In this document: positions 1 through 64,000 of the stretch, piece after piece
Layout: each line of letters opens with the position of its first letter
How positions within the stretch are numbered: position 1 is the stretch's first letter
Origin: Bacillota bacterium
GTDB lineage: Bacteria > Bacillota > Clostridia > Saccharofermentanales > DTU023
Direction of reading: 5' to 3'
Assembly (NCBI GenBank): GCA_029570375.1
Contig: JAKPXB010000040.1
Coordinates: forward strand, 27,464 to 91,463
DNA length: 64,000 nucleotides
Position numbers and translations under genes: made by a program
The notes under the pieces: generated by a model
The model's database searches: none
The model's input: only the letters and a program-made list of their open reading frames with translations
Told to the model about the DNA's origin: nothing

Positions 1-1
1 C

Positions 2-223
2 GATATTTCACCGCTGAACGACGCGATCGTCGCCCCCGGAACAGCGGAAAAGATCGAAGAAGCCCGAGCGAAGATCATCGCGGGTGACTGGGACGTCTTC
101 ACCGGACCGCTCGTTGACACTGAAGGCAACGTGGTCGTCAAGGAAGGCGAGACATTCATGGAGCCGGCGTCCGCCCCCTCATGGGATCATATCCTCGAGG
201 GAATTCAGGTACCTAAAGAGTAA
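2..223 (+). CDS. BMP-family (PnrA/Med/TmpC-like) ABC-transporter substrate-binding protein, C-terminal fragment (5' end outside window)
   Basis: The frame is open from the window edge to TAA at 221-223. The translated tail ...AKIIAGDWDVFTGPLVDTEGNVVVKEGE...ILEGIQVPKE resembles BMP-family C-termini. It is followed by the cognate two-domain ATPase and two permeases. Confidence 0.55.
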   Translation, partial: DISPLNDAIVAPGTAEKIEEARAKIIAGDWDVFTGPLVDTEGNVVVKEGETFMEPASAPSWDHILEGIQVPKE

Positions 224-242
224 TTCGTTCCGTCATACACAT

Positions 243-275
243 GAAAGGCGCGCTGTTCCGAACGGCGCGCCTTTC
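243..275 (+). terminator. GC-rich stem-loop after the binding-protein gene (attenuator or mRNA stabiliser; not a canonical terminator)
   Basis: Perfect 11-bp inverted repeat gaaaggcgcgc (243-253) / gcgcgcctttc (265-275) with an 11-nt loop, 20 nt after the stop. There is no T-tract. Confidence 0.35.
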
Positions 276-429
276 GCTACGTGATCGCCGCAGCGCTGTT
301 TAGAGTTTCCGACATCCTTGGCAGGACTGACATCACTCAAAACGCGCCCCGGCGATTTTTCAATGCAGGTCTGCGCCGTCTCACCATTACGATTTCCCCG
401 GATGACTGCAGCTCTGCAGGAGGATAACC

Positions 430-2004
430 ATGCGAGATTCGAAACCACCCTCAGTCGAACATGTTGTTCAGATGCGGCATATCTATAAGAGCTTCGGTAC
501 GGTACAAGCGCTCTCAGATGTCCATTTTGAATTGAGGAGAGGAGAGATCCTCTCACTTCTCGGCGAGAACGGCAGCGGAAAAACAACGCTGATGAACACA
601 CTCGCCGGCATTTACTTCCCCGATGCCGGAGAGATCATCGTTAACGGGAACCCTGTCGCCATCTGCAAACCGAAGGACGCCTTCGATCTGAAGATCGGAA
701 TGGTCCATCAGCACTTCAAGCTCGTTGACGTCTTCTCCGCGACGGAGAATATCGTCCTGGGACTCCCCGGGGGGAGGACTATCAACAGACGCGCTTTGTC
801 GAAGCATGTGCAGGAGATCGCTGAACAATACGGGTTCGAAATTGATCCCGATAAGAAAATTTACGACATGTCTGTCTCGGAGAAACAGACAGTCGAGATT
901 ATCAAGGCTCTCTACCGCGGCGCGGATATCCTGATCCTCGATGAGCCGACCGCCGTGCTGACACCTCAGGAGACCGATAAACTGTTCGATATCATGCGCG
1001 CCATGAAGAAAAACAATAAATCGATCATTCTCATCACCCACAAATTGAATGAAGTGCTCGCCGTCTCCGACCGTGTCACCGTTCTCCGGAAAGGGGAGTA
1101 TATCGATACGGTCATAACAAAAGACGCGACGATACAATCGCTGACAGACATGATGGTCGGCCGTCCTGTCTCCCTCGCGATTGACCGCCCCGCTGCGGAA
1201 GAGATAAAACCCATTCTCAGCATTGAGGCATTGACAGCGCTCAATCCGGACGGCGCCAGGGCGCTCGACGATGTGACATTCAAAGCGTACGGGGGAGAAA
1301 TCCTCGGCGTCGCCGGTATTTCAGGCAGCGGCCAGAGAGAACTCTGCGAAGCGATCGCCGGCCTCTACCCTGTTATAGGCGGGGCTATCCTCTACAGGAA
1401 CGAGGTCAATGGACAGGAGGTCGATGAGAACCTCGTCGGGCTGAATCCAAATGAAATCGTCAGGAAAGGTGTCGCGCTCGCCTTCGTTCCGGAAGACCGC
1501 CTCGGCATGGGGCTGGTTCCTTCGCTCGATATGGTTGACAACATCATGTTGAAAAGCTACCGAAAAAACAAAGGAATCTTTGTCGACCGCAAATCCCCGC
1601 GCCAGATAGCGGAGCGCCTGGTGGAAGAACTGATGATTGTCACACCCGATGTTTTTACACCGGTCCGGAAGCTCTCCGGCGGCAATGTCCAGAAAGTGCT
1701 GGTCGGCCGGGAAATCGACGCGGCTCCCCATCTTTTGATGGTGGCTTACCCGGTGCGCGGGCTCGATATCAACTCCTCTCACACGATTTATCATCTGCTG
1801 AATCAGCAGAAGATGAAAGGTGTGGCAGTGATTTTCGTCGGAGAGGATCTCGATGTGCTGATGGAAATCTCCGACAGACTTCTCGTCATGAGCGATGGCC
1901 GCGTCACAGGCATAGTCGACCCGCGCGTCACTTCTAAACAGGATATTGGGCTCCTTATGCTCGGACAGTCCCGCCATCAGGAGAAAGGAGCGGATGCCGT
2001 ATGA
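430..2004 (+). CDS. ABC transporter ATP-binding protein with two fused ATPase domains (sugar/nucleoside importer type)
   Basis: 524 aa. It has Walker A GENGSGKTT, a second-half signature LSGGNVQKV, and an aggagga RBS 5 nt before the ATG. Confidence 0.9.
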   Translation: MRDSKPPSVEHVVQMRHIYKSFGTVQALSDVHFELRRGEILSLLGENGSGKTTLMNTLAGIYFPDAGEIIVNGNPVAICKPKDAFDLKIGMVHQHFKLVDVFSATENIVLGLPGGRTINRRALSKHVQEIAEQYGFEIDPDKKIYDMSVSEKQTVEIIKALYRGADILILDEPTAVLTPQETDKLFDIMRAMKKNNKSIILITHKLNEVLAVSDRVTVLRKGEYIDTVITKDATIQSLTDMMVGRPVSLAIDRPAAEEIKPILSIEALTALNPDGARALDDVTFKAYGGEILGVAGISGSGQRELCEAIAGLYPVIGGAILYRNEVNGQEVDENLVGLNPNEIVRKGVALAFVPEDRLGMGLVPSLDMVDNIMLKSYRKNKGIFVDRKSPRQIAERLVEELMIVTPDVFTPVRKLSGGNVQKVLVGREIDAAPHLLMVAYPVRGLDINSSHTIYHLLNQQKMKGVAVIFVGEDLDVLMEISDRLLVMSDGRVTGIVDPRVTSKQDIGLLMLGQSRHQEKGADAV

Positions 2005-3209
2005 CAAAATCTGCGATCAATGAACACACCTCTCCTGCGGAACAGCTGGCGCTGACCGTCGAACCGCCGTCCTGTCCGATTCCGAAGGAGCCTCTCATCC
2101 GCATGACGAAGAGGGGAAGCATCTCCACCGCACAAAAGGTATTCGTCTATGTGGTCAGTTTTTTGTCGGCGCTGTTAGTCGGCGCATTCATGCTCCTCGC
2201 TATCGGCAAGAACCCGCTTTTGGCTTACCGGGATATGGTCGTCGGCTCGTTCGGATCGTCGATCTACCTGGGGGAGACGATCCGGCTCGCCATTCCGCTT
2301 CTGATCGCCGGCGTCGCTGTCGGCTTCGCCTTTAAAATGAAATTCTGGAACATCGGCGCGGAAGGCCAGATCCTTGCGGGCGGTATCTTCTGCTCCTATC
2401 TGGTCATCCATTCGATCAACAACGGCAATTACTGGGGGAAAGTCCCCCTGCATCTTGTGATGATCATCCTCGCGATGGCCGGCGGCGCTCTCTTCGGATT
2501 CCTTCCCGCGTACTTCAAGACGAAGTGGGGAACGAATGAAACGCTGTTCACCCTGATGCTCAACTACATCGCGATTCAGTATGTCATCTACCTGCAGTCC
2601 CTGCGCTCATGGCAGCACCCACAGAGCACCTTCCCGAAGATCCTCGACTTTGCCGGACCTACAGACAATCGCATTATGCTGCCCCGGCTATTTGGCGTAC
2701 ACATCGGCTGGGTTTTCGCCCTGGCTATCGCGATCACCGCTTACTTCTATCTGACGAAGACAAAACACGGCTATGAGATCGCTGTCGTCGGCGACTCGCT
2801 GAACACGGCGCGGTACGCCGGGATGAATACGCGCTGGATTCAGATCCGTACACTCCTCATCTCCGGCGCGATCTGCGGTTTCGCAGGCTACCTGCAGGTC
2901 GCGGGAGCGAACCACACGCTGACCGAGACGACAGCCGGAGGCATCGGGTTCACGGCGATTACCGTCGCTTGGCTGTCGAAACTCAATCCGTTTATTATGA
3001 TCCCCATCTCCGTTTTCATCGCAATGCTCCAGAAGGGATCGCTGTTTATCCAGATGACGATGGGAATCCCCGCTTCCGCGGCTGAACTGCTGACAGGGCT
3101 GATCCTGTTCTTCATGCTGGGAAGCGAATTTTTCATCCAGTACAGACTTGTCTTCAGGGGGACGCACCGCGCGCCTGTGCGGGAGCTTAAGGAGGAGGCG
3201 GGCGTATGA
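2001..3209 (+). CDS. ABC transporter permease (BMP/nucleoside type, subunit 1)
   Basis: 402 aa and strongly hydrophobic with multiple spans. The ATG overlaps the upstream stop (ATGA at 2001-2004). Confidence 0.85.
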   Translation: MTKSAINEHTSPAEQLALTVEPPSCPIPKEPLIRMTKRGSISTAQKVFVYVVSFLSALLVGAFMLLAIGKNPLLAYRDMVVGSFGSSIYLGETIRLAIPLLIAGVAVGFAFKMKFWNIGAEGQILAGGIFCSYLVIHSINNGNYWGKVPLHLVMIILAMAGGALFGFLPAYFKTKWGTNETLFTLMLNYIAIQYVIYLQSLRSWQHPQSTFPKILDFAGPTDNRIMLPRLFGVHIGWVFALAIAITAYFYLTKTKHGYEIAVVGDSLNTARYAGMNTRWIQIRTLLISGAICGFAGYLQVAGANHTLTETTAGGIGFTAITVAWLSKLNPFIMIPISVFIAMLQKGSLFIQMTMGIPASAAELLTGLILFFMLGSEFFIQYRLVFRGTHRAPVRELKEEAGV

Positions 3210-4189
3210 ACGTTCTGAATATAATTATTAACTGGCTGAACGCCGCCGTTCTGGCGGGCGCTCCGCTCCTTCTCGCGACGAGCGGGGAGATCCTGACGGA
3301 GAAATCGGGGAATCTCAACCTCGGTGTTGAGGGCCAGATGTATATGGGGGCGATCGCCGGGCTGGCAGGCGCGTGGTTCGCCGAGCAATGGTTCGGTGTC
3401 GGCGGGATGATTCCCCTTCTGGCGGCCGTCCTGTTCGCGTTCATCATGGGATGTATCAGCGGCCTGATCTACGCGGTCCTGACGGTCACCCTCCGCGCGA
3501 ATCAGAACGTCACCGGTCTGACGCTCGCGATTTTCGGAACAGGATTCGGAAAATTCTTCGGCGAAGTCCTCGGACACAAAGCGCACGGCTATGTCGCGGT
3601 CGGCGCGGAGACAAAAGCTGTATTCGGGAATATCAGCGTCGGCAAACTGGCGGAGCTGCCTGTGGTCGGGACGCTGTTCTTCAAGTACAACTGGATGGTC
3701 TACTTCGCGCTGATCATCGCGTTCGTCATGGGCTGGTTCCTGAACAGGACAAGAAAAGGGCTGTCTCTCAGAGCTGTGGGCGAAAGCCCCGGAACGGCGG
3801 ACAGCGCCGGGATCAATGTCACGCGCTACAAGTACATCGCGACAGTCGTAGGCGGGGGACTCTGCGGCCTGGGCGGCATGTATATGGCGATGGTCAATCA
3901 GAAAGGCATCTGGGTCACCGAGTGTGTCAGCGGCTACGGATGGCTCGCGATCGTCCTCGTCATCTTCTCCACCTGGAGCCCGCTACGCGCGATCTATTCA
4001 TCCATCATATTCGGCGGATTGACAGTCATGTACATGCGCGTTCCGATCCCCGGACTCCCGCGGGCGATCTACATGATGTTCCCTTTCATCGCCACTATTA
4101 TCGTCCTCATTATCACCAGCATCCGGCAGAGCAAGGAACACGCACAGCCCGCGAGCACCGGGTTGAACTACTACCGCGAAGAGAGGTAG
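3206..4189 (+). CDS. ABC transporter permease (BMP/nucleoside type, subunit 2)
   Basis: 327 aa polytopic membrane protein. An ATGA overlap with the upstream gene indicates translational coupling. Confidence 0.85.
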   Translation: MNVLNIIINWLNAAVLAGAPLLLATSGEILTEKSGNLNLGVEGQMYMGAIAGLAGAWFAEQWFGVGGMIPLLAAVLFAFIMGCISGLIYAVLTVTLRANQNVTGLTLAIFGTGFGKFFGEVLGHKAHGYVAVGAETKAVFGNISVGKLAELPVVGTLFFKYNWMVYFALIIAFVMGWFLNRTRKGLSLRAVGESPGTADSAGINVTRYKYIATVVGGGLCGLGGMYMAMVNQKGIWVTECVSGYGWLAIVLVIFSTWSPLRAIYSSIIFGGLTVMYMRVPIPGLPRAIYMMFPFIATIIVLIITSIRQSKEHAQPASTGLNYYREER

Positions 4190-4195
4190 TCAATA

Positions 4196-4245
4196 CCCTC
4201 CGGGGAAGAGAGCGCTCTTTCTGACCCGCTCCTTTCCCCGGAGGG
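4196..4245 (+). terminator. Strong stem-loop at the end of the importer operon
   Basis: Perfect 12-bp arms ccctccggggaa (4196-4207) / ttccccggaggg (4234-4245). The loop contains the nested palindrome agagcgctct. It begins 7 nt after the stop, and no T-tract follows. Confidence 0.45.
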
Positions 4246-4441
4246 ATAAGCCACCTATGGCTGAAGCGGAACGCGGCGCTGTGGCGGTTGTGGTACACTG
4301 ATAAGGTGAGCTTCAGGCGGACGCATCGTTTTCATGCCTGCTGCTTTCATTCTGTGTATGCCTGTCTTGCCACCGCGATCAAAACGGCCGGCGCAGACGG
4401 ACCCGCTCACATCTATTTTCTTTGTTGAAGGAGTCAAGCAC

Positions 4442-4822
4442 ATGTCGAAAAAAGTCATTCACTCTGATCTGGCGCCAAAAGCGATCGGGCCTTATTCTCA
4501 AGCTGTTGCTGCCAACGGTTTCCTTTTCGTATCCGGTCAGCTCGGTATTGATGTGGCGACAGGTGGTATGTCCGACGATGTGGTCGAACAGACAAAACAG
4601 GCGCTCAGAAATCTCGACGCTATCCTGAGAGAAGCCGGCTGCGGTCCTGAAAATGTCGTGAAAACAACTGTCCTCCTTGAGGATATGGCACATTTCGGTG
4701 CTGTAAATGAGGTGTACGGCGACTATTTCGCCAGCCCTTTCCCTGCGCGCGCATGCTTCGCGGTCAGGCAGCTGCCCAAGCGCGCGAAAGTCGAAATAGA
4801 ATGTATCGCAATGCTCGGCTAG
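4442..4822 (+). CDS. ridA: RidA / YjgF / UK114-family reactive-intermediate deaminase
   Basis: Start moved from 4334 to ATG 4442, which is preceded by a gaaggag RBS. The 126-aa product [22 protein letters not shown]... is typical of the RidA family. Confidence 0.85.
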
Positions 4823-4847
4823 ACCGGTTGAACGCCTGCTGATTCAG

Positions 4848-4882
4848 GAGCCTGACCGGTCAGTTGAGTCAGGCTCTTTTTT
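4848..4882 (+). terminator. Rho-independent terminator of ridA
   Basis: 9-bp stem gagcctgac (4848-4856) / gtcaggctc (4868-4876) followed by TTTTTT (4877-4882). Confidence 0.7.
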
Positions 4883-4911
4883 ATCCGGGGGCATGGAGAA
4901 AGGAGCAGAAG

Positions 4912-6273
4912 ATGGCTGAAGAAATGAATGAAGAACAGAACTTCGAGTACCTGACTGAGCTTCTAAGGGATCACGATTACGCCAAGCTGATCTATGAACT
5001 CCGCCACGACAACGAAGTCGATGTCGCCCTCTTCATGGAATCACTGCCGGATGACGAGACAGCTTTCATCTTTCGGATGCTGCCGAAAGAGATGAGCGCT
5101 GAGGTTTTCGCGCACCTTGAATCCGAGACGCAGCGCCGCGTCGTTGAGGCCTTCACCGATGAAGAGACGACGAACATGCTGGACCAGCTGTTCATCGATG
5201 ACGCCGTTGACTTCCTGGAAGAGATGCCGGCGAATATGGTCAGCCGCATCCTCCGCCTCGCCTCACCCGCGAAACGGCAGGTCATCAATCGGTACCTCCA
5301 ATACCCGGAAGACTCTGCCGGAAGCATCATGACGGCTGAGTACACGCGGTTAAAAAAGGACATGACCGTCGCGGAAGCGATCGCTCACCTGCGCGCGGTC
5401 GGCGAGGACCGCGAGACAATTTACACGCTCTATGTCACCGATGAATACCGCTTTCTGGAGGGGGTCACATCGGTTCGGACGCTGCTGCTCGCCAAAGACG
5501 AAGAGCGGATTGAAGATATTATGTGGAGAGATGTCATTCGCGCGACGACCGATGCCGACAGAGAGGAAGTCGCTCAGATGTTCTACCGTTACGATTTCCT
5601 CTCCATCCCCATCGTCGACCACGAGAACAGACTTGTCGGCATTGTCACGGTCGACGACGCGGTTGATGTTCTTCAGGAGGAGAACACGGAGGACTTTGAG
5701 AAGATGGCCGCCATCTCTCCGTCCGAAAAACCGTACCTTAAGACGAGCTTCCTCGAGCTCGGAAAGCACCGTATTCTGTGGCTATTGATCCTAATGGTTT
5801 CGGGTATGGTGAACGGTGTCATCCTCCAGAAAAACGAAGCCGCCTGGACGGCGCTGCCGCTCCTCGTCTCCTTTATTCCGATGCTGACGGATACAGGAGG
5901 AAATGTCGGCGCCCAATCCAGCACATTGATGATCCGCGGCATGACGCTCGGGGAGATCAAGTTCACCGACATTTTCAAGGTCATCATGAAAGAATCCGCG
6001 ACGAGTCTGTTTATCGGTGTTGTTCTCGCGGCTCTCAGCTTCGTCCGCATCATGATCTTCGATAAAGATATCGTCGCGGCCGCGATCCTGGCCACTGCGA
6101 TGATGGTCACGATTTTCATGGCAGCTATCGTCGGCGGCATCCTCCCGCTTATCGCGAAGAGGCTGAAGATTGACCCGGCCATTATGGCGGCTCCTCTGAT
6201 TACCACGCTCGTCGACGCCGCGTCCCTCGGGATTTACTTTGCTATCGCGACAGGCTTCATGGCGATTTTCTGA
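4912..6273 (+). CDS. mgtE: Magnesium transporter MgtE
   Basis: Start set to ATG 4912 after a ggagaaaggag RBS; the ORF-track TTG at 4864 lies inside the ridA terminator. The domain order is MgtE N-domain, CBS pair (...FLSIPIVDHENRLVGIVTVDD...) and C-terminal TM domain with the PMLTDTGGN motif. Confidence 0.9.
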   Translation: MAEEMNEEQNFEYLTELLRDHDYAKLIYELRHDNEVDVALFMESLPDDETAFIFRMLPKEMSAEVFAHLESETQRRVVEAFTDEETTNMLDQLFIDDAVDFLEEMPANMVSRILRLASPAKRQVINRYLQYPEDSAGSIMTAEYTRLKKDMTVAEAIAHLRAVGEDRETIYTLYVTDEYRFLEGVTSVRTLLLAKDEERIEDIMWRDVIRATTDADREEVAQMFYRYDFLSIPIVDHENRLVGIVTVDDAVDVLQEENTEDFEKMAAISPSEKPYLKTSFLELGKHRILWLLILMVSGMVNGVILQKNEAAWTALPLLVSFIPMLTDTGGNVGAQSSTLMIRGMTLGEIKFTDIFKVIMKESATSLFIGVVLAALSFVRIMIFDKDIVAAAILATAMMVTIFMAAIVGGILPLIAKRLKIDPAIMAAPLITTLVDAASLGIYFAIATGFMAIF

Positions 6274-6574
6274 TTTCGGACGGATGATAGCGGCTGCGGC
6301 CGAGCCGCCGGTGTTGTCATCTCGCAGCGGCTTTACATTGTCAATATAAAAAGTGGTTCGGGAAATAACGGCGCGGCGCGCGGAAATGAATTTTATTCAA
6401 TCGGGCGCGTCCCCTTCCAGCATGAGAATCCCTGTCATCCTCTCTGGCAGGCATTCCCTTTTTCCCTGAAAAAACAAGTTTCCGGCGGGCGCTTTGGGCC
6501 GCGGCCGCTGTTTGCCGCGCGTTCACGGCAATAGGATAAAACAGCATATGATACAATGAAATATGAGGTTTTAT

Positions 6575-6805
6575 ATGAGGCTGATCAAAACAACCATTGT
6601 CCGCAGAAGAATGAAATACGGAGCGCTCAGAAAGAATTCGGTTCACGAATCAACTTCTGACGCTTATCTCTGCCCGCGCTGCCATAAACTTATCAGCTAC
6701 GTACCGGTCCAATCGATTAAACGCTGTGTGTATTGCAACCAGGAGCTGGACTGGTCGCTCCCTTTCGCGGATCCGCCGAAATCACTTCGCTCTGATCTGT
6801 CCTGA
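6575..6805 (+). CDS. Small hypothetical zinc-ribbon protein (CxxC...CxxC)
   Basis: 76 aa counted from ATG 6575, with gagg 6 nt upstream. It contains CPRC-x16-CVYC. A TGaTACAAT extended -10 lies at 6549-6557. No homology could be assessed. Confidence 0.3.
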   Translation: MRLIKTTIVRRRMKYGALRKNSVHESTSDAYLCPRCHKLISYVPVQSIKRCVYCNQELDWSLPFADPPKSLRSDLS

Positions 6806-6952
6806 CGCCGGAGACGCAGGCTCCCTCCCGCGGCACGATACCCGATGCGGCGCCTGTCCGCTGTCACACGCTGCCGACCAACTCCCGGCGCGTCCGGTTC
6901 GGGCATACATACTGTGAAGCCGGTTTATGTTACAACCTGTTTACACCAGGGG

Positions 6953-9754
6953 TCAGTCCCTGAGTTCGTCCAGTTTTGCCGTCTCGTCCGGCTGCTGCTT
7001 CGAGAGAACGGTTGTTTCCCCGAAATCAAGCTTCGATGGATCATACGCCTCGGCGGGCTGTCCGCCGCTCTGCCCCGGCGCACTGGCCTGCCCGGGTCGG
7101 TAAGGCGGGATGTAGGACTGGACAAAGGGCTGATTGGTTACGGGATGATCCGCCTGTATCGCGTTTTCCCAGGTTTCCGGTGAGAATCCTCTGCCATCCT
7201 CGCGGTATGCGTATGGCGGCTTCTCTGTCACCGCGCCGGCCGCAGGCACCGGCGCGCCCGGGGGATATGGGGGGGTAACAGGACCGGGACGGTATCCTCC
7301 TCCCGCCGGCGTCTGCGCATTCGGATACGGGGGAACAGCGGGGCCGGGGCGGTATCCTCCCGCCGGCGTCTGCGCATTCGGATACGGGGGAATGGCGGAT
7401 CCGGCAGGATAACCGGATGCCATCCGGTTATCGTTCGGCGCACCGGGATAGGCAGGTGCGCCCGCCTGAGCGCGCTTCCGGCGCTTCTTCGCCCGAACCG
7501 AAAGAATGAAAAAGACCGTGACAGCCGACAGGATTACCAGAAGCGCGGCCATCACATAGAGAACTAGTCTAATCTGCACGTTATTCATCATCTGCACCCA
7601 TCGACTTGTCGTCACATAGAAACCGGAGATTTCTCCTTCTGTCTGGTTACCCGCCGCATCGGCGCAGACAACGCGCAGATGGCGGGCGTTGTTTGAACCG
7701 CCCATGACGATGTAGTGGAAATCTTCTTTCCCTGAGACCAGTTTTTCGATCTCGAGCGCGTTCCACTCTTTTACCTTTTCTCCATCTAAATAAAGTATAA
7801 CATCGGAGAGCTTCACATTATCATCGGCGGTAAAAATAACATCGTAATCGCCTGCCGGGTAAGTTCCGCCTTTTTCAAGATTGAGGAACGATACGATTGG
7901 AGCTGTATTATCGACGATGAAGCTGATATCCATCCCCCCATGGCCGGATGAACTCTCCGATACGCGCCCAGCGCTGTCCTGGGAGCTGATGCTCAGGCGG
8001 TACAGACCGTCCTCTGTAAAATTGGCGCTGAAGATCCGGTACGCGTACTGGTAGAAACGGCCGTCCTCCCCGTCCTGCTCAAGACTGTAATCCACACCTT
8101 CTTTCAGTGTGGCGGAGTGATTATCTTTGAAGAGCGTCACTTGATTCGTCGCCAGCTTAAGGGCATTCGTCTCCGTCACAACGATATCCGGAGCCTTTTT
8201 CACGTATGATCCCGCCAGCGCTTTCGTTTCATCGCTGCATTCATACGTAGACCCGAACCGGTTGACGGAGAACCGGATCGTCTCTGATGTCGTATTGTTC
8301 AGCTTATCCTTCATCTTCACGCTGATCGTATAAAAATCGTCCATCTCCAGCGAGCGCGGAAACTCATGGTACTCCACACGCCCGCCTGTCGACTCCGTTT
8401 TCATCTCTTTAATGTTCAGTATGACTCCGCGGCGCTTCCCTGACAGCTGGATGTCCACACTCTCAGGCATCAGATTCGGGTCACTGAACTCGATGACAGG
8501 TGCGATCACCCCCTCACCTTTTTTATCGGATGTAATCCCGGTAACGGTGTAGGCCGGGGGAGTTGTGTCGATGATAAACGCCTGTTCGGCGAAGGACTCT
8601 GCCTGACGGCCGGCCATATCGCTGCAGCTGACCGCAAGAGAATACTCACCATCTTTATCATACAAAATCGTCGCGGTGTGCTTGTTCCCGTCACTCTGCC
8701 AACTGCTAACAACAGGCGGTTCAACTTCCTCCCCTCCCCGTCCGGCGCTCTGTGTGACAGTCACCAATTCGGGATCGAAATTCGCTTCGTCCACAGTGAT
8801 AGTCGCTTTCCGGAATTGATTGTAATAATTCGACATGACAGGCGCGGCGTCATCAAACCGGACATCCAGCACGGGGGCCGTACGGTCGATGAAAAACTCC
8901 TCATGAATGGGCGCCGCCGAAAGCCCGCCGGAATCTCTATAGGTTATGTCAACCGAGTAGGCTCCTTCTTCCGTGAACGGGATGGTCTTGGAAAAAGTGG
9001 ATACTGTCACTCCCTGGAAGGGGCTGCCGGCCGCGATTTCCTTGAAATCGTTCTGCCCGGGAAGCTTCTGCTTCACAGAAACTTTTACCAGAGTTTTGTC
9101 GAAATTAGCCTCTGTGACCTTGAGTGTCCCTGTCACCGCGTCGGTAAAGAACCCGCCCTTTTCCTTATTCTTATCGAATGTCAGCGACATGACAGGAGCA
9201 ACGCTGTCAATCACAAAGCTATCCAAGTATGATACAGGAGCTCCGGTTACACAGTCCGTACCCTCAATTTTCAGAATATAGCGCCCATCCTTCCTGAAGG
9301 CCAGCGTGCCTCTATATGTGTCCGCCTTACCACTGACCGGGCTGAACGCGATGTGTTTTCTCTCAATTGGCCCGTAGTCCTGGAAATAATAAGGGGTGTA
9401 TTCAACGCCGATATAAAAATCATCCGGATTAAAACCTGTATGTTTTATCTCGATCGTCGCCGTGCGCGGTTTTCTGTAGTATTCCCCGCCGAAAGCTTTA
9501 TTGTTGTCATAGGTAACCGTTACACTCGTTCCATGGCCGGTTTGAAGGCGAATGGGGAGATGGGACATGGGCGTTAACGGGCTCTGGCCTCCTATAAGAA
9601 GCCGCCTCGACTGCAGTCCCGCATGGTTTATATCCTCAACGACACCCGAATCAGCTTTTGCCGGCGCGCCCCCCGGCGCGTAAAAACACAGCATCAGACA
9701 GACGGCCCCTGCGAGCAAGGCCGCTCTCGATGCGCGATGTCTGCGGTTCTTCAT
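6953..9754 (-). CDS. Large type I membrane protein: signal peptide, several Ig-like modules, one TM helix, and a Pro/Tyr/Gly-rich cytoplasmic tail of about 180 aa
   Basis: Start re-set from 10222 to ATG 9754 (caaggagggc RBS at 9761-9770), because the upstream extension overlaps gene 9855-10412. The N-terminus MKNRRHRASRAALLAGAVCLMLCFYAPGGAPAKA is a signal peptide. Four modules end in FVIDSVAPV / FFIDRTAPV / FIIDTTPPA / FIVDNTAPI. The TM helix LVLYVMAALLVILSAVTVFFILSV is followed by KKRRKR. Confidence 0.8.
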   Translation of the reverse strand: MKNRRHRASRAALLAGAVCLMLCFYAPGGAPAKADSGVVEDINHAGLQSRRLLIGGQSPLTPMSHLPIRLQTGHGTSVTVTYDNNKAFGGEYYRKPRTATIEIKHTGFNPDDFYIGVEYTPYYFQDYGPIERKHIAFSPVSGKADTYRGTLAFRKDGRYILKIEGTDCVTGAPVSYLDSFVIDSVAPVMSLTFDKNKEKGGFFTDAVTGTLKVTEANFDKTLVKVSVKQKLPGQNDFKEIAAGSPFQGVTVSTFSKTIPFTEEGAYSVDITYRDSGGLSAAPIHEEFFIDRTAPVLDVRFDDAAPVMSNYYNQFRKATITVDEANFDPELVTVTQSAGRGGEEVEPPVVSSWQSDGNKHTATILYDKDGEYSLAVSCSDMAGRQAESFAEQAFIIDTTPPAYTVTGITSDKKGEGVIAPVIEFSDPNLMPESVDIQLSGKRRGVILNIKEMKTESTGGRVEYHEFPRSLEMDDFYTISVKMKDKLNNTTSETIRFSVNRFGSTYECSDETKALAGSYVKKAPDIVVTETNALKLATNQVTLFKDNHSATLKEGVDYSLEQDGEDGRFYQYAYRIFSANFTEDGLYRLSISSQDSAGRVSESSSGHGGMDISFIVDNTAPIVSFLNLEKGGTYPAGDYDVIFTADDNVKLSDVILYLDGEKVKEWNALEIEKLVSGKEDFHYIVMGGSNNARHLRVVCADAAGNQTEGEISGFYVTTSRWVQMMNNVQIRLVLYVMAALLVILSAVTVFFILSVRAKKRRKRAQAGAPAYPGAPNDNRMASGYPAGSAIPPYPNAQTPAGGYRPGPAVPPYPNAQTPAGGGYRPGPVTPPYPPGAPVPAAGAVTEKPPYAYREDGRGFSPETWENAIQADHPVTNQPFVQSYIPPYRPGQASAPGQSGGQPAEAYDPSKLDFGETTVLSKQQPDETAKLDELRD
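7291..7390 (-). repeat. Coding tandem repeat in the cytoplasmic tail (two copies of PPYPNAQTPAGG(G)YRPGP)
   Basis: ggtatcctcc(tcc)cgccggcgtctgcgcattcggatacggggg occurs at 7291-7333 and again at 7351-7390. The copies are identical apart from one 3-nt indel. Confidence 0.9.
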
Positions 9755-9854
9755 AGGGCAGCCCTCCTTGTTGGCGGTTTGCGCGAAACCGTGATCCGTC
9801 CTGAGTTTGGCTGAATAAACGCGGTTTAACCCCGGACGGACGACTGGATCAGGC

Positions 9855-10412
9855 CTAATCGACGGGAATCGAACTGGCGTAAAAATAAAGTTCAAATTCC
9901 GGTTGTATCTCCAAATACCGGATCGCAGTATCTTCCCCTGCTGTCGGCACGGGCGATAACAACTCTGTGGCGGCGTTCGGCGCTTCTTCCGCGTGCGGCA
10001 TGTGAGGTTCCGCGGGAAACTCCGGGGCGGGTGCCGCCGGTGGAGGAGGCGGAGCCGGAGGTACTGGGGAAGAAGCGGCTGCCCGCGGTCCGGATATATC
10101 CGGAAGCTCTTCTGTTCTGATCTTCTCGGTCGCTGCCAGTCGGTCCGCGCCGGCACTGTCACGGCGGGACGAAGGATCCTTGCCTGGCTTTCTCCCGTGT
10201 TTTCTTTTTCCGCGGGATACACCGCCGCTCTCCACAGAGGCGGTGCCGCTCCTGCGGAGCGCCGCGACTTCTTTGCGTTCCTGTGATCCGGTCAGAAAAC
10301 CGATCACCTGGGGAATCCGGAACATGAAGAATGTGATGACGGTAAGCAGGAACATCAGGGCAGCGCCGCTATAAAGCACGAGCGAGATTGTTTTCATCTG
10401 TTCAAACGACAT
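9855..10412 (-). CDS. Small single-pass membrane protein with an Arg/Pro-rich linker; function unknown
   Basis: Start set to ATG 10412, 1 nt after the kinase stop, with gggggagagg upstream. The N-terminal TM is ISLVLYSGAALMFLLTVITFFMF, followed by a PPAPPPPPAAPAP tract and a short C-terminal segment ...IRYLEIQPEFELYFY.... Confidence 0.6.
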   Translation of the reverse strand: MSFEQMKTISLVLYSGAALMFLLTVITFFMFRIPQVIGFLTGSQERKEVAALRRSGTASVESGGVSRGKRKHGRKPGKDPSSRRDSAGADRLAATEKIRTEELPDISGPRAAASSPVPPAPPPPPAAPAPEFPAEPHMPHAEEAPNAATELLSPVPTAGEDTAIRYLEIQPEFELYFYASSIPVD

Positions 10413-10413
10413 C

Positions 10414-12120
10414 TCAGTCCTCTCCCCCGCTGACAAAAACGGCTTTTATCGCTTTCCGCGTTTCTATAATCCGGTCACGGATTTCCGATTTCATTTCCTC
10501 TGTCTTTCTCGTCGTTGTCGTCAGACCTCTGTTGATTTGACTGATCGTCTCACACATATTGAGCATGTCTATCTCCAATATGCCGTCCGCTTTAAACCTG
10601 CCGGCGTATTGCTGGAGGGCGCTTCTGCCGAGTTCCAGAAGTTCGAGCCGGACAATTTCGCTTTCTTCCTTATCCGCCGCGACCGTCCCGATCAGCTCTT
10701 TTAACTGATCGAAAAAAGGTTTGTACAGACCTTTGTCGGCGCCTTCTATCGTCTTGATGGCGATATCGCGGTAAAAAGTGCCGATTGCCGCGTATACGGT
10801 GGCCATCGTCGTCTTTTCCGTCTGTTCCGGGGCGTAGCGCACCGCGTCATCGAACCAGTCGATCGCGCCTTTCATGCGGGCGATCTGATTATCGCCCGCT
10901 TCGGTTCCGTAATCGTAGTAATACCAGAACAGTTTGCCGACTTCAAAGCAAAGGTCCGAGAAATCGCGTGGATTCCCCTTCAGATCCTTCAGATGCGTCT
11001 TGATCTGCCTGTTCAATATATTCGCCTCTTCGACGCTGAAGCGGGCGTCCCCCTCTTTGAACAACTGGATCATGCCGAGATACGCGTCCGGCACGCCGCC
11101 TTTATCCGGCATGTCGATACACAATTCGTAGAGCTCAAGCTTCTTCTGGTAGTCGGTTGACTGCTTCGCCTCGTCCAGTTTTTGCTCGTAATAATCGCTC
11201 GTCAGTTTTTGCGACTCCCGCCCGGTCCAGAAACCGCCGACGAGAAACGCGAGAGAAGTCAGCAGCGCGAGAGAAAATATCAGCAGGCGTCTTTTCTGTT
11301 TTCTGTGATAACGCTCATCGATTTCCTCGTAGTGTTCCAGCGCGTAGCGCAGATCGAAGCACTGCTGGTACCGATCCTCGGGATTTCGCTGCGTACACTT
11401 GAGCAGGATTTTCTCGAAACCGGAAGACAGACGCGGATTCACCGTACGGATCGGTTTCATTTCATAAGGGGGACTGCCGGGGTTAAGTCCGGTGACAAGA
11501 TGGTAGAGCGTCGCCCCCAGCCCGTAGACATCGGTGCGGGCGTCTGTCTGTCCCAGTCCGCCGAACTGTTCAGGCGCCGCGTAACCCACTGTCCCGAGAC
11601 ACGTTGTGTCTTCAACTTTTCTCTCTTTAAATTCACGCGCCGTACCGAAATCGATCAGCGCGAGGTTGCCATCCGGTTTCAGCATCACATTGGACGGCTT
11701 CATATCGCGATAAATGATCGGCGGCGTCTGCGCGTGCAGATAGGACAGAACATCACAGAGCTGCTTGCCCCATTCGATTACATATTCCTGTGGCTGCGCG
11801 CCGTATTCCGAGAGCACTTTTGAGAGAGGGATCCCTTCAATGTAATCCATCACAATGACCAGTGTGCTCTCATCTTCGATGATATCGATAATACTCGGCA
11901 GGTACGGATGACGCAGTTTTTTCAGCATCTCTGTTTCAACGATCAGCCCCTGACGGACAGCCTCGAAATCGAGCACGCCGTCTTTCCGGACTTCTTTGAC
12001 CGCCCAGGTTTTGTTCGCCTTCTCATTGATCGCCATGTAAACGATGCTCATGCCGCCGCGTCCGACCTCATGGAGAATGCGGTATTTGCCGTCGAGTAAT
12101 GCTCCTGTCTCGAGTGCCAC
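10414..12120 (-). CDS. Hanks-type Ser/Thr protein kinase with one TM helix and a helical, non-PASTA extracytoplasmic domain of about 270 aa
   Basis: 568 aa with a GTG start. Kinase motifs present are the glycine loop GRGGMSIVY, WAVKEV lysine, IIYRDMKPSN catalytic loop, DFG and APE. The TM helix LLIFSLALLTSLAFLVGGFW spans residues 279-298. Confidence 0.9.
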   Translation of the reverse strand: MALETGALLDGKYRILHEVGRGGMSIVYMAINEKANKTWAVKEVRKDGVLDFEAVRQGLIVETEMLKKLRHPYLPSIIDIIEDESTLVIVMDYIEGIPLSKVLSEYGAQPQEYVIEWGKQLCDVLSYLHAQTPPIIYRDMKPSNVMLKPDGNLALIDFGTAREFKERKVEDTTCLGTVGYAAPEQFGGLGQTDARTDVYGLGATLYHLVTGLNPGSPPYEMKPIRTVNPRLSSGFEKILLKCTQRNPEDRYQQCFDLRYALEHYEEIDERYHRKQKRRLLIFSLALLTSLAFLVGGFWTGRESQKLTSDYYEQKLDEAKQSTDYQKKLELYELCIDMPDKGGVPDAYLGMIQLFKEGDARFSVEEANILNRQIKTHLKDLKGNPRDFSDLCFEVGKLFWYYYDYGTEAGDNQIARMKGAIDWFDDAVRYAPEQTEKTTMATVYAAIGTFYRDIAIKTIEGADKGLYKPFFDQLKELIGTVAADKEESEIVRLELLELGRSALQQYAGRFKADGILEIDMLNMCETISQINRGLTTTTRKTEEMKSEIRDRIIETRKAIKAVFVSGGED

Positions 12121-12134
12121 GATAACCTCTTCTT

Positions 12135-12902
12135 CTAAAACGTTTTTATCGTAATGACTGAGATATTATCCCGTTCCTGCCTCTGTTTAACCAGATTGAT
12201 CAGCGCGCGCTCGGTTTCGCCGCTCACCTCCCAGGCGGTCAGCCGGTCAGGGTGAAGGGACTGGAATATTTCTTCTTCGCTGAGCTCATTGCGAAAGCCG
12301 TCTGTACACATCATGTAGACGGCATTTTCGCGCGTCTCTCCAAAAAAGAAATCGGGGTGCACTTCCTCCGACGCTCCGACACACTGGAGCAGAATATTGC
12401 GGCGCGGATCTCTTCTCGCCTCATCAGGTGTGAGTATGCCTTCCCGCACCTCCTGAGCGACGACCGTCTGGTCCTTCGTCAGCTGACACAGCTTCTCAGC
12501 GATTTCATAGGCGCGCGTATCGCCGACGTTGACGATCGAATACCTTTGCTGTGTTATCAGCATCGCCGTGAGCGTCGTACCTATCACATGTTTGCCGCGG
12601 GACGCAAACCGGGCGATCGCTCCGTTGCAGTATTCAATGAGGCTGTTCCAGTCGCTGCGGAGCCACTGATCAGGATGGTCCGAAGCGAGAACGCCCGCGA
12701 GTCTCTCGCCGGCCCAGCTGAAAAATGAGCGCACAACATACGCCGAAGCAATTTCACCGTAATCGAATCCCCCCATCCCGTCACAGAGAACAGCGAAAAC
12801 AACTCTCCCCTCGCCGGTTCGATAAACGCGGACATGGTAACTGTCCTGATTGGTCCGCTTCGTATTGCCGATATCCGTCGAGGCTGAAACGATAAATTCC
12901 AT
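12135..12902 (-). CDS. PP2C-family Ser/Thr protein phosphatase
   Basis: 255 aa. STDIGNTKRTNQDSY and LCDGMGG are typical PPM/PP2C metal-binding motifs. The gene ends 14 nt before the kinase start. Confidence 0.9.
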   Translation of the reverse strand: MEFIVSASTDIGNTKRTNQDSYHVRVYRTGEGRVVFAVLCDGMGGFDYGEIASAYVVRSFFSWAGERLAGVLASDHPDQWLRSDWNSLIEYCNGAIARFASRGKHVIGTTLTAMLITQQRYSIVNVGDTRAYEIAEKLCQLTKDQTVVAQEVREGILTPDEARRDPRRNILLQCVGASEEVHPDFFFGETRENAVYMMCTDGFRNELSEEEIFQSLHPDRLTAWEVSGETERALINLVKQRQERDNISVITIKTF

Positions 12903-12953
12903 GTGTCCCGTGCCTGCTTCCCTTGTAATTGAAGAGAGGTTCGCCTCGCTCCG

Positions 12954-14762
12954 TCAGCTCATGCGGAATTCAAATGATTCATTGGCGAGTCTTATCGAAT
13001 CGCCGTGTTTAAGTTCCGTCTCTTGATTGGCCGGAATCATCTGGCCGTTATGATAGGTATGATTTGTCGAATTTGTGTCGACCACGAAGAACCTGCCGTC
13101 GCGCGTAATAATATGGGCGTGGCTCCGGCTGATCGCCGTATTGTCCCCGATAAAATAATCGACAAAACTCTTCTCCTTGCCGATGCGGAAGAGCGGTTTG
13201 CTGAGGGGAATCCTCTCCTGATTGCTCTGGCGGATCAGATAGGGAAATGATTCCCGCGGTTCCTGCTTTACAGCTGCTCCAAGAACGGTTGTATCTTTCT
13301 GAGAGCTTCCCGTCAGCGATGTCGTCTCCCCGAAACTCACCGGCCCGGCGGCTGAAGGCGCCGGCGCGGGCATGGGCGGATACGCCGGTCTCTGTGCCGG
13401 AAAAGGAGGGGGAACGGGTGAAGGCGCCGGCTTCTGGGCAGGCGCGCTGACAGGCACGGGAGGCTGGAGCGGCTGTTTTGTTACCGGAGGCGCCGTCGGA
13501 TATTGTTGACGTGACCCCGGGATTTCCTCCTTCACCCCCGGAATCGAGAAAGGAACCGGCGGCGTGCCGGGCGCGGCTGGCGGTTCCGGCTTCCCGGGGA
13601 AACCGCCTCTCTGCGCGGCAGGAGCGGGCGCCGCACCTTGCTGGAATCCGGCTATCCCCGGAGGCGCCGCCTGCTGTTTTTTCTGCGCGTCGTAGATTGC
13701 CTTATTCTCCTTGCTGTAATGCATCATGAGATACATGAAAGACATTTTCTTCTCCCCGGATGCGGGCGCCGCGCTGCCTGTCCCTCCCGCGGGGGGCATA
13801 GGCTGCACGGGCTTCATCTGCGGAGATTTTTCTTTCCTTCGCCGGGGAGGACTTTCCGGGGCCGGAGCAATAGGCGGAATAGAAGGGGCTCCGGCGGCGC
13901 CTTGCGGCGAGGGCTGCATCCGCTGCCCGGGCGGCGGGGAGGGAGAAACGGCGTAGGAGGGGGCGGGAGCGCCGGCCGAAGGGGCTGGCGGCCTCGGTCC
14001 GTACGGCGGGATACTTGTCTGTGAGGCATCCACCGGCCGGGATTCAGCCGGCGGAGCACCGAAGTGAGGATCGCCGACCGGCGCGGCGCCGGCTGGCGGA
14101 GCGCCCGCATACGGCCCCCCGGTCAGCGGTGCACCGGCCGAAGGATACGGCGCCGCGGCAGACCCCTGGCCGATCGGATCACCCGCCAGATGGCGGAGAA
14201 AATCCCGGAAGTCCGGAAGGGAAAAGGCCTGCGGACGATTCATGAAGCTTATAATCTGGGCGACATAGCCGAGATTCTCAGATTGGTCAAATTGCGTCCG
14301 GAAGATAATGTCTTTCAGGAACAGGCTCACCTTTTCGTTGATATCGGCAGGTTTCCCGCCCGCTCCGCTCTCCGCCGCTGTGTCAATGACAGGAAGGCAG
14401 ACCATGTACGCGCGGCAGCTGGAGACATCGACGAAAATATAGTCCATCTCAAGGAGCAACGTGTCCGGATCGATCATGTACTCCTCCGCCCGCAGCAACG
14501 CGTTGGTAATGCCGGAAACCACCCCAAGGAGCTGTCTGCGGTTCACTGTTTCTGCGTAAAACTGGCGAAGGGATATCCGCGACGAAATATTGTATTTGAG
14601 GTATTGATTCTCATCTTTCTGTTGATAGATTGCGGGGAGCAGTCCTTCGATCTGATTGTGCGTAATCATCCCCAAACTGAGAGTGTCGATCCTGTCTGTA
14701 TCCGTTAACCGGTAAACAAGATACGAATGGGAACCCTGGCTGTCGTAGGTAAATGTGTACAT
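12954..14762 (-). CDS. FHA-domain protein: N-terminal globular domain of unknown function, long Pro/Ala/Gly-rich linker, C-terminal FHA domain
   Basis: 602 aa. The C-terminal ...FRIGKEKSFVDYFIGDNTAISRSHAHIITRDGRFFVVDTNSTNHTYHNG... carries FHA signatures (G-R, S-x-x-H, N-G). ETTS/DTTV motifs lie just upstream of the FHA domain. Confidence 0.85.
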   Translation of the reverse strand: MYTFTYDSQGSHSYLVYRLTDTDRIDTLSLGMITHNQIEGLLPAIYQQKDENQYLKYNISSRISLRQFYAETVNRRQLLGVVSGITNALLRAEEYMIDPDTLLLEMDYIFVDVSSCRAYMVCLPVIDTAAESGAGGKPADINEKVSLFLKDIIFRTQFDQSENLGYVAQIISFMNRPQAFSLPDFRDFLRHLAGDPIGQGSAAAPYPSAGAPLTGGPYAGAPPAGAAPVGDPHFGAPPAESRPVDASQTSIPPYGPRPPAPSAGAPAPSYAVSPSPPPGQRMQPSPQGAAGAPSIPPIAPAPESPPRRRKEKSPQMKPVQPMPPAGGTGSAAPASGEKKMSFMYLMMHYSKENKAIYDAQKKQQAAPPGIAGFQQGAAPAPAAQRGGFPGKPEPPAAPGTPPVPFSIPGVKEEIPGSRQQYPTAPPVTKQPLQPPVPVSAPAQKPAPSPVPPPFPAQRPAYPPMPAPAPSAAGPVSFGETTSLTGSSQKDTTVLGAAVKQEPRESFPYLIRQSNQERIPLSKPLFRIGKEKSFVDYFIGDNTAISRSHAHIITRDGRFFVVDTNSTNHTYHNGQMIPANQETELKHGDSIRLANESFEFRMS

Positions 14763-14795
14763 GTGCTAATCCTTTCCGGTGCTGTATGGCGATGG

Positions 14796-16103
14796 CTATC
14801 GGTTTAAACGGTAGAGCAGCAGGAGACGCCAAATCGCCTCTGTTTTCACGAAACAACTGCCTCTGCTGCTAAAATCTTTCGCGTCATCAAATGCGGCTTC
14901 TATGACAAGGTTGCCCGCGGAATCGATGAAGCCCCATTTGTCTCCGATTTTTACGGCAGCCAAACCGTTCGAGAAAGAGCGCGCGCTGTCGTATGCGGGA
15001 GGGATGACCATAGCGCCATCCGTATTAATAAAGCCCCATTGGCCGTCTTTTCTGACAGCCGCGAAGCCCTTGTCGGTAAAAAGTCTGGCGTCTTCAAATC
15101 TCTCCCCGCCCACGATCTCCCCTTCCAGATTGTAGAGAGCGAACAGATCGCCTTCTTTCGCGAAATAACGCTCATTCCGGTTGAAGAATTCTCTGTCGTC
15201 CAGAATAACATCCGCATACGCCTGCGCCGCAATCGGCGCTCCCGATGAATCTATTCTGATCCATTGGCCGCCTGATTTCGCGATGGCTGTCCCGCTGTTG
15301 ACCGCGGAGACATATTCGTATGGTTCCGACAGGATCTGATTATTGCGGTCAACGAGATAATAGTTCCCGTCTTTTCCCTCGGCCGGGAAGACATCGCCGA
15401 CCATAGGGCCGAGTCGTGAGAACCGTTCATCAATTTCTGTCACCTGTTCGTTATCCTTGTCGATAAAATAAGCGCCGCCATCGACGGAAACAACCGGCGC
15501 GAATCCGGAAGACGTAAACGGCCCCGCGTCTTTGTATTCAAATTTTATCAATTTTCTGCCGGTTTGGCTGATATAACCCCAGACACCTTTGTCATTCCGC
15601 ACGGGGCAGATATTCTGAGAAAAAAAGCCCACATCCTCGTAGCTGTCGTAGTCGAGCTTTGTCAGATACGCAAAACGGCTCCTCGTTTCCCGGATAAACG
15701 CAGAATCGACGGATCGTTTTTCCGCCACCTCCAGAATGTCAAAGACGCGGTCGTATTTTTTATCGACGACATAGGCGTCAAGCAGGCTGTCATAGGCTTC
15801 GGGCGCGACGGGGAAATCGGTGATAAACTGCTCACACCACAGCAGGCGCGCTTCGTCTTTCCCGACTGATTTGTAGAAATCCGCGACTTCCAGGCGTATC
15901 TCCACCGAATCTTTAATCTCAAGTGCCTTCCGATAGTTTTCGACTGCGTATTTGGCTACTTTCTTCCCCGCGAAATCACGCGCGGCCGCCAGCAGCTCTT
16001 CATATTGCGTATTTTTCGAAACGGCGGTGCTGATGAGCATCACCCAGGACAAAACGAGAAGCACGGCGAGCGCGATAGGAACGATGAGTCGATAATTTTT
16101 CAT
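14796..16103 (-). CDS. Membrane-anchored WG-repeat (KWG-type beta-repeat) protein with a TPR-like N-terminal region
   Basis: 435 aa. The N-terminal TM is LIVPIALAVLLVLSWVMLI. Repeats include GVWGYISQTGRKLI, GQWGFINTDGAMVI and DKWGFIDSAGNLVI. Confidence 0.8.
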   Translation of the reverse strand: MKNYRLIVPIALAVLLVLSWVMLISTAVSKNTQYEELLAAARDFAGKKVAKYAVENYRKALEIKDSVEIRLEVADFYKSVGKDEARLLWCEQFITDFPVAPEAYDSLLDAYVVDKKYDRVFDILEVAEKRSVDSAFIRETRSRFAYLTKLDYDSYEDVGFFSQNICPVRNDKGVWGYISQTGRKLIKFEYKDAGPFTSSGFAPVVSVDGGAYFIDKDNEQVTEIDERFSRLGPMVGDVFPAEGKDGNYYLVDRNNQILSEPYEYVSAVNSGTAIAKSGGQWIRIDSSGAPIAAQAYADVILDDREFFNRNERYFAKEGDLFALYNLEGEIVGGERFEDARLFTDKGFAAVRKDGQWGFINTDGAMVIPPAYDSARSFSNGLAAVKIGDKWGFIDSAGNLVIEAAFDDAKDFSSRGSCFVKTEAIWRLLLLYRLNR

Positions 16104-16115
16104 AAAGCACCTCCC

Positions 16116-16790
16116 TTACATGCCGGACAAACCGATGGCGATACACGCGCCGATCAAAACACAGGGCGCCAGTGAGATCGAATCCTTGCGCGTCTTTCGC
16201 CTGGTCAGGAGCAGATAGACCGCGTAGAAAAAGGAGACGATCAGAGAAAAGAATACGGCGTTGGCTGCCCCCCAAAGCCCCTGATACAGCCCCATGACAA
16301 AAAACAATTTGACATCGCCCATACCGACGCTGTTTTTCATGACGAATGAAATGATTAAAAAGAACCCGCCGACCAAAACGGCGCCGAGTGCCGCCGATTT
16401 CAGGATCACAAGCGCTCCCGCGGCATCAGTCATCAGCTCCAGACCGGCATAGACGACCCGCATCGCGATGGCGGCAAGAATCAGTGTATTGGGGATGATG
16501 TGGCGGACATGATCGATGGCAGCCATCGGAACAATGAACATCACAAGCGTCAGCAATTTGACGTGGTGCAGCAGCCCCGAAGCGGGATAGAGAGCCGTCA
16601 GCGAAGCGGCGAGAGCAATCCCCAGGAAAAGTGATATCGCGAGATACAGCTTGCGGTTTCGTCCCCGCGGAATCAAATGCGGCATTCTCAAGGCGGAGAA
16701 AGACTGACCGCTCAGTTTGCTGACGGTGAACGCGTACCCGAAAAAGGTCAGGACGAGAGTCAGAATGATTTCAATGATTAAGTGCTTCAC
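16116..16790 (-). CDS. tadV: A24-family prepilin peptidase (TadV/CpaA-like)
   Basis: Polytopic membrane protein with an Asp motif in NSVGMGDVKLF. The start is probably GTG 16790, directly after a ggagaaaggc RBS. The alternative ATGs at 16847/16841 lack an RBS and overlap the upstream gene. Confidence 0.8.
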   Translation of the reverse strand: MKHLIIEIILTLVLTFFGYAFTVSKLSGQSFSALRMPHLIPRGRNRKLYLAISLFLGIALAASLTALYPASGLLHHVKLLTLVMFIVPMAAIDHVRHIIPNTLILAAIAMRVVYAGLELMTDAAGALVILKSAALGAVLVGGFFLIISFVMKNSVGMGDVKLFFVMGLYQGLWGAANAVFFSLIVSFFYAVYLLLTRRKTRKDSISLAPCVLIGACIAIGLSGM

Positions 16791-16816
16791 GCCTTTCTCC
16801 TCAGCTATGGCCCCTG

Positions 16817-17716
16817 TCAGCGTCTGTCGCCCTGCATCCATCCGCATGTGACCGCTGTCTGGTTGAAGTCAAAATGGATATTTAACGGCAGCAGCGGAAT
16901 CATCTTCACCCGGTAGCGGACATTGACGACGATATAATCCGATCCGCCCGGGAACAAAAGGGAGCTTCTGAAATCCAATCCGTTTAAATAACTGTCGGCG
17001 CGCGGCAGAACGCGCATCGATCGCAGAAAGCTCTCCGGTTTCCCGCCTTTCGCATCGGTCAGATGCTTCTTGATCATCGCTGTGACGACCGGAGCGGCGA
17101 CGCGGCTTGACGTGTCCAGATCGAGATCGCCCCCGGCCGCGAGCTTTGCGAACCCAAAGAGCATTTTCACCGGATTCGAGGCGATGTTGTCCGCGGCTTC
17201 GCCGATTACTCCGCCGGATGTCTCGACCTTTCCTCCCTGGATGATACCGTCCCACGCTTTTCCGATATCGCTGTCGTTTATCTCAAAACTGTTTCCGCCG
17301 GCAATGCCCTGAATCGCTTGAAATACTTTGGGCACTTCCGACGAGATATTCTTGTTATTGGCTTCCTTTTTGTCTTTATATTCCCCGGAGCGTATCAGTG
17401 AATACAGGTAGCTGTATTCGGATATCTCCCGCGCTGTCGAATTGATGGCGAAAGCCATGCGCGCCTGAATTAAACAGACGTTGATCACCGATAACAGCGA
17501 GATAATCATAAAGATGAAGAAGCTGAGCGATATGATGGCTTCGATCGTGATACTTCCGCTTTCACGACAGCGCACTCTCACACCCGCGCGGTCCGCTGCT
17601 TTCGCCATACGGGACATCGGAGAAGACAATGAGCGATTCCTCACAGGTGCGCGCGGGAGAAACGTTTCCGGCCCGGCGGACGCGCTTCTCTTCTCCCCAT
17701 TCTTTGCAGACGGCAT
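16817..17716 (-). CDS. TadE-like pseudopilin / pilus assembly protein
   Basis: Start re-set to ATG 17716 after a ggaaggaggaag RBS, 28 nt downstream of the preceding stop. It has a prepilin-like motif ...RESG/SITIEAIISLSFFIFMI (Glu at +5) followed by a hydrophobic helix. Confidence 0.7.
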   Translation of the reverse strand: MPSAKNGEKRSASAGPETFLPRAPVRNRSLSSPMSRMAKAADRAGVRVRCRESGSITIEAIISLSFFIFMIISLLSVINVCLIQARMAFAINSTAREISEYSYLYSLIRSGEYKDKKEANNKNISSEVPKVFQAIQGIAGGNSFEINDSDIGKAWDGIIQGGKVETSGGVIGEAADNIASNPVKMLFGFAKLAAGGDLDLDTSSRVAAPVVTAMIKKHLTDAKGGKPESFLRSMRVLPRADSYLNGLDFRSSLLFPGGSDYIVVNVRYRVKMIPLLPLNIHFDFNQTAVTCGWMQGDRR

Positions 17717-17744
17717 GCGTCTTCCTCCTTCCTGGCGTGAGGCG

Positions 17745-20700
17745 TCAGTATCCCCGGGTCGCCTTGTAATCGATCGTGTACCACGATGTATCGTCCAGCG
17801 GGTCTCTGAATGTATCGGCGAACAGCGGCAGGGGCATGAGCACGGGTTTAACGAGCACCTGCGCTTCCACTGAATAATAGGCGCCCGCCCTGCGGATAAG
17901 ATAATTGTCATCCCCGGTGACCAGATGGACATTGAGCTGAATCACATCGGCGGTTCGGAGCAGAATGCCCGTACGATTCGTGAACATCCCGAGAAGGAGG
18001 AACAGCCTCATATAATCGCTGTAGCGGAAAGACAGAAGAGATGATATGCCCGTGCTTTCGCCGGACGACTTCCTGCCTTCACCGCCGCTGCCGCCGGACT
18101 GCCCGTCCGATCCGAAGAACCCGTCGATGCTGCTGTCAAGTTCTTCCTTCAATTTCTCGGCGCTTTCGTTCATCGCATCTTTCGCCTTCTTCATCGTCTC
18201 TTCTTTGTACCTTTTAATCTCCTCGGACCCCTCCTGGAGTTTTTTCTTCACGGCTTCTGAGATCTCGCTAAGGAACGTGTTCATTTCCTCCGCGAGCGCT
18301 TCGATAGAGCCCACCTCACGTTTCTCAATCCCGCGGATTTTTTCGATCGAGCTCCTGATATACTTTTCTTTAAGCATTTCGACCGTTTTCTTCTTCGCGA
18401 TATAGGAGATATCCGACTTATCTTCGTCCAGCGTTCCGAGCCACTCGTCCAATTTCTCAGAGACATATTGTTCCGCGTTAAATCCCGGCTCTCCTTTCGA
18501 TTCTTCCGTAAGCGCGTTCTGGATAAGAGACAGCATTTTCTTGACGGCTACATTCGCGTGGCGCGCAATGAGATCGTCAAAGCTCTGACTGACATGCGCC
18601 TCTATCTCTTCCCTGTTATCTTTTATGAAGGCTTCCGCCTCCTCGCCGCCTTTGTCGAGGTATTCGCCCAGCTTATCTGCGGCTTTGTTGATGGCTTTAT
18701 CGGCGGCATCTTTCAGAAGATTGGATGCCTCGCTCTTTGCCGCGTTCATCAGCCCTCCGGGCGTGACCACCCAGGAGTCTTTCTTGTGGAAAAGGGGAAC
18801 GGCCTTCCCTCGCGCCAGATTCCCCAGATCAATCGCCGATTGTATCAGCGCGAGGAGTATCTGAATCGAGGCCTGAACAAGCGGTACGGGGAGGACACCC
18901 CACGAGGCTGCCGAAATGGGCGTCGCGATCGAAAGCGCGAACGTATTGGTTTCCATATCGGAAAAGGCAAAGATGACGTTCAGACCGAATCGAATGGCGA
19001 AAATGGAGCTGTAGGCATGCGTCACGTTCGCCGATCCCGTCCCCCCGTAGAGGATGTACTCGATCTCGCGGTCGTAGTGGTAGTTGTTCACTTCATTAAT
19101 CAGATGATTCCGGAGAGTCTGCGGTTTACCATCCAATTTTTTTTCTGTATGCTCGTTCTGTATGGTATCGAAACTGAACATGCTGAGGAGGTAATCGGTG
19201 ACATAATAGGCGTCGCGCAGATCTTCCGACGATCCGCTCAGAATCTCGGCAACTCCCGAAAACATGCCGGCGAGTCCGGTACTGGTGCTCTTGGCCACGT
19301 TGTCAGAGTCGTTGCTGTATTCGCCCGAAGCTGTCGCGGAGGACGGAACGCCTTTCGTCTTGGAGGGAAGACTTGTTTCAGAGAGGCTTTCTCCTGTTTT
19401 TTCAGGGTCTTCCCTTTCGGTTACCGCCTTTTCTTTCTCCTTCTTCGTTTCGTTTTCGCCGGTTTTCTTCATGCTTTCCTTGAGCTTTTCGCCTTCTTCA
19501 TCTTTATCGGTGCGGAAAGTACAATGGCGTTTCGTTTCATTTAATTCCTTGGGATCCGAATGCTTCCTGTAAAGATATTGATAGAAAACAGGTTGATACG
19601 ACCCGAACAGTGAAAGGCCGGTCTTGGGGTCGCTCATCCAGGAAAAATCGATCACCGGCGCTTCGAATAATCCGTCGAATGAGCTCTCCGCCCCTTCTCT
19701 TAGCGGTTTTTTCAGCTTTGATCTGTTATTAAAATATTCATCCCCGAGTTCGCGGCGAATGAGGCTTAAGAACTTATTACCGCCTTCATCGTAGCCGGTA
19801 ATATCGCCGACGAATTCTCCGGCATACCTGAACTGATTGATTTGTTCTAATACTTGTGCCATCCGCTTTCTGAGTGATTCGACGCGGTTGTACAGTTCAG
19901 CGACCTGGTCCTTGTCGTACGTGTCTTTGATATCTTTGATATCCGCTTTATCCTGTTCCGCCAGAGATGAAAGCGAAAGGGCCGGGTCTTCCGACGAATG
20001 CCGCCACTCTTCCCTCTTCTGTATGAGCGCGCCGCCGTTGAGGGAATCATATACGTCCTTGAGAGCGTCCGCCGCTTTCTGCAGATAATCTACGGCATCC
20101 TCGAATTTCTCCTGATACATCTTTGCTTTCCACGTGACCTCTTTGATCTCTTTGTTGAGACTGGATCTCTCCGTCCGCCCTGAGATCCGAATATTTGTCG
20201 TCAATTCGGCAAGAGGCTGGAACGCATCACGCGTCATCCGCATATCCTGTTCGTAATAATCCTTGATGCTTGCCGCGAACTCCGCCGCGGGCACAGTTCT
20301 TCCGCCTCCCTCAACCTCTACGGAAAAGTCAAGCGACTCATCATCCGCCCACAGCATCGCGACGGCAAAATCCTGGTATTTCCGATAGCGGTCGAGTGGG
20401 CCGTTTTTTATGTACTGTCGAAGACTCTCGGGTGATAATTGCCCTTTATACAACTGCGCCACATACTGGATATCGTAAAACTCTGTACCGATCGTGGAAG
20501 ACTTCGGCAGCCCGAGCGACGCGAGTGATGTTTTTATGTCAGCGATTTTCTTGTCGCTGTAAACACCGCGCATATCATTCATCAGGAGCTGCATCTGAAT
20601 GATACCGGGCCTTCTGCCCGCGTCGTAGCCGCCGGGGTAGAGAGAGACAAAACTGTTGTACTTCTCTCCCCAGCATTCTAATTCCCAGGTCTCGCTTTCC

Positions 20701-21521
20701 ACCGGATTGCCCTTCCCGTCCGTCAGCCTGTATGGACGCTTTGTCAGCAGGAGCGGTGTCTCGGCGGCTATCTGCGTTTCGTAGACATCCATGATGGTCC
20801 GGACATGAAACTCTCTGAACTTCGATTCCAGCCCCGCAAAGAATCCGTCATTCGCCACCCTTCCGATGAACTGGTAGACGAGATCGTTATACTGCGAGAG
20901 ATTCTTCCATGTCTCGCGGAGTTTTTTATTGAGCCGTTCTTCTTCCTTGAAGTAGGACTGGCGCTGGTCGACAAGCTTTGTCTCCTTGCTGACATTGTTG
21001 AAGCTGTTCAGTGCCGACAGAAACCGCAGTCCCGTGTTGATCGGCGTGCGGTATTTCATAAACTCGACGATCTGGCGCTCGAGGACATCGGGATTGGCAA
21101 GCGAACCATCCGGAGGGATATAACCTTTGAAATCTCCCAGCTTCATGTTAAGGATATCGTCCGCGTCACTGTCGCCATGCGGCAGATCGCGGAGCTGCGC
21201 CATAATCTGCGCTGTAAGCGCTCCCGCTTCGCCCGCGCCTACTCCGTAGGAAATAATACTTTTGTTGTAAAAGGCCTTCAGTTCGTCCAGAAGTTTTTCG
21301 TGGTCCTGCGTCGTGGCAAAAAGCCCGTACAGCTCTTTCAGCTGCGTGTCATACTGCGTCAGCGCCGTATTCAGCGCCAGATCCCCCGCGGACGCCGCCA
21401 CACCGCGAGCGAGAGAGATCCGGCTCACGTCAACAAAAAAGGCGCTGCAAGTCAGCATGGGCACAAGAATAATGACCAGAAAGATCGTTACGGCGCCTTT
21501 ACATCTTCTGATGTATTTCAT
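17745..21521 (-). CDS. Giant TadG-like protein (N-terminal TadG-type anchor, about 1200 aa of helical/acidic sequence, hydrophobic segments near residue 880)
   Basis: Start set to ATG 21521 (gtgagggagtc RBS). The N-terminus MKYIRRCKGAVTIFLVIILVPMLTCSAFFVDVSRISLARG resembles the TadG N-terminal domain. Lys/Glu-rich coiled-coil-like stretches and a GGSGGEG linker are present. Confidence 0.7.
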   Translation of the reverse strand: MKYIRRCKGAVTIFLVIILVPMLTCSAFFVDVSRISLARGVAASAGDLALNTALTQYDTQLKELYGLFATTQDHEKLLDELKAFYNKSIISYGVGAGEAGALTAQIMAQLRDLPHGDSDADDILNMKLGDFKGYIPPDGSLANPDVLERQIVEFMKYRTPINTGLRFLSALNSFNNVSKETKLVDQRQSYFKEEERLNKKLRETWKNLSQYNDLVYQFIGRVANDGFFAGLESKFREFHVRTIMDVYETQIAAETPLLLTKRPYRLTDGKGNPVESETWELECWGEKYNSFVSLYPGGYDAGRRPGIIQMQLLMNDMRGVYSDKKIADIKTSLASLGLPKSSTIGTEFYDIQYVAQLYKGQLSPESLRQYIKNGPLDRYRKYQDFAVAMLWADDESLDFSVEVEGGGRTVPAAEFAASIKDYYEQDMRMTRDAFQPLAELTTNIRISGRTERSSLNKEIKEVTWKAKMYQEKFEDAVDYLQKAADALKDVYDSLNGGALIQKREEWRHSSEDPALSLSSLAEQDKADIKDIKDTYDKDQVAELYNRVESLRKRMAQVLEQINQFRYAGEFVGDITGYDEGGNKFLSLIRRELGDEYFNNRSKLKKPLREGAESSFDGLFEAPVIDFSWMSDPKTGLSLFGSYQPVFYQYLYRKHSDPKELNETKRHCTFRTDKDEEGEKLKESMKKTGENETKKEKEKAVTEREDPEKTGESLSETSLPSKTKGVPSSATASGEYSNDSDNVAKSTSTGLAGMFSGVAEILSGSSEDLRDAYYVTDYLLSMFSFDTIQNEHTEKKLDGKPQTLRNHLINEVNNYHYDREIEYILYGGTGSANVTHAYSSIFAIRFGLNVIFAFSDMETNTFALSIATPISAASWGVLPVPLVQASIQILLALIQSAIDLGNLARGKAVPLFHKKDSWVVTPGGLMNAAKSEASNLLKDAADKAINKAADKLGEYLDKGGEEAEAFIKDNREEIEAHVSQSFDDLIARHANVAVKKMLSLIQNALTEESKGEPGFNAEQYVSEKLDEWLGTLDEDKSDISYIAKKKTVEMLKEKYIRSSIEKIRGIEKREVGSIEALAEEMNTFLSEISEAVKKKLQEGSEEIKRYKEETMKKAKDAMNESAEKLKEELDSSIDGFFGSDGQSGGSGGEGRKSSGESTGISSLLSFRYSDYMRLFLLLGMFTNRTGILLRTADVIQLNVHLVTGDDNYLIRRAGAYYSVEAQVLVKPVLMPLPLFADTFRDPLDDTSWYTIDYKATRGY

Positions 21522-21549
21522 TGACTCCCTCACCCCTTTCCATTGCGCG

Positions 21550-22218
21550 TCAGTCAAAAATCTTCAAGATACTTTTGACTTTGCCAAAGGCCTCCGAAAC
21601 ATACTTTGAGGCGCCGCTGCCTTCCAGGTAATCGATTACCATATCCGTGTTCCGGATAAATTCTGCTGAATAACTGACGGGCATTTCGGCGCGGGAATAG
21701 AAATCCAGCGATATCTTGTTCTTATCGCCGAGAAAACGAATAGGAAATGTTATCTCGTACTCAACCGCTACGTCAAAAGTAGCGTAGACAAAATAGTTGT
21801 TGAAGTGCGCTATATCTGACGCCGGCGTGACGAGGACAGGCCTCATCCCCGGGAAAAAACCCGCCGACTTCTTGCTGAATCTCTTCGCGACTTTCTCGTT
21901 GATAAGGGAGACGGCGCTGGCGCGGCTGTTCCCTTTGAGAAAACGGTACGGCTCGATGCTGATCTTTTCGTCGAGGCTGAGTTCCCCGTTATGCCTGTAC
22001 GCTCTTTCCATGATGGAATCCGCGCACACTCTTGCCCCTATGATCGCGTACTGTTCCACTTCAGATTCAGTCTCGGCTCTCTGGTAGAGAAGGTTCCCCG
22101 TGAAAATCAGGAAGAAAATCACGAAAAAGATAACAGGAAAGACAATCGCCGCCTCAACGAACACGACGCCGCTTTCATCGCTTCCCGCTTTGCGCCATGC
22201 GCGAATAACCCTATCCAT
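21550..22218 (-). CDS. TadE-like pseudopilin
   Basis: Start set to ATG 22218. The motif ...SDESG/VVFVEAAIVFPVIFFVIFFLIF has Gly at -1, Glu at +5 and a hydrophobic helix. Confidence 0.75.
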   Translation of the reverse strand: MDRVIRAWRKAGSDESGVVFVEAAIVFPVIFFVIFFLIFTGNLLYQRAETESEVEQYAIIGARVCADSIMERAYRHNGELSLDEKISIEPYRFLKGNSRASAVSLINEKVAKRFSKKSAGFFPGMRPVLVTPASDIAHFNNYFVYATFDVAVEYEITFPIRFLGDKNKISLDFYSRAEMPVSYSAEFIRNTDMVIDYLEGSGASKYVSEAFGKVKSILKIFD

Positions 22219-22343
22219 ACGAAGGCCTCGCTTTCCGATCCAGCTACTGGTTATTTGTTCGCTCAATGAACAGACCGGCAAATCAAAAGAACTGCCACCG
22301 GTTCATCCGCTCCGCGCGTTTTCAAGACGAAAGAGCCGTCCCT

Positions 22344-22559
22344 TTACTCGATGGCGGTCTCGGCCTTTCCTCTGATCAAATTGATCAAGTCTGTCAGTAA
22401 TGCTCCGATCGCCTTTCTGAAGATGACAGCCAATGCGATCGCGACGCCGATTAACACGACGATGGCGACGACATTGACCTCACCTTTTTCATCCCTGAGC
22501 AGCTTGTTGAGCCGTCCCGCGACGATTCCAAAGAAAAGTTCAATACGTTGCTGTAACAT
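22344..22559 (-). CDS. flp: Flp/Fap-like type IVb pilin (Firmicutes Flp1-like form)
   Basis: 71 aa with a taggaggg RBS. It has a charged leader ...LLRDEKG followed by the hydrophobic EVNVVAIVVLIGVAIALAVIF. It sits between the tadC-like and tadE-like genes. Confidence 0.75.
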   Translation of the reverse strand: MLQQRIELFFGIVAGRLNKLLRDEKGEVNVVAIVVLIGVAIALAVIFRKAIGALLTDLINLIRGKAETAIE

Positions 22560-22600
22560 GGTTAACCCTCCTAAGTATGACCTGTTAGAATGAATATTCC

Positions 22601-22619
22601 GGCAGCCTTCGGGGCTGCC
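22601..22619 (-). other. Intercistronic GC stem-loop about 40 nt upstream of the pilin start codon
   Basis: ggcagcc (22601-22607) / ggctgcc (22613-22619) with a 5-nt loop, inside the 124-nt tadC-flp gap. No U-tract on either strand. Confidence 0.3.
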
Positions 22620-22683
22620 ACTCAGTTAATCTATCTTCCGCGCCTATGGCAATCGCGATCTGATAACCTGCCTGTGCGGCTCT

Positions 22684-23559
22684 CTAGGATCCCAGATTGG
22701 CGAGAATAGGCACTATAACCAGAATCAGAATCCCGATAAACATCACGCTGATGGGGATCAGAAGCTTGGCGGCAGCGCGCTCTCCCTCACGGCGTACAAG
22801 CTGCTTCTTGAGCTGCCACACCTCGCGGCTCTGCTCCTGCAGCGCGAGCGTCAGATCGCGGCTTCCCTTGGTCATTCCCTGGATGATGGTCGAGGTAAAT
22901 TTCTTCACCTCCGGAATGACACAACGCCTGCCAAACTCGTAAATGGCGTCAATCTCCGCGACGCCGTTCCGGATGTCTTCGACGGCTATCCGCATCTCTT
23001 CGTAGAAAATCCCCTCTCCCCCGAACGCCACTTTCTCCCATGCTTCGCGCAGAATCATCCCCGCGTTGGTGAGCAGCGCGAGCTTTGAAACGACCTCCGC
23101 GAAATCGCGAAGCAGTTCATCGGAACGCGCCTGTATCCTCTTGCTCGCGAGGTTGCCGTAGTAATAGTAGGCGAGCCCCGCGAATACAAAGAAGACAACC
23201 ATAATCATCAGATCCTGCGCCAGCCCGTAAAAGATAAAGGCAAGGACAAAAAGAGTCATGGCGAACGTCATCTGCTGGGAGTGCGTGACGCGCAGGTAAT
23301 ATTCCGAATACTTTTCTCCGTAGAGAACATTCAGCTCCTGCCGGAGTTTTCTGTCACTTTTTGATTTGTACGTGTACCCGATCAGGTTGAGCAGAGCGTA
23401 CCCCGTACCGTAGATGTCTTTAAGGCGAAACTCTTTCTCTGATAAGACGGAGAACATGCTCTGGTACTGCGCGCCTTTCAGAAATAATACGATCCAGCCG
23501 ATGACAAGCAGCGTGCCCACCGCCATGATGGCTATCTGGAATATTTCAAGACCGAACAT
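22684..23559 (-). CDS. tadC: Type II secretion system F-family inner-membrane platform protein (TadC-like)
   Basis: Start set to ATG 23559 (gaggagggggagag RBS), 14 nt after the upstream stop. It has N- and C-terminal TM helices flanking a cytoplasmic helical domain, as in TadB/TadC. Confidence 0.8.
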   Translation of the reverse strand: MFGLEIFQIAIMAVGTLLVIGWIVLFLKGAQYQSMFSVLSEKEFRLKDIYGTGYALLNLIGYTYKSKSDRKLRQELNVLYGEKYSEYYLRVTHSQQMTFAMTLFVLAFIFYGLAQDLMIMVVFFVFAGLAYYYYGNLASKRIQARSDELLRDFAEVVSKLALLTNAGMILREAWEKVAFGGEGIFYEEMRIAVEDIRNGVAEIDAIYEFGRRCVIPEVKKFTSTIIQGMTKGSRDLTLALQEQSREVWQLKKQLVRREGERAAAKLLIPISVMFIGILILVIVPILANLGS

Positions 23560-23573
23560 CTCTCCCCCTCCTC

Positions 23574-24431
23574 TCACATCTTGATATTGAGCACTGACTT
23601 GCCGACAAAGTACGCGATAACGAAGATGATAATCGCGACTGTCGACGCCATTATGCCGGCAGGTGTTGTAAAGTTCTTGGCAAAGTCGGGACTCATCCCT
23701 TTGATGATCGCGACAATCGCGATCGGCATTATGGACATGAGGTTCTGCTCCGTTTTGTTCGCGGTCAGAAGCGTCTCAATATCCTCTTCGATTTCCATCT
23801 TGTCGCTTAGAATCGCGTGTGTATTCCGGATCACATCCTTAATATTGCCCCCCTTGCGGTAGCTGATACTGAAGACGCCGGCAAAGCTTGACACATCTCC
23901 GATATCGCTCCTGGCGCCGAAATCCTCCAGCAGTTCTTCCACGGGAATATTGTTCTGCACCCCGGACAGAATCAACTCCAGCTCGCGCAGGATATAGGCG
24001 CTGCTGTCGTACTGAACCTTAAGGTCTTCGTATACAGCGTAAAACGAATCCGTCACATTCTTTCCGGCGCTGAGCGATGTTGTCAGCCCATCCAGCATAT
24101 CCCGAAACTGCTTGCTCAGCTGGCGCTTGCGCTTGCTGATGATCGCTTTCGTCCGGGCGGGAATAAAGAGTTTGGCGGAAATCAGACCGACAATGGACGG
24201 AATCAGGATATTCAGGATATACGTAACCACCGTCGGCTGACCGAATTCGTCTTTGCCGAGTCCGCCGTAGAACAGGTAACCGACCGCGGCTCCGACGATA
24301 AAAGCGAGCAGCGCGTACCCGATCTTTTCCCACCGTTTCATGTAATAGACTCTGTAATTCATCGTCGGCATGTTCGTCGCGGACAAAAAAAACTCCGGTT
24401 CAGGCGGCGCTTTTGTTTTTTTCTTGAACAT
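23574..24431 (-). CDS. tadB: Type II secretion system F-family platform protein (TadB-like)
   Basis: 285 aa with the same T2SS-F architecture as the downstream paralogue. It lies immediately downstream of the CpaF ATPase. Confidence 0.8.
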   Translation of the reverse strand: MFKKKTKAPPEPEFFLSATNMPTMNYRVYYMKRWEKIGYALLAFIVGAAVGYLFYGGLGKDEFGQPTVVTYILNILIPSIVGLISAKLFIPARTKAIISKRKRQLSKQFRDMLDGLTTSLSAGKNVTDSFYAVYEDLKVQYDSSAYILRELELILSGVQNNIPVEELLEDFGARSDIGDVSSFAGVFSISYRKGGNIKDVIRNTHAILSDKMEIEEDIETLLTANKTEQNLMSIMPIAIVAIIKGMSPDFAKNFTTPAGIMASTVAIIIFVIAYFVGKSVLNIKM

Positions 24432-24523
24432 AGGCGGTATACCTCTTCACTCTTCCGGCCCGATCACGCCTCCCGCGGTCAGTACGGGGATCTTCACGCG
24501 GGAAATGGCCGCCCGTCAGGAGA

Positions 24524-25762
24524 TCAAATCACATGCTTGAATCCCGCGACCTGCAGCTTCTGCGTGTTTTTCATCTCATTGCCTGTGCGCGTCAGCTTCC
24601 CCGATACGCGCGACAGCGTGCTGTTCTCGTCCTCGAGAAACACATAGAGCGGGTTCAGCCGGATGCGCCCGTCTTCATACCCGAGGACTTCGGTGATTTC
24701 CATCGTGCGGCGCGATTTGTCGCGCAGGCGCGAGAGATGGATGATGATGTCCACCGCTGAGGCAATCTGCTGACGGATCGCTTCAAGCGGCAGCCCCGCC
24801 GCGCCCTGGAGAACCATCGTCTCCAACCGGCTCAGCATATCCTCCGTGCTGTTTGCGTGTCCTGTTGAGATCGAACCGTCATGGCCGGTATTCATCGCCT
24901 GCAGCATATCGAGGGCCTCGCCGCCGCGGACCTCACCGACGACAATCCGCTCCGGCCGCATGCGCAGAGAGGACTTGATGAGATCGCGGATGGTGATCTG
25001 CCCGACTCCCGCGACGTTCGCGGTACGCGTCTCCAGCCTGACGAGATTATCGATATTCTTGATTTGAAGCTCCGCCGAGTCCTCGATCGTGATGACGCGC
25101 TCGTCTCTCGGGATATAGTTTGACAGCGCATTCAGGAAAGTCGTCTTTCCGGAGCCGGTGCCCCCGCTGATAAAGATGTTGTACTTGGCTCTGACGAGGA
25201 TCTCCAGCTGTTCCGCGATCTCTTTTGTCAGCGATCCGTATTCGATCAGCTTCTCCATCGTCATAGGCGTTTTGGAAAACTTCCGGATGGTCACCGTCGG
25301 GCCGCAGAGCGCGATCGGAGGCAGAACGACATTGACGCGCGACCCGTCGGGCAGACGCGTGTCGCAGATGGGGTTCGCCTGGTTGACTTCGCGGCCGGCA
25401 AGACCGACAATGCGCTGGATGATGTCCTCCAGGCGCCGCTGGCTCTCAAATTTCTTATCGAGTTTGAACAGGCGGCCGTTCTGTTCAATGAAGATATTGT
25501 CCGTCCCGTTGATCATCACCTCTGTGATTGTGTCGTCCTTGATGATGCTGTCGAGGAGACCGAACCCCCGGATCGAACTGAATACCTGTTCCACGATCGA
25601 CACACGCTGCTCGATGGAGCAGTATTCCTGCCTGAGCCATTCGCCCGCGAGCTTCTCCACGTGCTGCATCAGCTCGTCGTCATCGAGTTCGCTCAGAGGC
25701 AGGTTCTCGCCGATATAGCGTTTGATCGCGGCGATCACCTCTTGTTCTCTTTCAAAAGTCAT
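24524..25762 (-). CDS. cpaF: CpaF/TadA-family secretion ATPase
   Basis: 412 aa. It has Walker A GGTGSGKTT, an Asp box ...RVITIEDSAEL..., Walker B/His box ...RIVVGEVRGGEA...TGHDGSISTGHAN. Confidence 0.92.
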   Translation of the reverse strand: MTFEREQEVIAAIKRYIGENLPLSELDDDELMQHVEKLAGEWLRQEYCSIEQRVSIVEQVFSSIRGFGLLDSIIKDDTITEVMINGTDNIFIEQNGRLFKLDKKFESQRRLEDIIQRIVGLAGREVNQANPICDTRLPDGSRVNVVLPPIALCGPTVTIRKFSKTPMTMEKLIEYGSLTKEIAEQLEILVRAKYNIFISGGTGSGKTTFLNALSNYIPRDERVITIEDSAELQIKNIDNLVRLETRTANVAGVGQITIRDLIKSSLRMRPERIVVGEVRGGEALDMLQAMNTGHDGSISTGHANSTEDMLSRLETMVLQGAAGLPLEAIRQQIASAVDIIIHLSRLRDKSRRTMEITEVLGYEDGRIRLNPLYVFLEDENSTLSRVSGKLTRTGNEMKNTQKLQVAGFKHVI

Positions 25763-25766
25763 AAGA

Positions 25767-26834
25767 TCACCTCAGGATCGGTTGAAAAAGATTCATCGAC
25801 ACAAGCTGTTCCACCACTTCTCTCTCCGGCGCGTGGGCGTAACGCGGCGCTCCTCCCAGAAGCTTGAGGTCAATTCCCTCGACAGCGCGGGAAACTTTGT
25901 TGCTGAACTTGTTGTAAACCAGGTACAGCTTGCTCAGAATGCGCAGATCGCGCTGTTCGTCAATCATCCGGAGCGCTTCGAAAGCGCGCACCATCTTCGT
26001 GTTCGCGACCGCCATGCCATCGCTGACAAGCACAATCGCGTACGCTTCCTGAAACGCGTGAAGCATCCGGCCGTCGAGTGCGAAATCCATGTCCAGAATG
26101 ATGTGATCGTAATGACCGCCGGCGCGCAGCTCTTTCAGCATCCTTTTCAGGTCTTCTTCCGTGAGCTCCTGAACGTCCAGCGCGATCGGCGGACTTTCAA
26201 AGAAGAACACACCGTCCGCCGATTCGCGAACAGCGCTCTCCAGTTTCATCGGCAGGTTGAGTTTTCCGCTCTTCAATACAAACAGGACATCGCTCAGCGT
26301 CTCCTGGCCGGAACCGGTAAAGAAGACATCCGACCGGCCGAAGAGTTCCAGGTTCAGATACAGAACGCGCCGTCCTGCCCGCGCGAGAGTCAGCGCGTAG
26401 GCGGCTGCCATCGTTGAGCTTCCTACGCCCCCGGCCGGCGAGGCGAACACGCTGATAAGCGCGCTCGAAGTACCGTCCGGCTTAAAGCCGGTGATGTCAC
26501 TCGATTTCTCTGCGTAAACGCTGAGAATCTGTTTGTAAATACTGTCAGCTTTCTGAAACTTCGATATGGCCGGTTGATCACGCAGCGATGCCACCAGCGG
26601 ATCGTCAACGAAATAAGCGAAACCACATCGGGCGGGGATCCTGTCGAGGTCAATCTCGAAGGATTCATCCGCCAGAAAAACATCAATCCGTGCTTCTTTC
26701 AGCTCACTGAGCGCCTTGTCCAGCTGCGTGAAAGAATAGATTTCGAGCTTGTCCCAATAGCGCGCGTTAAAAGCCGCCGCAAGCCTCTCCAGATAGCCCG
26801 GATCGCGATCTAAAATTGCCAGTTTAATCTTCAT
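25767..26834 (-). CDS. TadZ/CpaE-like protein: receiver-like N-domain plus atypical ParA/MinD-like domain
   Basis: Start set to ATG 26834 (MKIKLAILDRD...). The P-loop position reads SPAGGVGSST, with no lysines. It is the first gene of the locus, 4 nt upstream of cpaF. Confidence 0.75.
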   Translation of the reverse strand: MKIKLAILDRDPGYLERLAAAFNARYWDKLEIYSFTQLDKALSELKEARIDVFLADESFEIDLDRIPARCGFAYFVDDPLVASLRDQPAISKFQKADSIYKQILSVYAEKSSDITGFKPDGTSSALISVFASPAGGVGSSTMAAAYALTLARAGRRVLYLNLELFGRSDVFFTGSGQETLSDVLFVLKSGKLNLPMKLESAVRESADGVFFFESPPIALDVQELTEEDLKRMLKELRAGGHYDHIILDMDFALDGRMLHAFQEAYAIVLVSDGMAVANTKMVRAFEALRMIDEQRDLRILSKLYLVYNKFSNKVSRAVEGIDLKLLGGAPRYAHAPEREVVEQLVSMNLFQPILR

Positions 26835-26906
26835 AATCGTCACCCTTTGCTGCCGCCTCACCGCTCGCCGGTCCACGGCTTTTGAGCTGATCTTTATTCA
26901 TGTTTT

Positions 26907-26935
26907 ATTCTAACTTCTTTCACTTTCCAAGGCAA
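26907..26935 (-). promoter_or_regulatory. Candidate sigma-70-type promoter of the tad locus
   Basis: On the minus strand, TTGCCT, a 17-nt spacer, then TAGAAT, about 70 nt upstream of ATG 26834 and within the only AT-rich gap of the region. Confidence 0.45.
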
Positions 26936-27363
26936 CGGTTATACGTGATACTTACGCCATTCACCGGCGTCATATGCCCGGATTATGATCAACATCCGTC
27001 CCATTCACAAGAATTTATTATTATTACTGTTCTCATATTACAAATTAAAAAGGTTTTTAGATACTGCCTTTTAGGGTAGGTTTGCCCTTTTCTGCGCTGA
27101 TTCCGGCCAATATTCAATAGCCTGACAGTATAAACATGCGCTGGTTGGCGCCAGATTATATTATAATAATGAGAGCATCCGGGGAGTATGGGAATCACCG
27201 TTTAATCCGCGTGATCCTCGGCTGCCGGTTCAGGAGAAAAGAACAATGACGGGCAGGTTGTTTTCCTCGTATCCCTGTCCGGCTGTAAGCCATCAACCGT
27301 TTACTGATTCCTTCATGTCAATCAAGTCCGTTGAACCGCCGGGCAACAGAAAGGAGACCGCGT

Positions 27364-28377
27364 ATGAACAAAGGAAAAAGAACAATTCATAGAACTCTCG
27401 CCCTCGCGCTTGTCGCCATACTCTCGTTTGTTGTCATGCTGCTCGCGGCGGCACAGACTGTTTCCGCATGGTATCTCGTGATGCTCGACTCACCGAAGAC
27501 TTTTGCGATCGGGATTGATTCGCAGAAGTATCTAAAAAGCATAAACGTAGCGGAACCTCCTTTAGAAGTCATCGAAAGCATAAACGTAAAACTCTACTGG
27601 TCCCACGACCCCAAAGCTCCCAGAAACGAAATGAAATCGGGCGCTATCCAGAACAAATTCTATACACTGACGGTGGAGATCATCCTAAAAGAAGGGGAAG
27701 AATATCTTGCTGAAGGTGGAATACCCAGTATTGAATACTATTTAGAACCTTTTGAGCATGTGGATGCTGATTCCAGCAGCAATCGACAGGTCATATACAC
27801 TTTCACCGCGGATTTTACATACTACCGCATAGTCCGGTTCGATGTGAATGGAGGCACGCCCAAAATCCCGATGAAAGTGGTTGAGGACAATAAAACGATA
27901 ACACCGCCGAAAGAACCGGCCAGAACCGGTTATAAGTTCAACGGATGGTGGACGAGCGCCGAAGGCGGCGAATTGTTTGATTTCAAACAGCCTATCGCAA
28001 AGGATATCAAGCTGTTCGCGCACTGGGAACCGCTGATACCTCCCACAACAACGACGACAACAACCACGACAACGACAACTACAACGACAACAACTACCAC
28101 GACAACGACGACAGAAGAGATGACAACCTTCGAAGAGACAACGCCTTCGACGACAGCGGAGGAGATGATCACTACGGTTGAAGAGGTGGCAACGGAGCCT
28201 TTGGAGTCCGACCCCGCGAACGCCTCGATGACCACGGCGCTGTCCGGTGAAGGAACAGGCGAAGAGAAAAAACCCTCTTTACTCCTGATAGCCGCCGTGA
28301 TCGCGGCCGCCATCCTCATCGGCTCCGCGATCGGCTATGCCATCTACGCAATCGGGAAGAAAAACAGACGCGTGTAG
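27364..28377 (+). CDS. Surface-anchored protein with a Listeria-Bacteroides (Flg_new) repeat, a poly-Thr stalk and a C-terminal TM anchor
   Basis: Start set to ATG 27364 (aaaggag RBS). It has a signal/anchor LALALVAILSFVVMLLAAAQTVSA. YRIVRFDVNGGTPK...GYKFNGWWTSAEGGELFDF... fits the Flg_new repeat. A 23-Thr run, then the C-terminal LLLIAAVIAAAILIGSAIGYAIYAI-GKKNRRV. Confidence 0.8.
   Translation: MNKGKRTIHRTLALALVAILSFVVMLLAAAQTVSAWYLVMLDSPKTFAIGIDSQKYLKSINVAEPPLEVIESINVKLYWSHDPKAPRNEMKSGAIQNKFYTLTVEIILKEGEEYLAEGGIPSIEYYLEPFEHVDADSSSNRQVIYTFTADFTYYRIVRFDVNGGTPKIPMKVVEDNKTITPPKEPARTGYKFNGWWTSAEGGELFDFKQPIAKDIKLFAHWEPLIPPTTTTTTTTTTTTTTTTTTTTTTTEEMTTFEETTPSTTAEEMITTVEEVATEPLESDPANASMTTALSGEGTGEEKKPSLLLIAAVIAAAILIGSAIGYAIYAIGKKNRRV
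28045..28113 (+). repeat. Coding ACN-codon run (23 consecutive Thr codons)
   Basis: Mixed aca/acg/acc/act codons, in frame with the CDS 27364-28377. Confidence 0.95.
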
Positions 28378-28461
28378 CTGTGCGAAAGGGCGCGCGTCAA
28401 AAGTGGTGGTTCTTAGGCCGGCTGTTGTAAACCGGCATAAGTACCGTCCCTTCATCACCCG

Positions 28462-30150
28462 TCATTCTTTAAAGAACAGCGAGAACAGACCGCTCCGTCC
28501 GGTAACTCCAAGCTTTCTGTACGCGTTGCCGGCATGGAATTTAACGGTTTCCACCGATATATTCATTTCGCTCGCGCATTGCTTATACAGAAAGCCCTGC
28601 AGAATGTAGTAAATCACCTGTGTTTCTCGTTTTGTCAGGCCTTTCTCCGCGATGAGCATCTGATATTGCTCCTGCAAAACTTCCCGAAAAACAGCCGGCT
28701 GCCCCGCCCTCGGGGCGCTATCCCCACGGTCCGTTCCGGCATTATTTTCCGCATGCCCGCTATCCGCCGGACTTTCCGCCGGATCACAATCGGCAGTACT
28801 TTCCGCCGGGCTGCCATACGCCGGCCATACGCCGGAGGCGGCAGCCGAACCGGGATGCCAGACCCCGCCCTCTCCAACCGGAACGGCCTGCTCCGGGGGC
28901 TCCCCGGACAACTGCGCGCCGAGAGGCAGCGCTGCTTCGGTCGGTCCGGCTGTATCTCCGGCAGAGATGGAACTCCAACTCCACGGGCCTTTCTTCGGCA
29001 TCAACAGGCGCGCGTAATGCGGCGCCATCATTAAAAAGATCAGGAAGAGCAGCAGCGAGACCCCTGTCGACAGATAGAACCGCGCGTCAGGGTAATAAGA
29101 GGTAAGAAAACCCGGAATCATATAGATAAGGAAAGAGGCATTCAGCGCGATGATCAGAACGCGTTTGAAGAATTTGAAATCAGCCTGCCGGCTCATAATT
29201 TCCCCGAGCAGAGCGTAAGACGCAATAAATCCGATCGACTCAAACGCGTGGAAAAACCACGACATCACCTGCACGGCCGCCGGGGTATCCGGCAGCGCAA
29301 ACACATTGGCCAGCAGCATGAACAGAAAAAACAAATAACACATATGCCAGATACTGTATTTCGACCGAAAATACAGAAAGAGGCTCAGGATAAGCACAAG
29401 CATGCCGATGGCGCCGTTAAACCGCATCGCGGAAGGACTGGCGGCTTCCCTCGTGTAAGTGTAGAAAATTTCAATCGTCTTGTGCGCGAAAAAGAAATAC
29501 AGCAGAAGACCGACCTGCATGCGCCTGTCGGAGCTCGGCGAACCGGAAACAATCTTCACGCGCGCATCCTCCGATCGATAGAAAAAAGTACAAATCAAAG
29601 TCACAAAAACAAGGATGAGCATGTATAGATAACTAAACGATTGCAGGATACCGCGGACGCTGTACAGAAACTGAAATAAAACCGCCAGCAGAATCGTTAT
29701 CGACGCGCCTAGAAATCGCTCTGACCGATTCAGCGCGTAGATGAAGAAGTAAGTGGCGATGGCGGCGCACCCGCCAAAAAAGAACGCAAACGCGAAAGCG
29801 AAATAATAAGACGCGTGCGGATCTTTCCACCCCAGCCACAGAAAGAAAAGAATAAAGGCCGCCACTGCGTAACCCCGGGCGTACAGAGGCATTCTCCTGC
29901 GGCTCGTAAACGCAAAAAGCATACCCGCTCCTATGCAGTAGCACGCCCCCATCCAGGACATGGCGTCAAGCCTCAGCAGCCGGTAAGAGGAACCGAGAAC
30001 CCTATCCTGCACATTGATAAACAGAGGTGCGAGTGAGAAAATCAGCATGTAAGGAAGATGTCTGGCGCGGACATCTGATAAAGACTGCTTAAATTCAGTA
30101 TACAGCAGTCTTATCAGGGAGTTGATCCAGTTTAAGATGGTGAACCGCAT
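28462..30150 (-). CDS. Polytopic-membrane LuxR-family transcriptional regulator (about 10 or more TM helices, Pro-rich linker, C-terminal HTH)
   Basis: Start re-set to ATG 30150, because the ORF-track extension overlaps the upstream amidotransferase gene. The C-terminus TKRETQVIYYILQGFLYKQCASEMNISVETVKFHAGNAYRKLGV is a LuxR/GerE-type HTH. The N-terminal ~400 aa is very hydrophobic. Confidence 0.8.
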   Translation of the reverse strand: MRFTILNWINSLIRLLYTEFKQSLSDVRARHLPYMLIFSLAPLFINVQDRVLGSSYRLLRLDAMSWMGACYCIGAGMLFAFTSRRRMPLYARGYAVAAFILFFLWLGWKDPHASYYFAFAFAFFFGGCAAIATYFFIYALNRSERFLGASITILLAVLFQFLYSVRGILQSFSYLYMLILVFVTLICTFFYRSEDARVKIVSGSPSSDRRMQVGLLLYFFFAHKTIEIFYTYTREAASPSAMRFNGAIGMLVLILSLFLYFRSKYSIWHMCYLFFLFMLLANVFALPDTPAAVQVMSWFFHAFESIGFIASYALLGEIMSRQADFKFFKRVLIIALNASFLIYMIPGFLTSYYPDARFYLSTGVSLLLFLIFLMMAPHYARLLMPKKGPWSWSSISAGDTAGPTEAALPLGAQLSGEPPEQAVPVGEGGVWHPGSAAASGVWPAYGSPAESTADCDPAESPADSGHAENNAGTDRGDSAPRAGQPAVFREVLQEQYQMLIAEKGLTKRETQVIYYILQGFLYKQCASEMNISVETVKFHAGNAYRKLGVTGRSGLFSLFFKE

Positions 30151-30229
30151 CAGCGCCGCCACCTCCCTCCTTAAATACGGTCGATGTGATCCGGTATATA
30201 TTCTGTCAGATCTGCCCGCATTGAGAAGT

Positions 30230-30955
30230 TCAGCGATTGCAGAGACCGACAAATGTCTTGAACAGCTTCGCCATACCGGGAACCGTCGCGGCGAGCTCTT
30301 CGGGATGCCATTGAACGCCGATAATCGGCGGCATATCACAGCCGTCTGCCTCGACGGCTTCGATAACACCATCGCGGCTTCGCGCCGTCACCCGAAGACT
30401 GCCGGCCAGCTTTTTGATCGCCTGATGATGCCAGGAATTCACGAGCGCCTTGTCACCAAGTACTTCGTAGAGATAGGTGTCAGGGACAATATCAATATGG
30501 TGCGTCACCGCCTGGCGGCTGGCTTTTTGCAGATGCTGAATCGTAAATTCAGGCAGATCGCCTATGTCCTGGTAGAGTGTCCCCCCCAGCGCGACATTGA
30601 TCAGCTGAAGACCGCGGCAGACACCGAAAACGGGGTACGAACGCTCGAGCGCCATCCGGAATAGCAGCAGTTCAAACGCGTCGCGCTGTGGCGACTGTTT
30701 CCCCAGCCCTTTTACAGGCTCCTCTCCGAAAAGCAGCGGTGAAATGTCATCGCCCCCTGTCAGAATCACGCCTCCGCAGATATCCAGAATGGAGCTGATC
30801 ACCTCGCGGCCATCCGTCACGGGTATGATCAGGGGAACGGCGCCCGCTCTGTGTACCGCACTGACATACGCGTCATTGACGTAATGCCGGTTTGAACCCT
30901 CCCAATGCTTGTCCTGATCGGCGATGAGAGCGCCGGACAACCCTACTCGAAACAT
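30230..30955 (-). CDS. Class-I glutamine amidotransferase-like hydrolase (peptidase C26 / PuuD-like gamma-glutamyl hydrolase family)
   Basis: Start set to ATG 30955 (gaggaggg RBS). It has the nucleophile elbow FGVCRGLQ and a C-terminal ...GVQWHPE motif. Confidence 0.8.
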   Translation of the reverse strand: MFRVGLSGALIADQDKHWEGSNRHYVNDAYVSAVHRAGAVPLIIPVTDGREVISSILDICGGVILTGGDDISPLLFGEEPVKGLGKQSPQRDAFELLLFRMALERSYPVFGVCRGLQLINVALGGTLYQDIGDLPEFTIQHLQKASRQAVTHHIDIVPDTYLYEVLGDKALVNSWHHQAIKKLAGSLRVTARSRDGVIEAVEADGCDMPPIIGVQWHPEELAATVPGMAKLFKTFVGLCNR

Positions 30956-31248
30956 ACAGCCCTCCTCGAACATCCCTCATCCCCTCACCAACAGACAAGT
31001 GCGTACCAAACAGCGCCATCCTGATGAGGTAAATTATTTCTGATGATTGGTGATCCTTCCGGATAACCCCATTATATACAAATATGGCGCTTTCTGAATC
31101 ATCCGCTCCCGCGAAAGGTGACTTCTTCCGATAATCATTTCCTGTACCGATCTTCCTGATCCGGACGGGATCAGGCGGCCTGGCGGCTGATAAGCTGACG
31201 GCATCATCCTTCGTAGCCCCGGAACCAGGCGATCATTCGGAAACAGAA

Positions 31249-31287
31249 AGAGGATGTCGCTCCCCTGACCGGGGACAGACATCCTCT
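31249..31287 (-). terminator. Rho-independent terminator of the xdhC / ABC-importer operon
   Basis: Arms agaggatgtc (31249-31258) / gacatcctct (31278-31287) with further inner pairing. On the minus strand a T-rich tttctgtttcc follows. It lies 27 nt after the binding-protein stop. Confidence 0.65.
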
Positions 31288-31313
31288 CTATTCAGCGCGG
31301 TTGGTTTATGCTC

Positions 31314-32486
31314 TTACTTGAAAGTTCCTGCGAGAATTTCAGCGAGGGCCGCGTCGTCTACCTCGATGTGGTAGAACAATTTAAAGAAATCTTTGACCTG
31401 TTTTTCCGGAGAGTCTTTATAAATCTCAGGATAGAAGGTCGCTCCCAGCCAGCGCACACCGAGATACCGGTTAATCGACGGCGGACTTCCCATAAAGCCA
31501 TAGGGTGCGGACGGAATAATAATTATCCTGTTTTCTTTCATAGCGGGGAGCGCGCTCCAGGCCGGATCTTTTTTCATTTCCTCCGCCAGGGCGACACTTC
31601 CGATGAGGATATAATCGGGATCCCACTGAACAATCTGCTCCATAGAGACTTCCGTACCGCCGCCTTTTGACGAAGCCTCTACATCCGCGACATTGACAAC
31701 GGGAATATAGTCGAGCAGTTCACTGTGGAATGACCCGACAGCATTTGTGTTCAACCCAAGCTCACCCATAGCCCAGTACACTTTGACGATTTTGTCTTTG
31801 GGGATTTCCGCTTTTGCCTTATCACAAAGCGCGAGCGTTTCTTCACAGTATTTAGCAAGCGGTTCGGTTCTCTCGCTGTCGCCGATCATTTCCCCCAGAT
31901 CGCGATATGTTTTTGGCATACCGGCAAAAGTCGCTTCGATAAAGATAGTTGGCGTATTGATCTGCTGCTGCATGCCATCCATATCTTCCTTGATTGTCTT
32001 CTTCGCTTCCCCGATATCGACAATCGCTTCTGTGTTGGCCGCGAGGACGGCCTCCAGATTAAAGTCGCTATTTTTGCCGTAAAACTGACCAAAGGTAGGC
32101 AGATCCTTGATCTTGTCACCCAGCAGTTTGATCTGCTCTTCGCTCATCTTGCTCGCCATCCCGCACAACAGTTCAGGAGCCGCCGTATAGAGAACAATCT
32201 GTGCCAGTGGACCGGACGGCGCGATTCTCATCAATTTCTCCGGAATCAGGACTTCCCTTCCAACGGAGTCTTTGAACACCCGGCCTGCCGGTTCAACGGG
32301 CATAGTCGAAGTTGCGTCGGGAGAAGCGGGCGCCGTCGTCATGTTGTCGGCCGGTTCCTTGCTCTCCATTACCGTTGGCGCAGACGGTTCCGCCGGCTCC
32401 TTCGGGGCACACCCCGCAAACAGCATCGACGTGATCAGAACCAGCGCCAGTAGGAACGACACTTGCTTAAACATCTTCTTATTCAT
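31314..32486 (-). CDS. ABC transporter substrate-binding lipoprotein, cluster-A/BtuF-FhuD type (siderophore, haem or corrinoid class)
   Basis: 390 aa with the lipobox LFAGC and a Pro/Ala/Thr-rich tether. The body resembles periplasmic-binding-protein family 2. RBS is aaggagga. Confidence 0.8.
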   Translation of the reverse strand: MNKKMFKQVSFLLALVLITSMLFAGCAPKEPAEPSAPTVMESKEPADNMTTAPASPDATSTMPVEPAGRVFKDSVGREVLIPEKLMRIAPSGPLAQIVLYTAAPELLCGMASKMSEEQIKLLGDKIKDLPTFGQFYGKNSDFNLEAVLAANTEAIVDIGEAKKTIKEDMDGMQQQINTPTIFIEATFAGMPKTYRDLGEMIGDSERTEPLAKYCEETLALCDKAKAEIPKDKIVKVYWAMGELGLNTNAVGSFHSELLDYIPVVNVADVEASSKGGGTEVSMEQIVQWDPDYILIGSVALAEEMKKDPAWSALPAMKENRIIIIPSAPYGFMGSPPSINRYLGVRWLGATFYPEIYKDSPEKQVKDFFKLFYHIEVDDAALAEILAGTFK

Positions 32487-32597
32487 TCCTTTTCCTCCTT
32501 GTCATTTTGTATCAAATATGGCCATGGGATTTCCGGCTATATTCGCTTTCTCCGAACCCATACGGAGATAAACTGTTCATTGTGCCCTCTGTACTGT

Positions 32598-33419
32598 CTA
32601 TCCGGCACACTTAATCATCCCGTTTACATCAGGCAGTACAGTCACCGCGCCTGTTTTTACACTTTTCTCCAGTTGGATAGGAACACGGTAGACGTGCGAT
32701 AACAGCGCCTCGGATAAGACATCCTCGGGCGGTCCGAACGCCCGGGCTGACCCGCCATCGATGAGCAGTACATCATCGGCGAATAAAAATACATGTTGTG
32801 GATTATGCGTGGAAAAAAGTACGAGATACCCCGCATCCGCGAGTGAGCGAATCTGTTCGAGAACCCGGATCTGGTTTCCATAGTCAAGGCTGGCCGTCGG
32901 TTCATCCATGATGAGGATAGGGGCATCCTGAGCGACAGCACGCGCGATCAGGACAAGCTGCTGTTCTCCCCCGGAGAGCTGGTCGAAGAGGCGGTTTCCA
33001 AACTGCTCGATGCGGAGCAGCTTCATCGCTTCCGATGCCTTGATTTTTTCACGCTTCCCCGGCTGCGCAAACATACCAAATGAAGCGGTTGTTCCCATCA
33101 GCACCATTTCCGCCACGGTGAACTGAAAGGCGCCCGACTGATTCTGGGGAATATACGCCATCTGCATGGCGCGCGCACGGTTTGACAGATCGCCGATATG
33201 GCACCCGTTAATCTTGATAACCCCGCGCGCAAGCGGGAGCACACCGAGAATCAGTTTGAAAAGCGTAGACTTACCGGCGCCGTTCGCGCCGAGCACACCG
33301 ACGACGCGTCCGCAGGGAACCTCAAAAGTGAGGTTCTTCAGCACGTCATTTTCCCTGTAACGGAAATACACTTCCTGTACCTGGAGGCCGTCGGTTACCG
33401 GTTGCTTTACTTTAATCAT
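32598..33419 (-). CDS. ABC transporter ATP-binding protein (FecE/BtuD type)
   Basis: 273 aa. It has Walker A GANGAGKST, signature LSGGEQQ and Walker B ILIMDEP. The start overlaps the permease stop. Confidence 0.9.
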   Translation of the reverse strand: MIKVKQPVTDGLQVQEVYFRYRENDVLKNLTFEVPCGRVVGVLGANGAGKSTLFKLILGVLPLARGVIKINGCHIGDLSNRARAMQMAYIPQNQSGAFQFTVAEMVLMGTTASFGMFAQPGKREKIKASEAMKLLRIEQFGNRLFDQLSGGEQQLVLIARAVAQDAPILIMDEPTASLDYGNQIRVLEQIRSLADAGYLVLFSTHNPQHVFLFADDVLLIDGGSARAFGPPEDVLSEALLSHVYRVPIQLEKSVKTGAVTVLPDVNGMIKCAG

Positions 33420-35140
33420 CCCGCCATCCCCTTTCTTCCTTCGCGGAGAATGAGGAAAACAAAGAACGGAGCGCCAATAAAAGCGGTCAGAATGCCGAGA
33501 GGAATGCCGCTAGTTGTCGCCCTCCGCGCTATATTATCGACAAACAGGAGGAACCCCGCCCCCACAAGCGCCGACGCGGGCAGGGATACGCGGTTGTCGC
33601 TGCCGACGATCATTCTCGCAATATGCGGAACAACAAGGCCGATCCATCCGATCACGCCGCTGACTGAAACGCTGGTTGCGGTGATTAGCGTAGCCGATAC
33701 TACCATGAGCATTCTGATCAGGCGCGTGTGAACACCCATTGTCGCCGCGGCTTCTTCGCCGAGCGCCAGCAGGTTGAGCTGCCACCGCAGCAGGAGAATG
33801 ACGAAAATACCGAGCAGAATCGGAGGCGCCGCGAATCCGAGCGTTTGCAGGCGCGCGGAATTCAACGATCCCATGAGCCAGTATGTAATCGCCGGAAGCT
33901 GGTTCGAGGGATCCGCCGTGTATTTGATCAGGGACAGACCGGCTGAAAATAACGAACTGACAACTATTCCGGTTAAAACGAGTGACAGGAGTTTGTTTCT
34001 CTTGACAAAAGAGGCGATAAAAAGCACAAGCGCAATGGAGATCAGCCCGAACAGGAACGATACGAGCGTAATTCCCGTCGAAGCGAAACCCGCCAGTATC
34101 GCAAGCGCCGCCCCAAAACTGGCTCCGGACGATGCCCCCAGCACATCGGGAGAAACCATCGGATTCTGAAATACACCCTGAAAGGTATGACCGGCCACAG
34201 AGAGGCCGGAACCTACCAGGACAGCGAGAGCAATGCGCGGCGGCCTCACATTGATGAGAACGGTCGAGATGGCTTCCTCAAAAACTTCACCTGTCCGGAA
34301 GAGCTGACTCCAAAAAAACCGGATAATGGTGACAGGACTTACGAAATACCACCCGATGGCAAATGAAATGATGATCAGAGCGATAAGGAGAGCGCCCATA
34401 ACGCCGAATCGAAGCGGGAGGTGTTTTTTCTGCCCACTGTTAAGGAGCGGTTCAGGAATCTCTTCCAGCTGACGCGAGATCGTTCCGTCGCTTTCAAGCA
34501 TCACTGTTGTGACCGCAGGATGCGTCATAATCGCGTGGCGCCGCTCCCGGAGAACAGCCTTTTTGTCTTCCGTTATATCCATTCGAGTTAAGGTCTGCTC
34601 GAGGGCTGTTTCATGTTTCCATACCATGATGAGAGGTTTTGACACATCATTCAGAAGCTCCATCACACGATTAAACACGCGGTCATCGAGGAGTTCCACC
34701 CCCCCGAGTTCGTCCATCACAATCACATCACCATGGCGCTCAAGGAGAGGGAACGCCCGTTCGGTGAAAAGCTCGACATCAAACCGGCTGTCGCCTCCTT
34801 CGGAAACGAGGAAGCATTTCTCATCGGGGAATGCCTTTCCGTTAGAATGGCGGATGGTCAACAGCCCCGTGTCCCGCTGCTTCCCGGCGGGAACATGCAG
34901 AAACCCTGTCTTCTGCTCCCGCCTGTTGACATGGCGTATGGTCATGTAACCGGAGGCTTTCAGGGAAGCGTCCTCCAGATACCGCTGCACGAAGGTCGAC
35001 TTACCGCTTCCGATCACTCCCGTGACGAGAAGGTGCCCTTTGGGCGTGCCGTTCTCCGCAAATAAGGACGATTGAGCCAACATAATAAGACCGCGCTCGT
35101 TGGCCGGGTATAGAAAGGAATTTTCTTTCCGATCAGCCAT
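33416..35140 (-). CDS. Fusion protein: N-terminal THEP1-like NTPase domain (about 230 aa) plus a FecCD/BtuC-family ABC permease
   Basis: 574 aa. P-loop GVIGSGKST (34994-35020), the pattern ...SGYMTIRHVNRREQKTGF... and Walker B-like VIVMDELGGVEL fit the NTPase_1/THEP1 family. Residues from about 240 to 574 are a typical FecCD permease (...LGASSGASFGAALAI..., ...GIPLGILTAFIGAPFFVFLI...). Confidence 0.75.
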   Translation of the reverse strand: MADRKENSFLYPANERGLIMLAQSSLFAENGTPKGHLLVTGVIGSGKSTFVQRYLEDASLKASGYMTIRHVNRREQKTGFLHVPAGKQRDTGLLTIRHSNGKAFPDEKCFLVSEGGDSRFDVELFTERAFPLLERHGDVIVMDELGGVELLDDRVFNRVMELLNDVSKPLIMVWKHETALEQTLTRMDITEDKKAVLRERRHAIMTHPAVTTVMLESDGTISRQLEEIPEPLLNSGQKKHLPLRFGVMGALLIALIIISFAIGWYFVSPVTIIRFFWSQLFRTGEVFEEAISTVLINVRPPRIALAVLVGSGLSVAGHTFQGVFQNPMVSPDVLGASSGASFGAALAILAGFASTGITLVSFLFGLISIALVLFIASFVKRNKLLSLVLTGIVVSSLFSAGLSLIKYTADPSNQLPAITYWLMGSLNSARLQTLGFAAPPILLGIFVILLLRWQLNLLALGEEAAATMGVHTRLIRMLMVVSATLITATSVSVSGVIGWIGLVVPHIARMIVGSDNRVSLPASALVGAGFLLFVDNIARRATTSGIPLGILTAFIGAPFFVFLILREGRKGMAG

Positions 35141-35183
35141 GAAAATTTCCGCTTTCCCTGTTCTTCAAGCCACAGGACAGCGT

Positions 35184-36290
35184 TCAACCATGCAATATCC
35201 CCGGGCGCTTCGGCTCCAGTTTCCCTGAACGGACTGCGATCATCTGCGCGGCGATGCTGATGGATATCTCTTCCGGTGTCTCACCGCCGATATCAAGTCC
35301 GATAGGTGAAATAGCGCGCTCCAGTGATGCCGCCGAATGTCCGCGTTCCATCAGTATGCCGTCCACTGTCTTTATCTTATGTCTGCTGCCGATGACACCG
35401 ATATAGCGGGCGTCCGTTTTCAGTACCTGGTCTTCCACATCGAGATCGTTCTTGTGCCCCCGCGTCATAATGCAGACAAAATCATCGGGACCGATGGCCA
35501 CGGACCGGTCGATATGATCGAGATCACACATCCTCACATCATAAGCTCCGGGGAACAGCTCCGGGGCGACAAATTCCTCCCGGTCGTCGAGCACAACAAC
35601 CGCGAAATGCGCGTGCGCCAGAACGGGGACAAGGGCCTGCGCGACATGGCCGCCTCCGAAAATATAAACCACTCCCGGTACTACGAGTTCTTCGACATAG
35701 AAAGTATGGCCGCATTTACTCACGGAATGGCCGCGCTGACAGAGAGCGCGCTTATCGTCGAGGAGGGCGCGCGTACAGGGATGTTCAGCGGGGAAGCCTC
35801 TGAACGACCAGCCTTCTGAGGTGAAATCGGGATCGGCGGGGTTCGTCCCTGCCGGAGCGGTAAAAAGAGCAAGTCCCAGCTGATCCCGCTCGCTGACATC
35901 GGTGACGAGCCAGCTCGGCTGTCTCTCCCGGATGGCGTCGCGCGCCTCCTTTACAATGGACAGGAGTTCCCCGTTATTTCCATTGAGGTAGAGGTAGTGA
36001 ACCGTCGCGCTTCCGCCGCAGATCATGCCGATATCCTCAATTTGATTTTTGTTCAGGATAAACTGATGGATATCCGAGCGCTTCTGCTCAAGGGCAGCTC
36101 TGGCAATATCGATCGACCGGTACTCCACCGCGCCTCCGCCAATCGTACCCGCCAGCCGTCCCGTCCGGTCAACCAGCATCCGCGCGCCTTCACCTCTGGG
36201 TGTCGCGCCTGAGCTCGCCGTGACAGTCGCAAGAACGGTATCTTCGCCTCTTTCAAGTGATTCCTGAAGACTCTTAAAAATAAGATCCAT
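35184..36290 (-). CDS. xdhC: XdhC/CoxI-family molybdenum-cofactor insertion/maturation accessory protein
   Basis: 368 aa. The N-terminal ...GEDTVLATVTASSGATPRGEGARMLV... is XdhC_CoxI-like, and the C-terminal Rossmann-like FGGGHVAQALVPVLAHAHFAVVVLDDREEF is XdhC_C-like. Confidence 0.8.
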   Translation of the reverse strand: MDLIFKSLQESLERGEDTVLATVTASSGATPRGEGARMLVDRTGRLAGTIGGGAVEYRSIDIARAALEQKRSDIHQFILNKNQIEDIGMICGGSATVHYLYLNGNNGELLSIVKEARDAIRERQPSWLVTDVSERDQLGLALFTAPAGTNPADPDFTSEGWSFRGFPAEHPCTRALLDDKRALCQRGHSVSKCGHTFYVEELVVPGVVYIFGGGHVAQALVPVLAHAHFAVVVLDDREEFVAPELFPGAYDVRMCDLDHIDRSVAIGPDDFVCIMTRGHKNDLDVEDQVLKTDARYIGVIGSRHKIKTVDGILMERGHSAASLERAISPIGLDIGGETPEEISISIAAQMIAVRSGKLEPKRPGILHG

Positions 36291-36391
36291 ACACTCTCCT
36301 CTTTGGCCGGATATCAGACAGGTCTGCCTGAACGGCAGGCTATGGAATTTCTTCTCAGCTGCACACAGACAGCCTGAATACTCTATGAACC

Positions 36392-36421
36392 ATATTACAC
36401 CCGATTGGTATATTAATACAA
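36392..36421 (-). promoter_or_regulatory. Candidate promoter of the xdhC operon
   Basis: On the minus strand, TTGTAT, an 18-nt spacer ending in TG, then TAATAT, about 100 nt upstream of ATG 36290. Confidence 0.45.
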
Positions 36422-36519
36422 CTCACTTCAGACAGTATGAGGCTTGTGATTTTCCCCGGCGGTAACGGAAGGAGACTTGCGATAACCGTGTTAAATGGAA
36501 GGTGCTCTTCACTCCGCCC

Positions 36520-37503
36520 TTACGCCGGCGTCCGCATGTCGAGGCCTTCCCGGTGGAGCATGGCGGCTCCGATCACTCCCGCGTCGTTGCCAAGACGGCA
36601 GCATTCGATCGGGGGAGGGGGGAGTACGTCCCCGCTGACCGTCGTCCTTGCCACTTTCGCGCGGAGCGGTTTGAGCAGCACATCGCCGGCATGGCTGATC
36701 CCGCCGCCGAGCAGAATGATATGGGGCCTGTAGAGAACGACAAAATTCCGGATGCCGATCGCGAGGTAATGAACAAAGCGGTCGAGCACTTCGTTGGCCA
36801 CCACATCCCCGCGCGCGGCCGCTTCAAAGAGGAGACGCGCGTTGAATGACGGTTCGGCAAAATCAACACGATCGCGCAGCACAGACGCTCTTCCGCCCGA
36901 AAGCGCTTCGCGTGTCATGCGTTTCAATCCGCGGATCGTGGTGTAGACTTCCAGGCAGCCCCGCTGTCCGCAGCTGCACTCAACCGTTCCTTCTGTCTCG
37001 ACAGCCATATGGCCCGGTTCGATTCCAAAACCTGTCGCGCCCCGGAATATCCTGTTCTCCAGGATGAATCCCCCTCCGACACCTGTTCCGAGCGTAAGCA
37101 TCAGGGCGCTTTTGTAATTCCTGGCAGCGCCGGCGAGGTATTCGCCGAAGACCGCACAATCCGCGTCATTCGCGATACAGACAGTCACTTCCGGGAAACG
37201 CGCGCGGATCAGCCCGGGAAAATCGACATTTTTCAGGAACAGGTTTGTGGCGTGGAGCAGTTCTCCCGTCTCCGGGTGTACGACTCCCGGCACGCCGATA
37301 CCGATAGCCTGCAGCTGTTTCACAGGCAGATGATGGCGTGCAAGAAGCTTTTCAATGCATGAAGCAATTGAATCCGTGAGCGATTCAGCCGACCGGGGCG
37401 CTCTTGTTTTCGCGCTTTCGCGGTCAACCACAGCGCAGGATTCGTCGACCAACCCGACGACAATATTGGTGCCCCCGAGATCAATACCGATGGAATATGC
37501 CAT
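36520..37503 (-). CDS. ROK-family sugar kinase (glucokinase-like)
   Basis: Start set to ATG 37503 (MAYSIGIDLGGTN...). It has the ROK Cys motif ...CSCGQRGCLE. Confidence 0.85.
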   Translation of the reverse strand: MAYSIGIDLGGTNIVVGLVDESCAVVDRESAKTRAPRSAESLTDSIASCIEKLLARHHLPVKQLQAIGIGVPGVVHPETGELLHATNLFLKNVDFPGLIRARFPEVTVCIANDADCAVFGEYLAGAARNYKSALMLTLGTGVGGGFILENRIFRGATGFGIEPGHMAVETEGTVECSCGQRGCLEVYTTIRGLKRMTREALSGGRASVLRDRVDFAEPSFNARLLFEAAARGDVVANEVLDRFVHYLAIGIRNFVVLYRPHIILLGGGISHAGDVLLKPLRAKVARTTVSGDVLPPPPIECCRLGNDAGVIGAAMLHREGLDMRTPA

Positions 37504-37672
37504 AAAAATACCGCCTTTTTGTTTGATGGCACTGATGGGAATAGAATCCAGTATCCGATGCAATTATAGTATTCTCAGTGCCGCGCACACGTCAACCGCG
37601 TAGACATGACCGGCCTCATCTGAGGTGGTGAAAACGACATACCCCCAACAGACGTCTGCCCGTTTCGCTGCC

Positions 37673-37702
37673 TTGACATTCATCTCCGCGAATCCGTACA
37701 AT
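37673..37702 (+). promoter_or_regulatory. Candidate promoter for the esterase / M20 genes
   Basis: TTGACA (37673-37678), an 18-nt spacer, then TACAAT (37697-37702), about 90 nt upstream of ATG 37793. Confidence 0.5.
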
Positions 37703-37792
37703 CAAAAGCACCAGCCTGCCGTTGTTTCCTTTGATTGAGCTGACTGATCAGAGTCATTCAATCCCATCCACTTCACCGGAGGGGGTCATACA

Positions 37793-38623
37793 ATGATACA
37801 TTGCCAATGCCATTTCTTCTCGAAACATCTTGGGTATCCGACCGATGTGACCGTTCTTCTCCCGCACCCTGAATGGAAGAGGGCTTCCGGAATGGATATC
37901 TCCTCACTCTACCCCGAAGACCGCCGCCATCCGGTTCTTTATCTGCTCCACGGTTCTGCGGAATGCGGCGAGGCATGGCTCTGGCATACCCATATCGAAC
38001 AATACGCGCAGAGAGCCGGAATCGCTGTTGTGATGCCTTCCGGGAAGAACAGCTTCTTCTGTGACGCGGTTTCCGGTGAGAAATATCACTCGTTTGTCGC
38101 GGAGGAGCTGATCGCTTTCTCCCGGTCAGTATTCCCACTGTCGACTAAGAGGGACGACACATTTATCGCAGGCGCTTCCATGGGCGGGTACGGAGCGGCG
38201 CGGCTTGCGCTCGACGGGGGCGGCCTGTTTTCCGCTCTCGGTATCTTTTCAGGAGCCCTGTCCCCCTTTCTCATTCAGGAGAGGCTCCGGGCCATCGGCA
38301 TAGATGAGATACGCTTTGATCTCCTGTTTGGCAGCAAAGAGCGCTACCGGGGGAGCTGTCATGATTTGTTCTGCCTGGCAGAACATTGCCCGCCGGACTT
38401 TCACAAACCGCGGGTGCGCCTGTACTGCGGGGAAGACGATACGATCAATGGCGACATCAACCGCGAATTCGCGGATTTGCTCGCCTTGCATGGCTTCGAT
38501 GTGCATTTTGACTCGCAGCCGGGCGGACATGACTGGGATTACTGGGATCGGTGTCTTGAGGATTTCGTCACCCGGCTGGCGCCGCATCGGGCGGAACCGG
38601 CTGACCAGCCGGAGAAAGGCTGA
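37793..38623 (+). CDS. Alpha/beta-hydrolase esterase (esterase D / tributyrin-esterase-like family)
   Basis: 276 aa with the nucleophile elbow GASMGGYGA and the C-terminal ...GGHDWDYW pattern typical of the putative-esterase family. Confidence 0.75.
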   Translation: MIHCQCHFFSKHLGYPTDVTVLLPHPEWKRASGMDISSLYPEDRRHPVLYLLHGSAECGEAWLWHTHIEQYAQRAGIAVVMPSGKNSFFCDAVSGEKYHSFVAEELIAFSRSVFPLSTKRDDTFIAGASMGGYGAARLALDGGGLFSALGIFSGALSPFLIQERLRAIGIDEIRFDLLFGSKERYRGSCHDLFCLAEHCPPDFHKPRVRLYCGEDDTINGDINREFADLLALHGFDVHFDSQPGGHDWDYWDRCLEDFVTRLAPHRAEPADQPEKG

Positions 38624-38628
38624 AGCAA

Positions 38629-39813
38629 ATGGATCAAAGCGTACGGAAACTTATTCGCTCGATTGAAGCCGATGTCATTGCGTGGAGACGCTGGTTGCAC
38701 CAACACCCTGAGATTTCTTTCGAAGAATTTGAGACAACCGCTTTCATTCTGGAGCGATTGAAAGCATTCGGCGGTTTTGAGATAAGCAGACCGGCTAAGA
38801 CAGGCGTCGTCGCGGCGCTTGACACGAAAAAGCCGGGCAGGACCATCGCTCTGCGGGCTGATATCGACGCGCTTCCGATCCGCGAAGACAACGCGCTCCC
38901 CTATAAATCGATGAGAGACGGCGTGATGCACGCCTGCGGGCATGATGGCCATACCGCAATTCTCCTGGGCACCGCCTGTACGCTGTCAAAGATTTCGGAA
39001 GACCTCGCAGGCAGGATTCTCCTGATTTTTCAACACGCGGAAGAACAGCCCCCGGGCGGCGCGATCGAATTGTACAAGGCCGGTGTGATGGAAGGCGTTG
39101 ATGAAATCTACGGTCTCCACCTGAGCTCCGCCTATCCTTCGGGAGTGTTCGGCATCAGGCCGGGCGTCCTGACAGCCGCCACAGACGAATTCAGGGTTGA
39201 AATTACCGGGAAAGGCGGGCATTCATCGATGCCGGAGAAGTGTATCGACCCGGTTGTGATCGGCGCCTCTCTTATTTCTTCAATACAGAGTATCGTGTCG
39301 AGGTCAATCAGCGCGTCGGAACGCGCGGTCATATCCGTCTGCACGCTGAGAGCCGGCTCCGCGTACAACATCATCCCCGACACCCTGCATCTCAGCGGGT
39401 CTGTCCGGACATTTTCTCCGAACGTCAGAGAAACCATTCGGAAGCGCCTGTCCGATCTCGCAAGCCATACGGCGGAAGCCTACGGCGGCAGGGCATCCCT
39501 CGAATACTTTTACGGTTATGACAGCGTCGTCAATGACCCCGCGCTCGCCGAAGCCGCGGAGGCGGCGGTCATCGATTTGTTCGGCAGAGACGCGGTCATG
39601 CCCATCGATATGATTTATCCCGGAGAGGATTTCTCCTATCTGCAGAAAGACTGCAAGGGGATATTCGTCGAGGCAGGAACGGCCGATCCTCTCATCGGGA
39701 CAGACCGGCCGCACCACAATCCGCTCTACAGGATGGATGAATCTGTGCTGATCGCCTGTGTCGAATATCTCGTCGGGATGGTTTTATCGCGTATGCACGG
39801 CTGCGGCACCTAG
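38629..39813 (+). CDS. M20-family amidohydrolase (N-acyl-L-amino-acid amidohydrolase / hippurate-hydrolase type)
   Basis: 394 aa. WRRWLHQHPEISFEE..., ...MHACGHDGHTA... and the overall layout are characteristic of the M20D family. Confidence 0.85.
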   Translation: MDQSVRKLIRSIEADVIAWRRWLHQHPEISFEEFETTAFILERLKAFGGFEISRPAKTGVVAALDTKKPGRTIALRADIDALPIREDNALPYKSMRDGVMHACGHDGHTAILLGTACTLSKISEDLAGRILLIFQHAEEQPPGGAIELYKAGVMEGVDEIYGLHLSSAYPSGVFGIRPGVLTAATDEFRVEITGKGGHSSMPEKCIDPVVIGASLISSIQSIVSRSISASERAVISVCTLRAGSAYNIIPDTLHLSGSVRTFSPNVRETIRKRLSDLASHTAEAYGGRASLEYFYGYDSVVNDPALAEAAEAAVIDLFGRDAVMPIDMIYPGEDFSYLQKDCKGIFVEAGTADPLIGTDRPHHNPLYRMDESVLIACVEYLVGMVLSRMHGCGT

Positions 39814-39824
39814 CCGGCTGCACC

Positions 39825-39853
39825 TTGGACAAGCCTATCCTCTCGGGTAAAAT
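39825..39853 (+). promoter_or_regulatory. Candidate promoter of hutU-ftcD-hutI
   Basis: TTGGAC (39825-39830), a 17-nt spacer, then TAAAAT (39848-39853), about 80 nt upstream of the hutU ATG. Confidence 0.5.
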
Positions 39854-39931
39854 AGAATCAACAGGAGACAATGTTAATAACAGACGTTAAGTAGGAACGC
39901 GACGAAATGCTTATGAGGGAGAAGACTGATA

Positions 39932-41956
39932 ATGAATAACGCTGCTATTGAAAAATGCATGACAGTCAGATTGGATGGACCGCTGCCCCCCGCACCGGTT
40001 TTCGCTCAAGGGATCCGGCGCGCGCCGCGCCGTGAGGCGCACCTGTCAGAGAGCGAACGGGCCACCGCACTGAAAAACGCTCTGCGCTATATTCCCGAAC
40101 AATATCACGAGACGCTCGCTCCTGAGTTTCTGAAAGAGCTGGACGAGCACGGCAAGATATACGGCTACCGGTTCCGGCCGGAGGGACGCATCTACGGGCG
40201 CCCGATCGACGAATACAGAGGCAACTGCATCGAAGGCAGAGCCTTTCAGGTCATGATCGACAACAACCTCGATTTTGAGGTCGCACTCTACCCGTACGAG
40301 CTGGTCACCTACGGCGAGACGGGCGCTGTCTGCCAGAACTGGATGCAGTACCGGCTGATCAAGAAATACCTGGAGCTCCTGACAAGTGAACAGACGCTGG
40401 TCCTGTTTTCCGGGCACCCGGTCGGCCTCTTTCACAGCCCGCCCTCCGCGCCCCGCGTCATGCTGACGAACGGCCTTCTGGTCGGCCAGTACGACAATCT
40501 TGCGGATTACAACCGCGCGGCGGCGATGGGCGTCTCGAACTACGGACAGATGACGGCAGGCGGATGGATGTACATCGGGCCGCAGGGCATCGTCCACGGA
40601 ACGTACAATACGCTCCTCAACGCCGGGCGCCAGCACCTCGGCGTCCCCTACGACAGCAACCTCGCCGGCCACCTCTTTGTCAGCTCCGGCCTCGGCGGCA
40701 TGTCGGGCGCGCAGGGAAAAGCTTGTGTCATCGCCGGTGGGGCCGCCATCATCGCGGAAGTCGACAGGTCGCGCATTGAGACGCGCTTCAGCCAGGGCTG
40801 GGTCGATGAAGTCGTGCATACCTGTGAGGCCGCTTTCGAACGCGCGCACGACGCGATGGACAGGAAGATACCGCGGGCGGTGGCTTTCCACGGCAACATC
40901 GTCGACCTCCTGGAGTACGCGATTGCGAACGACATCTCCATTGGGCTTCTATCCGACCAGACCTCCTGCCATGAACCCTACACGGGCGGCTATTGCCCGC
41001 AGGGGCTGACCTTCGAAGAGCGGACGGCTATGCTGGATCGTGACCCCGAACAGTTCCGCGCGCTTGTAAACAAATCATTGGCCGCGCATTTTCGGGCGAT
41101 CAAAGCGCTAACCGCCAAAGGCACGTTTTTCTTCGATTACGGCAACTCCTTTATGAAGGCTATTTTCGACGCGGGGGTCAGAGAAATCTCGAAGAACGGC
41201 GAGAATGACCGCGATGGGTTCATCTGGCCGTCCTATGTCGAAGATATCATGGGCCCGCTTCTGTTCGATTACGGCTATGGGCCTTTCCGCTGGGTCTGCC
41301 TCTCGGGGAAAGACGAAGACCTGCGCGCGACAGATGAGGCCGCGATGTCCTGTATCGACCCGGAGCGCCGCTATCAGGACCGCGATAACTACAACTGGAT
41401 CAGGGACGCCGAGAAGAACAAGCTCGTTGTCGGGACGAAAGCGCGCATTCTCTACAGCGACGCGTTCGGGCGCCTGTCGATCGCGCTGAAGATGAACGCT
41501 CTCGTCCGCGAAGGGGTGATCGGTCCCGTTATGATCGGCCGCGACCACCACGACACGGGCGGCACCGATTCGCCGTTCCGTGAGACATCCAACATCCGTG
41601 ACGGCAGCAACGTGACAGCTGATATGGCGACATCTGTCTTCGCGGGCAACGCCGCGCGCGGCATGAGCCTCTGCGCTTTACACAACGGCGGCGGGACAGG
41701 CATCGGGAAAGCGATTAACGGCGGCTTTGGCTGCGTGCTCGACGGATCCGAGCGCATCGACAATGTTCTCCGGAACGCTGTCCTCTGGGATGTCATGGCC
41801 GGCGTAGCGCGCCGCTCCTGGGCGCGAAACGACCACGCCATTGAAACCGCGATGGAATACAATCTGGCCATGGCCGGTTCCGACGCACTGACGCTGCCAT
41901 ATATCGCGGATGACGCGCTGATCGACTGTGTACTGAAAGAAAGCCCACGCGGCTGA
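39932..41956 (+). CDS. hutU: Urocanate hydratase (long form)
   Basis: 674 aa. ...YPYELVTYGETG..., ...GQMTAGGWMYIGPQGIVHGT..., ...GLGGMSGAQ... and ...IGRDHHD... are conserved urocanase segments. Confidence 0.92.
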   Translation: MNNAAIEKCMTVRLDGPLPPAPVFAQGIRRAPRREAHLSESERATALKNALRYIPEQYHETLAPEFLKELDEHGKIYGYRFRPEGRIYGRPIDEYRGNCIEGRAFQVMIDNNLDFEVALYPYELVTYGETGAVCQNWMQYRLIKKYLELLTSEQTLVLFSGHPVGLFHSPPSAPRVMLTNGLLVGQYDNLADYNRAAAMGVSNYGQMTAGGWMYIGPQGIVHGTYNTLLNAGRQHLGVPYDSNLAGHLFVSSGLGGMSGAQGKACVIAGGAAIIAEVDRSRIETRFSQGWVDEVVHTCEAAFERAHDAMDRKIPRAVAFHGNIVDLLEYAIANDISIGLLSDQTSCHEPYTGGYCPQGLTFEERTAMLDRDPEQFRALVNKSLAAHFRAIKALTAKGTFFFDYGNSFMKAIFDAGVREISKNGENDRDGFIWPSYVEDIMGPLLFDYGYGPFRWVCLSGKDEDLRATDEAAMSCIDPERRYQDRDNYNWIRDAEKNKLVVGTKARILYSDAFGRLSIALKMNALVREGVIGPVMIGRDHHDTGGTDSPFRETSNIRDGSNVTADMATSVFAGNAARGMSLCALHNGGGTGIGKAINGGFGCVLDGSERIDNVLRNAVLWDVMAGVARRSWARNDHAIETAMEYNLAMAGSDALTLPYIADDALIDCVLKESPRG

Positions 41957-42049
41957 AAAGATTGAACCGCTCCGGACGCTTTCCGTCACGGACGGCGGCC
42001 GGCCCTACCAAAACATCCGAAACTATTGTGTGTTGAGAAAGGAAGACAC

Positions 42050-42955
42050 ATGTCCCCATTAAACCAGATCGTCGAATGCGTCCCGAATTTCAGTGAAGGC
42101 CGAGACAAAGAGAAGATAGAGAAAATCGTCGCCCCGCTCAAGGGACGCGAGGGCGTCCGCCTCGTCAATTACGAGGGCGACGCCGATTACAACCGCCTCG
42201 TCGTGACCGTTCTCGGCGCACCGCAGGCGGTAAAAGAAGCGGTGCTTGACGCCATCGGCGCCGCCACCGAACTGATCGACCTCAATCACCACACCGGCGA
42301 GCATCTGCGCATGGGCGCGACCGATGTCGTCCCGTTCATTCCTATCCGGAACATGACGACCGAGGACGCGGTCGCGCTCTCGAAAGAGACGGCGGAAGAA
42401 ATCAACAAACGCTTCGGCATCCCCGTTTTCCTCTATGAAGATTCCGCGACGAGCCCCGAGCGCGTGAACCTCGCCCGCATCCGCAAAGGCCAGTTCGAGG
42501 GCATGCCGGAGAAACTCCTGCTCCCCGAATGGGGGCCGGACTACGGCGAGCGCCGGATTCACCCGACGGCCGGCGTCACGGCTGTCGGCGCGCGCTTCCC
42601 TCTTGTCGCGTACAACATCGACCTCGGTACGGACAACATCGATATCGCGAACAAAATCGCGCGCGCCATCCGCCAGTCGAGCGGCGGCTTTCAGTACATC
42701 AAGGCCGGCGGCGTCGAACTGAAAGAGAAAGGCATCGTCCAGGTAACGATGAACATCACCGACTACCGCAAAAATCCGATCTACCGCGTCTTTGAGACCG
42801 TCAGGATGGAAGCGGCGCGCTACGGCGTCGCGGTACTCGGCAGCGAAATTATCGGGCTTTCGCCCCTCGCCGCGCTGACGCAGTCGCTCGAGTATTACAT
42901 CGGGCTTCACGGTTTCGACGAGGAAAAAATCATTGAGCACTGGCTTCTGGGATAA
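42050..42955 (+). CDS. ftcD: Glutamate formimidoyltransferase
   Basis: Start set to ATG 42050 (gaaaggaag RBS). The N-terminal IVECVPNFSEGRD motif and a length of about 300 aa fit the FTCD N- plus subdomain. Confidence 0.88.
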   Translation: MSPLNQIVECVPNFSEGRDKEKIEKIVAPLKGREGVRLVNYEGDADYNRLVVTVLGAPQAVKEAVLDAIGAATELIDLNHHTGEHLRMGATDVVPFIPIRNMTTEDAVALSKETAEEINKRFGIPVFLYEDSATSPERVNLARIRKGQFEGMPEKLLLPEWGPDYGERRIHPTAGVTAVGARFPLVAYNIDLGTDNIDIANKIARAIRQSSGGFQYIKAGGVELKEKGIVQVTMNITDYRKNPIYRVFETVRMEAARYGVAVLGSEIIGLSPLAALTQSLEYYIGLHGFDEEKIIEHWLLG

Positions 42956-43068
42956 AAAGACGGTTCTTTTCGGCGGATAACGCAGAATAAACGAACAGAA
43001 CAGCCTGTACCGGTTAATCGCCCGGCATTAATGGCCGGCGCGACGGCCGGGGATGTGTGGAGGGATCG

Positions 43069-44325
43069 ATGAGCTGGCTTTTGATTGAACACGCGGATGA
43101 ACTCGTTACCGCGAAAGGAAAGGCCGCGCGCCGGGGAAGCGAGATGAACGCGCTCCTCGTCATTCAGGACGGAGCCGTCCTGACGAAAGACGACAGGATC
43201 GCCGCGGCGGGGCCGACCGGCGCGGTCGCCGCACAGCTTGACGCGCTTGTGCGCGAAGGCGAAACGGTCACGCGGATCGACGCCGCCGGCAAAACCGTCA
43301 TTCCCGGGTTTGTCGATCCTCATACGCACTTTATCTTCGGCGGTTACCGCGAAGAAGAATTCAACCGCCGGCTCGCGGGCGCTACCTACATGGAGATCAT
43401 GAAGATGGGCGGCGGCATCGCCTCGACAAACCGCGCTACGAAAGAGGCGTCCGAAGAGGAACTCTACGCCGCCGGTTTTCACCGCATGGAGCGCATGCTC
43501 GACCTCGGCATCACGACCGTCGAGGGCAAGACGGGCTACGGCGAAGATACGAAGACGGAAGACAAGATGCTCCGCGTCATGGAGCGCCTCAACCGCGACC
43601 ATCCGGTCGATATCGCCATGACTTACATGGGAGCGCATTCCGTCCCCCCGCGGTACAAAGGAAGGTCGGGCGACTATGTCGACTACCTGATCGCCGAAGG
43701 CCTGCCGATGGCGCGGGGACGCGCCGCGTTCTGCGACGTTTTCACGGAAGAGGGCGTTTTCTCTCTCGAAGAATCGGAGAAACTCCTTCTGGCGGCCCGC
43801 GCGGAGGGATTCAAACTGAAGATGCATGCCGACGAAATCGTGCCGCTCGGCGGCGCCGGCCTCGCGGCGAAACTCGGCGCGACGAGCGCCGATCATCTGC
43901 TCAAGGCCTCCGACGACGACCTGCTCGCGATGCGCGGCGCCGGCGTCGTCGCGACGCTCCTTCCCTGCACGGCATTCAGTCTCCGCGAACCTTACGCGCG
44001 CGGGCGTTTCATGATCGACAGCGGCCTCGCCGTCGCGCTCGGCACCGACTTCAACCCGGGCAGTTGCTACACGCAGTCCGTCCCGCTGATGATCGCGCTT
44101 GCGACGATCTATATGAACATGACAATCGACGAAGCGCTCACCGCCGTCACGCTCAACGCCGCGGCCGCCATCGGACGCGCGGATTCCATCGGATCGCTCG
44201 AATCAGGAAAGCAGGCGGATATCGTCATACTCGACTGCCCCGGATATAAACACCTCTCCTATCATTTCGCGATGAATCTCGTGGAGACCGTGATCAAAGC
44301 GGGAGTCATCGTCAGGGGGAACTGA
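43069..44325 (+). CDS. hutI: Imidazolonepropionase
   Basis: It has the metal-binding GFVDPHTHFIFGG, ...KMHADE... and ...ALGTDFNPGS.... The start is ATG 43069 after ggaggg; GTG 43057 is an alternative. Confidence 0.9.
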   Translation: MSWLLIEHADELVTAKGKAARRGSEMNALLVIQDGAVLTKDDRIAAAGPTGAVAAQLDALVREGETVTRIDAAGKTVIPGFVDPHTHFIFGGYREEEFNRRLAGATYMEIMKMGGGIASTNRATKEASEEELYAAGFHRMERMLDLGITTVEGKTGYGEDTKTEDKMLRVMERLNRDHPVDIAMTYMGAHSVPPRYKGRSGDYVDYLIAEGLPMARGRAAFCDVFTEEGVFSLEESEKLLLAARAEGFKLKMHADEIVPLGGAGLAAKLGATSADHLLKASDDDLLAMRGAGVVATLLPCTAFSLREPYARGRFMIDSGLAVALGTDFNPGSCYTQSVPLMIALATIYMNMTIDEALTAVTLNAAAAIGRADSIGSLESGKQADIVILDCPGYKHLSYHFAMNLVETVIKAGVIVRGN

Positions 44326-44504
44326 CCGGTTCTCCGGGACATTCCGGACGGAGGGTTTACGATCAGCCGTAAAGGGGACGGCCTGATAAAGACGATCAGA
44401 CAGGAAACCGGATACGCCGACTTTTCGCCGTGTCTCCGATAAAACCGGCATAGACTTTGCACTAGCGATGAGCTAAAGTTATGTGGTAAAGGAACAGACC
44501 CGGC

Positions 44505-46304
44505 ATGCGCGCGACATTATTTCTGTTGAAGAAAATACGACAGTATGACAAAAGCATGATCGCGATGATCGTTTTTTTCAGCCTGCTGTCCGCCGTCTAT
44601 CCCTTTATCTGGGTCTATGTTCCGATGAGGATTATCCGGCTGTCCGAACTCCCCGCAGAAAATTTCTCAGAAGCCGGCACTCAGCTCACCCTGCTTCTCG
44701 CGGCTGCGGCCGTCGTGTCCATGACGTGCGCCTGGTCACTCGCATTCCTGCGCGGCAATTACAGGATGCGCATGAACAATGTCCGCTACAGACTTATCCG
44801 CGACCTGATGCGTTACAGCCTGACGATGCCCTATGAGAATACCCTGAACAAAGAGAAACTGGACGCGATTCAAAAAGCGAGAGAGGCCGTCAAGAATCCG
44901 TGGAACGGAGCGGGCGGCCTCATCCTGACGCTTCTGCAGGTCTTCGGCACAGGAATCGCCGCCGTTGGATTTATCAGCGTATTCATCTCTCTCTCTTTCT
45001 GGCTGATGCTTTTTGTCGCAGCGGTCATCCTCTCCAATTTGTTTATTAACCGCAAAGTAGGCGATCTCGAACAGTCGGAATGGGACGGGCTGATGCCGGA
45101 GCTACGGAAGCTCGACCACCTGTTCTCTGAACAACAGGATCCCTCGGGGAGAAAAGATATACTTTCATACAGTCTGTACGGCCTTTTCAAAGCGTATATC
45201 GACCGGTACTTCCAAAACATCCGCCTGATTCAGCAGTCTGTCATCCGCCGGAAATTTTCCTGGCAGACAGCGCTCGCCGCCGTCGATTTCGTCAAGGACG
45301 CGGTCCTGTACGGCTGGCTGATCCGCCTGTTTCTGGCGGGGACGATCGACGCCGCGCTATTTTTCTTTTATGGTTCGAGTGTCGTCGCTTTCGTCGCGCT
45401 CGCGCAGCAGCTAATGGCCGATATCACAAAAATAAGGCAGGACGCCAGGCACTTCTCCGACTTTATGGCTCTCGACACAGAGGCTGACGCGATCGCCTCG
45501 GACGGGACATCCGGGCTTATCCTCCCCAGGACGGAAAAGGGCGTCCTGGTTGAGATCAAGAATGTCTCTTTTCGCTATCCCGGGACAGAACGCTGGGTAC
45601 TTCGCCACCTTAATCTGACCATCCGCCGAGGCGAAAAAATGGCGCTCGTCGGTGAGAACGGATCCGGAAAAACAACGCTCATCCTATTGCTTTCGAGACT
45701 CTACCGGCCTGTCGAAGGAGAAATCCTCTTCGACGGCATCAATATCCGGGAGCTGTCGGAAAGCAGCTTTCGCTCAAATCTGAGCGTAGTCTTTCAGGAC
45801 GCGATGATTCTTCCTTTTTCCATCCGCGAGAATATTGCGATGTCCCCCGATACCGACGAAAAGCGGCTGTATGAGGCGATGGATAACGCGTCATTTTCCT
45901 CAGTGGCGGAGACATGTACGCAAGGTGTTGACACCACACTGCTCCGTATTCTGGACGACAACGGGGTCGATCTATCCGGCGGTGAACGCCAGAAACTCTT
46001 CCTCGCGCGGGCACTGTACAAAGGGAAAAGCCGTCTCCTTCTCCTCGACGAGCCGACAGCTGCCCTGGATCCGCTGGCGGAACAGGAGCTCTACCGGCAT
46101 TACCACGAGATGACATCCGGCCAGACGAGCCTGTTCGTGTCGCACAGGCTCGCGAGCACACAGTTCTGCGACCGCGTCGCTTTTCTTTCGGAAGGGAGAG
46201 TCGCCGAACTCGGCTCGCACAGTGAACTCATCGCAAGAGACGGCCTCTACCGCGGCTTATACGACTTGCAGGCGAAGAACTACCGGGAAGGGATAGCGGA
46301 ATGA
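44505..46304 (+). CDS. ABC exporter half-transporter (TMD-NBD), partner 1
   Basis: 599 aa with six predicted TM helices, then Walker A GENGSGKTT, LSGGERQ and LLLLDEP. Confidence 0.88.
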   Translation: MRATLFLLKKIRQYDKSMIAMIVFFSLLSAVYPFIWVYVPMRIIRLSELPAENFSEAGTQLTLLLAAAAVVSMTCAWSLAFLRGNYRMRMNNVRYRLIRDLMRYSLTMPYENTLNKEKLDAIQKAREAVKNPWNGAGGLILTLLQVFGTGIAAVGFISVFISLSFWLMLFVAAVILSNLFINRKVGDLEQSEWDGLMPELRKLDHLFSEQQDPSGRKDILSYSLYGLFKAYIDRYFQNIRLIQQSVIRRKFSWQTALAAVDFVKDAVLYGWLIRLFLAGTIDAALFFFYGSSVVAFVALAQQLMADITKIRQDARHFSDFMALDTEADAIASDGTSGLILPRTEKGVLVEIKNVSFRYPGTERWVLRHLNLTIRRGEKMALVGENGSGKTTLILLLSRLYRPVEGEILFDGINIRELSESSFRSNLSVVFQDAMILPFSIRENIAMSPDTDEKRLYEAMDNASFSSVAETCTQGVDTTLLRILDDNGVDLSGGERQKLFLARALYKGKSRLLLLDEPTAALDPLAEQELYRHYHEMTSGQTSLFVSHRLASTQFCDRVAFLSEGRVAELGSHSELIARDGLYRGLYDLQAKNYREGIAE

Positions 46305-48172
46305 AACATCTTCTGACCGTAATCAGAATGATCTGCCGCTTCCAGCGCGGGTACGCGTGGCGCCTGGCCGCGGCTTCCCTCGTCACCGGAGCCGCGCCGC
46401 TTGTCAACATTATCCTCCCGCGCCGCATGATCGACGAACTGCTCGGCGGGAGGGACATCAGACGCCTCATCCTCCTTGCCGCCCTGCTCGCGCTTGGCAA
46501 TCTGGCAGCGATGCTGCTCGACCGTATGCTCACAAACCGCCTCACGACCATGACGACTCTTGCTTATGCACATATGCAGCAAATCGTATCAGAAAAGGCG
46601 CTCCGTATCCCTCTGGCTGACAGTGAAAGCAAGCGTGTTCTCGATCTCGGGGAGAGGGTGCATTTCGGCATCTACTCCCTGCACAATCTTGACGCGACCG
46701 TCAAAAAGCTGGGCGGCTCAGCGGTCAGCCTCCTTTCCGTGATCGCCATTGTCCTCTCGGGAAGCCCTGTCCTCGCACTTCTTATTTTGGCGCTGAATCT
46801 CCCTTCGCTCTATTGTCTGAAGAAGCTTAAACACCTGGATGCCGATAATGTCGAGCGGAGCGCATCGGAAGAACGGGCATTCAAGTATTACGCGTCGCTT
46901 TCCATCGATTACCGCTATTCAAAAGATTTGAAACTCTACGACGGGTTATCGCTGATGATGACCCGCGCGGAGAAGAATATGCAACAGATTCTCCGCGTCA
47001 ACCATCAGTATTTCACGAAGAGCGGCTTCTGGCTCGGGATCATCGGAAGCCTGGTCGAAATACAGTCAGTGGTTGTTTTCGCTTTCCTCGGCATACGCCT
47101 TCTGTTAAGCCGCCTCACGGTGGGCGCTTTCACCATGCTCTACGGGGCCAGCCGGCAGATGGGGCGGGCGCTCAACAATCTCATGGATAGCGCGAATGAA
47201 CTTATGACATCGGATATGTACCTCAAGCCTCTTGTCGAATACCTGAACCTGCCTGAACAGCAAGATATCAGGCAGGACTCCGCTGAAGGACGCACGCCGC
47301 CCGGGACGGATCATGAGAGGCGTTCCGGCGCGCCGGCACCGGCGGTTCCCTTCTTCGCCGCTGAAGGGGATGACGACGTGCAGAAGTGCGTCCGCGAGGC
47401 TTTCAAAGGGCATCTCGAATGGGAAGTCAAAGATCTCTCTTTCCGCTATCCTTCCGGGCATGTTTTTGTTCTGGATCATTGTTCGCTTCGCATCCATTCC
47501 GGCGAACGCGTCGCGCTCGTCGGAACAAACGGCGCGGGAAAATCGACACTCGTCAAGCTCCTCTGCCGCTATTATGAACAGCAGGAAGGGGTTATCACCT
47601 TAAACGGCGTCGACATCAGGCGGATACCGCTCGAGCTGTATGGCGCGCTTCTGTCGCCCACATTTCAGGATTACCACCTGTTTCCGTTCCAGATGATTGA
47701 AAATGTCGCTGCCGTTAAGGCGGAGAACATGAGCGAAGACAAGAGGGACAAAGCCATTCACGCTCTCGACAAACTCGGATTGACGGCGTGGGTACGTTCT
47801 CTTAAACACGGTGTGCACACCCACCATTCGGAGACACTCGCGGAAGACGGTGTTCTCCCATCCGGCGGAGAAGGGCAAAAGATGGCGCTCGCCCGTTCGC
47901 TCGCACACGCGGGACCATTCGTTATCATGGACGAGCCGACCGCCGCTCTCGATCCGAGAAGTGAAGAAGAAATCTTCCGCCAGATGCTGGCGCTCAGCGA
48001 ACAGAAGACTTCTCTCTTCATCTCCCACCGCCTTTCCAGCACGCGCTACGCCGACCGCATTCTCGTCATCGAAAACGGCCATGTCATCGAAGAGGGCAGC
48101 CATGCGGAACTCATCGCCCTCTCCGGACTTTACGCCGCGATGTACAGAGCGCAGGCGTCCCAGTACACGTAA
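46301..48172 (+). CDS. ABC exporter half-transporter (TMD-NBD), partner 2
   Basis: 623 aa with an ATGA overlap with partner 1. It has Walker A GTNGAGKST, PSGGEGQ and FVIMDEP. A low-complexity insert of about 35 aa sits between the TMD and NBD. Confidence 0.88.
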   Translation: MKHLLTVIRMICRFQRGYAWRLAAASLVTGAAPLVNIILPRRMIDELLGGRDIRRLILLAALLALGNLAAMLLDRMLTNRLTTMTTLAYAHMQQIVSEKALRIPLADSESKRVLDLGERVHFGIYSLHNLDATVKKLGGSAVSLLSVIAIVLSGSPVLALLILALNLPSLYCLKKLKHLDADNVERSASEERAFKYYASLSIDYRYSKDLKLYDGLSLMMTRAEKNMQQILRVNHQYFTKSGFWLGIIGSLVEIQSVVVFAFLGIRLLLSRLTVGAFTMLYGASRQMGRALNNLMDSANELMTSDMYLKPLVEYLNLPEQQDIRQDSAEGRTPPGTDHERRSGAPAPAVPFFAAEGDDDVQKCVREAFKGHLEWEVKDLSFRYPSGHVFVLDHCSLRIHSGERVALVGTNGAGKSTLVKLLCRYYEQQEGVITLNGVDIRRIPLELYGALLSPTFQDYHLFPFQMIENVAAVKAENMSEDKRDKAIHALDKLGLTAWVRSLKHGVHTHHSETLAEDGVLPSGGEGQKMALARSLAHAGPFVIMDEPTAALDPRSEEEIFRQMLALSEQKTSLFISHRLSSTRYADRILVIENGHVIEEGSHAELIALSGLYAAMYRAQASQYT

Positions 48173-48186
48173 CAGCAAATCCCCTC

Positions 48187-48220
48187 CCGGCGGGGCCGGA
48201 CGGTTTTGCCCGCCGGCTTT
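48187..48220 (+). terminator. Stem-loop terminator after the exporter pair
   Basis: ccggcggg (48187-48194) / cccgccgg (48209-48216) followed by cttt, 15 nt after the stop. Confidence 0.45.
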
Positions 48221-48321
48221 CTGGTGTATGCTGAAAGTATGAATGGAACGATGGCTGACCTTACAGCCTTGCGGAGAAACAGTCTGAAGGCCGGGGGCCA
48301 AACCCTGAAAGGAATGACACG

Positions 48322-48939
48322 GTGAATAGAGTAAACGCGATTGGTGACGCCTGCCCGCTGCCCGTCATCAAAACAAAGAAAGCCCTTGAGGCGATGACAT
48401 CCGGCGTGATCGAAGTCACAGTGGACAACGATACAGCCGTACAGAATATTACGAGATTCGCCGCCGCGAGGAATTACCCCGTCAAGACTGAAAAGCGCGG
48501 CGATCATTTTGTCCTCCTGATTGAAAAAGCGGATACGGAAGAACAGACTACAACGCGGGAGGCGCCGGAATCGGCTCAGAAAGGCTGTGCCGGAGAGGCC
48601 AAAGGGTCTTTCGTTGTCGCTGTCACCTCCGACAAAATGGGGTCGGGAGATGAGGCACTCGGCGCTATCCTGATCAAGAGCTTCTTCTTCACCCTCACAC
48701 AGCTCGACGATCTGCCTGATGTCATTCTCTTCTACAATGGCGGCGTGAAGCTCTCTGTGCACGGCTCGCCGGTTCTCACGGACCTGAACGCACTCGAAAA
48801 AGCGGGCGTCAGACTCATGTCCTGCGGTACCTGTCTGAATCACTTCGACCTCAAAGAACAGCTGGCCGCCGGCGAAGTCACCAACATGTACGACATCGTC
48901 GATCAGCTCCGGACAGCCGCCCGTGTGATCAGGCCTTAG
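48322..48939 (+). CDS. yedF: YedF-type sulfurtransferase-like selenium-metabolism protein (TusA-like N-domain plus DsrE-like C-domain)
   Basis: 205 aa with a GTG start. The N-terminal ...NAIGDACPLPVIKTKKALE... is the TusA/SirA CPxP motif. The C-terminal half ends ...SCGTCLNHF..., as in YedF. Confidence 0.75.
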   Translation: MNRVNAIGDACPLPVIKTKKALEAMTSGVIEVTVDNDTAVQNITRFAAARNYPVKTEKRGDHFVLLIEKADTEEQTTTREAPESAQKGCAGEAKGSFVVAVTSDKMGSGDEALGAILIKSFFFTLTQLDDLPDVILFYNGGVKLSVHGSPVLTDLNALEKAGVRLMSCGTCLNHFDLKEQLAAGEVTNMYDIVDQLRTAARVIRP

Positions 48940-49052
48940 ACTGTCAATACTGATGTTCCCTGGCATAATGACGTCCTGCTGTGTAAATGTAAGTATAGAT
49001 GGAGTGTACGCCGTCTCCTGAGGTACTGACGGCGAAAGCGGTAACTGGGTTC

Positions 49053-49286
49053 ATGAGAGAGAGAACACCGAAACTGGTCATCACGTTCCGGTCATCGACG
49101 GACGCCATGATGATGGATAAAAACTGCCCCGAAGCATACGGGAGACTTATCCCCGTCCCGCGCGAAATCAGCAAAGGATGCGGCCTCGCCTGGGCGTCTT
49201 CCCCTGAGATGGAAGATGCGCTCCTCCGGCTCATGGAAGAACTCGACATCCCCTGGCTGGAGAAAAAGATCATCGCTTTCTATTGA
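49053..49286 (+). CDS. DUF3343-like small protein (putative Se/S carrier partner of YedF)
   Basis: ...KLVITFRSSTDAMMMDK...GRLIPVPREISKGCGLAW... matches the beta-alpha pattern and the PxPxxIS-x-GCG motif I associate with DUF3343. The start is uncertain (ATG 49053, or 48999 as in the ORF track). Confidence 0.6.
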   Translation: MRERTPKLVITFRSSTDAMMMDKNCPEAYGRLIPVPREISKGCGLAWASSPEMEDALLRLMEELDIPWLEKKIIAFY

Positions 49287-49466
49287 TCTCGCCTCGGAAT
49301 TCCGCGGCGTGACACAAAAGAAATGCGCGCCCCGTGAGAGGTATAAGAGGTGGATCTCAGATATGCGTTATTCACGCGCGAGACGGCTACAACCTTATAA
49401 TGGTAAAAAAGGCTTAATGCCTGTCCGTTTCAACCGATTCAAGTATTTAACAGGAGGACAGGAACG

Positions 49467-50888
49467 ATGAACAAGAACGCAGAAATCATATGGGTACCGA
49501 AGCGGCCCTGTTCAGGAAATCCGCCCATCCGTCTCCGGATGGCGGCGGTCATCCTCCTGATCGCTGCATCGATCGCCCTGAGCGGCTGCCTCTCGGGAAC
49601 ACAACCGACAACAGCGGAGGGGTGGCTCGATCGCGGCGGTAAATCCCTGCGCGATCTGGATTATGAGCAAGCCATCGCCGCCTTTAAGAAAGCGATAGAG
49701 ATTGAGCCGCAGAACATTCCCGCGCGAATCAGTCTGGCGAAAGCTTACGCCGATTCAAAACGCCCGGGCGACGCCGAAACGGTTCTCTTTGAGGTTCTGG
49801 AGATACAGAGCGATCAGAAGGAGGCGGCCGCGGCGCTCATGACACTTGCTCAAAGCTACACGGAAGCGGGAGAGTATGCCAAAGCCGAAGCCCTCTGCCT
49901 GAAGCTCATCGAATCGGGACAGAGCAGCCCCGCAATTACAGAAGCCCTGCAGAAAGTCCGGAGCCGGATGCAAAGGGACGACAGCCCCACGCCGGACGGA
50001 ACATCCGCGCCGGCTCAAACGACGCCGGGTGAAACACCCGTATCAGCTCAAACAACACCGGACGAAGCACCCGCGCCGGTTCAAACGACGCCAAACGAAA
50101 CGCCCGCGCCGGCTCAAACGACACCGGGCGAAACACAAACGCCGGAAACTTCAGTGACATCGGTTCCCGCCAAAATCGACAATCCTTACAAAATCGTCAT
50201 CATCTTTAAAGGTGAATTAAAGAATGACCAAGGCGCCGCTCTGGGTGAGGTTAAGTTCCTCCGCCCTGTTTTTCAAGCCGATTTCCCGTACGCTGACAAT
50301 TTCAATGCCGCATTCAACAATCTTTCGGCATTCCCCAAACTCGCAAGACTTACCAAGCCGGCATCGGCCAAAACCGTCAAACGCATTTTCAGTGATGATA
50401 TGGCGGAAGCGCAGGAGATGAGGGATACGTGGAATTACGATGTTTCATTTTCTTATACAGATACATGGAAGATCTCTTATCAGAAAGGTCCGGTCGTCTC
50501 TTTTTGCAGCGAATTTTATTACATGCCGGCCGGCGGCATGCATCCCTGGTGCGGACAATACGGCGGAACATTTGATATGGAAACCGGCAAGGTGCTGAAA
50601 CTGAAGGATATTCTTAAGATCAGCCCCGACCGGCAGGCAGACATCCTCTACCAGGAGTATATTAAGTCCCTGAATAAAGATACGGCTCGCGAGGCAAAAA
50701 AAGCCAAATGGATGTCGTCGATCAAGGAGCGCTGCGGCGAGAAAGCCATCTTCTGGCTTGCAAAGAACGGCGTCCATATTTACTTTGATCAGGAAACTTT
50801 TTATTATCTGGCGGGAGACAGCGAACTGGTCATCCCCTATAGCCGCACAGATCTTTTGCAGCCTTATTTCGCGGCAAACGGGGGATAA
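49467..50888 (+). CDS. Lipoprotein with TPR repeats, a tandem-repeat Pro/Thr linker and a DUF3298-like C-terminal domain
   Basis: It has a caggagga RBS and lipobox LSGC. TPR-like ...YEQAIAAFKKAIEIEPQN...A. The C-terminal ...YYMPAGGMHPWCGQYGGTFDMETGKVLKLKDIL fits the DUF3298 (RsiV/PdaC-type) pattern. Confidence 0.75.
   Translation: MNKNAEIIWVPKRPCSGNPPIRLRMAAVILLIAASIALSGCLSGTQPTTAEGWLDRGGKSLRDLDYEQAIAAFKKAIEIEPQNIPARISLAKAYADSKRPGDAETVLFEVLEIQSDQKEAAAALMTLAQSYTEAGEYAKAEALCLKLIESGQSSPAITEALQKVRSRMQRDDSPTPDGTSAPAQTTPGETPVSAQTTPDEAPAPVQTTPNETPAPAQTTPGETQTPETSVTSVPAKIDNPYKIVIIFKGELKNDQGAALGEVKFLRPVFQADFPYADNFNAAFNNLSAFPKLARLTKPASAKTVKRIFSDDMAEAQEMRDTWNYDVSFSYTDTWKISYQKGPVVSFCSEFYYMPAGGMHPWCGQYGGTFDMETGKVLKLKDILKISPDRQADILYQEYIKSLNKDTAREAKKAKWMSSIKERCGEKAIFWLAKNGVHIYFDQETFYYLAGDSELVIPYSRTDLLQPYFAANGG
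50013..50144 (+). repeat. Coding tandem repeat, 4 x 33 nt (unit [AV]QTTP[GDN]E[TA]P-x-x; the fourth copy diverges to ...ETQTP)
   Basis: gctcaaacgacgccgggtgaaacaccc... recurs with a period of 33 nt, in frame with the CDS. Confidence 0.9.
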
Positions 50889-50993
50889 CCCGCGGGGATG
50901 GCTCCGCGGAAGCCGTTTTTCTGACAACCGGCCATCCGCCGGTGTTAATAGGCGCCGTCTTCAGCAGTTTCGCACGCGCGAAGAGGAGAAAAA

Positions 50994-51614
50994 ATGAGAA
51001 TTCTTTTAACAGGGTTTGACCCTTTCGGCGGAGAAACGATCAATCCCGCTTATGAAGCCGTTCAAATGGTCAGTGATTCCGCCGGAGGCGCGGACATTGT
51101 CAAGCTCGAAGTCCCCACGGTTTTCAGAAAAGGAGCGGCAATGGTCATTGAGAAACTGAGGGAGATCAATCCGGACGCCGTCCTGTCAGTCGGTCAGGCC
51201 GGCGGAAGAGCGGGCATCACCGTGGAATTCGTCGGCATCAACTATATCGAAGCGAGACACCCGGACAATGAAGGCCAGGCGCCCGATGGCGAAATAATCG
51301 CCGCTGATGGCGAAGACGCGTACTTCGCTACCCTCCCTGCCAGGGAAATCGCCGAACATATCAACGCGCACGGGATCCCCGCGTCTGTCTCCTATTCAGC
51401 CGGTACTTATGTCTGTAATGATGTACTCTACAGTGTGCTGCACTACGCGCGTCACCACGCCCCCGCCCTTAAAGCAGGTTTTATCCATGTTCCTTTCGCG
51501 CCGGAACAGGTCGTCGGAAAGCGCGAAGGGCTGCCCTCCATGCATATCGGCGACATCGCGAAAGCGCTCGAATACGCAATCGAAGTGATCGTCTGCTGCG
51601 GGGACGGCCGCTGA
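50994..51614 (+). CDS. pcp: Pyroglutamyl-peptidase I
   Basis: 206 aa. MRILLTGFDPFGGETINPA..., ...SAGTYVCNDVLY... (catalytic Cys) and ...GFIHVPF... (His) are present. Confidence 0.92.
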   Translation: MRILLTGFDPFGGETINPAYEAVQMVSDSAGGADIVKLEVPTVFRKGAAMVIEKLREINPDAVLSVGQAGGRAGITVEFVGINYIEARHPDNEGQAPDGEIIAADGEDAYFATLPAREIAEHINAHGIPASVSYSAGTYVCNDVLYSVLHYARHHAPALKAGFIHVPFAPEQVVGKREGLPSMHIGDIAKALEYAIEVIVCCGDGR

Positions 51615-51665
51615 GACTGACCGCCTTTTTACGCGGGATTCACTCACCCGCAATACCGATTTCAG

Positions 51666-52442
51666 TTATGCCGTCTCGCCGGCGGATGCGGTGCGTTCCC
51701 TTTCCATATGGAGCCTGATCGCTTCCACGGCGACGCGGATGCCCCTCATCGTATCATGATTCTCCGTGTCGTCCAGCCCTTTCGCGCGCCGCTCCTGATT
51801 CCAGACCGTATTGAGAATACAGGCGGCTTTCGCTCCCAGCGTCTGGCAGACGATATATAGAGCCGCGCTTTCCATCTCAGAAGCGAGCGTGCCCGCTTTT
51901 AGCCACGCCTGCCATTTGTTCTGCAGCTCATAACCGACCGGCATGCGCTCAGGCGCATGCTGCCCGTAGAACGAATCCTTACACTGGACAACCCCTGCGT
52001 GGTACCGGTACCCTCCCGCTCTGGCTGCCTCAATGAGACAGCTTGTCAGTTCGAAGTCGGCGACTGCAGGGAACTCGATCGGAAGGTATTCGCGCGTCGT
52101 TCCCTCCATCCTGATCGCTCCGGTCGCGACGACAAGGTCGCCGCCCATCACCTCGAGATTCATCCCGCCGCAGGTCCCGATGCGGATAAAATTGCGAACA
52201 CCTGTCATGTACAGCTCTTCAACACCAATCGCGGTGGAGGGCCCGCCCATCCCCGTCGACATGACGAGCACCGGTTCGCCCAGCAAAGTGCCGATCCACG
52301 TAGTGTACTCGCGGTTGCAGCCGAGAAAACGCGGCTCATCAAGAATCCCGGCAATCTTCTCAACACGACCGGGATCGCCCGGGAGCATCACATACTTCGC
52401 TCCGTGCGAATCATCCAGCTGGATGTGGTAAAGCTTCTCCAT
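51666..52442 (-). CDS. udp: Uridine phosphorylase (PNP/UDP family 1)
   Basis: Start re-set from 52901 to ATG 52442 (ggagaggg RBS), because the extension overlaps psuG. It contains MEKLYHIQLD...YVMLPGDPGRVEKIA...STGMGGPSTAIGVEEL.... Confidence 0.85.
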   Translation of the reverse strand: MEKLYHIQLDDSHGAKYVMLPGDPGRVEKIAGILDEPRFLGCNREYTTWIGTLLGEPVLVMSTGMGGPSTAIGVEELYMTGVRNFIRIGTCGGMNLEVMGGDLVVATGAIRMEGTTREYLPIEFPAVADFELTSCLIEAARAGGYRYHAGVVQCKDSFYGQHAPERMPVGYELQNKWQAWLKAGTLASEMESAALYIVCQTLGAKAACILNTVWNQERRAKGLDDTENHDTMRGIRVAVEAIRLHMERERTASAGETA

Positions 52443-52491
52443 GTTCGTCTGCCCTCTCCGAATCATTCTTCGACGTATTTCCTGCTTCTGA

Positions 52492-53415
52492 CTATCCCTT
52501 CGCGTAAGCGAGAGCGATGTCGGCGGCGAGGCGCGCGTTGTTCCTGACCAGCGCGATATTAGACCGCAGACTGTCGCCTTCCGTCTCCGCCGCGATCCGC
52601 GCGAGAAGGAAAGGTGAAATCTCTTTGCCTGTAATGCCTTCCCGTTCGGCGTCCTCCAAGGCGTTTGCAATCGCCCGGTCAATGGTCTCACTGTCCATCG
52701 CGTCCTCCGGCGGAACGGGGTTCGCCACCACCATGCCCCCCGGGTAGCTGAGCGCGCGGGCAATTCTGAACAGGCTGGCCGCTTCTTCAGGCGTATCAAC
52801 GCGCATGGGCAGACGGAAACCGCTTTCACGCGTATAAAAAGCCGGCATCTCGTCTGTCTGATAGCCGACGACCGGAACACCGCCCGTCTCAAGATACTCA
52901 AGCGTCCTCCCGATGTCGAGAATTGATTTAGCGCCGGAGCATATCACCGCGACCGGCGTATGCGATAATTCCTGAAGATCAGCGGAGATATCCATCGTAT
53001 TCTCCCCCTGGCGGTGAACACCGCCGATACCTCCTGTTGCGAAAAACGAAATTCCCGCCAGATGCGAAGCGATCATCGTGGCGGTGACCGTCATCGATCC
53101 GGTCAGCCCTTTGGCCAGCACATAGGGGAGGTCGCGGCGGGAAGTCTTCGTCGCACGGAGTCCTTCTTTCCCGATGCGTTCGATTTCTTCGCGGGACAGA
53201 CCGACAGCGATTTTTCCATCCAGAACACCGATCGTAGCTGGAATGACACCGCGGCGGCGAATGTCGTCCTCCACGGCCAATGCTGTCTCCACATTCTGCG
53301 GGTAGGGCATTCCGTGAGAGATAATCGTCGTCTCAAGTGAAACGACGGGCGCACCGCACTGCAGCGCGTCTCTGACTTCATTCGACAATCGGATATACTG
53401 GTTCAGCTCTTTCAT
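52492..53415 (-). CDS. psuG: Pseudouridine-5'-phosphate glycosidase
   Basis: 307 aa. ...VVSLETTIISHGMPYPQN... and ...FATGGIGGVHR... are hallmark PsuG/IndA motifs. Confidence 0.92.
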   Translation of the reverse strand: MKELNQYIRLSNEVRDALQCGAPVVSLETTIISHGMPYPQNVETALAVEDDIRRRGVIPATIGVLDGKIAVGLSREEIERIGKEGLRATKTSRRDLPYVLAKGLTGSMTVTATMIASHLAGISFFATGGIGGVHRQGENTMDISADLQELSHTPVAVICSGAKSILDIGRTLEYLETGGVPVVGYQTDEMPAFYTRESGFRLPMRVDTPEEAASLFRIARALSYPGGMVVANPVPPEDAMDSETIDRAIANALEDAEREGITGKEISPFLLARIAAETEGDSLRSNIALVRNNARLAADIALAYAKG

Positions 53416-53495
53416 AGGTTTTCCTCCTGTATAGGATATTCCATACTATTTTCTCACGACTCCGCGCTCCAAACAAACGCGAGGTTATATGGCTC

Positions 53496-54473
53496 TTATG
53501 AACGGCGGATCAGCCGGACTGACAACCCCGGACCCTCCGCACGCTGTCTGAGGACCTCCGCTGTCATAGAGCGGTTGACCGGTTCCGGCGATTCAATCAC
53601 CAGTGAAGCAGCCGCCTGCGACAGCCGGGCTGTCTGTTCCAGAGAGAATCCCTCGACGGACGCCCAGGCGAAAACTGCGGACATTGCGTCGCCGGCTCCT
53701 GTCGTATTGGCATGGCGATGAGGCGAATCATAACGCGTGGCGGCGCATCCCGCCGTATTCGCGAAAAGCGCGCCTTCTTTTCCCATCGAAATACAGACGC
53801 TTCCGACTCCGCGGTCGAGCAACCATGCCGCGGCGCGCGCCGCGTCGCTGATGGAAACAACGGAAATACCGGTCAGCTGTTCCGCCTCAAGGCGGTTGAG
53901 CTTCAGCCCTGCAAGTCTTGCGAGAACTGGCAGAAGCCGATCAGCCTTCGCCTGGGAAACAGCATCCGCGAAGACCGGGATTCCACCCCACCGGGAAATG
54001 AGATAAGCCAGAACTTCTGCCGGGAGATTGGCATCGACAAGCGCGGCTGAGACTCGTTCAGCCGAAAGGGAGCCCGCTGCCGCGACAGACTGCCAGAGAC
54101 TTACCGCCCCGGGCTCAAGCGTATCGAAAACAGACATGTCGTTGATTGCCGCCGCCATGTCGCCCGTCTCATCGTGGATCGCGACATAGCGGGAGGTAGG
54201 CATATCTTCCCGAACGAGCACATGGTGCAGGTCGAGACCGGCCTCCCGTCCGATCACATCGAGCGCGCGCCCCGCCCGGTCATCGCCTCTGGCGGAGAGA
54301 AGGATAACCTTCTGACCGAGGAGCACGAGGTTCCGCGCCATATTAAAGGCGACTCCTCCCGCGCGCTCTTCGATTGAGCCCGGGATGGAATCGCCCTGCC
54401 TGAATTTTGACCGGGCTGTCGCCAGCAGGTCAAGGTTCTGCCCGCCGGCGACAACAAAGCGACGATCATTCAT
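53496..54473 (-). CDS. psuK: PfkB-family carbohydrate kinase, probably pseudouridine kinase
   Basis: Start set to ATG 54473, 1 nt after the permease stop. It has ...GGVAFNMARNL... and the C-terminal ...NTTGAGDA... PfkB motifs. Adjacency to psuG supports the assignment. Confidence 0.7.
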   Translation of the reverse strand: MNDRRFVVAGGQNLDLLATARSKFRQGDSIPGSIEERAGGVAFNMARNLVLLGQKVILLSARGDDRAGRALDVIGREAGLDLHHVLVREDMPTSRYVAIHDETGDMAAAINDMSVFDTLEPGAVSLWQSVAAAGSLSAERVSAALVDANLPAEVLAYLISRWGGIPVFADAVSQAKADRLLPVLARLAGLKLNRLEAEQLTGISVVSISDAARAAAWLLDRGVGSVCISMGKEGALFANTAGCAATRYDSPHRHANTTGAGDAMSAVFAWASVEGFSLEQTARLSQAAASLVIESPEPVNRSMTAEVLRQRAEGPGLSVRLIRRS

Positions 54474-54474
54474 C

Positions 54475-55410
54475 TTATGATTGTCCCTTAAAGTAAGGCT
54501 GCCCCAGAGCCCTCGGCGGTGTCGACCGCTCGACAAATACCATCAGCACCAGAAGCGTCAGCACATAAGGGAGCATCTTCAAAATTTCTGAGGGCATCCA
54601 CGGCACGCCGCCGAGAATAACTGTCAGCGCCTGTGCGAAACCGAAGAGAAGGCAGGCGAGCGTCGCCCCGATCGGCTTCCAGTTCCCGAAGATGACAGCC
54701 GCGAGCGCGATAAATCCCTGGCCGCTGATAACTGTCGGCGTGAACCGGTACGCGATGGAGAGAGCCGTAATGCCGCCGCCCAGACCCGCCATCACGCCGG
54801 ACAGCGTCGTACAGATATAGCGGATGAGCGTGACATTGACGCCGAGCGTATCGGCCGCTCCGGGATGTTCACCGCAAGCCCTGACGCGCAGGCCGGTTTT
54901 TGTTTTGTACAGAATGAACCAGATCAGGAAAGCGAACAGAAACCCGAAGATCACGGTGACGTCGAACTCCGCGGACTGCAACAGCCGCGATTCCGTCTTG
55001 TCAAGCCCCAGCAGATCCATAACTTTGGGGATGCCGTTTGGCACGGTACTCGACTGGGCGGCTCCGTTAAACAGGCGGCGCGTAATGAATATCCCGACGC
55101 CGAGGCCGATAAAATTGATCGCGATTCCGGAAATGATCTGATTCCCTTTCGCCGTCACGGAGATAAACGCGTGCAGGAACGCGAGGAATCCTCCGAACAG
55201 CGCGCCGACGAGAAGTCCGGTCCACGGGTTCGCGGTGAAATATCCGACGACGGCGGCGCCGCACGCCCCAAAAGCCATCATCCCCTCGAGTCCGATGTTA
55301 TCGACACCCGCGCGCTGGGTTATAACGCCGCCGAGCGATGTAAAGATCAGAGGCGACGAGTACATCAGCGTAATTGAGACCGTCAGCAGTACTGTATTCA
55401 ATAGTTCCAT
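54475..55410 (-). CDS. ABC transporter permease (BMP/nucleoside type, subunit 2)
   Basis: Start set to ATG 55410 (aggaaggag RBS). It is a paralogue of CDS 3206-4189. Confidence 0.85.
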   Translation of the reverse strand: MELLNTVLLTVSITLMYSSPLIFTSLGGVITQRAGVDNIGLEGMMAFGACGAAVVGYFTANPWTGLLVGALFGGFLAFLHAFISVTAKGNQIISGIAINFIGLGVGIFITRRLFNGAAQSSTVPNGIPKVMDLLGLDKTESRLLQSAEFDVTVIFGFLFAFLIWFILYKTKTGLRVRACGEHPGAADTLGVNVTLIRYICTTLSGVMAGLGGGITALSIAYRFTPTVISGQGFIALAAVIFGNWKPIGATLACLLFGFAQALTVILGGVPWMPSEILKMLPYVLTLLVLMVFVERSTPPRALGQPYFKGQS

Positions 55411-55414
55411 CGCG

Positions 55415-56527
55415 TTACTCCTTCCTGTCAAGGCGTTCCGCCAATCGCGGCAGCGCGGGCGCCAGCGCGATGAAGAGGACGAGCACGCCGATCATGATCT
55501 TGATAATCTCAGTGGGAGCGCGCATCCTCGACTGAATCTCGAGTCCGCCGAATTTAAGCCCCGCGTACAGCAATCCGGCAAAGATACAGCCGATCGGGTG
55601 ATTGCCCGCAATCAGCGCCACCGCGATGCCGTCCCAGCCATACCCCTCGGACGCGCCGAGCATGGTGATATAGTACGATGTCGACATGACGAGCAGCGCC
55701 CCTCCCGTCGCGGAAACACCGCCTGAAATAAACATCGACAATATCGCGTTTCGCTTCACCGGCATCGCGGCGAATTCCGCCGCGAAACGGTTGTAGCCGA
55801 CAGCCCGGAGCTCATAGCCGAGCCGCGTGTATTTCAAAATCACCCACAGCAGAACAGAGACGCCGATCATCAAGATAATCGCGTAGCCGGCATCGGTCTG
55901 AACAAACGGTTTTAACAACGGATACTTGTCGACGAAAGACATGCCTTCTTCCGTCGATCTGAACTCCCTGCTGAAGAAATTGATTTTGGCCGAACTGAGA
56001 ATCTCCGGCGAATGCTGGGAGCCGGGAACCTTGACGCTCTTCATGTTTACGATAAAGATCATGAAGTAATAAGCGATCCAGTTGAGCATAATCGTCGAGA
56101 TAACTTCGTGGATGCCGAAGCGGTTTTTCAGCCATGACGCCAGCCCCGCGTAGACGCCTCCGATCGTGAACGCGCACAGCAGGATAAAAACGGGGTGCAG
56201 AACCGGGGGCATCGGGACGTAATATCCGATGACCGCGCCTGTGATCTGGCCGAGGATGAACTGGCCGTCCGCGCCGATATTGAACAAACCCGTCTTCCCT
56301 GCGAATGCGACAGCAAGACCGGTAAAAATGATCGGTACGGCGTCAACCAGCACCTGCATCATCCTGTTCGTGCTGGAAAAAACGCCGGTAAAGAGGTAGT
56401 TATAAGCCCGGACAGGATCGTACCCGCCGACAGCGAGCGCCACCGCCCCGAGAATAAAACCGACGATGAGAGCGAATACGACCGCCGTAAAAGGCTTTTT
56501 CAGCGCTTTAACTATCAACTTTCTCAT
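55415..56527 (-). CDS. ABC transporter permease (BMP/nucleoside type, subunit 1)
   Basis: 370 aa polytopic protein. The start overlaps the ATPase stop. It is a paralogue of CDS 2001-3209. Confidence 0.85.
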   Translation of the reverse strand: MRKLIVKALKKPFTAVVFALIVGFILGAVALAVGGYDPVRAYNYLFTGVFSSTNRMMQVLVDAVPIIFTGLAVAFAGKTGLFNIGADGQFILGQITGAVIGYYVPMPPVLHPVFILLCAFTIGGVYAGLASWLKNRFGIHEVISTIMLNWIAYYFMIFIVNMKSVKVPGSQHSPEILSSAKINFFSREFRSTEEGMSFVDKYPLLKPFVQTDAGYAIILMIGVSVLLWVILKYTRLGYELRAVGYNRFAAEFAAMPVKRNAILSMFISGGVSATGGALLVMSTSYYITMLGASEGYGWDGIAVALIAGNHPIGCIFAGLLYAGLKFGGLEIQSRMRAPTEIIKIMIGVLVLFIALAPALPRLAERLDRKE

Positions 56528-58080
56528 TGTCCACCTCCCGCCATCAGCAGCCCGATCGCCTGCTCATTCGTCTCCTCCGGATCGAGATCCGCCACAATCG
56601 AACCGTTAAATATGACGTTGATACGGTCGGCAATATCGAGAACCTCATCCAGTTCAAATGAGATAAGGAGGACAGCCCGGCCGCTGTCGCGCTGCTCGAC
56701 AAGGGCATTCCTGACGAATTCAATCGCGCCGACATCGAGACCGCGCGTCGGCTGACACGCGAGGAGGAGCGCCGGCTCCTGTTCCACCGTCCGGGCGATG
56801 ATGACCTTCTGCTGGTTGCCGCCCGATAGTTCTTTCACCGGCTGCTCCGCGCAGTCCGCAGGCCTTATATCGAATTTATCGATCTGGCCGCAGGCGTATT
56901 CGTTGACTTTTTTCCACGAAATACAGTTCAAACGGCCGGTAAACCGATGATCCTTGTAAGACTCGAGAATCAGGTTCTCCCCGACCTCGAAATCCAACAC
57001 AAGACCGCGCTTCTGCCGATCCTCATGGATGGTCCGGATCCCGGCTTTGTGTGAATCGATCGGTTGGCCGTTGGCGATATCGACGCCGTTGACAAGGATC
57101 TCGCCGGATTCCGCCTTCCGGAGTCCCGTGACCGCCTCAATCAATTCCGTCTGGCCGTTCCCATCGACGCCAGCGATCGCCAGTATCTCCCCGCGCCTGA
57201 CGTGGAGAGAGAGGTTTCGCACCTGAGGGATCCCGCGGTTATCTTTGACAGTCAGACCTTTTATCTCCAGAACTGTCTCGCCCGGGGTCGCTTTTTTCTT
57301 CTCCGTCGTCAGCTTGACCTCGCGCCCGACCATCATGGAGGCAAGTTCTTTTTCAGTCACATCACTCACCCGCACGGTGTCAATCAGTTGTCCGCGCCTG
57401 ATGACAGTGCAGTAATCGGAGGAAGCCATGATTTCCTTCAGTTTGTGCGTGATGAGGATGATCGTCTTTCCATCCTCCACGAGCCGCCTCATCGTGACGA
57501 TCAGACTGTCAATCTCCTGCGGGGTAAGCACGGCTGTCGGTTCGTCGAGAATCAGGATATCGACGCCGCGGAAAAGCGCTTTCAGAATTTCCACGCGCTG
57601 CTGAGTCGCGACGGACACATCCATGATGAGATCCTCCGGCTTGACTTCGAGTCCGTACTGCTTCCCGAATTCGCTGATACTCGCGTTCATCCGCGCGTGA
57701 TCCAGCCTGCCGAGCGATTTGGTAAGCTCGCTGCCGAGGACGATGTTCTCCGCGATTGTCATGTTCTGAACCAGCATGAAGTGCTGATGCACCATGCCGA
57801 TGCCGTTTTTAATCGCCTGCTTGGGATTGCGGATATCGACGGACTCGCCCCGCACCTTGATTTCGCCTTCGTCTTTCGTGTAAAGGCCGTATAGTATCTT
57901 CATCAGGGTCGATTTGCCCGCGCCGTTCTCGCCGAGCAGCGCGTGAATCGAGCCCTTTCGTATCCTGAGGTCAACTTTGTCAAGCGCTTTCAGTTTTCCG
58001 AAAGACTTCGAGATGCCTGTCATCTCGACAGCGTAAGGCTCCCGGGCGCTGACGTCCGATTCAATGGGGTCCTGCTTCAT
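56524..58080 (-). CDS. ABC transporter ATP-binding protein with two fused ATPase domains
   Basis: Start set to ATG 58080 (ggagag RBS). It has Walker A GENGAGKST and a second-half signature LSGGNQQKV. It is a paralogue of CDS 430-2004. Confidence 0.9.
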   Translation of the reverse strand: MKQDPIESDVSAREPYAVEMTGISKSFGKLKALDKVDLRIRKGSIHALLGENGAGKSTLMKILYGLYTKDEGEIKVRGESVDIRNPKQAIKNGIGMVHQHFMLVQNMTIAENIVLGSELTKSLGRLDHARMNASISEFGKQYGLEVKPEDLIMDVSVATQQRVEILKALFRGVDILILDEPTAVLTPQEIDSLIVTMRRLVEDGKTIILITHKLKEIMASSDYCTVIRRGQLIDTVRVSDVTEKELASMMVGREVKLTTEKKKATPGETVLEIKGLTVKDNRGIPQVRNLSLHVRRGEILAIAGVDGNGQTELIEAVTGLRKAESGEILVNGVDIANGQPIDSHKAGIRTIHEDRQKRGLVLDFEVGENLILESYKDHRFTGRLNCISWKKVNEYACGQIDKFDIRPADCAEQPVKELSGGNQQKVIIARTVEQEPALLLACQPTRGLDVGAIEFVRNALVEQRDSGRAVLLISFELDEVLDIADRINVIFNGSIVADLDPEETNEQAIGLLMAGGGQ

Positions 58081-58182
58081 GTCGTCTCTCCATAGTAATG
58101 GCCCGGACACCCCTGTATAGGAGCGCCCGGGCGGGCTTCATCAATCGTGACTCGAATCGCCTGTCATGAGGCTATCGCGTCA

Positions 58183-59217
58183 TTATCCGAGTTTTTCTTT
58201 CCAGGCTTTGAACTCTTCTTCTGTAATCGGGCAGGTGATCGTACCGTCGATAATCTTCTTCTCTACTTCTTTTGTCTTGTCGAGAATCTCTTTGGGAACA
58301 TGTTTCGATGATGTCTCGGGAATACCGACACCGCCGTCTTTCAGGCCGAAGAAGAATGTCTTGCCGCCGACTTGTTCGCCGTCAAACACTTTCTTTGACA
58401 GACCGTAAACAGCCTGATCGACGTTCTTGAGAGCGGATGTCAGCACGTTATCCGGTGCCAGCGGGCTCTGATCGAGATCGACGCCGATCACCCATTTACC
58501 CAATTCTTTCGCGGCGGTAATCGCGCCGGAACCGGCCTGGCCTGCCGCGTGATAGACAATATCCGCGCCATCCGAGTACATCTTGGTCGCTGTCGCTTTA
58601 CCCACCGCTGTATCACCGAAAGTATTAATGGTGACACAGTCAACCTTGATCTCCTTGCCCAGCTCTTTCGCCGCATACGCGACACCGGCCAGATAGCCGT
58701 ACTGGAAGCGGAACATGACATCGCCTTCCATGCCGAGAATGAATCCGACATGATCCGTCTTCGTCATATGACCGGCGATGTATCCGACGAGGAACGATGA
58801 TTCTTCTGAATGGAACATCGCGCCGACGGCATTCGGCAGCTCTCCGTCGGGATAGCCCACGTCAATAATCGCGTACAGCTGGTCTTTGTGAGCCTTCGAC
58901 GCGTCAGCGACGGCATCCGCCATCATGAAGCCGATGCCCCAGATGAGATCGGGTTTCTCTTCCGTCTTGCGGTCCAGGTTCGTCTTGTAATCGGCTTCTT
59001 TCGCCGACTCAAGGAAAGAGATCTCAACGCCCTCTTTCTCGAGCCGCAGCATGCCGTTCCAGGCGGACTGGTTGAAAGACTCGTCGTTGATGCCGCCGAT
59101 GTCCGTGATCATTGCCACTTTCTTCCCTTTAGTCTTGTCGTCCTTTTGTCCGCAGCTGACAACAAATGTCAGCATGAGAACCAGAACCAGAAGCAGGCAA
59201 AATAGCTTTCTTTTCAT
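58183..59217 (-). CDS. BMP-family (PnrA/TmpC-like) nucleoside-binding lipoprotein
   Basis: Start set to ATG 59217 (gaggagga RBS). It has a signal peptide with lipobox VVSCG and ...VAMITDIGGINDESFNQSAWNG..., typical of the BMP family. Confidence 0.88.
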   Translation of the reverse strand: MKRKLFCLLLVLVLMLTFVVSCGQKDDKTKGKKVAMITDIGGINDESFNQSAWNGMLRLEKEGVEISFLESAKEADYKTNLDRKTEEKPDLIWGIGFMMADAVADASKAHKDQLYAIIDVGYPDGELPNAVGAMFHSEESSFLVGYIAGHMTKTDHVGFILGMEGDVMFRFQYGYLAGVAYAAKELGKEIKVDCVTINTFGDTAVGKATATKMYSDGADIVYHAAGQAGSGAITAAKELGKWVIGVDLDQSPLAPDNVLTSALKNVDQAVYGLSKKVFDGEQVGGKTFFFGLKDGGVGIPETSSKHVPKEILDKTKEVEKKIIDGTITCPITEEEFKAWKEKLG

Positions 59218-59321
59218 TTTTTCCTCCTCGTTGATGGTGTCAGTTTTCTCTTCTGTACTTATCTGATGATTCCTGTCCAAGAATCAATACACCCATTCAC
59301 ATGGTATCTGCTTTTGTCGGA

Positions 59322-59777
59322 TCAGCGCCCTTCTTTCAGATAGCTCAAATCCTCCGGACCGAACGAATGAGGAAGCAGCGCGTCCAGCGTCATCTCCCTG
59401 TAATCTCCGGGAGCCCTGGCAGCCAGCACGAGAAGCTCCCCTGACGCGGGAACAAATTCACGAAGCACCTGACGGCAGATCCCGCACGGAAAAGCGTAGT
59501 CTTTGTTCTTGATGAAATCGGCTCCCTCTTCCGCTCCGACCACGGCAATCGCGGCAAAGGATTTAGCCCCTTCAGTAACGGCCTTGACGGCCGCCGTCCG
59601 CTCCGCGCAGATCGTCGCCCCATACGAGGCGTTCTCGACATTGGCGCCGAGGAAGATCCGACCGTCTGAAGAGAGAATCGCCGCGCCTACTTTGAAACGG
59701 GAATAAGGAGAATAACTGCTCTCTCTGGCCAGAAAGGCCTGCTCGACTAAGTGTGACTTCATCTCTTCTGTAATCAT
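59322..59777 (-). CDS. cdd: Cytidine deaminase
   Basis: It has the zinc motifs CAERTA and PCGICRQ. The start is uncertain (ATG 59777 chosen; the ORF-track start 59831 lacks an RBS). Confidence 0.88.
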   Translation of the reverse strand: MITEEMKSHLVEQAFLARESSYSPYSRFKVGAAILSSDGRIFLGANVENASYGATICAERTAAVKAVTEGAKSFAAIAVVGAEEGADFIKNKDYAFPCGICRQVLREFVPASGELLVLAARAPGDYREMTLDALLPHSFGPEDLSYLKEGR

Positions 59778-59873
59778 CCCGAAGAAACCTTTCGCGTTTG
59801 AAGATAAACAAAACGAGATTCCACTATGCATTTCGCTGAGGAATGCCTCGCCACCCGCCTGGTTGATGTTACT

Positions 59874-59882
59874 ATTTTACCA
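59874..59882 (-). promoter_or_regulatory. Extended -10 element (TGgTAAAAT) upstream of the cdd operon
   Basis: The minus strand reads tggtaaaat, about 100 nt upstream of the cdd start. No good -35 was found. Confidence 0.3.
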
Positions 59883-60032
59883 TAAACTCTCGCGATTCCG
59901 GTTTTATCACCTGTATCCGATCAAGAAAATCCAGAAGCTGTCCGGGAATGACATTGCCGCTTCACATGCCACGGCACACGGCCTGTGCTTGACACAGGCT
60001 GTCATACGGCGATTCTGTTTTTGTTCTTCTGA

Positions 60033-61613
60033 CTAATGCCCAGTTGAACCATGATCCACCGAAGGGAGGCGGCCGCTCATGCGTGTAAGCTCCCGGAGCC
60101 GCGAAGCCAGCTCCAGTGTCAGCGAACCGGGCGGCATCCGCCATTGCCAGTTTCCCTCCGCCCGGCCGGGCCGGTTCATCCGGCTGTCTTCCCCGAGGCT
60201 GAACAGATCCTGCATCTGGAAGATCACTGTCTGGCATACCGTAGTCGCCGCGGCGCGCATCATCCCCCAGACATATCCCTCTTCTTCACTGAGTCCGAGA
60301 TACTGCCTCGCGAACAAAAACTCTTCCGGCGAGGCGTTTTCCACCCAGGACGCGATGGTGTCATTGTCATGCGTACCCGTGTACAGGACGGCATTCTCCG
60401 TCAGATTGTGCGGGAGGTAATCACTCGGTACGGAGGGATCAAACGCGAACTGAAGGACTTTCATACCGGGAAAACCGGTTCGCTCGCGAAACTCGTAAAC
60501 TTCCTGCGTCATATATCCGAGATCTTCCGCGATCACCGGAAGAGGTCCGAGCTCCTCTTTGAGCGCGTCAAAAAGCGCATCGGCCGGTCCGTCAATCCAC
60601 TGGCCGCGGCGCGCCGTTTTGTCCCCGTAAGGGACTGCCCAGTACGACTCCAGCCCCCTGAAGTGATCGATTCTGATTTTGTCGTAGAGCCGGAGCTGAA
60701 AGCGAACGCGCTCAATCCACCACTCGTAATGCTGCTTCTTGTGTTCTCTCCAATCGTAGAGGGGGTTGCCCCACAACTGGCCGTCATCTGAAAAATAATC
60801 GGGGGGACAGCCGGCGACATACGTCGGGGTGAGCGTTTCATCGAGCTGAAACAGCGAGGGGTTCTGCCAGACTTCCACCGAATCCTCCGCGACATAGATC
60901 GGAAGGTCGCCGATGATCGCCACGCCCGCGCGCGTCGCGTACTCCCTGACGCGGCGCCACTGACGGAAGAAAAGAAACTGGATAAACTGCTCAAATAAAA
61001 TTTCTTCACGGTGCGATTCGGCGAAATCCACCAGCGCGACGGGATCGCGCCATTTCAGCGGTTCCGTCCACGCGCGCCACGGCGCGCCGCCCATCTCGTC
61101 TTTGATCGTCATAAACAACGCGTAATCGTTAAGCCAGGCGGAACCTTCACTCTTTCTGAATGCTTCAAACGCCTGTTTCAGCGATTCAAATGATCCGGCG
61201 CGAAAAGCTTCAAACGCGAGATGGAGCATATGGCGCCTGTTCTCCCAGAGGAGCCCGTAATCGACACGCGACGGATCGTCTCCCCAGGCGAACTGCTTCG
61301 GCACTTCTTCCGACAGGAGGCCGTCGCGGATGAGCTCGTCCGGATCGATGAGGTAGAGATTGCCCGCGCGCGTTGAGAAATTCTGATACGGAGAGTTGCC
61401 GAATCCTGTTGTCCCTAGGGGGAGAACCTGCCAATACGATTGACCAGCCAATACGAGAAAATCAATGAAATCCAACGCCTCATCGCCCATGGTTCCGATC
61501 CCATAGGGGGAAGGCAGGCTGGTGATATGCAGCAATATCCCGCTTTTTCTGCCTGTACGGCAGACTTTATAATTGTAACGATCATCAGTCAGCTTCTCGC
61601 GTTCAACGGACAT
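60033..61613 (-). CDS. malQ: 4-alpha-glucanotransferase (amylomaltase, GH77)
   Basis: 526 aa. ...SGILLHITSLPSPYGIGTMG..., ...YWQVLPLG... and ...IGDLPIYV... are typical MalQ segments. Confidence 0.92.
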   Translation of the reverse strand: MSVEREKLTDDRYNYKVCRTGRKSGILLHITSLPSPYGIGTMGDEALDFIDFLVLAGQSYWQVLPLGTTGFGNSPYQNFSTRAGNLYLIDPDELIRDGLLSEEVPKQFAWGDDPSRVDYGLLWENRRHMLHLAFEAFRAGSFESLKQAFEAFRKSEGSAWLNDYALFMTIKDEMGGAPWRAWTEPLKWRDPVALVDFAESHREEILFEQFIQFLFFRQWRRVREYATRAGVAIIGDLPIYVAEDSVEVWQNPSLFQLDETLTPTYVAGCPPDYFSDDGQLWGNPLYDWREHKKQHYEWWIERVRFQLRLYDKIRIDHFRGLESYWAVPYGDKTARRGQWIDGPADALFDALKEELGPLPVIAEDLGYMTQEVYEFRERTGFPGMKVLQFAFDPSVPSDYLPHNLTENAVLYTGTHDNDTIASWVENASPEEFLFARQYLGLSEEEGYVWGMMRAAATTVCQTVIFQMQDLFSLGEDSRMNRPGRAEGNWQWRMPPGSLTLELASRLRELTRMSGRLPSVDHGSTGH

Positions 61614-61785
61614 CTTCTCATTCCCCCTCTGTCAGTCTACCGAAATAGTAGCATACGGAATCGCCTCTGCGCGCGAACATCCCTTTGTTATGTACAATGA
61701 GGTACAGGGAATTGTATGCCGTTTGCGCGCGAACGAGCCAGCCGATCGCGACAAACAGCAGCATACCGCGAAGACACCGGGGAGA

Positions 61786-62832
61786 ATGGCTATGCTTGAG
61801 CGACTCGATTATACAATGAATCAGAGAAGACGCGAGGAATGGCAGCAGTTGCTCACGCAGGCAGGACTCCGCGAGGATCCGCCATACACCGCTGTCTTCG
61901 GTCTCTATGAAGAAGACCGGCTCATCGCCACCGGCGCGCGCGATGGCATGCGCATCAAGTGCGTCGCTGTCCACCCCGACTATCATGGAGGCGCTGTCTT
62001 CCACACACTCCTCTCCGGCATTATCACAGACGCCCTGGACGACGGCATCCGGCGGCTCTTTCTGTACACGACGCCCGGCGCCGCGCACGCCTTCGCACAC
62101 CTCGGCTTCCGGACTCTCGCGCAGACAAGAGACGGCGTCTGTTTCATGGAACGCGGTACGCCGGCTATCGACGACTATCTCGATTCGATTCGCGAACAGA
62201 CAGAAGCTTACGACGCGGTCCACGGAACCGGATCCGGCCCTGTCGAATCGATCGTCATGAACGCCAACCCTTTCACGAAAGGACACCGCGCGCTCGTGGA
62301 GAACGCGCTGACCAGAGCGAATCGCCTGCACCTCTTCATCCTCAGCGAGGACGCGTCGGCCGTACCCGCGGACATCCGCTTCCGGCTGGTTAAAGAGGGG
62401 ACGGCTGACCTCCCCGGCATCATTTACCATCCGACCGATTCCTACATCATCTCCCGCGCGTCTTTCCCCTCCTATTTTGTGAAAAAGGAGTCGGAAGCGA
62501 CGGAGACACAGGCACGCCTTGACGCGGTCCTGTTCCGCGGCAGAATTGCCCCCGCGCTCGGCATCACGAACAGAACCGTCGGCGATGAACCGCACGATAC
62601 CGTGACAGCGATCTACAACCGCTGCCTCGGCGAAGAATTCAAAGGTTCGCTGATCTTAACGATGATGCCGCGGATTAAGGCGCCGGACGGCGAAGTAATC
62701 TCCGCCTCGCGCGTCCGGCAGCTCCTAACAGAAGCGAAAACCGAAGAGATCGAACCGCTCGTCCCCGGGACAACGCTGCGTTATTTTCTGTCAACCGAAG
62801 GCAAACAGCTCGTCCGCACCTGGCACAGCTGA
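61786..62832 (+). CDS. citC: [Citrate (pro-3S)-lyase] ligase-like protein (GNAT-like N-domain plus nucleotidyltransferase domain)
   Basis: It contains ...IVMNANPFTKGHRALVE... (HxGH-type motif) and the C-terminal ...ISASRVRQLL.... The start is ATG 61786 or 61792; the ORF-track start 61690 is probably too far upstream. Confidence 0.7.
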   Translation: MAMLERLDYTMNQRRREEWQQLLTQAGLREDPPYTAVFGLYEEDRLIATGARDGMRIKCVAVHPDYHGGAVFHTLLSGIITDALDDGIRRLFLYTTPGAAHAFAHLGFRTLAQTRDGVCFMERGTPAIDDYLDSIREQTEAYDAVHGTGSGPVESIVMNANPFTKGHRALVENALTRANRLHLFILSEDASAVPADIRFRLVKEGTADLPGIIYHPTDSYIISRASFPSYFVKKESEATETQARLDAVLFRGRIAPALGITNRTVGDEPHDTVTAIYNRCLGEEFKGSLILTMMPRIKAPDGEVISASRVRQLLTEAKTEEIEPLVPGTTLRYFLSTEGKQLVRTWHS

Positions 62833-63066
62833 CAGGAAATTCTTCACTCCGCGACCAGCCCGTCTGGGTCACAACCCGGCGGCGCTGATCGCTACAGCCG
62901 GAGCTTTTTCGATCTTTTTAAGAAGCATTATTTACACTGGGGAATTGTCCGCCATCTGCAGGACCTTCGATTCCCGTGTGGATACAGGGTATTTCCGCAG
63001 GCAACATGTTATCTTGTCGTCATTACGTATGCACTGATTGCAAGAACTCATCCCCGATCGCCGCCT

Positions 63067-63453
63067 TTATTTATAATGATTCGGCGCTTCATCTTTCAGG
63101 CTGATAAAGTAACCGTAGGCTTCATGTGCGGGGAAATGCACAAGCTGATCATAGGAGGCGTGACAGAGCAGATACGGCTCTTCAATTTCTACACAGACGA
63201 CTTCCCCGCCGCGTGTCCTGTTACACTTGTTTGTCCTTCGGCATACGGTCACATCGTAACCCCGCTCCGCCAGCCGATCGCGCTCCGCCTTCACGATGGC
63301 GTCCATGTCGATCGGATCCTCGTCGGGATTAACACCTGGATTATGAAAGGCGTAAATACCGATGTAGCTACAGGCACCGTTATCCAACCAAAACCTCCTG
63401 TGAAAACTTTTCACCCTTTCATCTGTTAGACGTTTTGTGAAGAAAAACCTCAC
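63067..63453 (-). CDS. Hypothetical protein
   Basis: 128-aa ORF with normal-looking composition. I recognise no motif, and its start is not supported by a clear RBS. Confidence 0.35.
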   Translation of the reverse strand: MRFFFTKRLTDERVKSFHRRFWLDNGACSYIGIYAFHNPGVNPDEDPIDMDAIVKAERDRLAERGYDVTVCRRTNKCNRTRGGEVVCVEIEEPYLLCHASYDQLVHFPAHEAYGYFISLKDEAPNHYK

Positions 63454-63493
63454 ACTTGTCTTCGACCGGCTGCCACAGCGCGAAAAATGGCCA

Positions 63494-63546
63494 GGCGCTG
63501 GTCTGGGATTGGCTAAGAATGACCCGGCACTGGTCTGGGATTAGCT
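63494..63546. repeat. Intergenic direct repeat, two 21-nt copies spaced 32 nt apart
   Basis: ggcGctggtctgggattGgct (63494-63514) and ggcActggtctgggattAgct (63526-63546) match at 19 of 21 positions. Confidence 0.8.
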
Positions 63547-63614
63547 GCCGCGGAGCGCGGTGTGTAGCGGGCATGACAAATGCGTTCGAACATATTTGAC
63601 CTGACAAAATAATA

Positions 63615-63663
63615 AAACGCGGGCCGCGGTGGTGGATATGAATCCCCGCCGCAGTCCGCGTTT
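63615..63663 (-). terminator. Rho-independent terminator of the MalK-type ATPase gene
   Basis: Arms aaacgcgg (63615-63622) / ccgcgttt (63656-63663) with GC-rich inner pairing. On the minus strand ttttattatttt follows. It lies 45 nt after the stop at 63709. Confidence 0.6.
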
Positions 63664-63708
63664 CAGGTCTCATTCAATTCAGTTCACGCGTTCCCGGTCG
63701 GAGTCCTG

Positions 63709-64000
63709 TCAGTTGATGCGCTCGGTCGTCTCCGCGTCGAAGAAGTGGAGCCCGTCGACATCAAAGTGGAAGTTGTGCTCTTCATCCACGGCGTACTCGA
63801 AGTACCCGGGCTCGGAGATGACGCACTCTTTCCCGTTCGGAAATTTACAGTAGAGGAGCTGTTCTTTGCCGAGCATTTCAATGACGTCGACTTTGACGTG
63901 GACCGTGTTCTTGTCGGCCAGGCCGGCGATGAAGCGCTCAGAGCGGATGCCCATGGCTACTTTTTTGCCTTCGAAAGGCTTCAAAAGCGCGAGGTCTTCC
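63709..64000 (-). CDS. Sugar ABC transporter ATP-binding protein (MalK/MsmX/UgpC type), C-terminal regulatory domain only (5' end outside window)
   Basis: The frame is open to the window edge. The tail ...KVAMGIRSERF...VHVKVDVIEMLGKEQLLY...HFFDAETTERIN resembles the TOBE-like C-domain of MalK-type ATPases. Confidence 0.6.
   Translation of the reverse strand, partial: EDLALLKPFEGKKVAMGIRSERFIAGLADKNTVHVKVDVIEMLGKEQLLYCKFPNGKECVISEPGYFEYAVDEEHNFHFDVDGLHFFDAETTERIN

Follow-up and report, generated by a model that had tools for sequence, protein, structure and literature searches.

The 64-kb stretch of DNA that was analysed (the window; JGI metagenome contig Ga0116248_10000090, from an uncultured Clostridium) appears to carry an operon, conserved in Clostridia, that ties a monoderm Tad/Flp (type IVc) pilus machine firmly to a portable cassette for threonine phosphorylation, which would gate the pilus. 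From sequence comparison, we give this reading a probability of roughly 0.55. The 15 ORFs lie on the minus strand from 26834 down to 6953 (~20 kb), at the coordinates originally predicted (Table 1). Secretin-less Tad/Flp genes come first and are followed by genes for a DUF6382-FHA protein, a PP2C phosphatase, a Hanks kinase, a disordered membrane protein and an Ig-like type I membrane protein; ORF positions and Pfam matches demonstrate that a Tad/Flp locus and kinase, PP2C and FHA genes do share a single strand, as had been claimed. With the most plausible starts, intergenic gaps range from -25 to +136 nt, essentially the 1-125 nt given before, and from this spacing we infer co-transcription of the 15 genes. 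The upstream promoter sequence that had been called good does exist, but it is not good evidence because it matches at 9/12 positions and is one of 12 matches of equal grade in 10 kb (6.4 ± 2.1 expected), no better than the chance matches of the region. No convincing intrinsic terminator was found within or downstream of the operon.

Table 1. Features of the operon with their window coordinates, strand and supporting matches.
Feature	Position	Strand	Match or remark
Candidate sigma-70-type promoter, TTGCCT-17-TAGAAT	26907..26935	-	9/12 positions; weak
TadZ/CpaE-like, atypical receiver domain + ParA/MinD-type ATPase, 355 aa	25767..26834	-	TadZ-like_ARD 1.7e-44 + ParA-like
CpaF/TadA-type secretion ATPase, 412 aa	24524..25762	-	T2SSE 8.1e-61
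TadB-like platform protein, 285 aa	23574..24431	-	hhalign to TadC family 95.7%, E 8.8e-9
TadC-like platform protein, 291 aa	22684..23559	-	T2SSF 1.1e-7
Flp1-like pilin, 71 aa	22344..22559	-	Flp1_like 8.2e-13, 48 bits (cut-off 33.5)
TadE-like pseudopilin 1, 222 aa, G/VVFVE	21550..22218	-	TadE 5.3e-6
TadG-like giant minor pilin/anchor, 1258 aa	17745..21521	-	DUF5702 4.7e-25
TadE-like pseudopilin 2, ~263 aa, G/SITIE	16817..17608	-	hhalign N-terminus to TadE1 97.7%, E 1.9e-12
TadV/CpaA-type A24 prepilin peptidase	16116..16847	-	Peptidase_A24 1.6e-9; start 16847 or 16841
Membrane-anchored WG-repeat protein, 435 aa	14796..16103	-	WG_beta_rep 1.9e-43
DUF6382-linker-FHA protein, TseJ-like, 602 aa, without TM segment	12954..14762	-	DUF6382 3.2e-23 + FHA 8.4e-14
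DUF6382 domain, residues 1-195	14178..14762	-	predicted model pLDDT 90.6, pTM 0.87
Tandem candidate phospho-acceptor motifs FGETTSL...KDTTVL (T480/T481, T491/T492)	13281..13334	-
FHA domain	12987..13187	-	GK in place of canonical GR
PP2C/PPM phosphatase, TseF-like, 255 aa	12135..12902	-	PP2C_2 2.4e-10; catalytic Asp residues intact
Hanks Ser/Thr kinase, TseD-like, 568 aa	10414..12120	-	Pkinase 3.8e-44
Single-pass membrane protein, disordered Pro-rich cytoplasmic tail, TseH-like, 185 aa	9855..10412	-
Ig-like type I membrane protein, TseI-like, 933 aa	6953..9754	-	Big_3_3 9.6e-13
FGETTVL motif (T914/T915), cytoplasmic tail of Ig-like protein	7004..7024	-	also in closest relative L008

Profile searches, which the original prediction had proposed, gave Pfam matches for 12 of the 15 products and none for the "TadB-like" protein, the second "TadE-like" protein and the Pro-rich membrane protein. 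The first of these is a platform protein as labelled, but hhalign makes it a TadC paralogue. The TadZ-like protein matched PDB 3fkq (E 8.5e-98), deposited as "NtrC-like two-domain protein", which we take to be the E. rectale TadZ of Xu et al. 2012. In the Flp1-like pilin, DEKG/EVN (slash, cleavage site) precedes the hydrophobic helix and is conserved among 54 orthologues, and both catalytic Asp contexts of the A24 peptidase, AID...IPN and GMGD, are conserved as well. The Tad N-terminal domain match of the TadG-like protein (0.002, 18.9 bits) was below the cut-off. The start of the second TadE-like pseudopilin is uncertain, as its ORF extends to 17932 while the JGI gene call gives 263 aa. Neither a secretin nor TadD was found among the operon products, in line with the earlier claim. 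A monoderm-type Tad/Flp locus is supported. The WG-repeat gene had been grouped with the signalling module, a grouping that fails: this gene travels with the A24 gene (median gap 10 nt, 67 loci), and the T7SSe-type locus L087 has no WG_beta_rep among its called genes and nothing that matches the WG protein of the window. The WG-repeat gene belongs to the Tad half. The locus shares TadZ, CpaF, TadB/C, Flp, TadE-like proteins and an A24 peptidase with the classical Tad/Flp loci (Aggregatibacter tad, Caulobacter cpa, Bifidobacterium tad), whereas its cleavage motif is G/EVN instead of G/XXXXEY. To our knowledge, no characterised classical Tad locus has a kinase/phosphatase/FHA/Ig cassette, a WG-repeat protein or a DUF5702-type TadG.

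By sequence comparison, each of the five distal genes has its homologue, in unchanged order, among TseJ/F/D/H/I of the T7SSe set TseJ-TseF-TseD-TseH/K-TseI, for which there is a bioinformatic description only (Garrett et al., Microlife 2024; PMC11217815). The DUF6382-FHA protein shares 54% identity with residues 258-420 of TseJ (E 2e-39) and 53% with the L087 FHA protein. Identity to the T7SSe-locus proteins is 43% for the PP2C, 48% over 541 aa for the kinase (full length, E = 0) and 32% over 593 aa for the Ig-like protein (E 6e-80), and the N-terminus of the TseH-like membrane protein matched p239 (E 7e-6). Families and order are those of T7SSe (and T7SSj/d), down to the tandem TTVL motifs and GK variant of the DUF6382/FHA protein, the PP2C, the membrane kinase with a helical ectodomain, the disordered single-pass protein and the giant Sec-dependent, C-terminally anchored Ig-like protein. 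In contrast to T7SSe, no EssC/TseC, WXG100 or YukD-like TseB gene was found in the 64-kb window or in 160 sampled loci (±10 kb flanks), and a complete Tad machine stands in for them; moreover, the small polytopic p157 protein is missing from the window, and the window Ig protein is half-size with a long motif-bearing cytoplasmic tail. The novelty originally claimed has to be narrowed: the distal cassette is already listed for T7SSe (PMC11217815), and no publication was found on the Tad-linked form. Since the same cassette lies beside Tad and beside T7SSe, it looks like a candidate portable switch for cell-surface machines. In T7SSf, too, a TadZ-like ATPase accompanies DUF6382-FHA and PP2C, and Garrett et al. 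warned that the adjacency of T7SSg/h to Tad may be coincidental (PMC11217815).

The predicted model of DUF6382 matched the Pan3 pseudokinase, pIP501 TraF-N and many kinase domains in Foldseek (query-normalised TM 0.42-0.63 for the best 50 matches), indicating that the domain is probably a pseudokinase with a kinase-like fold. In the FHA domain, the pThr-pocket residues G528 (76/76), S545 (71/76), R546 (72/76), H548 (76/76) and N567 (76/76) are conserved, as is T569; the canonical phosphate-binding Arg, however, is Lys in 71/76, which counts against our reading. The kinase consists of a kinase domain, a single TM segment (278-296) and an ectodomain that is all-helical in a low-confidence predicted model. 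Its K42, D139, N144 and D157 (DFG) are present in 65/65, and the metal-binding Asp residues of the PP2C in 73-74 of 74; from these near-invariant catalytic residues, both enzymes look active. The Ig-like protein has a signal peptide, Big_3 domains, a TM segment (725-743) and a 190-aa cytoplasmic tail. The kinase-like model of DUF6382 and the invariant kinase and phosphatase catalytic residues are new, as is the distribution of a candidate phospho-motif, [DE]TT[VILF]L, which is limited to membrane-protein tails and FHA proteins; in the latter it mostly stands as a tandem just ahead of the FHA domain. The FHA proteins have 103 copies (59 of 79 proteins carry it) and the TM-protein orthologues 122 (44 of 57, with 1-4 TT[VL]L motifs per carrier), against 1 copy in 209,475 background residues. 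In the window FHA protein, ~35 residues separate the tandem motifs from the FHA domain downstream, and the first Thr of each copy, T480 and T491, is conserved in 75/76. The motif also occurs in TseJ and T7SSe-locus proteins; the outliers among relatives are one stray kinase copy and, among Ig proteins, L008 alone. Two observations weigh against our reading: the window's own TM protein has only the degenerate ATELL/GEDTAI and no clean motif, and no Tad protein carries the candidate motif or an FHA domain. PP2C and WG proteins of the sampled loci likewise have no copy.

Synteny was examined in two samples, each made up of the query's 80 closest relatives: 80 species-level Clostridia genomes (GTDB species) collected via the FHA protein, where a locus counted as informative if the sequence before the DUF6382-FHA gene spanned 4 kb or more, and 80 metagenome loci collected via the kinase ectodomain (43 informative). 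Tad genes were directly upstream of the DUF6382-FHA gene in 66/68 informative loci of the first sample, together with PP2C (64/68), kinase (62/68), TM protein (49/57) and Ig (47/57) genes; in the second, Tad genes were found in 40/43 and a T7SS core in none. The kinase, PP2C, FHA and Ig genes thus keep stable synteny with the tad core in several families of Clostridia, contrary to the case that the original prediction had named as refuting it, and the joined layout recurs in more than 100 related loci. The gene abutting the FHA gene varies by lineage (WG, median 15 nt, 47 loci; TadE2, 17 nt, 23; TadZ, 24 nt, 7), and adjacency is kept across Lachnospiraceae, Oscillospiraceae, Acutalibacteraceae and Ruminococcus at 40-50% protein identity despite internal rearrangements. 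The coupling is not obligatory, because a few loci (L051, L054, L073) keep FHA but have lost PP2C and kinase, and some orphan cassettes (L075, L098, L135) have neither Tad genes nor FHA.

These orphans, with no machine nearby, would also fit a cassette that is co-transcribed but functionally separate. Such a self-contained surface-sensing/adhesin unit would have no more than its operon and timing in common with the pilus genes; the Ig-like protein would serve as adhesin or receptor, and the kinase, phosphatase and FHA protein would signal elsewhere, e.g. to envelope homeostasis or transcription. The restriction of the candidate motif to cassette proteins, never Tad proteins, and the presence of the cassette beside the unrelated T7SSe point the same way. 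We nevertheless consider this unlikely: the junctions with three different Tad genes are very tight and persistent, the cassette of L056, detached from the pilus genes, retains a TadZ-like gene, and in ~110 informative loci the cassette lies beside envelope-spanning nanomachines (Tad or T7SS) only.

In the checkpoint that we favour, the membrane kinase would use its helical ectodomain to sense a cue from the envelope or from contact, perhaps with a share taken by the giant Ig-like surface protein, and would phosphorylate the Thr-Thr of [DE]TT[VL]L both in single-pass membrane-protein tails (here the Ig tail) and in the tandem copies upstream of the FHA domain. The FHA domain could read these phospho-threonines in trans, docking at the membrane, or in cis, in a GarA/OdhI-like self-inhibited state. 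The kinase-like DUF6382 would pass this state on to the cytoplasmic hub of the Tad machine, for which TadZ/CpaF is the most plausible candidate, and so gate the place or time of pilus assembly, and the PP2C phosphatase would reset the switch. In the actinobacterial GarA and OdhI, phosphorylation leads to cis auto-inhibition, and the window FHA protein resembles them in that an E-T-T motif precedes the FHA domain by some tens of residues on one and the same chain. However, it is not an orthologue (24 bits against OdhI; cut-off 200), its motif is tandem and also found on partner membrane proteins, and it has an N-terminal kinase-like domain. The PpkA/PppA/Fha1 (TagH) pathway of T6SS likewise places a Hanks kinase, PP2C and FHA protein in an envelope-nanomachine operon with the same post-translational gating logic, although machine and phylum differ, the window FHA protein scores 32.6 bits against TagH (cut-off 120), and the window system adds the pseudokinase-like domain, TTVL motifs and the giant Ig-like protein. 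T7SSb, by description, pairs a kinase-like domain with FHA in a Gram-positive secretion machine, through the EssB/YukC pseudokinase and the EssC FHA domains (PMC11217815), whereas the window has both modules in one soluble protein plus a predicted active kinase and phosphatase.

No publication on kinase control of a Gram-positive Tad system was found, and to that extent the earlier statement that no characterised equivalent is known holds; an FHA precedent does exist in the Tad family, namely Myxococcus xanthus Kil, a Tad-derived machine with several FHA-domain proteins that is proposed to be contact-triggered (PMC8460266). By analogy, the window machine could be a contact-dependent secretion or killing device with the cassette as contact sensor, paralleling the proposed role of the cassette beside the antibacterial T7SSe, whose relatives secrete LXG/RHS toxins (PMC11217815); the atypical TadG (1258 aa, DUF5702) and Flp processing motif would agree with this. 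Such a device seems distinctly improbable, as toxin, immunity, LXG and RHS genes are absent from the operon and its immediate neighbours, CpaF has no FHA fusion and the full ordinary set of Tad pilin, pseudopilins and peptidase is present. Kil itself is diderm with a secretin, has an FHA domain fused to the ATPase KilF, is not mentioned with a kinase in the text of that paper (PMC8460266) and has no sequence relationship to the window cassette. Finally, that the cassette serves a T7SSe encoded elsewhere in the genome, Tad adjacency being coincidental, is very hard to credit: the cassette proteins are as similar to T7SSe-linked as to many Tad-linked ones (the T7SSe-locus kinase takes 29th place among 64 ordered by distance to the window kinase) and the genome searches covered ±10 kb flanks, but neither the 64-kb window nor any of the 160 loci had an EssC, WXG100 or YukD-like gene, and the adjacency survives rearrangements across all four lineages named above.

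All fifteen ORFs predicted for the operon were present on the minus strand, and nearly all of the product labels first given to them were borne out by Pfam profile search. The ORFs are separated by gaps of -25 to +136 nt, with GGAGG-like ribosome-binding sites before most of them, and, judged from gene spacing alone, the 15 genes may form a single transcription unit. A promoter that had been rated as good does exist upstream of the operon, but its 9/12 match is indistinguishable from background. Scans for intrinsic terminators inside and after the operon gave nothing above chance, with no hairpin and U-tract after the last gene. In the Tad half, the TadZ-like protein matched TadZ-like_ARD (1.7e-44) and a ParA-like ATPase in Pfam as well as PDB 3fkq (E 8.5e-98), the CpaF/TadA-type ATPase matched T2SSE (PF00437, E 8.1e-61), TadC matched T2SSF (1.1e-7) and the first TadE-like protein matched TadE (5.3e-6). 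Two labels without a Pfam hit were recovered by profile-profile comparison: TadB aligned with TadC at 95.7% (hhalign, E 8.8e-9), and the N-terminus of the second TadE-like protein aligned with the first at 97.7% (E 1.9e-12). The 71-aa Flp pilin scored 48.0 bits against Flp1_like (cut-off 33.5); its conserved motif, DEKG|EVN[IV]VA, is unusual and, unlike the canonical G|XXXXEY, has no E at +5, and G|xxxVE is present in both TadE-like pseudopilins. The body of the 1258-aa protein labelled TadG is DUF5702, with a Tad N-terminal domain at 18.9 bits, under the Pfam cut-off of 22.3. The A24 peptidase matched Peptidase_A24 (1.6e-9) and keeps the catalytic Asp contexts AID..IPN and GMGD in ~90% or more of 67 orthologues. 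As predicted, neither a secretin (RcpA/CpaC) nor TadD was matched by Pfam among the operon ORFs or the flank; both belong to diderm systems only, and their absence is expected in a monoderm and is no argument against Tad membership. By all testable core features, the sequence places the locus in the Tad/Flp (type IVc) family.

The WG-repeat gene, whose product matched WG_beta_rep in Pfam and which had been counted with the signalling genes, pairs instead with the A24 peptidase gene (median gap 10 nt), and we do not regard it as a member of the signalling cassette because no WG-repeat gene was found in L087, a reference locus of the type VII secretion variant T7SSe. The cassette thus comprises the genes for the DUF6382-FHA protein, the PP2C phosphatase, the Hanks kinase (STK), a Pro-rich single-pass transmembrane (TM) protein and an Ig-like type I membrane protein. 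A DUF6382 search found 132 relatives among GTDB species representatives, and the best 80, which were analysed with phmmer and jackhmmer and had DUF6382 identities of 39-81% to the query, came from Lachnospiraceae (including Roseburia, Lachnospira and Acetatifactor), Oscillospiraceae, Acutalibacteraceae, Ruminococcus, Faecousia and others. Among these best 80 of 132, Tad genes lay upstream of the FHA gene in 66 of the 68 loci with at least 4 kb upstream, and PP2C was found downstream in 64/68, STK in 62/68, the TM protein in 49/57 and the Ig-like protein in 47/57. The kinase ectodomain was taken as a cassette marker expected to favour neither machine, and a pattern built from a 16-sequence alignment was fitted by 389 metagenome relatives, many from human gut. 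Among the best 80 of these 389, 43 had at least 6 kb upstream of the kinase; 40 of the 43 were Tad-linked and 0 had a T7SS core. Both samples comprised the best 80 matches with ±10 kb of flank, and many of the metagenome loci are probably redundant strains. The protein homologue search returned short fragmentary relatives and no distant ones, and context was taken from the related loci and contigs. The proposed synteny of the signalling genes with the tad core therefore clearly held across both samples in this neighbourhood check. An annotation artefact or chance clustering was rejected on the basis of 160 syntenic loci.

The order of the Tad half varies, with the A24-WG pair before or after the pseudopilin block and the TadZ-like gene sometimes adjoining the FHA gene. 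The FHA gene always follows closely behind its upstream neighbour; where this is WG, TadE2 or TadZ, the median gap is 15 nt (47 loci), 17 nt (23 loci) and 24 nt (7 loci), respectively. Exceptions are three loci that keep FHA without PP2C or STK and three cassettes without upstream Tad genes. The orphan cassettes, with neither Tad nor T7SS genes upstream, are listed in the table together with the coordinates of other features; the neighbours of the one at L098 are CdaA, YbbR, TetR and GlgB. In Anaerosacchariphilus polymeriproducens (L056), a detached set with no pilus genes within 10 kb consists of genes for a TadZ-like protein, a Zn-ribbon protein (143 aa), DUF6382-FHA, PP2C, STK and a TM protein, between a radical-SAM/BATS (biotin-synthase-like) gene and glycosyltransferases. 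This arrangement suggests that TadZ is the closest partner of the cassette. T7SSf likewise pairs a TadZ-like ATPase with DUF6382-FHA and PP2C (PMC11217815).

Positions of features in the window and in related loci (L-numbers), and matches of the window cassette proteins to L087
Feature	Position	Strand	Detail
Operon	window 6953-26834	minus	fifteen ORFs
FHA protein			53% identity to L087
PP2C			43% identity to L087, full length, 1e-65
STK			48% identity to L087 over 541 aa including ectodomain, E = 0
Ig-like protein			32% identity to L087 over 593 aa, E 6e-80
TM protein			matches L087 239-aa protein (p239) at N-terminus only, E 7e-6
DUF6382 domain	window 14178-14762
MSFMYLMMHYSKENKAIYDAQKKQ linker element	window 13666-13743		FHA protein residues about 340-365
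Interval where p157 would sit	window 9755-9854
p157	L103:11407-11874; L087:13905-14378		polytopic membrane protein, ~155-165 aa
FHA protein in two ORFs	L089:3898-4592		also L090, L091
Second kinase	L117:16582-19764		also L116, L118, L119, L121, L124, L126, L127, L130, L133, L135, L136, L138, L143, L144, L146, L150
Orphan cassettes PP2C-STK-TM-Ig	L098:8374-17935; L135:8487-19623		no FHA gene
Orphan cassette FHA-PP2C-STK-TM-Ig	L075:7942-18512
Detached cassette	L056:8212-14077		NZ_QRCT01000045.1
Flg_new protein	window 27331-28377	plus	divergent
LuxR/GerE HTH protein	window 28462-30372	minus	636 aa
NTPase_1/AAA and FecCD-type ORF	window 33416-35140	minus	574 aa
Histidine-utilisation block	window 39932-44325	plus

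Pfam identified PP2C_2 and Pkinase in the two enzymes, and Big_3_3 together with other Ig-like domains in the Ig-like protein. In the kinase, K42, E62, D139, K141, N144, DFG and APE are essentially invariant (65 sequences), and the metal-binding Asp residues of PP2C are invariant (74 sequences); both enzymes look active from their residues. No curated NCBIfam family scored above its cut-off for any of ten proteins tested, and on this result a housekeeping PASTA kinase Stk1/Stp1 pair was rejected. The topology predicted from hydropathy and the positive-inside rule puts PP2C, the FHA protein, the kinase domain and the tails that bear the motif in the cytoplasm, with the Ig domains, the WG repeats and the helical ectodomain of the kinase on the outer side. 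A single-sequence AF2 model of the ectodomain was all-helical and of low confidence (pLDDT 55.8), and was left out of the fold search. In many human-gut loci, a second kinase of ~1000-1060 aa follows the Ig gene, with the domain order microbial PARG, GDSL lipase, FHA, Pkinase; the combination of PARG (ADP-ribose-glycohydrolase-type) and a Hanks kinase in one protein is an unusual fusion.

The FHA protein of the window contains DUF6382 (3.2e-23) and FHA (8.4e-14) domains in Pfam. A DUF6382 model from a 47-sequence alignment (pLDDT 90.6, pTM 0.87) retrieved protein-kinase folds in Foldseek, with query-normalised TM of 0.42-0.63 over the top 50, including the Pan3 pseudokinase, many kinase domains and, as second-best match, the TraF N-terminal domain of the Enterococcus pIP501 conjugative T4SS (PDB 8cba, TM 0.51/0.51, 195 aa). 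The modelled fold is thus kinase-like, and DUF6382 is probably a pseudokinase adaptor because the Gly-rich loop, HRD and DFG motifs are missing from its consensus. A protein-kinase-domain match was also listed for TsfJ in the FoldSeek table of Garrett et al. (PMC11217815). The TraF match is a hint of recurrent use of small kinase-like adaptor domains by envelope machines of Gram-positive bacteria. In the FHA domain, the pocket residues G528, S545, R546, H548, N567 and T569 are conserved, and the canonical Arg is replaced by Lys in 71/76 sequences, as in TseJ, the T7SSe counterpart.

A [DE]TT[VILF]L motif occurs in 103 copies in 59/79 FHA proteins and in 122 copies in 44/57 single-pass TM proteins, against a background of 1 copy in 209,475 residues. 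It was absent from every Tad, WG and PP2C protein, and one stray copy was found in an STK. The FHA proteins typically carry it in tandem as NFGETTVLGGG..IGETTVL, ~35 residues N-terminal to the FHA domain, with T480 and T491, the leading Thr of each copy, conserved in 75/76. The TM protein of the window has degenerate copies only, and that of L087 has eight TEVL or TTVL repeats. In the window, the Ig-like protein carries FGETTVL at T914/T915 in a 190-aa cytoplasmic tail, and the same holds for its closest relative, L008, the only related locus with the motif in this protein. We found no description of the TTVL motif in the literature, and a text search with the motif string gave nothing relevant. 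Between DUF6382 and the TTVL motifs lies a second linker element, MSFMYLMMHYSKENKAIYDAQKKQ (core HYxKEN), found in 48/75 orthologues, which may form a helix that binds a partner or the membrane. In three loci, the FHA protein was called as two small ORFs downstream of a WG-repeat gene, one a DUF6382 fragment of 92 aa and the other an FHA protein of 129 aa; the protein may truly be split there, or its low-complexity linker may have decayed.

The DUF6382 domain led us to the T7SSe described by Garrett et al. in 2024 (PMC11217815), which is defined by EssC/TseC, two WXG100 proteins and a YukD-like TseB. In addition, that system includes the membrane Ser/Thr kinase TseD with a helical ectodomain, the PPM phosphatase TseF, the single-pass proteins TseH and TseK, the DUF6382-FHA protein TseJ, and the giant TseI, which has Ig-like domains, carries a Sec signal and is anchored at its C-terminus (PMC11217815). 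Residues 258-420 of TseJ, as printed in Fig. S4 of that paper, were 54% identical to the C-terminus of the window FHA protein (E 2e-39), and both have tandem GTTVL-type motifs and the unusual FRIGKE with Lys for the canonical Arg. With this TseJ fragment as query, L087 was recovered from a Hadza gut metagenome. Its genes encode, in order, EssC (FHA+FtsK), an 89-aa ORF, two WXG100 proteins, three ORFs, and then FHA, PP2C, STK, a 239-aa TM protein, a 157-aa membrane protein and a 2015-aa Ig-like protein; a second such locus, L088, is partly degraded. The window cassette matched the L087 tail gene for gene in identical order, the TM protein at its N-terminus only, and the window Ig-like protein shares the TseI-type feature of a transmembrane segment, at 725-743. 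A homologue of the 157-aa protein (p157), encoded between the TM and Ig genes, was not found in the window by search against the L087 proteins and is present in 32/80 GTDB relatives. It is also absent from L008, and in both loci the Ig-like protein is half-size (about 900 vs 1700-2000 aa) and has gained its long motif-bearing cytoplasmic tail.

EssC/TseC was not found by a Pfam scan of the flanks or by tblastn of L087 EssC over the whole 64 kb, nor were WXG100 (TseA1/A2) or YukD-like TseB in the 64-kb window, and a T7SS core was found in none of 160 related loci. Since the tests for EssC, WXG100 and TseB were all negative, the locus is not a T7SSe. The idea that the window conceals a T7SS was likewise rejected, with no homologue of any T7SSe core protein across the 64 kb. 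Neighbour-joining distances of STK and PP2C, with one intact T7SSe-type locus, did not discriminate between a single and a repeated move of the cassette between Tad and T7SSe. The original prediction had put the system forward as a candidate for an undescribed one. This stands for the Tad-linked form, since we found no paper that ties a kinase/phosphatase/FHA cassette to a Gram-positive Tad locus; it fails for the cassette itself, which was already known, bioinformatically only and only as a part of T7SSe (PMC11217815).

The reading that we favour is of the cassette as a putative dedicated Thr-phosphorylation switch on the Tad machine. The kinase would answer an extracellular or envelope cue and then phosphorylate the TT motifs, the FHA domain would read the phosphorylated motifs, either in cis or, at the membrane, in trans, the state would be passed on to a TadZ/CpaF hub by the kinase-like domain, and PP2C would reset the switch. 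We infer each of these biochemical steps from the observed parts list, homologies, synteny, motif distribution and fold. The T6SS threonine-phosphorylation pathway (TPP) resembles this architecture only, with a Hanks kinase, PP2C and FHA protein inside the operon of the machine; the window FHA protein is not orthologous to Fha1/TagH (TIGR03354, 32.6 bits vs cut-off 120.25), and no T6SS family was found by Pfam among the operon products. GarA/OdhI switches have an ETT motif shortly before their FHA domain, and the window protein is analogous in placing ETT-type motifs, here in tandem, upstream of FHA in one chain; it is not orthologous to OdhI/GarA (NF041660, 24 bits vs cut-off 200). The locus, neither a T6SS-type TPP nor a GarA/OdhI orthologue, probably works in a similar way.

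The main weakness of the switch model is that no Tad protein carries a [DE]TT[VILF]L motif or an FHA domain, and the only hint of where the cassette contacts the pilus machine is that its genes recurrently pair with TadZ-like genes. We consider it unlikely that the cassette is an autonomous surface-signalling or adhesin unit merely co-expressed with the Tad genes. A Tad-derived contact-dependent device is conceivable by analogy with the T7SSe sister of the cassette and with the Gram-negative Tad-like Kil system, where FHA proteins are known (PMC8460266); we hold this alternative to be quite doubtful. Kil has an FHA domain fused to its Tad ATPase, and a short secretin, whereas the CpaF of the window has a T2SSE domain only and there is no secretin. 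That a T7SS accessory set adjoins Tad genes by coincidence is very improbable. The switch may extend beyond the pilus: we tentatively propose, at roughly one chance in three, that a portable cassette of five to six genes, a 'TTVL phospho-switch', has been built into both the Tad pilus and T7SSe, Gram-positive envelope machines with no evolutionary relationship, where it would serve as a general sensor of contact or of the envelope and license assembly. It would combine a Hanks kinase and PP2C with a pseudokinase-FHA adaptor, membrane proteins that bear the motif, and a giant Ig-like protein that spans the wall.

Tad pili play a major part in colonisation, and we know of no work on their post-translational control in Gram-positive commensals. 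Operons of this type occur widely among gut Clostridia (Roseburia, Lachnospira, Ruminococcus, Faecousia and Acutalibacteraceae), and the DUF6382 family forms 956 clusters at 50% identity (E <= 1e-30). If the portable cassette does act as such a sensor, Tad piliation, or a Tad-derived contact-dependent function, would be conditional on a surface cue in these bacteria. The switch model can be tested at named sites: T480/T491 of the adaptor, T914/T915 of the Ig tail, K42/D139 of the kinase, and the FHA pocket. TseD, F, H, I and J are unlikely to be specific to T7 and would form a shared regulatory and envelope plug-in module for different machines, which changes the reading of the 2024 'T7SSe core components' and bears on contact sensing by Gram-positive nanomachines through a thick wall.

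The window comes from a 148-kb JGI metagenome contig, and the genomes nearest to it are Oscillospiraceae-type MAGs. The operon is flanked by unrelated genes. On one flank are genes for MgtE, a RidA-type (Ribonuc_L-PSP) protein and an ABC transporter with branched-chain-amino-acid-type permeases. On the other flank, a gene for a LuxR-type regulator with LuxR/GerE HTH at its C-terminus shares the strand of the operon and lies a short way upstream, and a divergent gene for a Flg_new (Listeria-Bacteroides repeat) protein lies between it and the operon; either product could regulate transcription of the operon or be a surface protein associated with it. Elsewhere in the window, the 574-aa ORF within an iron-siderophore-type transporter cluster joins NTPase_1/AAA to a FecCD-type ABC permease, and may be an unusual fusion or two genes merged by the first-start ORF rule. 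The genes for urocanase, glutamate formiminotransferase and imidazolonepropionase make up an ordinary histidine-utilisation block that has no connection with the operon.

Follow-up and report, generated by a model that had tools for sequence, protein, structure and literature searches.

We asked why the tail of an Ig-like membrane protein encoded beside a Tad pilus operon ends in a heptapeptide, FGETTVL, that is nearly repeated as FGETTSL in a forkhead-associated (FHA) protein. The window analysed here is a whole stretch of 64,000 nucleotides, and the genes, domains and motifs for which coordinates are given all lie on its minus strand. A sequence-only reading had proposed that the tail motif is a kinase substrate and a docking site for the FHA protein, coupling an extracellular Ig-like array to the pilus machinery. 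By translation and orthologue comparison, FGETTVL is a real, conserved copy of an E-T-T-x-L repeat of ~11 residues, with the core [G/N/D]-E-T-T-[V/L]-L and with Thr(0) and Leu(+3) as its essential positions. We consider it probable (roughly 65%) that this repeat is the kinase-target and FHA-docking unit of a Thr-phosphorylation cassette fused to a Tad operon of gut Clostridia.

A heptapeptide shared by two proteins

The Ig-like protein is a type I membrane protein of 933 aa (6953..9754) with a Big_3_3/Big_13 ectodomain (Pfam); it starts with MKNRRHR at 9754, its length is backed by a 100% identical 933-aa database protein, and its orthologues span 895-931 aa. Its C-terminus, translated from window:6953-7102 (minus strand), reads ...YDPSKLDFGETTVLSKQQPDETAKLDELRD up to the stop codon, and tail motif copy 1, FGETTVL, occupies residues 911-917 (7004..7024, by translation and orthologue alignment); of the span 7001..7024 originally assigned to it, the first three nucleotides are the following Ser codon. 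A degenerate second repeat, DETAKL (6971..6988), keeps E-T-x-x-L 11-12 residues past FGETTVL, where orthologues carry [ND]ETT[VI]L. FGETTSL lies at residues 477-483 of the FHA protein (linker motif 1, 13314..13334), 6.3 kb away, and is followed 11 residues later by DTTVL (linker motif 2, 13281..13295), so that the near duplication seen in the sequence-only reading is borne out at both ends.

In a six-frame translation of the whole 64 kb, [DE]TT[VS]L occurs three times, always in the Ig-like and FHA proteins, and FGxTT is found in the same two proteins plus one out-of-frame, stop-terminated match. Given the amino-acid make-up of the long ORFs in the window, chance predicts 1.7e-4 occurrences of FGETT[VS]L and 0.08 of [DE]TT[VS]L. 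The codons had also been called similar, which does not hold as evidence: the two motifs share 14/21 nucleotides and use the same codon for just two of six shared residues, in unrelated flanks, and we therefore attribute their likeness to constraint at the protein level. Wobble differences and one replaced codon (Val/Ser) likewise led us to reject a DNA-level duplication or gene conversion between them.

The tail that carries the motif is predicted to lie inside the cell, as had been supposed, because a cleavable Sec-type signal peptide (~residues 1-34, ..APAKA/DSG) is combined with a single TM helix (~residues 730-752, 7499..7567, by hydropathy and charge count) and a following RAKKRRKR; seven K/R fall within 15 residues after the helix and two before it. 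This predicted cytoplasmic tail is 181 aa long and Pro/Ala/Gly-rich (6956..7498), unlike the short basic tail of a sortase substrate, and no LPXTG-like pentapeptide was found near the TM helix, so sortase anchoring was rejected. Besides the motif, orthologue alignment reveals a second conserved island, PY.YR....FS.E.WE..I..D.P.TNQ (7130..7216).

Conservation of the C-terminal motif proved to be strict within one clade and lacking outside it. The window's clade alone has the long tail (4/4 orthologues), which ends in 1-3 motif copies; DPSKL[DN]FG[DE]TT[VL]L and ET..L repeats are kept at the extreme C-terminus of all four, F, G, T, T and L of FGETTVL are invariant in the tail alignment, and the orthologues that conserve the motif are only 56-59% identical. 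Ig-like proteins of most other lineages have a tail of just 8-24 aa, which lacks the motif and closes with a short KRRKK stop-transfer sequence. The copy on the Ig tail may thus be accessory, since the tail is absent from most lineages. NCBIfam has no model for the Ig-like protein or for the small membrane protein described below, and members of the Ig-like cluster are annotated only as hypothetical proteins of uncultured Bacillota bacterium.

The repeat on the FHA protein, a small membrane protein and the kinase

The FHA protein (602 aa, 12954..14762; Pfam) carries a kinase-like (pseudokinase-like) N-domain, DUF6382 (14178..14762), a disordered linker of ~300 aa and an FHA domain (12987..13187; PF00498, E 8.4e-14, 52 bits against a cutoff of 20.7). 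In canonical FHA domains the phosphate- and peptide-binding residues are G-R, S-x-x-H and N, the Arg contacts the phosphate, and the ligand has pThr with a hydrophobic residue (L/I/V) at +3. Here, S545, R546, H548 and N567 do not vary across 28 aligned sequences, an equally invariant Lys (K529, in IGKEKS) replaces that Arg throughout the family, and BLASTP pairs SRSH of this protein with SRRH of GarA. DgcB, Rad53 FHA1, OdhI and GarA are the PDB sequence matches of the domain, the top 50 Foldseek matches are all FHA domains, and the closest solved relatives by sequence and fold (these four and FhaA) all bind pThr; DgcB, solved in complex with the phosphorylated tail of the same protein (PDB 6hc0/6hc1), is the best match by both. 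NCBIfam scores stay below their cutoffs (OdhI, 24 bits against 200; TIGR03354 VI_FHA, 32.6 bits against 120).

The linker motif is present in 119/120 DUF6382-FHA homologues, ~45 aa ahead of the FHA domain and usually twice, typically as NFGETTVLGG..IGETTVL and overall as TT-x-hydrophobic; G478, T480, L483, T491, V493 and L494 are invariant among 28 FHA-protein sequences at 40-69% identity. Judged across these homologues, FGETTSL is a family-wide tandem linker motif and not particular to the window's protein, which points to recognition of self or in trans, on the model of GarA or DgcB. AlphaFold2, which does not model phosphate, gives no hint of docking, because in the full FHA protein both the linker motifs (468-502, including GETTS at residues 478-482, ~45 aa N-terminal of the FHA domain) and the FHA loops 529-546 have pLDDT < 50. 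The DUF6382 domain is modelled at pLDDT 90, and its Foldseek matches (Pan3, Tribbles, many kinases and the TraF N-domain) suggest a kinase-like fold.

A small single-pass membrane protein of 193 aa (9855..10436) is encoded between the kinase and Ig genes; it has an N-terminal TM (10320..10361), a predicted cytoplasmic tail that is basic and then Pro-rich, and a conserved C-terminal strand, EFELYFYASSIPVD. Among small TM homologues drawn from 80 related species-level loci, 38 of the 47 recognised by BLAST, and seven more divergent ones at the same position, carry one to six copies of xETT[VLI]L. The looser [DE]T..L was observed 132 times in these tails vs 6.7 ± 2.5 in shuffles. Among 147 instances, in which the pattern fixes T(0), L occupies +3 in 95% (chosen from an allowed hydrophobic set) and E occupies -1 in 85% (from D/E/Q); T makes up only 59% at the second residue, on which no constraint was placed; repeat spacing peaks at 10-12 residues. 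On this comparison it is the small single-pass protein that usually bears the motif at the membrane, not the Ig-like protein. In the window's clade this small protein has nothing but single-Thr forms (ATELLS, AETQLLS, GETQPLS or PTEVLS), and the window's own relic is ATELLS (9954..9971). A frameshifted FGDTTGI ending in a stop (9901..9915) was rejected as a hidden motif of this gene, as the in-frame C-terminus is the one that orthologues conserve.

The kinase and PP2C genes lie between the Ig-like and FHA genes. The kinase is a Hanks-type Ser/Thr kinase with a helical extracellular domain (10414..12120; catalytic loop YRDMKPSN; TM helix 11227..11286), and its own activation loop, EDTTCLGT (11590..11613), carries an ETTxL-type motif. 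In 63 orthologues the loop reads ..[AE]DTTCLGT.GYAAPE or ..GETTGIGT.., and the catalytic loop YRD.KP.N and DFG/APE are intact, so that the kinase is apparently active. The PP2C-type phosphatase (12135..12902) retains the metal-binding motifs DGMGG, GDTR, TDG and DNIS, and kinase and phosphatase are always encoded together.

A candidate phosphorylation cassette in a Tad operon

Beyond the FHA gene lies a conserved WG-repeat protein with an N-terminal TM (14796..16103) and then a Tad/Flp-type pilus block (16116..26876). The block encodes a TadZ-like ARD/ParA protein (25767..26876; PF21194, 1.8e-44), CpaF/T2SSE (24524..25762; PF00437, 8e-61), TadB-like (23574..24431) and TadC/T2SSF (22684..23577) proteins, a weakly supported candidate Flp prepilin of 71 aa (22344..22559), a TadE-like protein (21550..22281), a DUF5702/TadG-like protein (17745..21557), a further ORF (16817..17932) and an A24 prepilin peptidase (16116..16847); Pfam supports the TadB/C platform (PF00482), the TadE-like pseudopilin (PF07811) and the prepilin peptidase (PF01478). 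The order Tad-WG-FHA-PP2C-STK-smallTM-Ig recurs in 80 species-level loci wherever the contig is long enough, and the operon was matched in ~300 of 185,579 species-representative genomes, with carriers across Clostridia that include Lachnospiraceae, Oscillospiraceae, Ruminococcus, Roseburia and Acetatifactor, among others. Over ~730,000 aa of locus ORFs, the motif occurs outside the FHA-linker, tail and loop segments at about the chance rate. We regard as background in structured or extracellular regions, at about that rate, a FGETTVL in a DUF5702-like protein (locus L037) and copies of ETTVL in a SIMPL-like ORF (locus L015), the N-lobes of kinases and the ectodomains of Ig-like proteins.

The motif is thus shared by the Ig tail, the FHA protein, the small membrane protein and the kinase loop, and therefore is most likely a phosphorylation and FHA-docking site; this is the best reading because Thr(0)/Leu(+3) fits the pT-x-x-L recognition of FHA domains. 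We reasoned that the cassette would consist of the membrane Hanks kinase, the PP2C phosphatase, the DUF6382(kinase-like)-FHA scaffold and the small single-pass membrane protein. The receptor kinase, with its own D/E-T-T-x-L/I activation loop, would phosphorylate the first Thr of the motif in disordered segments, namely the FHA linker (two copies), the small-protein tail (one to six copies in most lineages) and the Ig C-terminus (in the window's clade), and the FHA domain would bind the resulting pT-x-x-L. The linker copies may lock the scaffold in a closed state or drive its polymerisation, in the manner of GarA or DgcB, while the copies on membrane proteins would recruit it to an envelope complex beside the pilus machine, and the phosphatase would reset the system. 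Phosphorylation, FHA binding and an effect on the pilus are what we infer here. In the window's tail peptide, the proposed kinase target KLDFGETTVLSKQQPDETAKL, Thr914 is the proposed phospho-acceptor of FGETTVL and Leu917 its +3 residue.

In the window's organism, canonical copies appear to have passed from the small protein to the Ig-like protein, which would make for a direct link between the surface Ig array and the FHA scaffold. The suggested coupling of that array to the pilus through the tail is possible in this one clade and is limited to it, because Ig tails of most lineages are short and motif-free. The local system could also be partly decayed, given the degenerate copy in the small protein and DETAKL as the second repeat of the Ig tail. 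A more far-reaching possibility, which we hold only tentatively and with some doubt, is that ET(T)xL repeats make up a pThr code, multivalent and portable, that forms a kinase-triggered FHA cluster or condensate at the Tad base and was moved onto an Ig-like adhesin in the window's clade. Arrays of up to six copies on membrane tails would then meet two per FHA scaffold, the array would move between operon partners during evolution, and, if this were true, a direct outside-in link would run from the surface Ig array to the pilus motor.

Other explanations account for parts of these observations. It is unlikely, though worth weighing, that the motif is phosphorylation-independent and read by another operon partner, serving as a plain tether or through beta-strand addition. 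DUF6382, the kinase (through a docking or pseudosubstrate site), PP2C and the TadZ/CpaF ATPases are candidate readers. With its (pseudo)kinase-like fold, DUF6382 could accommodate a peptide that looks like a substrate, and the motif does look like the activation loop of the kinase; in the FHA domain, Lys takes the place of the canonical Arg, and the passages on T7SSb in PMC11217815 report an FHA-pseudokinase contact that is phospho-independent. However, the motif has what is classically the mark of an FHA ligand, an invariant Thr with Leu(+3), and stands beside an FHA domain that retains S-R-x-H and N; an active-looking kinase and a phosphatase are always co-encoded. We consider it rather improbable that the copies are kinase substrates that act without FHA docking, as a phosphate sink or decoy or as a charge switch on conformation or condensation; up to six copies in disordered tails, and their resemblance to the activation loop, would suit such a role, but it leaves unexplained why Leu(+3) is strict, why the FHA linker and the Ig tail have the F-G prefix in common, and why two copies are always found ~45 residues from an FHA domain.

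Topology rests on prediction, and Pro-rich, Thr-containing segments are common in wall-spanning regions of Gram-positive bacteria, so the tail might be extracellular and its Thr-Thr motif an O-glycosylation or protease site or the like. We give this very little weight, as signal peptide, single TM helix and RAKKRRKR put the tail inside, homologues end in a short stop-transfer tail, and the motif also occurs in the FHA protein and the kinase activation loop, both cytoplasmic. A likeness by chance or composition could appeal to a motif of just seven residues in two low-complexity regions, but it is effectively refuted by the 1.7e-4 expected in the window, by retention of the motif in orthologues at 56-59% identity and by its family-wide presence.

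Related systems

The kinase-substrate and FHA-docking reading has one of its closest parallels in the A. tumefaciens T6SS, where PpkA phosphorylates TssL at Thr14 and Fha binds pThr14, activating the T6SS (PMC3953482). Both systems encode an FHA scaffold inside an envelope-nanomachine operon, together with a PP2C phosphatase and a Hanks kinase of the membrane, and in both (here by prediction) the FHA protein docks on pThr in a cytoplasmic stretch of a membrane component. The machine in the window, in contrast, is a Gram-positive Tad/Flp pilus (with TadZ, CpaF, TadB/C, TadE and a prepilin peptidase as neighbours), its scaffold has a kinase-like DUF6382 domain, and its docking site, as read from sequence, is a repeated, family-wide ET(T)xL on three partners and the kinase loop.

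At the level of the motif, the resemblance is to GarA/OdhI and Bdellovibrio DgcB, which also have E-T-T-S/V on a disordered extension of the FHA-bearing polypeptide; in GarA an ETTS motif lies on an unstructured extension next to the FHA domain, and its first Thr is the main acceptor (PMC5448819). GarA is, however, a metabolic regulator of ~160 aa with a single motif, whereas the window has a 602-aa scaffold with two linker copies and further copies on membrane partners that could compete with them. The GarA/OdhI class comprises small actinobacterial regulators of TCA and glutamate enzymes, while the window's protein is from Bacillota, with a kinase-like N-domain and in a Tad operon.

The same four protein types recur in TsxD/TsxF/TsxJ/TsxK of T7SSe, f and j, for which the relevant passages of Garrett et al. 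(2024, PMC11217815) describe a membrane STK, a PPM phosphatase, a DUF6382-FHA protein and a further protein that crosses the membrane once and is partly unstructured on the cytoplasmic side, and propose regulation by phosphorylation. In the passages of that paper that a term search yielded, no motif is described. Loci of those types are marked by an EssC/TsxC FtsK-type ATPase and a WXG100 protein; the window has no EssC-size ORF (frames above 650 aa are the DUF5702 protein, the Ig-like protein and a 679-aa plus-strand frame), and its cassette sits in a Tad operon with WG-repeat and Ig-like proteins. The EssB pseudokinase and EssC of T7SSb likewise pair a kinase-like fold with an FHA domain at a Gram-positive secretion machine, on its cytoplasmic side, but there, according to the same passages, they are separate proteins with an FHA domain that lacks the pThr pocket and binds independently of phosphorylation, whereas here they are fused and most pocket residues are kept. 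Full-text literature searches on the motif (ETTVL, GETTVL, DTTVL or ETTLL, alone or together with FHA) and on Tad in combination with forkhead-associated and Firmicutes returned nothing relevant, and DUF6382 turned up in no paper but the one on T7SS variants.

The mechanism proposed here would bear on the post-translational control, in Gram-positive gut anaerobes, of Tad pili, which are colonisation factors. The cassette known from T7SSe/f/j loci, found here beside a Tad pilus, suggests a general regulatory plug-in for Gram-positive envelope machines. The proposed mechanism makes predictions at the level of single residues: Thr914 of the Ig tail and T480 and T491 of the FHA protein would be acceptors, each with Leu at +3, and K529 and S545 would form part of an FHA pocket for which cis and trans ligands are likely to compete.

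A motif pair within one minus-strand operon

Translation bore out the motif pair noted in the sequence-only reading. The Ig-like protein, whose minus-strand reading frame ends at 6953, has the C-terminus ...YDPSKLDFGETTVLSKQQPDETAKLDELRD*, in which residues 911-917 (7004..7024, -) are FGETTVL; in the FHA protein, residues 477-483 are FGETTSL and residues 490-494 are DTTVL. When the entire window was translated in six frames, [DE]TT[VS]L matched three times, all within these two proteins, and FGETT[VS]L is expected 1.7e-4 times given the amino-acid composition of the window's long ORFs. The codons of the two motifs had also been described as similar; this likeness is weak: only 2/6 shared residues use the same codon (nucleotide identity 14/21) and the flanks are unrelated. 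The nucleotide likeness is imposed by the shared amino acids.

Both genes are members of one minus-strand operon, which encodes TadZ-like ARD/ParA (25767..26876), CpaF (24524..25762), TadB-like (23574..24431) and TadC (22684..23577) proteins; a candidate Flp prepilin (22344..22559) between TadC and the TadE-like gene (21550..22281); a 1270-aa DUF5702/TadG-like protein (17745..21557); an unnamed ORF (16817..17932); an A24 prepilin peptidase (16116..16847); a WG-repeat protein (14796..16103); the 602-aa DUF6382 and FHA protein (12954..14762); a PP2C phosphatase (12135..12902) with DGMGG, GDTR, TDG and DNIS motifs; a Hanks-type kinase (STK) with a TM helix and helical ectodomain (10414..12120); a small single-pass (small TM) protein of 193 aa (9855..10436); and the Ig-like protein (6953..9754). 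The 71-aa candidate prepilin has a Flp/type IV prepilin-like N-terminus (..DEKG/EVNVVAIVVLIGV) and a weak TIGR02537 match (E 0.0026), and is likely the major pilin.

The only annotations on database copies of the window's proteins, which derive from an uncultured Bacillota MAG, are hypothetical, FHA or kinase protein. In a genome collection, 300 loci were confirmed, of which the scan gave 80 at species level, with hosts among Lachnospiraceae, Oscillospiraceae, Acutalibacteraceae, Ruminococcus, Roseburia, Acetatifactor and others; BLASTP with the window's proteins recovered the order Tad genes - WG - FHA - PP2C - STK - small TM - Ig wherever the contig was long enough.

Topology and conservation of the Ig-like tail

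Read mechanically, the ORF of the Ig-like gene extends upstream as far as a GTG codon at 10222. A start at 9754 (MKNRRHR) gives 933 aa, a form matched by a 100% identical database protein and by orthologues of 895-931 aa. Pfam matches are to Ig-like domains (Big_3_3, 5e-13; Big_13). The N-terminus is a Sec-type signal peptide (..APAKA/DSG), and one additional hydrophobic helix (~730-752) is followed by RAKKRRKR, with seven K/R within 15 residues on the C-terminal side of the helix vs two on its N-terminal side; no LPXTG was found in the protein. From the signal peptide, the single helix and this charge bias we predict a type I topology with the 181-aa, Pro/Ala/Gly-rich C-terminal tail in the cytoplasm, in agreement with the side proposed earlier.

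We assessed conservation in 54 homologues, including three full-length close orthologues (56-59% identity). All three keep DPSKL[DN]FG[DE]TT[VL]L at the extreme C-terminus, and the close orthologues carry one or two extra [ND]ETT[VI]L units at 11-residue spacing; in the window the second unit has decayed to DETAKL, retaining E-T-x-x-L. When three tails are aligned, F, G, T, T and L followed by E, T and L are invariant. A second conserved island of this otherwise Pro-rich region (7130..7216, -; PYAYREDGRGFSPETWENAIQADHPVTNQ) reads PY.YR....FS.E.WE..I..D.P.TNQ in orthologues. In all more distant homologues (37% identity or less), and in the Ig-like proteins of other loci, the chain is far longer, often >2000 aa, and its C-terminus lacks the motif, consisting of a TM helix and an 8-24-aa basic tail only. 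The motif is thus kept by the close orthologues, but the tail that bears it is restricted to one clade. The Ig-like protein exceeds 2000 aa in most lineages (related loci L005, L011, L063, L064, L072 and others in other genomes) vs ~900 aa in the window's clade (the window and loci L002, L081 and L083); over half of the ectodomain has therefore been lost as well in the long-tail clade.

Motif copies in FHA linkers, small membrane proteins and kinase loops

Among the best 120 DUF6382-FHA homologues, 119 have linkers with TT-x-hydrophobic motifs, typically of the form NFGETTVLGG..IGETTVL and located some 40-55 residues N-terminal to the FHA domain; the TT motif is a family-wide feature of these proteins. 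Aligning 28 sequences that are 40-69% identical to the window protein showed G478, T480, L483, T491, V493 and L494 to be invariant, the ~300-residue linker around them being otherwise unalignable; the constant elements are the first Thr and the Leu at +3.

Tandem xETT[VLI]L units (1-6 per protein) occur in 38 of the 47 recognised small single-pass homologues, most of the remainder having ET[x][VL]L variants, and seven further divergent small TM ORFs at the same operon position also carry the motif. In these tails, predicted to be cytoplasmic from a basic juxtamembrane segment, [DE]T..L was observed 132 times vs 6.7 ± 2.5 in shuffles. At motif positions, L(+3) stands in 95%, E(-1) in 85% and the second Thr in only 59%, and repeat spacing peaks at 10-12 residues. 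The small protein of the window's clade has single-Thr forms only (ATELLS, AETQLLS, GETQPLS, PTEVLS), the complement of the motif gain in the Ig tail. Small single-pass proteins (loci L003-L080) also end in a conserved strand-like F.[IV]E.E[IM].F..S.EIIE (EFELYFYASSIPVD in the window; 9858..9899, -), which differs from the Thr repeats and might serve as another docking element.

The kinase has its G-loop, Lys, YRDMKPSN, DFG and APE motifs. Its activation loop, EDTTCLGT (11590..11613, -), shares the D/E-T-T-x-L/I sequence of the putative substrates, so the presumed autophosphorylation site matches them; most of 63 orthologues read ..[AE]DTTCLGT.GYAAPE and a subgroup ..GETTGIGT... Elsewhere in ~730,000 aa of ORFs the motif occurs at about chance rate (Ig ectodomains, kinase N-lobe, DUF5702 helix).

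A putative phosphothreonine docking scheme

We consider it almost certain that ET(T)xL is a functional short linear motif, and put the probability that it acts as a pThr-FHA docking site at roughly two in three. The FHA domain scores above the Pfam threshold, and comparisons of sequence and of fold both place it closest to solved pThr-binding domains: first Bdellovibrio DgcB, whose crystal structure includes the protein's own phosphorylated N-terminal tail, then Rad53 FHA1, OdhI, GarA, FhaA and EmbR. Pocket residues S545, R546, H548 and N567 are invariant (S-R-x-H and N kept). The canonical phosphate-binding Arg of the G-R pair is replaced throughout the DUF6382-FHA family by an invariant Lys, K529 (IGKEKS; 13167..13184, -), which keeps the positive charge yet brings real uncertainty to the predicted pThr binding. 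The AlphaFold2 model, with a confident N-domain, a disordered linker including the motifs and low-confidence FHA loops (529-546), speaks neither for nor against docking. DUF6382 modelled alone (residues 1-195; 14178..14762, -; pLDDT 90) has a predicted protein-kinase-like fold and is probably a pseudokinase, with Foldseek matches to Pan3 pseudokinase, Tribbles, many kinases and the TraF N-domain of the pIP501 Gram-positive T4SS (query-normalised TM-score about 0.5-0.65).

We infer a scheme in which the receptor kinase would phosphorylate Thr(0), the first Thr of ET(T)xL units, and the FHA domain would bind pT-x-x-L; the two linker copies could then give intramolecular closure or head-to-tail assembly, the membrane-protein tails would recruit the FHA scaffold to the envelope complex, and PP2C would reverse the process. 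In this organism canonical copies are located on the Ig-like protein, and its first unit begins with F-G, as the leading unit of the FHA linker typically does, suggesting direct competition of tail and linker for the same site. The sequence-only reading of a kinase substrate and FHA docking site in the Ig tail is supported in part and much broadened, the motif being family-wide in FHA linkers and present also in small TM tails and the kinase loop. That such docking couples the Ig array to pilus activity and is physiologically important we propose tentatively, at somewhat under even odds.

The logic of this scheme matches the T6SS threonine-phosphorylation pathway, the closest case being A. tumefaciens, in which Thr14 of TssL, a membrane protein, is a target of PpkA and once phosphorylated is bound by Fha (PMC3953482), and also the GarA/OdhI ETTS switch (PMC5448819). 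TsxD/F/J/K at T7SSe/f/j loci are the same four protein types, with phospho-regulation suggested and no motif mentioned in the term-matched passages of PMC11217815. DUF6382-FHA is reminiscent of T7SSb, where the EssB pseudokinase pairs with the EssC FHA domain; here the two are joined in a single protein. The locus itself is neither a T6SS, there being no T6SS core genes among the neighbours, nor a T7SS, there being no EssC-size ORF. Neither the ET(T)xL motif nor an FHA/kinase cassette in Firmicute Tad operons turned up in full-text literature searches. The locus is a novel variation on an established regulatory type, with residue-level predictions.

Next to the Tad operon, a divergently oriented gene (27331..28377, +) encodes a 348-aa surface protein in which an unbroken 23-Thr run, the product of a long ACN repeat, precedes a C-terminal TM anchor; this protein may act as a stalk that spans the wall or is O-glycosylated. 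Also beside the pilus locus, a polytopic membrane protein of 636 aa (28462..30372, -) is a candidate for a membrane-bound regulator of transcription, its C-terminus being LuxR-type HTH-like by eye (..TKRETQVIYYILQGFLYKQCASEMNISVETVKFHAGNAYRKLGV).

Follow-up and report, generated by a model that had tools for sequence, protein, structure and literature searches.

Paired threonine motifs ahead of an FHA domain in a clostridial Tad-type pilus operon, with copies on membrane proteins: a candidate kinase-controlled switch

The window, the whole 64-kb stretch of DNA that we analysed, carries on its minus strand a long operon that gene content and order identify as a Tad (tight adherence) type IVc pilus operon conserved in Clostridia. 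Tad systems were recognized by TadZ, a CpaF/TadA ATPase, a TadB/TadC platform, a prepilin peptidase and TadE-like pseudopilins. The upstream genes (14796..26876 (-)), assigned with Pfam and found in the same order in related loci, encode in minus-strand order TadZ, the CpaF ATPase, TadB, TadC, a Flp-pilin candidate (a Flp-like 71-aa ORF at 22344..22559), TadE, a giant DUF5702 protein, a TadE-like ORF, a prepilin peptidase and a WG-repeat protein. Matches included TadZ-like_ARD (2e-44), T2SSE (8e-61), T2SSF, Peptidase_A24, TadE and the Tad N-terminal motif, and synteny of the Tad genes holds over 80 related loci, all 80 from Clostridia or unclassified MAGs. Downstream lie genes for a 602-aa FHA protein, a phosphatase, a kinase, a small membrane protein and a large Ig-like surface protein.

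The FHA gene (12954..14762 (-)) bears two threonine motifs, and its domain content makes the product a member of the uncharacterized DUF6382-FHA (TseJ-like) family. Pfam places DUF6382 (PF19909) at aa 6-127 (3e-23, 82.6 bits), within an N-terminal domain spanning aa 1 to about 195 (14178..14762 (-)). The AF2 model of this domain (pLDDT 88.8, pTM 0.85) had as its top Foldseek PDB matches (TMq 0.5-0.6) the kinases or pseudokinases Pan3, ILK and TRIB2 and, from the pIP501 T4SS, the TraF N-domain. Its fold is predicted to be kinase-like (a pseudokinase), and no Gly-loop, HRD or DFG motif was seen on reading the domain sequence. A Pro/Ala/Gln-rich, low-complexity linker follows (aa about 196-476; 13335..14177 (-)). 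Such a long linker is present in all members, with length and sequence differing between homologues, which measure 474-629 aa (a spread of about 150 aa) and conserve both terminal domains. Column conservation is low at aa 443-475. One island within the linker, EKKMSFMYLMMHYSKENKAIYDAQKKQ (aa 337-363; 13674..13754 (-)), is conserved in alignment A1, with L345, H348 and N353 invariant and K338, S341, Y349, K351, E352, Y357 and Q360 at least 90% conserved. The family is large (694 homologues in 90% clusters; 2355 50%-cluster representatives at E<=1e-30) and ranges over Lachnospiraceae, Ruminococcaceae/Oscillospiraceae and allied groups that live in the guts of humans and animals.

Translation of window positions 13278-13334 on the minus strand gives FGETTSLTGSSQKDTTVLG, confirming the paired ETTS and DTTV threonine motifs that the preliminary description had placed upstream of the FHA domain. 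Motif 1, FGETTSL, occupies aa 477-483 (13314..13334 (-)), with ETTSL at aa 479-483 (nt 13314-13328), and motif 2, KDTTVL, occupies aa 489-494 (13281..13298 (-)), with DTTVL at aa 490-494 (nt 13281-13295). The predicted phospho-acceptors are T480, with L483 as the +3 residue, and T491, with L494 at +3. The first threonines stand 45 and 34 residues from F525 of the FHA core FRIGKEKS, in line with the approximately 30-45 residues originally reported, and 27 and 16 residues ahead of FHA strand 1, distances that follow from the AF2 model setting strand 1 at P507. In an AF2 model of the C-terminal 140 aa, the motif region had pLDDT <50 and is predicted to be disordered, adjoining a confident FHA fold. 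The same model left the unphosphorylated motifs undocked on the FHA domain, which says little, since phosphate is absent from the model and an undocked state is expected.

Alignment of orthologues, the check suggested when the motifs were first described, showed that 241 of 243 relatives have two T-x-x-L motifs at the expected positions, with the distance to the FHA domain held constant. Motif 1 lies 24-29 and motif 2 11-18 residues ahead of FHA strand 1, with 10-13 residues from motif to motif; the spacers vary in sequence and keep their length, and the linker upstream of the motifs varies freely. The family consensus is FGETTVL for motif 1 and xGETTVL for motif 2. Counted from the first Thr (position 0), motif 1 shows Phe at -3 (97%), Gly (99%), Glu (83%), a second Thr (87%), Val at +2 (88%) and Leu at +3 (98%), and motif 2 has Ile, Ala, Val or Met at -3, Gly (93%), Glu (85%), a second Thr (91%), Val at +2 (96%) and Leu at +3 (99%). 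Near-invariance is confined to the first Thr and the +3 Leu, both of them being kept in motif 1 in 120/120 of the closest set of relatives. These conservation patterns point to a T-x-V-L core in which the first Thr is the likely phospho-site. The near-universal retention of F/G/E/T/V/L positions at 83-99% within an otherwise unconserved linker suggests that the motif pair is under selection. What did not hold is the literal 'ETTS' as the conserved form: the T-x-x-L pair is conserved, and 'ETTS' is a variant found only in the small clade of the window (P0001-P0005). Nor are the motifs a general trait of DUF6382-FHA proteins, a 354-aa paralogue in locus L055 having none.

The FHA domain itself (aa 507-602; 12957..13244 (-)) begins with AF2 strands from P507 (pLDDT 80-92), matches Pfam FHA (PF00498) at aa 526-592 (8e-14, 52.2 bits against a cut-off of 20.7) and is the sole FHA domain in the 64-kb window. 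Canonical pThr-binding FHA domains conserve G-R, S-x-x-H and N (Rad53 R70, S85, H88 and N107). In the alignment to Rad53 FHA1, S545, H548 and N567 fall under S85, H88 and N107, and K529 falls under R70 of the 'GR'. This Lys at the position of the canonical phosphate-binding Arg is invariant (189/189 relatives), as are the remaining pocket residues S545, R546, H548, T566 and N567 among relatives. Foldseek matched the FHA domain to EmbR, OdhI, DgcB, Rad53 and GarA. By sequence its best PDB match was DgcB (E about 1e-7), and OdhI and GarA matched at E about 1e-4, the generic FHA level.

A kinase and a PP2C phosphatase had been described as the next two genes, and both are indeed there on the same strand, the PP2C first and the kinase second, each the only one of its kind (Hanks kinase, PP2C) in the 64-kb window. 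The PP2C-type Ser/Thr phosphatase (12135..12902 (-); Pfam PP2C_2, 2e-10) contains DGMGG and CTDGF, and the membrane Hanks-type Ser/Thr kinase (10414..12120 (-); Pfam Pkinase, 4e-44) contains AVKEV, YRDMKPSN, DFG and APE. Both keep their catalytic motifs; they are presumed to be the eraser and the writer, respectively. In the kinase, the catalytic domain is joined by a single TM helix (aa 279-298) to an extracytoplasmic C-terminal domain of ~270 aa. Orthologues are conserved neighbours in related loci, with the PP2C after the FHA gene in 69/80 and the kinase in 67/80; in some loci (L050, L055, L060, L061 and L064) the motifs are kept with no kinase or PP2C gene alongside. Within the kinase activation loop, the segment EDTTCLG (11593..11613 (-)) resembles the substrate motif. 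Orthologous kinases conserve xDT[TIVM]CLG or GETTGIG between DFG and APE, most often ADTTCLG (31/59), with EDTTCLG in 7/59.

Copies of the motif recur on membrane proteins of the operon. The gene after the kinase encodes a small single-pass membrane protein of 185 aa (9855..10412 (-)) with a TM helix at aa 8-31, then a basic stretch, and a cytoplasmic tail. Most of its relatives carry 1-7 ETTVL-type motifs on that tail, and the 43 small-protein tails together hold 72 strict motifs where 0.18 would be expected, typically spaced 10-12 aa apart; stray matches elsewhere in the 80 loci were few. The small protein of the window has degenerate copies only, AATELL (9957-9974) and TEKIRTEEL (10104-10130), of which AATELL falls in a motif column of the alignment of 43 small-protein homologues. 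The large Ig-like surface protein (933 aa; 6953..9754 (-); Pfam Big_3_3 and Big_13) has a signal peptide, Big_3 domains and, as read from the sequence, a TM helix at aa 728-751 and a Pro-rich cytoplasmic tail of ~180 aa. That tail ends in a bipartite motif (6971..7024 (-)), FGETTVL then DETAKL, with the Thr residues 11 apart. In the closest complete relative (L002) the Ig-like tail has FGETTLL then DETTIL, likewise 11 apart. The window and L002 thus share a long Ig-like tail ending in a bipartite motif and a small protein with no strict motif; in other complete Ig-like homologues the tail is 3-11 aa long and has no motif. The motif appears to have been relocated in a complementary fashion, from the small-protein tail to the Ig-like tail, in the clade of the window. 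A motif on the Ig-like tail as a general trait was accordingly rejected, its occurrence being restricted to that clade.

The preliminary description had likened the FHA protein to mycobacterial GarA. Kinship with GarA/OdhI did not survive comparison with the OdhI model NF041660 (24.0 bits against a cut-off of 200), only the generic FHA fold being common to both, and membership of the GarA/OdhI family was rejected on that score together with the 602-aa length, the DUF6382 N-domain, the clostridial host and the Tad operon. The layouts are alike in part. GarA and OdhI have a disordered tail N-terminal to an FHA domain detectably similar to that of the 602-aa protein, and the tail bears a conserved Thr-Thr motif, acidic before and hydrophobic after. 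Hanks kinases phosphorylate the tail, whose pThr then docks on the FHA domain of the same protein and switches it off (PMC5448819; PMC6733907), phosphorylation of ETTS being what switches GarA off (PMC5448819); the titles of Nott 2009 and Barthe 2009, as cited in PMC12321487, speak of an intramolecular switch and of autoinhibition. The self-binding tails of GarA, OdhI and DgcB have hydrophobic residues at -3, +2 and +3 from the Thr (PMC6733907), and the family motifs follow this pattern with Val at +2 and Leu at +3 of the first Thr and, at -3, Phe in motif 1 and Ile, Ala, Val or Met in motif 2. In functional register, the first Thr of the family corresponds to the second Thr of GarA, a shift of one residue, and the acidic residue stands at -1, not -2. 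GarA and OdhI are otherwise proteins of ~140-160 aa, confined to Actinobacteria, with one motif, and regulate TCA and glutamate enzymes (ODH/GDH/GOGAT), whereas the 602-aa protein belongs to Clostridia and a pilus operon, combines an N-domain of predicted kinase-like fold with a 300-aa linker, carries two motifs, both more shortly tethered, and Lys for the pocket Arg, and is accompanied by motif copies on partner membrane proteins.

DgcB of Bdellovibrio (tail-FHA-GGDEF) has a tether of comparable length. Its own N-terminal tail (pT14, with Val at +3) binds the FHA cleft (PMC6733907), and pT14 lies 18 residues before the FHA start, compared with 16 and 27 in the 602-aa protein. For reaching the protein's own pocket, the motif 1 tether looks comfortable and that of motif 2 borderline. 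Both intra- and intermolecular binding were considered for DgcB (PMC6733907). It differs in its diguanylate cyclase output, its single motif, the retained canonical Arg, its proteobacterial host and the lack of trans copies on partners.

In domain architecture the protein matches TseJ and TsfJ of T7SSe and T7SSf, which have the same two domains, DUF6382 and FHA, and the same companions in the membrane kinase TseD, the PPM phosphatase TseF and TseK, which crosses the membrane once and has a short cytoplasmic stretch (PMC11217815). The available part of that source treats TseJ/TsfJ at the domain level and mentions neither motifs nor copies on membrane partners. Their genes lie in a T7SS locus that also encodes WXG100 proteins and the FtsK-type ATPase EssC/TsxC, whereas the cassette in the window sits in a Tad operon. 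A phmmer search with the L055 EssC as query found no EssC-like ORF in the 64-kb window, and an EssC-type ATPase lies downstream in 3/80 related loci. A T7SSe/f locus was therefore rejected for the window, given the missing EssC and the Tad flanks, although the cassette is common to both. An FHA-pseudokinase pairing in a Gram-positive envelope machine is that of EssB/YukC with EssC in T7SSb, in which an inactive kinase-like fold partners FHA domains (PMC11217815); there the two are separate proteins that bind without phosphate, whereas the 602-aa protein has its predicted kinase-like fold and its FHA domain on one chain, keeps most pThr-pocket residues and has a real kinase next door.

Two more distant systems share parts of this logic. 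In T6SS, PpkA/PppA/Fha and the Agrobacterium Fha-TssL pair provide a membrane kinase, a PP2C and an FHA scaffold that control assembly of an envelope machine (PMC3953482; cited in PMC11217815), with the FHA domain binding pThr on a membrane component (PMC3953482). The machine and phylum differ, no tandem cis motifs adjoining the FHA domain are described, and identity with T6SS Fha/TagH was rejected (TIGR03354 VI_FHA, 32.6 bits against a cut-off of 120.25, over the FHA core only). EsrG1 of oral Actinobacteria resembles the 602-aa protein by description: an N-terminal pseudo-enzyme, a disordered middle with phosphorylated T152 and, at the C terminus, an FHA domain, with a conformational change on phosphorylation proposed and a link to Esx secretion (PMC13622651). 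It departs from it in a pseudophosphatase N-domain, a MoxR/vWA/beta-propeller sensor pathway and a transcriptional output.

Because the same motif occurs on membrane proteins of the pilus operon, the likeliest reading is that the motifs form a kinase-controlled switch between self-binding and membrane-partner binding. More specifically, we tentatively favour, at a little under an even chance, competition for one FHA pocket between a cis ligand on a tether and membrane-anchored trans ligands. The FHA protein (reader), PP2C (eraser), membrane Hanks kinase (writer) and small membrane protein would then make up a Ser/Thr signalling cassette of four genes inside the clostridial Tad-type pilus operon. 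Both motifs would be phospho-acceptor and FHA-ligand sites with a T-x-V-L core, the first Thr being phosphorylated and the +3 Leu fitting the FHA specificity pocket. Two copies would act in cis, on short tethers of fixed length before the protein's own FHA domain, and others in trans from cytoplasmic tails, usually that of the small protein after the kinase and, in the clade of the window, that of the Ig-like protein. When the cis sites are phosphorylated, the tail would fold back and fill the pocket, giving a closed state as in GarA, OdhI and DgcB; if instead the trans sites carry phosphate and the cis sites do not, the FHA domain would dock on a membrane tail, which may place the kinase-like N-domain, along with the long linker, at the pilus machinery.

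The autoinhibitory phospho-switch first suggested for this protein therefore stands only in part. The fixed distance, the predicted disorder, the conserved kinase and PP2C neighbours, the lone FHA domain and lone Hanks kinase of the window and the DgcB-like tethers favour it, and the trans copies, the Lys in place of the pocket Arg and, with little weight, the AF2 non-docking count against it. With the motif also on membrane proteins of the operon, a purely intramolecular off-switch would be at best half the mechanism. Several observations weigh on the competition model as well: the invariant Lys replaces a phosphate-contacting Arg, so that pThr affinity is only putative; some loci have the motifs but no kinase or PP2C beside them; and the L055 paralogue has the two domains without the motifs. 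With just 11-18 residues between it and strand 1, motif 2 is close to the lower limit for reaching the apical pocket, and so may act only in trans.

Among other explanations, chance Thr-rich pentapeptides in a low-complexity linker can be put aside as a negligible prospect. The linker composition is biased, but at least one [ED]TT[SV]L arose at a frequency of only 0.00085 in 20,000 composition-preserving shuffles of the 602-aa protein and two copies in 0/20,000, and a six-frame scan of the 64 kb gave three matches, all inside the Tad/FHA operon, the third at 7004-7018(-). Together with near-invariance in relatives, the shuffles rule out a chance origin of the pair. A more serious contender, which we consider rather unlikely though well worth weighing, is intermolecular multivalent assembly in place of self-inhibition, in which phosphorylated cis motifs would be bound head-to-tail by the FHA domain of another molecule and membrane-tail arrays would bind several FHA proteins; phosphorylation would nucleate a membrane-proximal cluster or condensate, aided by the ~300-aa Pro/Gln-rich linker, and so organize Tad pilus assembly. 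Two cis copies per FHA domain and 1-7 trans copies per small-protein tail, regularly spaced by 10-12 residues (about 10-11 aa in the trans arrays), fit this at least as well as a 1:1 cis switch. The long low-complexity linker in every member agrees with it, as does the motif 2 tether, which disfavours folding back. There are also precedents, the authors on DgcB listing intra- and inter-domain modes, including TIFA-like fibres (PMC6733907), and T6SS Fha condensates being reported, in the accessible portions of the sources, to start assembly (PMC13389060; bioRxiv 10.1101/2023.12.21.572528). Purely intermolecular binding would, however, have no obvious need of a fixed tether to the protein's own FHA domain.

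The motifs might alternatively be kinase substrate or docking sites, the main FHA ligand being the kinase, by way of the phosphorylated EDTTCLG in its activation loop. Both the cis and the trans motifs would then copy the loop as phospho-acceptors or sinks, and the read-out would be not FHA binding but, for example, altered linker behaviour or recruitment of another factor. GarA docks through its FHA domain onto phosphorylated kinases before it is itself phosphorylated, PDB 6i2p (a PknB kinase-domain complex with GarA) is among the FHA matches, and the near-identical [ED]TT[C]LG is conserved in the loops of orthologous kinases. This last resemblance is partly expected, because T-x-x-G-T is generic in kinase activation loops. 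As conservation of the +3 Leu and -3 Phe and the fixed tether would be left unexplained, we regard the kinase as main ligand as improbable, though it is compatible with, and not exclusive of, cis/trans competition. We similarly give little credence to a phosphorylation-independent short linear motif, for instance a beta-strand added onto the DUF6382 domain, TadZ/CpaF or the FHA surface, as in the phospho-independent enzyme binding of GarA, with the kinase and PP2C regulating something else. A T/V/L-rich sequence is strand-prone, the pocket Arg is replaced by Lys, some loci keep the motif with no kinase adjacent, and no phosphate is needed for EssC FHA domains to bind the EssB pseudokinase (PMC11217815). 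Against this, a near-invariant Thr with a hydrophobic residue at +3 is a classic FHA ligand signature, the remaining pocket residues are intact, and about 85% of loci have kinase and PP2C together.

A broader and distinctly speculative extension, which we think rather unlikely in its full form, is that T-x-V-L constitutes an operon-wide phospho-threonine 'address code'. One membrane kinase would write it, on its own activation loop, on the two tethered sites of the FHA adaptor and on the membrane-tail arrays, and a single FHA domain would read it. Competition between tethered cis and multivalent trans copies, possibly with clustering through the Pro/Gln linker, would gate assembly of a Tad-type pilus/adhesin complex in gut Clostridia upon an extracellular signal, and some type VII secretion systems would employ this portable cassette as well.

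Our literature searches returned no paper on how Gram-positive gut anaerobes regulate Tad-type pili post-translationally and nothing relevant on DUF5702, the Tad locus or Lachnospiraceae; GETTVL and ETTVL appeared as accidental strings only, and DUF6382 in one domain-level mention of the family. For annotation, the structural models give DUF6382 a predicted kinase-like fold, and the small TseK-like membrane protein gains a probable role as a phospho-acceptor platform. The locus is also a compact test case for cis versus trans competition for one FHA pocket, in which writer, eraser and reader are defined and three or more ligand classes are encoded side by side. Given the size of this family in gut commensals, a phospho-switch controlling piliation would bear on adhesion and colonization by abundant commensals.

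The minus-strand translation of window positions 13278-13334 is FGETTSLTGSSQKDTTVLG, which lies inside a 602-aa ORF (12954..14762(-)) in which Pfam recognises DUF6382 (aa 6-127) and an FHA domain (aa 526-592). The two threonine motifs that the preliminary description had placed before the FHA domain are present, as ETTSL (motif 1, aa 479-483) and DTTVL (motif 2, aa 490-494). In an AF2 model of the last 140 residues, the first FHA strand begins at P507, pLDDT is below 50 over the preceding 44 residues, both motifs included, and the tethers to this strand are 27 and 16 residues. Composition-preserving shuffles of the protein contained at least one [ED]TT[SV]L at a frequency of 0.00085 and two copies in 0 of 20,000 cases, and a six-frame scan found the strict motif three times in 64 kb, every copy within this operon; these shuffle frequencies and operon-restricted matches rule out a chance origin.

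A homologue search using 90%-identity clusters returned 694 homologues (474-629 aa), all with the DUF6382 and FHA architecture. Exactly two motifs occur in 107 of the best 120. Across the 120, each motif keeps its first Thr and its Leu without exception, and the linker before them is unconserved. Searching with a profile at E<=1e-30 and keeping one representative per 50%-identity cluster, we obtained 2355 proteins. In 243 pooled proteins with an FHA anchor, numbered from the first Thr (position 0), motifs 1 and 2, respectively, have F (97%) and mostly I/A/V/M at -3, G (99% and 93%) at -2, E (83% and 85%) at -1, T (87% and 91%) at +1, V (88% and 96%) at +2 and L (98% and 99%) at +3. The acidic residue and the second Thr vary in divergent representatives (ETVVL, ETSVL, NTTVL, QTTVL), and even there the first Thr and the +3 Leu, which constitute the conserved feature, are kept; the literal ‘ETTS’ is a variant of the small clade to which the window protein belongs (P0001-P0005). 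Conservation at a fixed distance from the FHA domain held up, with the T-x-x-L pair at the expected positions in 241/243 of these pooled proteins and narrow spacing across relatives (10-13 residues from Thr to Thr; 11-18 and 24-29 residues from motifs 2 and 1 to FHA strand 1). Constrained geometry with free sequence is the behaviour of a tether whose length matters, and we are almost certain that the motifs are a selected functional element. Amid the otherwise unconserved Pro-rich linker is a conserved island, EKKMSFMYLMMHYSKENKAIYDAQKKQ (aa 337-363, window 13674-13754(-)), with invariant L345, H348 and N353, which may be a docking helix.

By descent, the protein is a TseJ-like DUF6382-FHA protein. 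The only family literature found is a comparative genomics study (PMC11217815), the available part of which names such proteins TseJ/TsfJ, as components of the T7SSe and T7SSf secretion variants with the kinase TseD, the PPM phosphatase TseF and the single-pass membrane protein TseK as companions, and does not mention the motifs. The GarA label of the preliminary description was not borne out: the curated OdhI model scored 24 bits, far under its cut-off of 200, and membership of the GarA/OdhI family was rejected. The T6SS Fha model scored 33 bits (cut-off 120). DUF6382 (aa 1-195, window 14178-14762(-)) folds confidently (pLDDT 88.8), and its best structural matches are the kinases/pseudokinases Pan3, ILK and TRIB2, with the TraF N-domain of the pIP501 type IV secretion system also among the top matches (TMq 0.5-0.6 throughout). 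The model suggests a small kinase-like domain, probably inactive, with catalytic motifs apparently absent; the whole protein thus appears to be a pseudokinase fused to an FHA domain, recalling the EssB-EssC pairing of T7SSb. The FHA model matches the structures of EmbR, OdhI, DgcB, Rad53 FHA1 and GarA, and by sequence the solved structure closest to it is the FHA domain of Bdellovibrio DgcB. S545, H548 and N567 align with S85, H88 and N107 of Rad53 FHA1, and K529 (window 13176-13178(-)) replaces the phosphate-contacting R70 of Rad53, the canonical ‘GR’ Arg. This Lys is invariant (189/189 relatives), and we know of no characterised pThr-binding FHA domain with Lys at that position.

The next two genes on the strand encode, as had been described, a PP2C phosphatase (12135..12902(-)) and a Hanks-type kinase (10414..12120(-)), both assigned by Pfam and with catalytic motifs kept. 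Upstream on the same strand are TadZ, a CpaF-type ATPase, TadB, TadC, a Flp-like 71-aa ORF, TadE, a 1270-aa DUF5702 protein, a TadE-like ORF, a prepilin peptidase and a WG-repeat protein. The 71-aa ORF (22344-22559(-), between TadE and TadC), with a hydrophobic core after ...DEKG/EVNVVAIVVLIGVAIALAVIF, is a candidate for the Flp-type pilin of the locus. Mechanical ORFs at 6953-10222(-) and 16817-17932(-) are too long at the 5' end; the former, an Ig-like protein, most likely starts at MKNRRH (9754), opening a signal peptide, rather than at the GTG at 10222, and the latter (371 aa) probably starts internally, ahead of a TadE-like hydrophobic segment. Just past TadZ (27331-30372) are a divergent Flg_new (Listeria-Bacteroides repeat) membrane protein and a 636-aa LuxR-family (GerE) regulator, which might control the pilus locus transcriptionally or be its cargo.

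Scanning one genome per species, we obtained 80 of 213 confirmed loci, nearly all bearing the label of a Clostridia group (Lachnospiraceae, Ruminococcaceae/Oscillospiraceae, Acutalibacteraceae, Roseburia, Acetatifactor and one Mageeibacillus MAG). Their common gene order is TadZ-CpaF-TadB-TadC-TadE-DUF5702-ORF-peptidase-WG, followed by FHA-PP2C-kinase-small membrane protein-large Ig-like protein, with PP2C in 69 and the kinase in 67 of the 80. The EssC ATPase was not found in the 64-kb window and occurs in only 3/80 loci, where the T7SS genes come after the Tad genes; the FHA-PP2C-kinase-small-protein unit therefore looks like a portable four-gene cassette. In these loci (L055, L060 and L061), several more genes lie downstream of the Tad and DUF6382-FHA genes. 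The one inspected (L055 9998-18701) has a second DUF6382-FHA paralogue without motifs, a ParA/TadZ-like ATPase, an EssC-type FtsK ATPase with an N-terminal FHA domain and a small YwqH-like protein; this set is a T7SSf-like system directly adjoining the Tad genes.

Copies of the motif recur on the membrane proteins of the operon. The ORF directly after the kinase in related loci (~150-210 aa) has one N-terminal TM helix and then a basic stretch, an arrangement that predicts a cytoplasmic tail. Motifs of the form xTT[VILS]L occur in 41/62 loci having such an ORF, and at least one strict [ED]TT[VSIL]L in 33/42 homologues (phmmer); a relaxed copy retaining T and +3 L (for example, ETMVL, ETALL, ETSVL or ETTKL) is present in 43/43, the window protein included. 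Strict motifs total 72 in the 43 proteins; shuffling predicts 0.18, and none of 500 shuffles gave more than 3. Successive copies are most often 10-12 residues apart, and a six-frame search of the 80 loci found few stray strict matches elsewhere. The window protein (9855..10412(-)) has degenerate copies only; its AATELL aligns with a motif column, and its TEKIRTEEL is a conserved site. The alignment (window, L002-L077) also shows conservation of a juxtamembrane segment, IPxVIGxLTG..ARKAIExIR, of a TEK[IF]xTxxL site ahead of the motif array, and of a C-terminal tail, roughly F.[IV][ED].[ED][IM].F..S.E[IV]I[E], of which the window version is EFELYFYASSIPVD (9858-9899(-)).

The Ig-like surface protein of the window (6953..9754, 933 aa) has a ~180-aa Pro-rich cytoplasmic tail ending in DFGETTVLSKQQPDETAKL (6971-7024(-)), whose two Thr, 11 apart, match the pair before the FHA domain in spacing and ‘FG’ flank. 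In L002 (14194-17661), the closest complete relative, the Ig-like protein has a tail with FGETTLL ... DETTIL and the small protein has no strict motifs. All other complete Ig-like homologues, ~1800-2300 aa long, have tails of 3-11 residues and lack the motif. Judging from these sequences, the motif has switched membrane anchors in the window and L002, from small protein to Ig-like tail, and this relocation argues that a membrane-tethered copy is functionally required. The much shorter Ig-like protein of the two loci gained a long tail that ends in the bipartite motif.

The pThr peptides that FHA domains bind are selected at +3. Phosphorylation of the ETTS tail by Hanks kinases turns GarA and OdhI off, the tail then filling their own FHA domain (PMC5448819); Nott 2009 and Barthe 2009, listed by title among the references of PMC12321487, reportedly concern this intramolecular switch and autoinhibition. 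DgcB binds its own tail when this is phosphorylated (pT14, with Val at +3) on an 18-residue tether, which the 27 and 16 residues of the window protein bracket; intra- and intermolecular modes were both considered, and self-binding tails share hydrophobic residues at -3, +2 and +3 (PMC6733907). Taking the first Thr as 0, both motifs have these features (F or I/A/V/M at -3, V at +2, L at +3); taking the second, +3 would be Gly, Asn or Ser, so T480 and T491 are the predicted phospho-sites. The motifs are probably pThr/FHA ligands; their action in cis as an inhibitor is a more tentative proposal, rated slightly below even.

The best model, in which both phosphorylation and binding are inferred and which we hold at a little under even confidence, is a competitive switch. 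A single FHA pocket would choose between tethered cis ligands and membrane-anchored trans ligands, the kinase acting as writer and the PP2C as eraser; a cis ligand would give the closed state, and a trans ligand would recruit the kinase-like domain and linker to the pilus machinery. Of the autoinhibitory phospho-switch first proposed, the idea of a conserved phospho-switch stands, but a cis-only mechanism is probably incomplete, as the motif is also on membrane partners. The main rival, intermolecular, multivalent assembly instead of a cis switch, is rather unlikely in our estimate; it is favoured by two cis motifs per FHA domain, regularly spaced arrays of trans motifs, a motif 2 tether that is short and a low-complexity linker that is long, and condensate formation by T6SS Fha proteins is reported in two papers (PMC13389060; bioRxiv 10.1101/2023.12.21.572528). 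As a lesser rival, the FHA domain might read mainly the kinase activation loop, whose EDTTCLG (kinase aa 170-176, window 11593-11613(-)) is very like the substrate motif GETTVLG and is kept as xDTTCLG or GETTGIG in orthologous kinases (ADTTCLG in 31/59). This resemblance is partly generic to kinases; substrates may mimic the autophosphorylation site, or the FHA domain may also dock on the active kinase. Also a lesser rival is a phosphorylation-independent motif, which the Arg-to-Lys change in the pocket would favour.

The competitive switch has a layout functionally like that of the self-tail-binding FHA proteins GarA, OdhI and DgcB, and like kinase/PP2C/FHA control of envelope machines, as in T6SS Fha-TssL and EsrG1 of Actinobacteria (PMC13622651). 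New here are the duplication of the cis motif on fixed tethers, its recurrence on membrane partners, among which it has changed carriers, a pseudokinase-FHA fusion with a predicted kinase-like fold, an invariant Lys in the FHA pocket and the Tad-pilus context in gut Clostridia.
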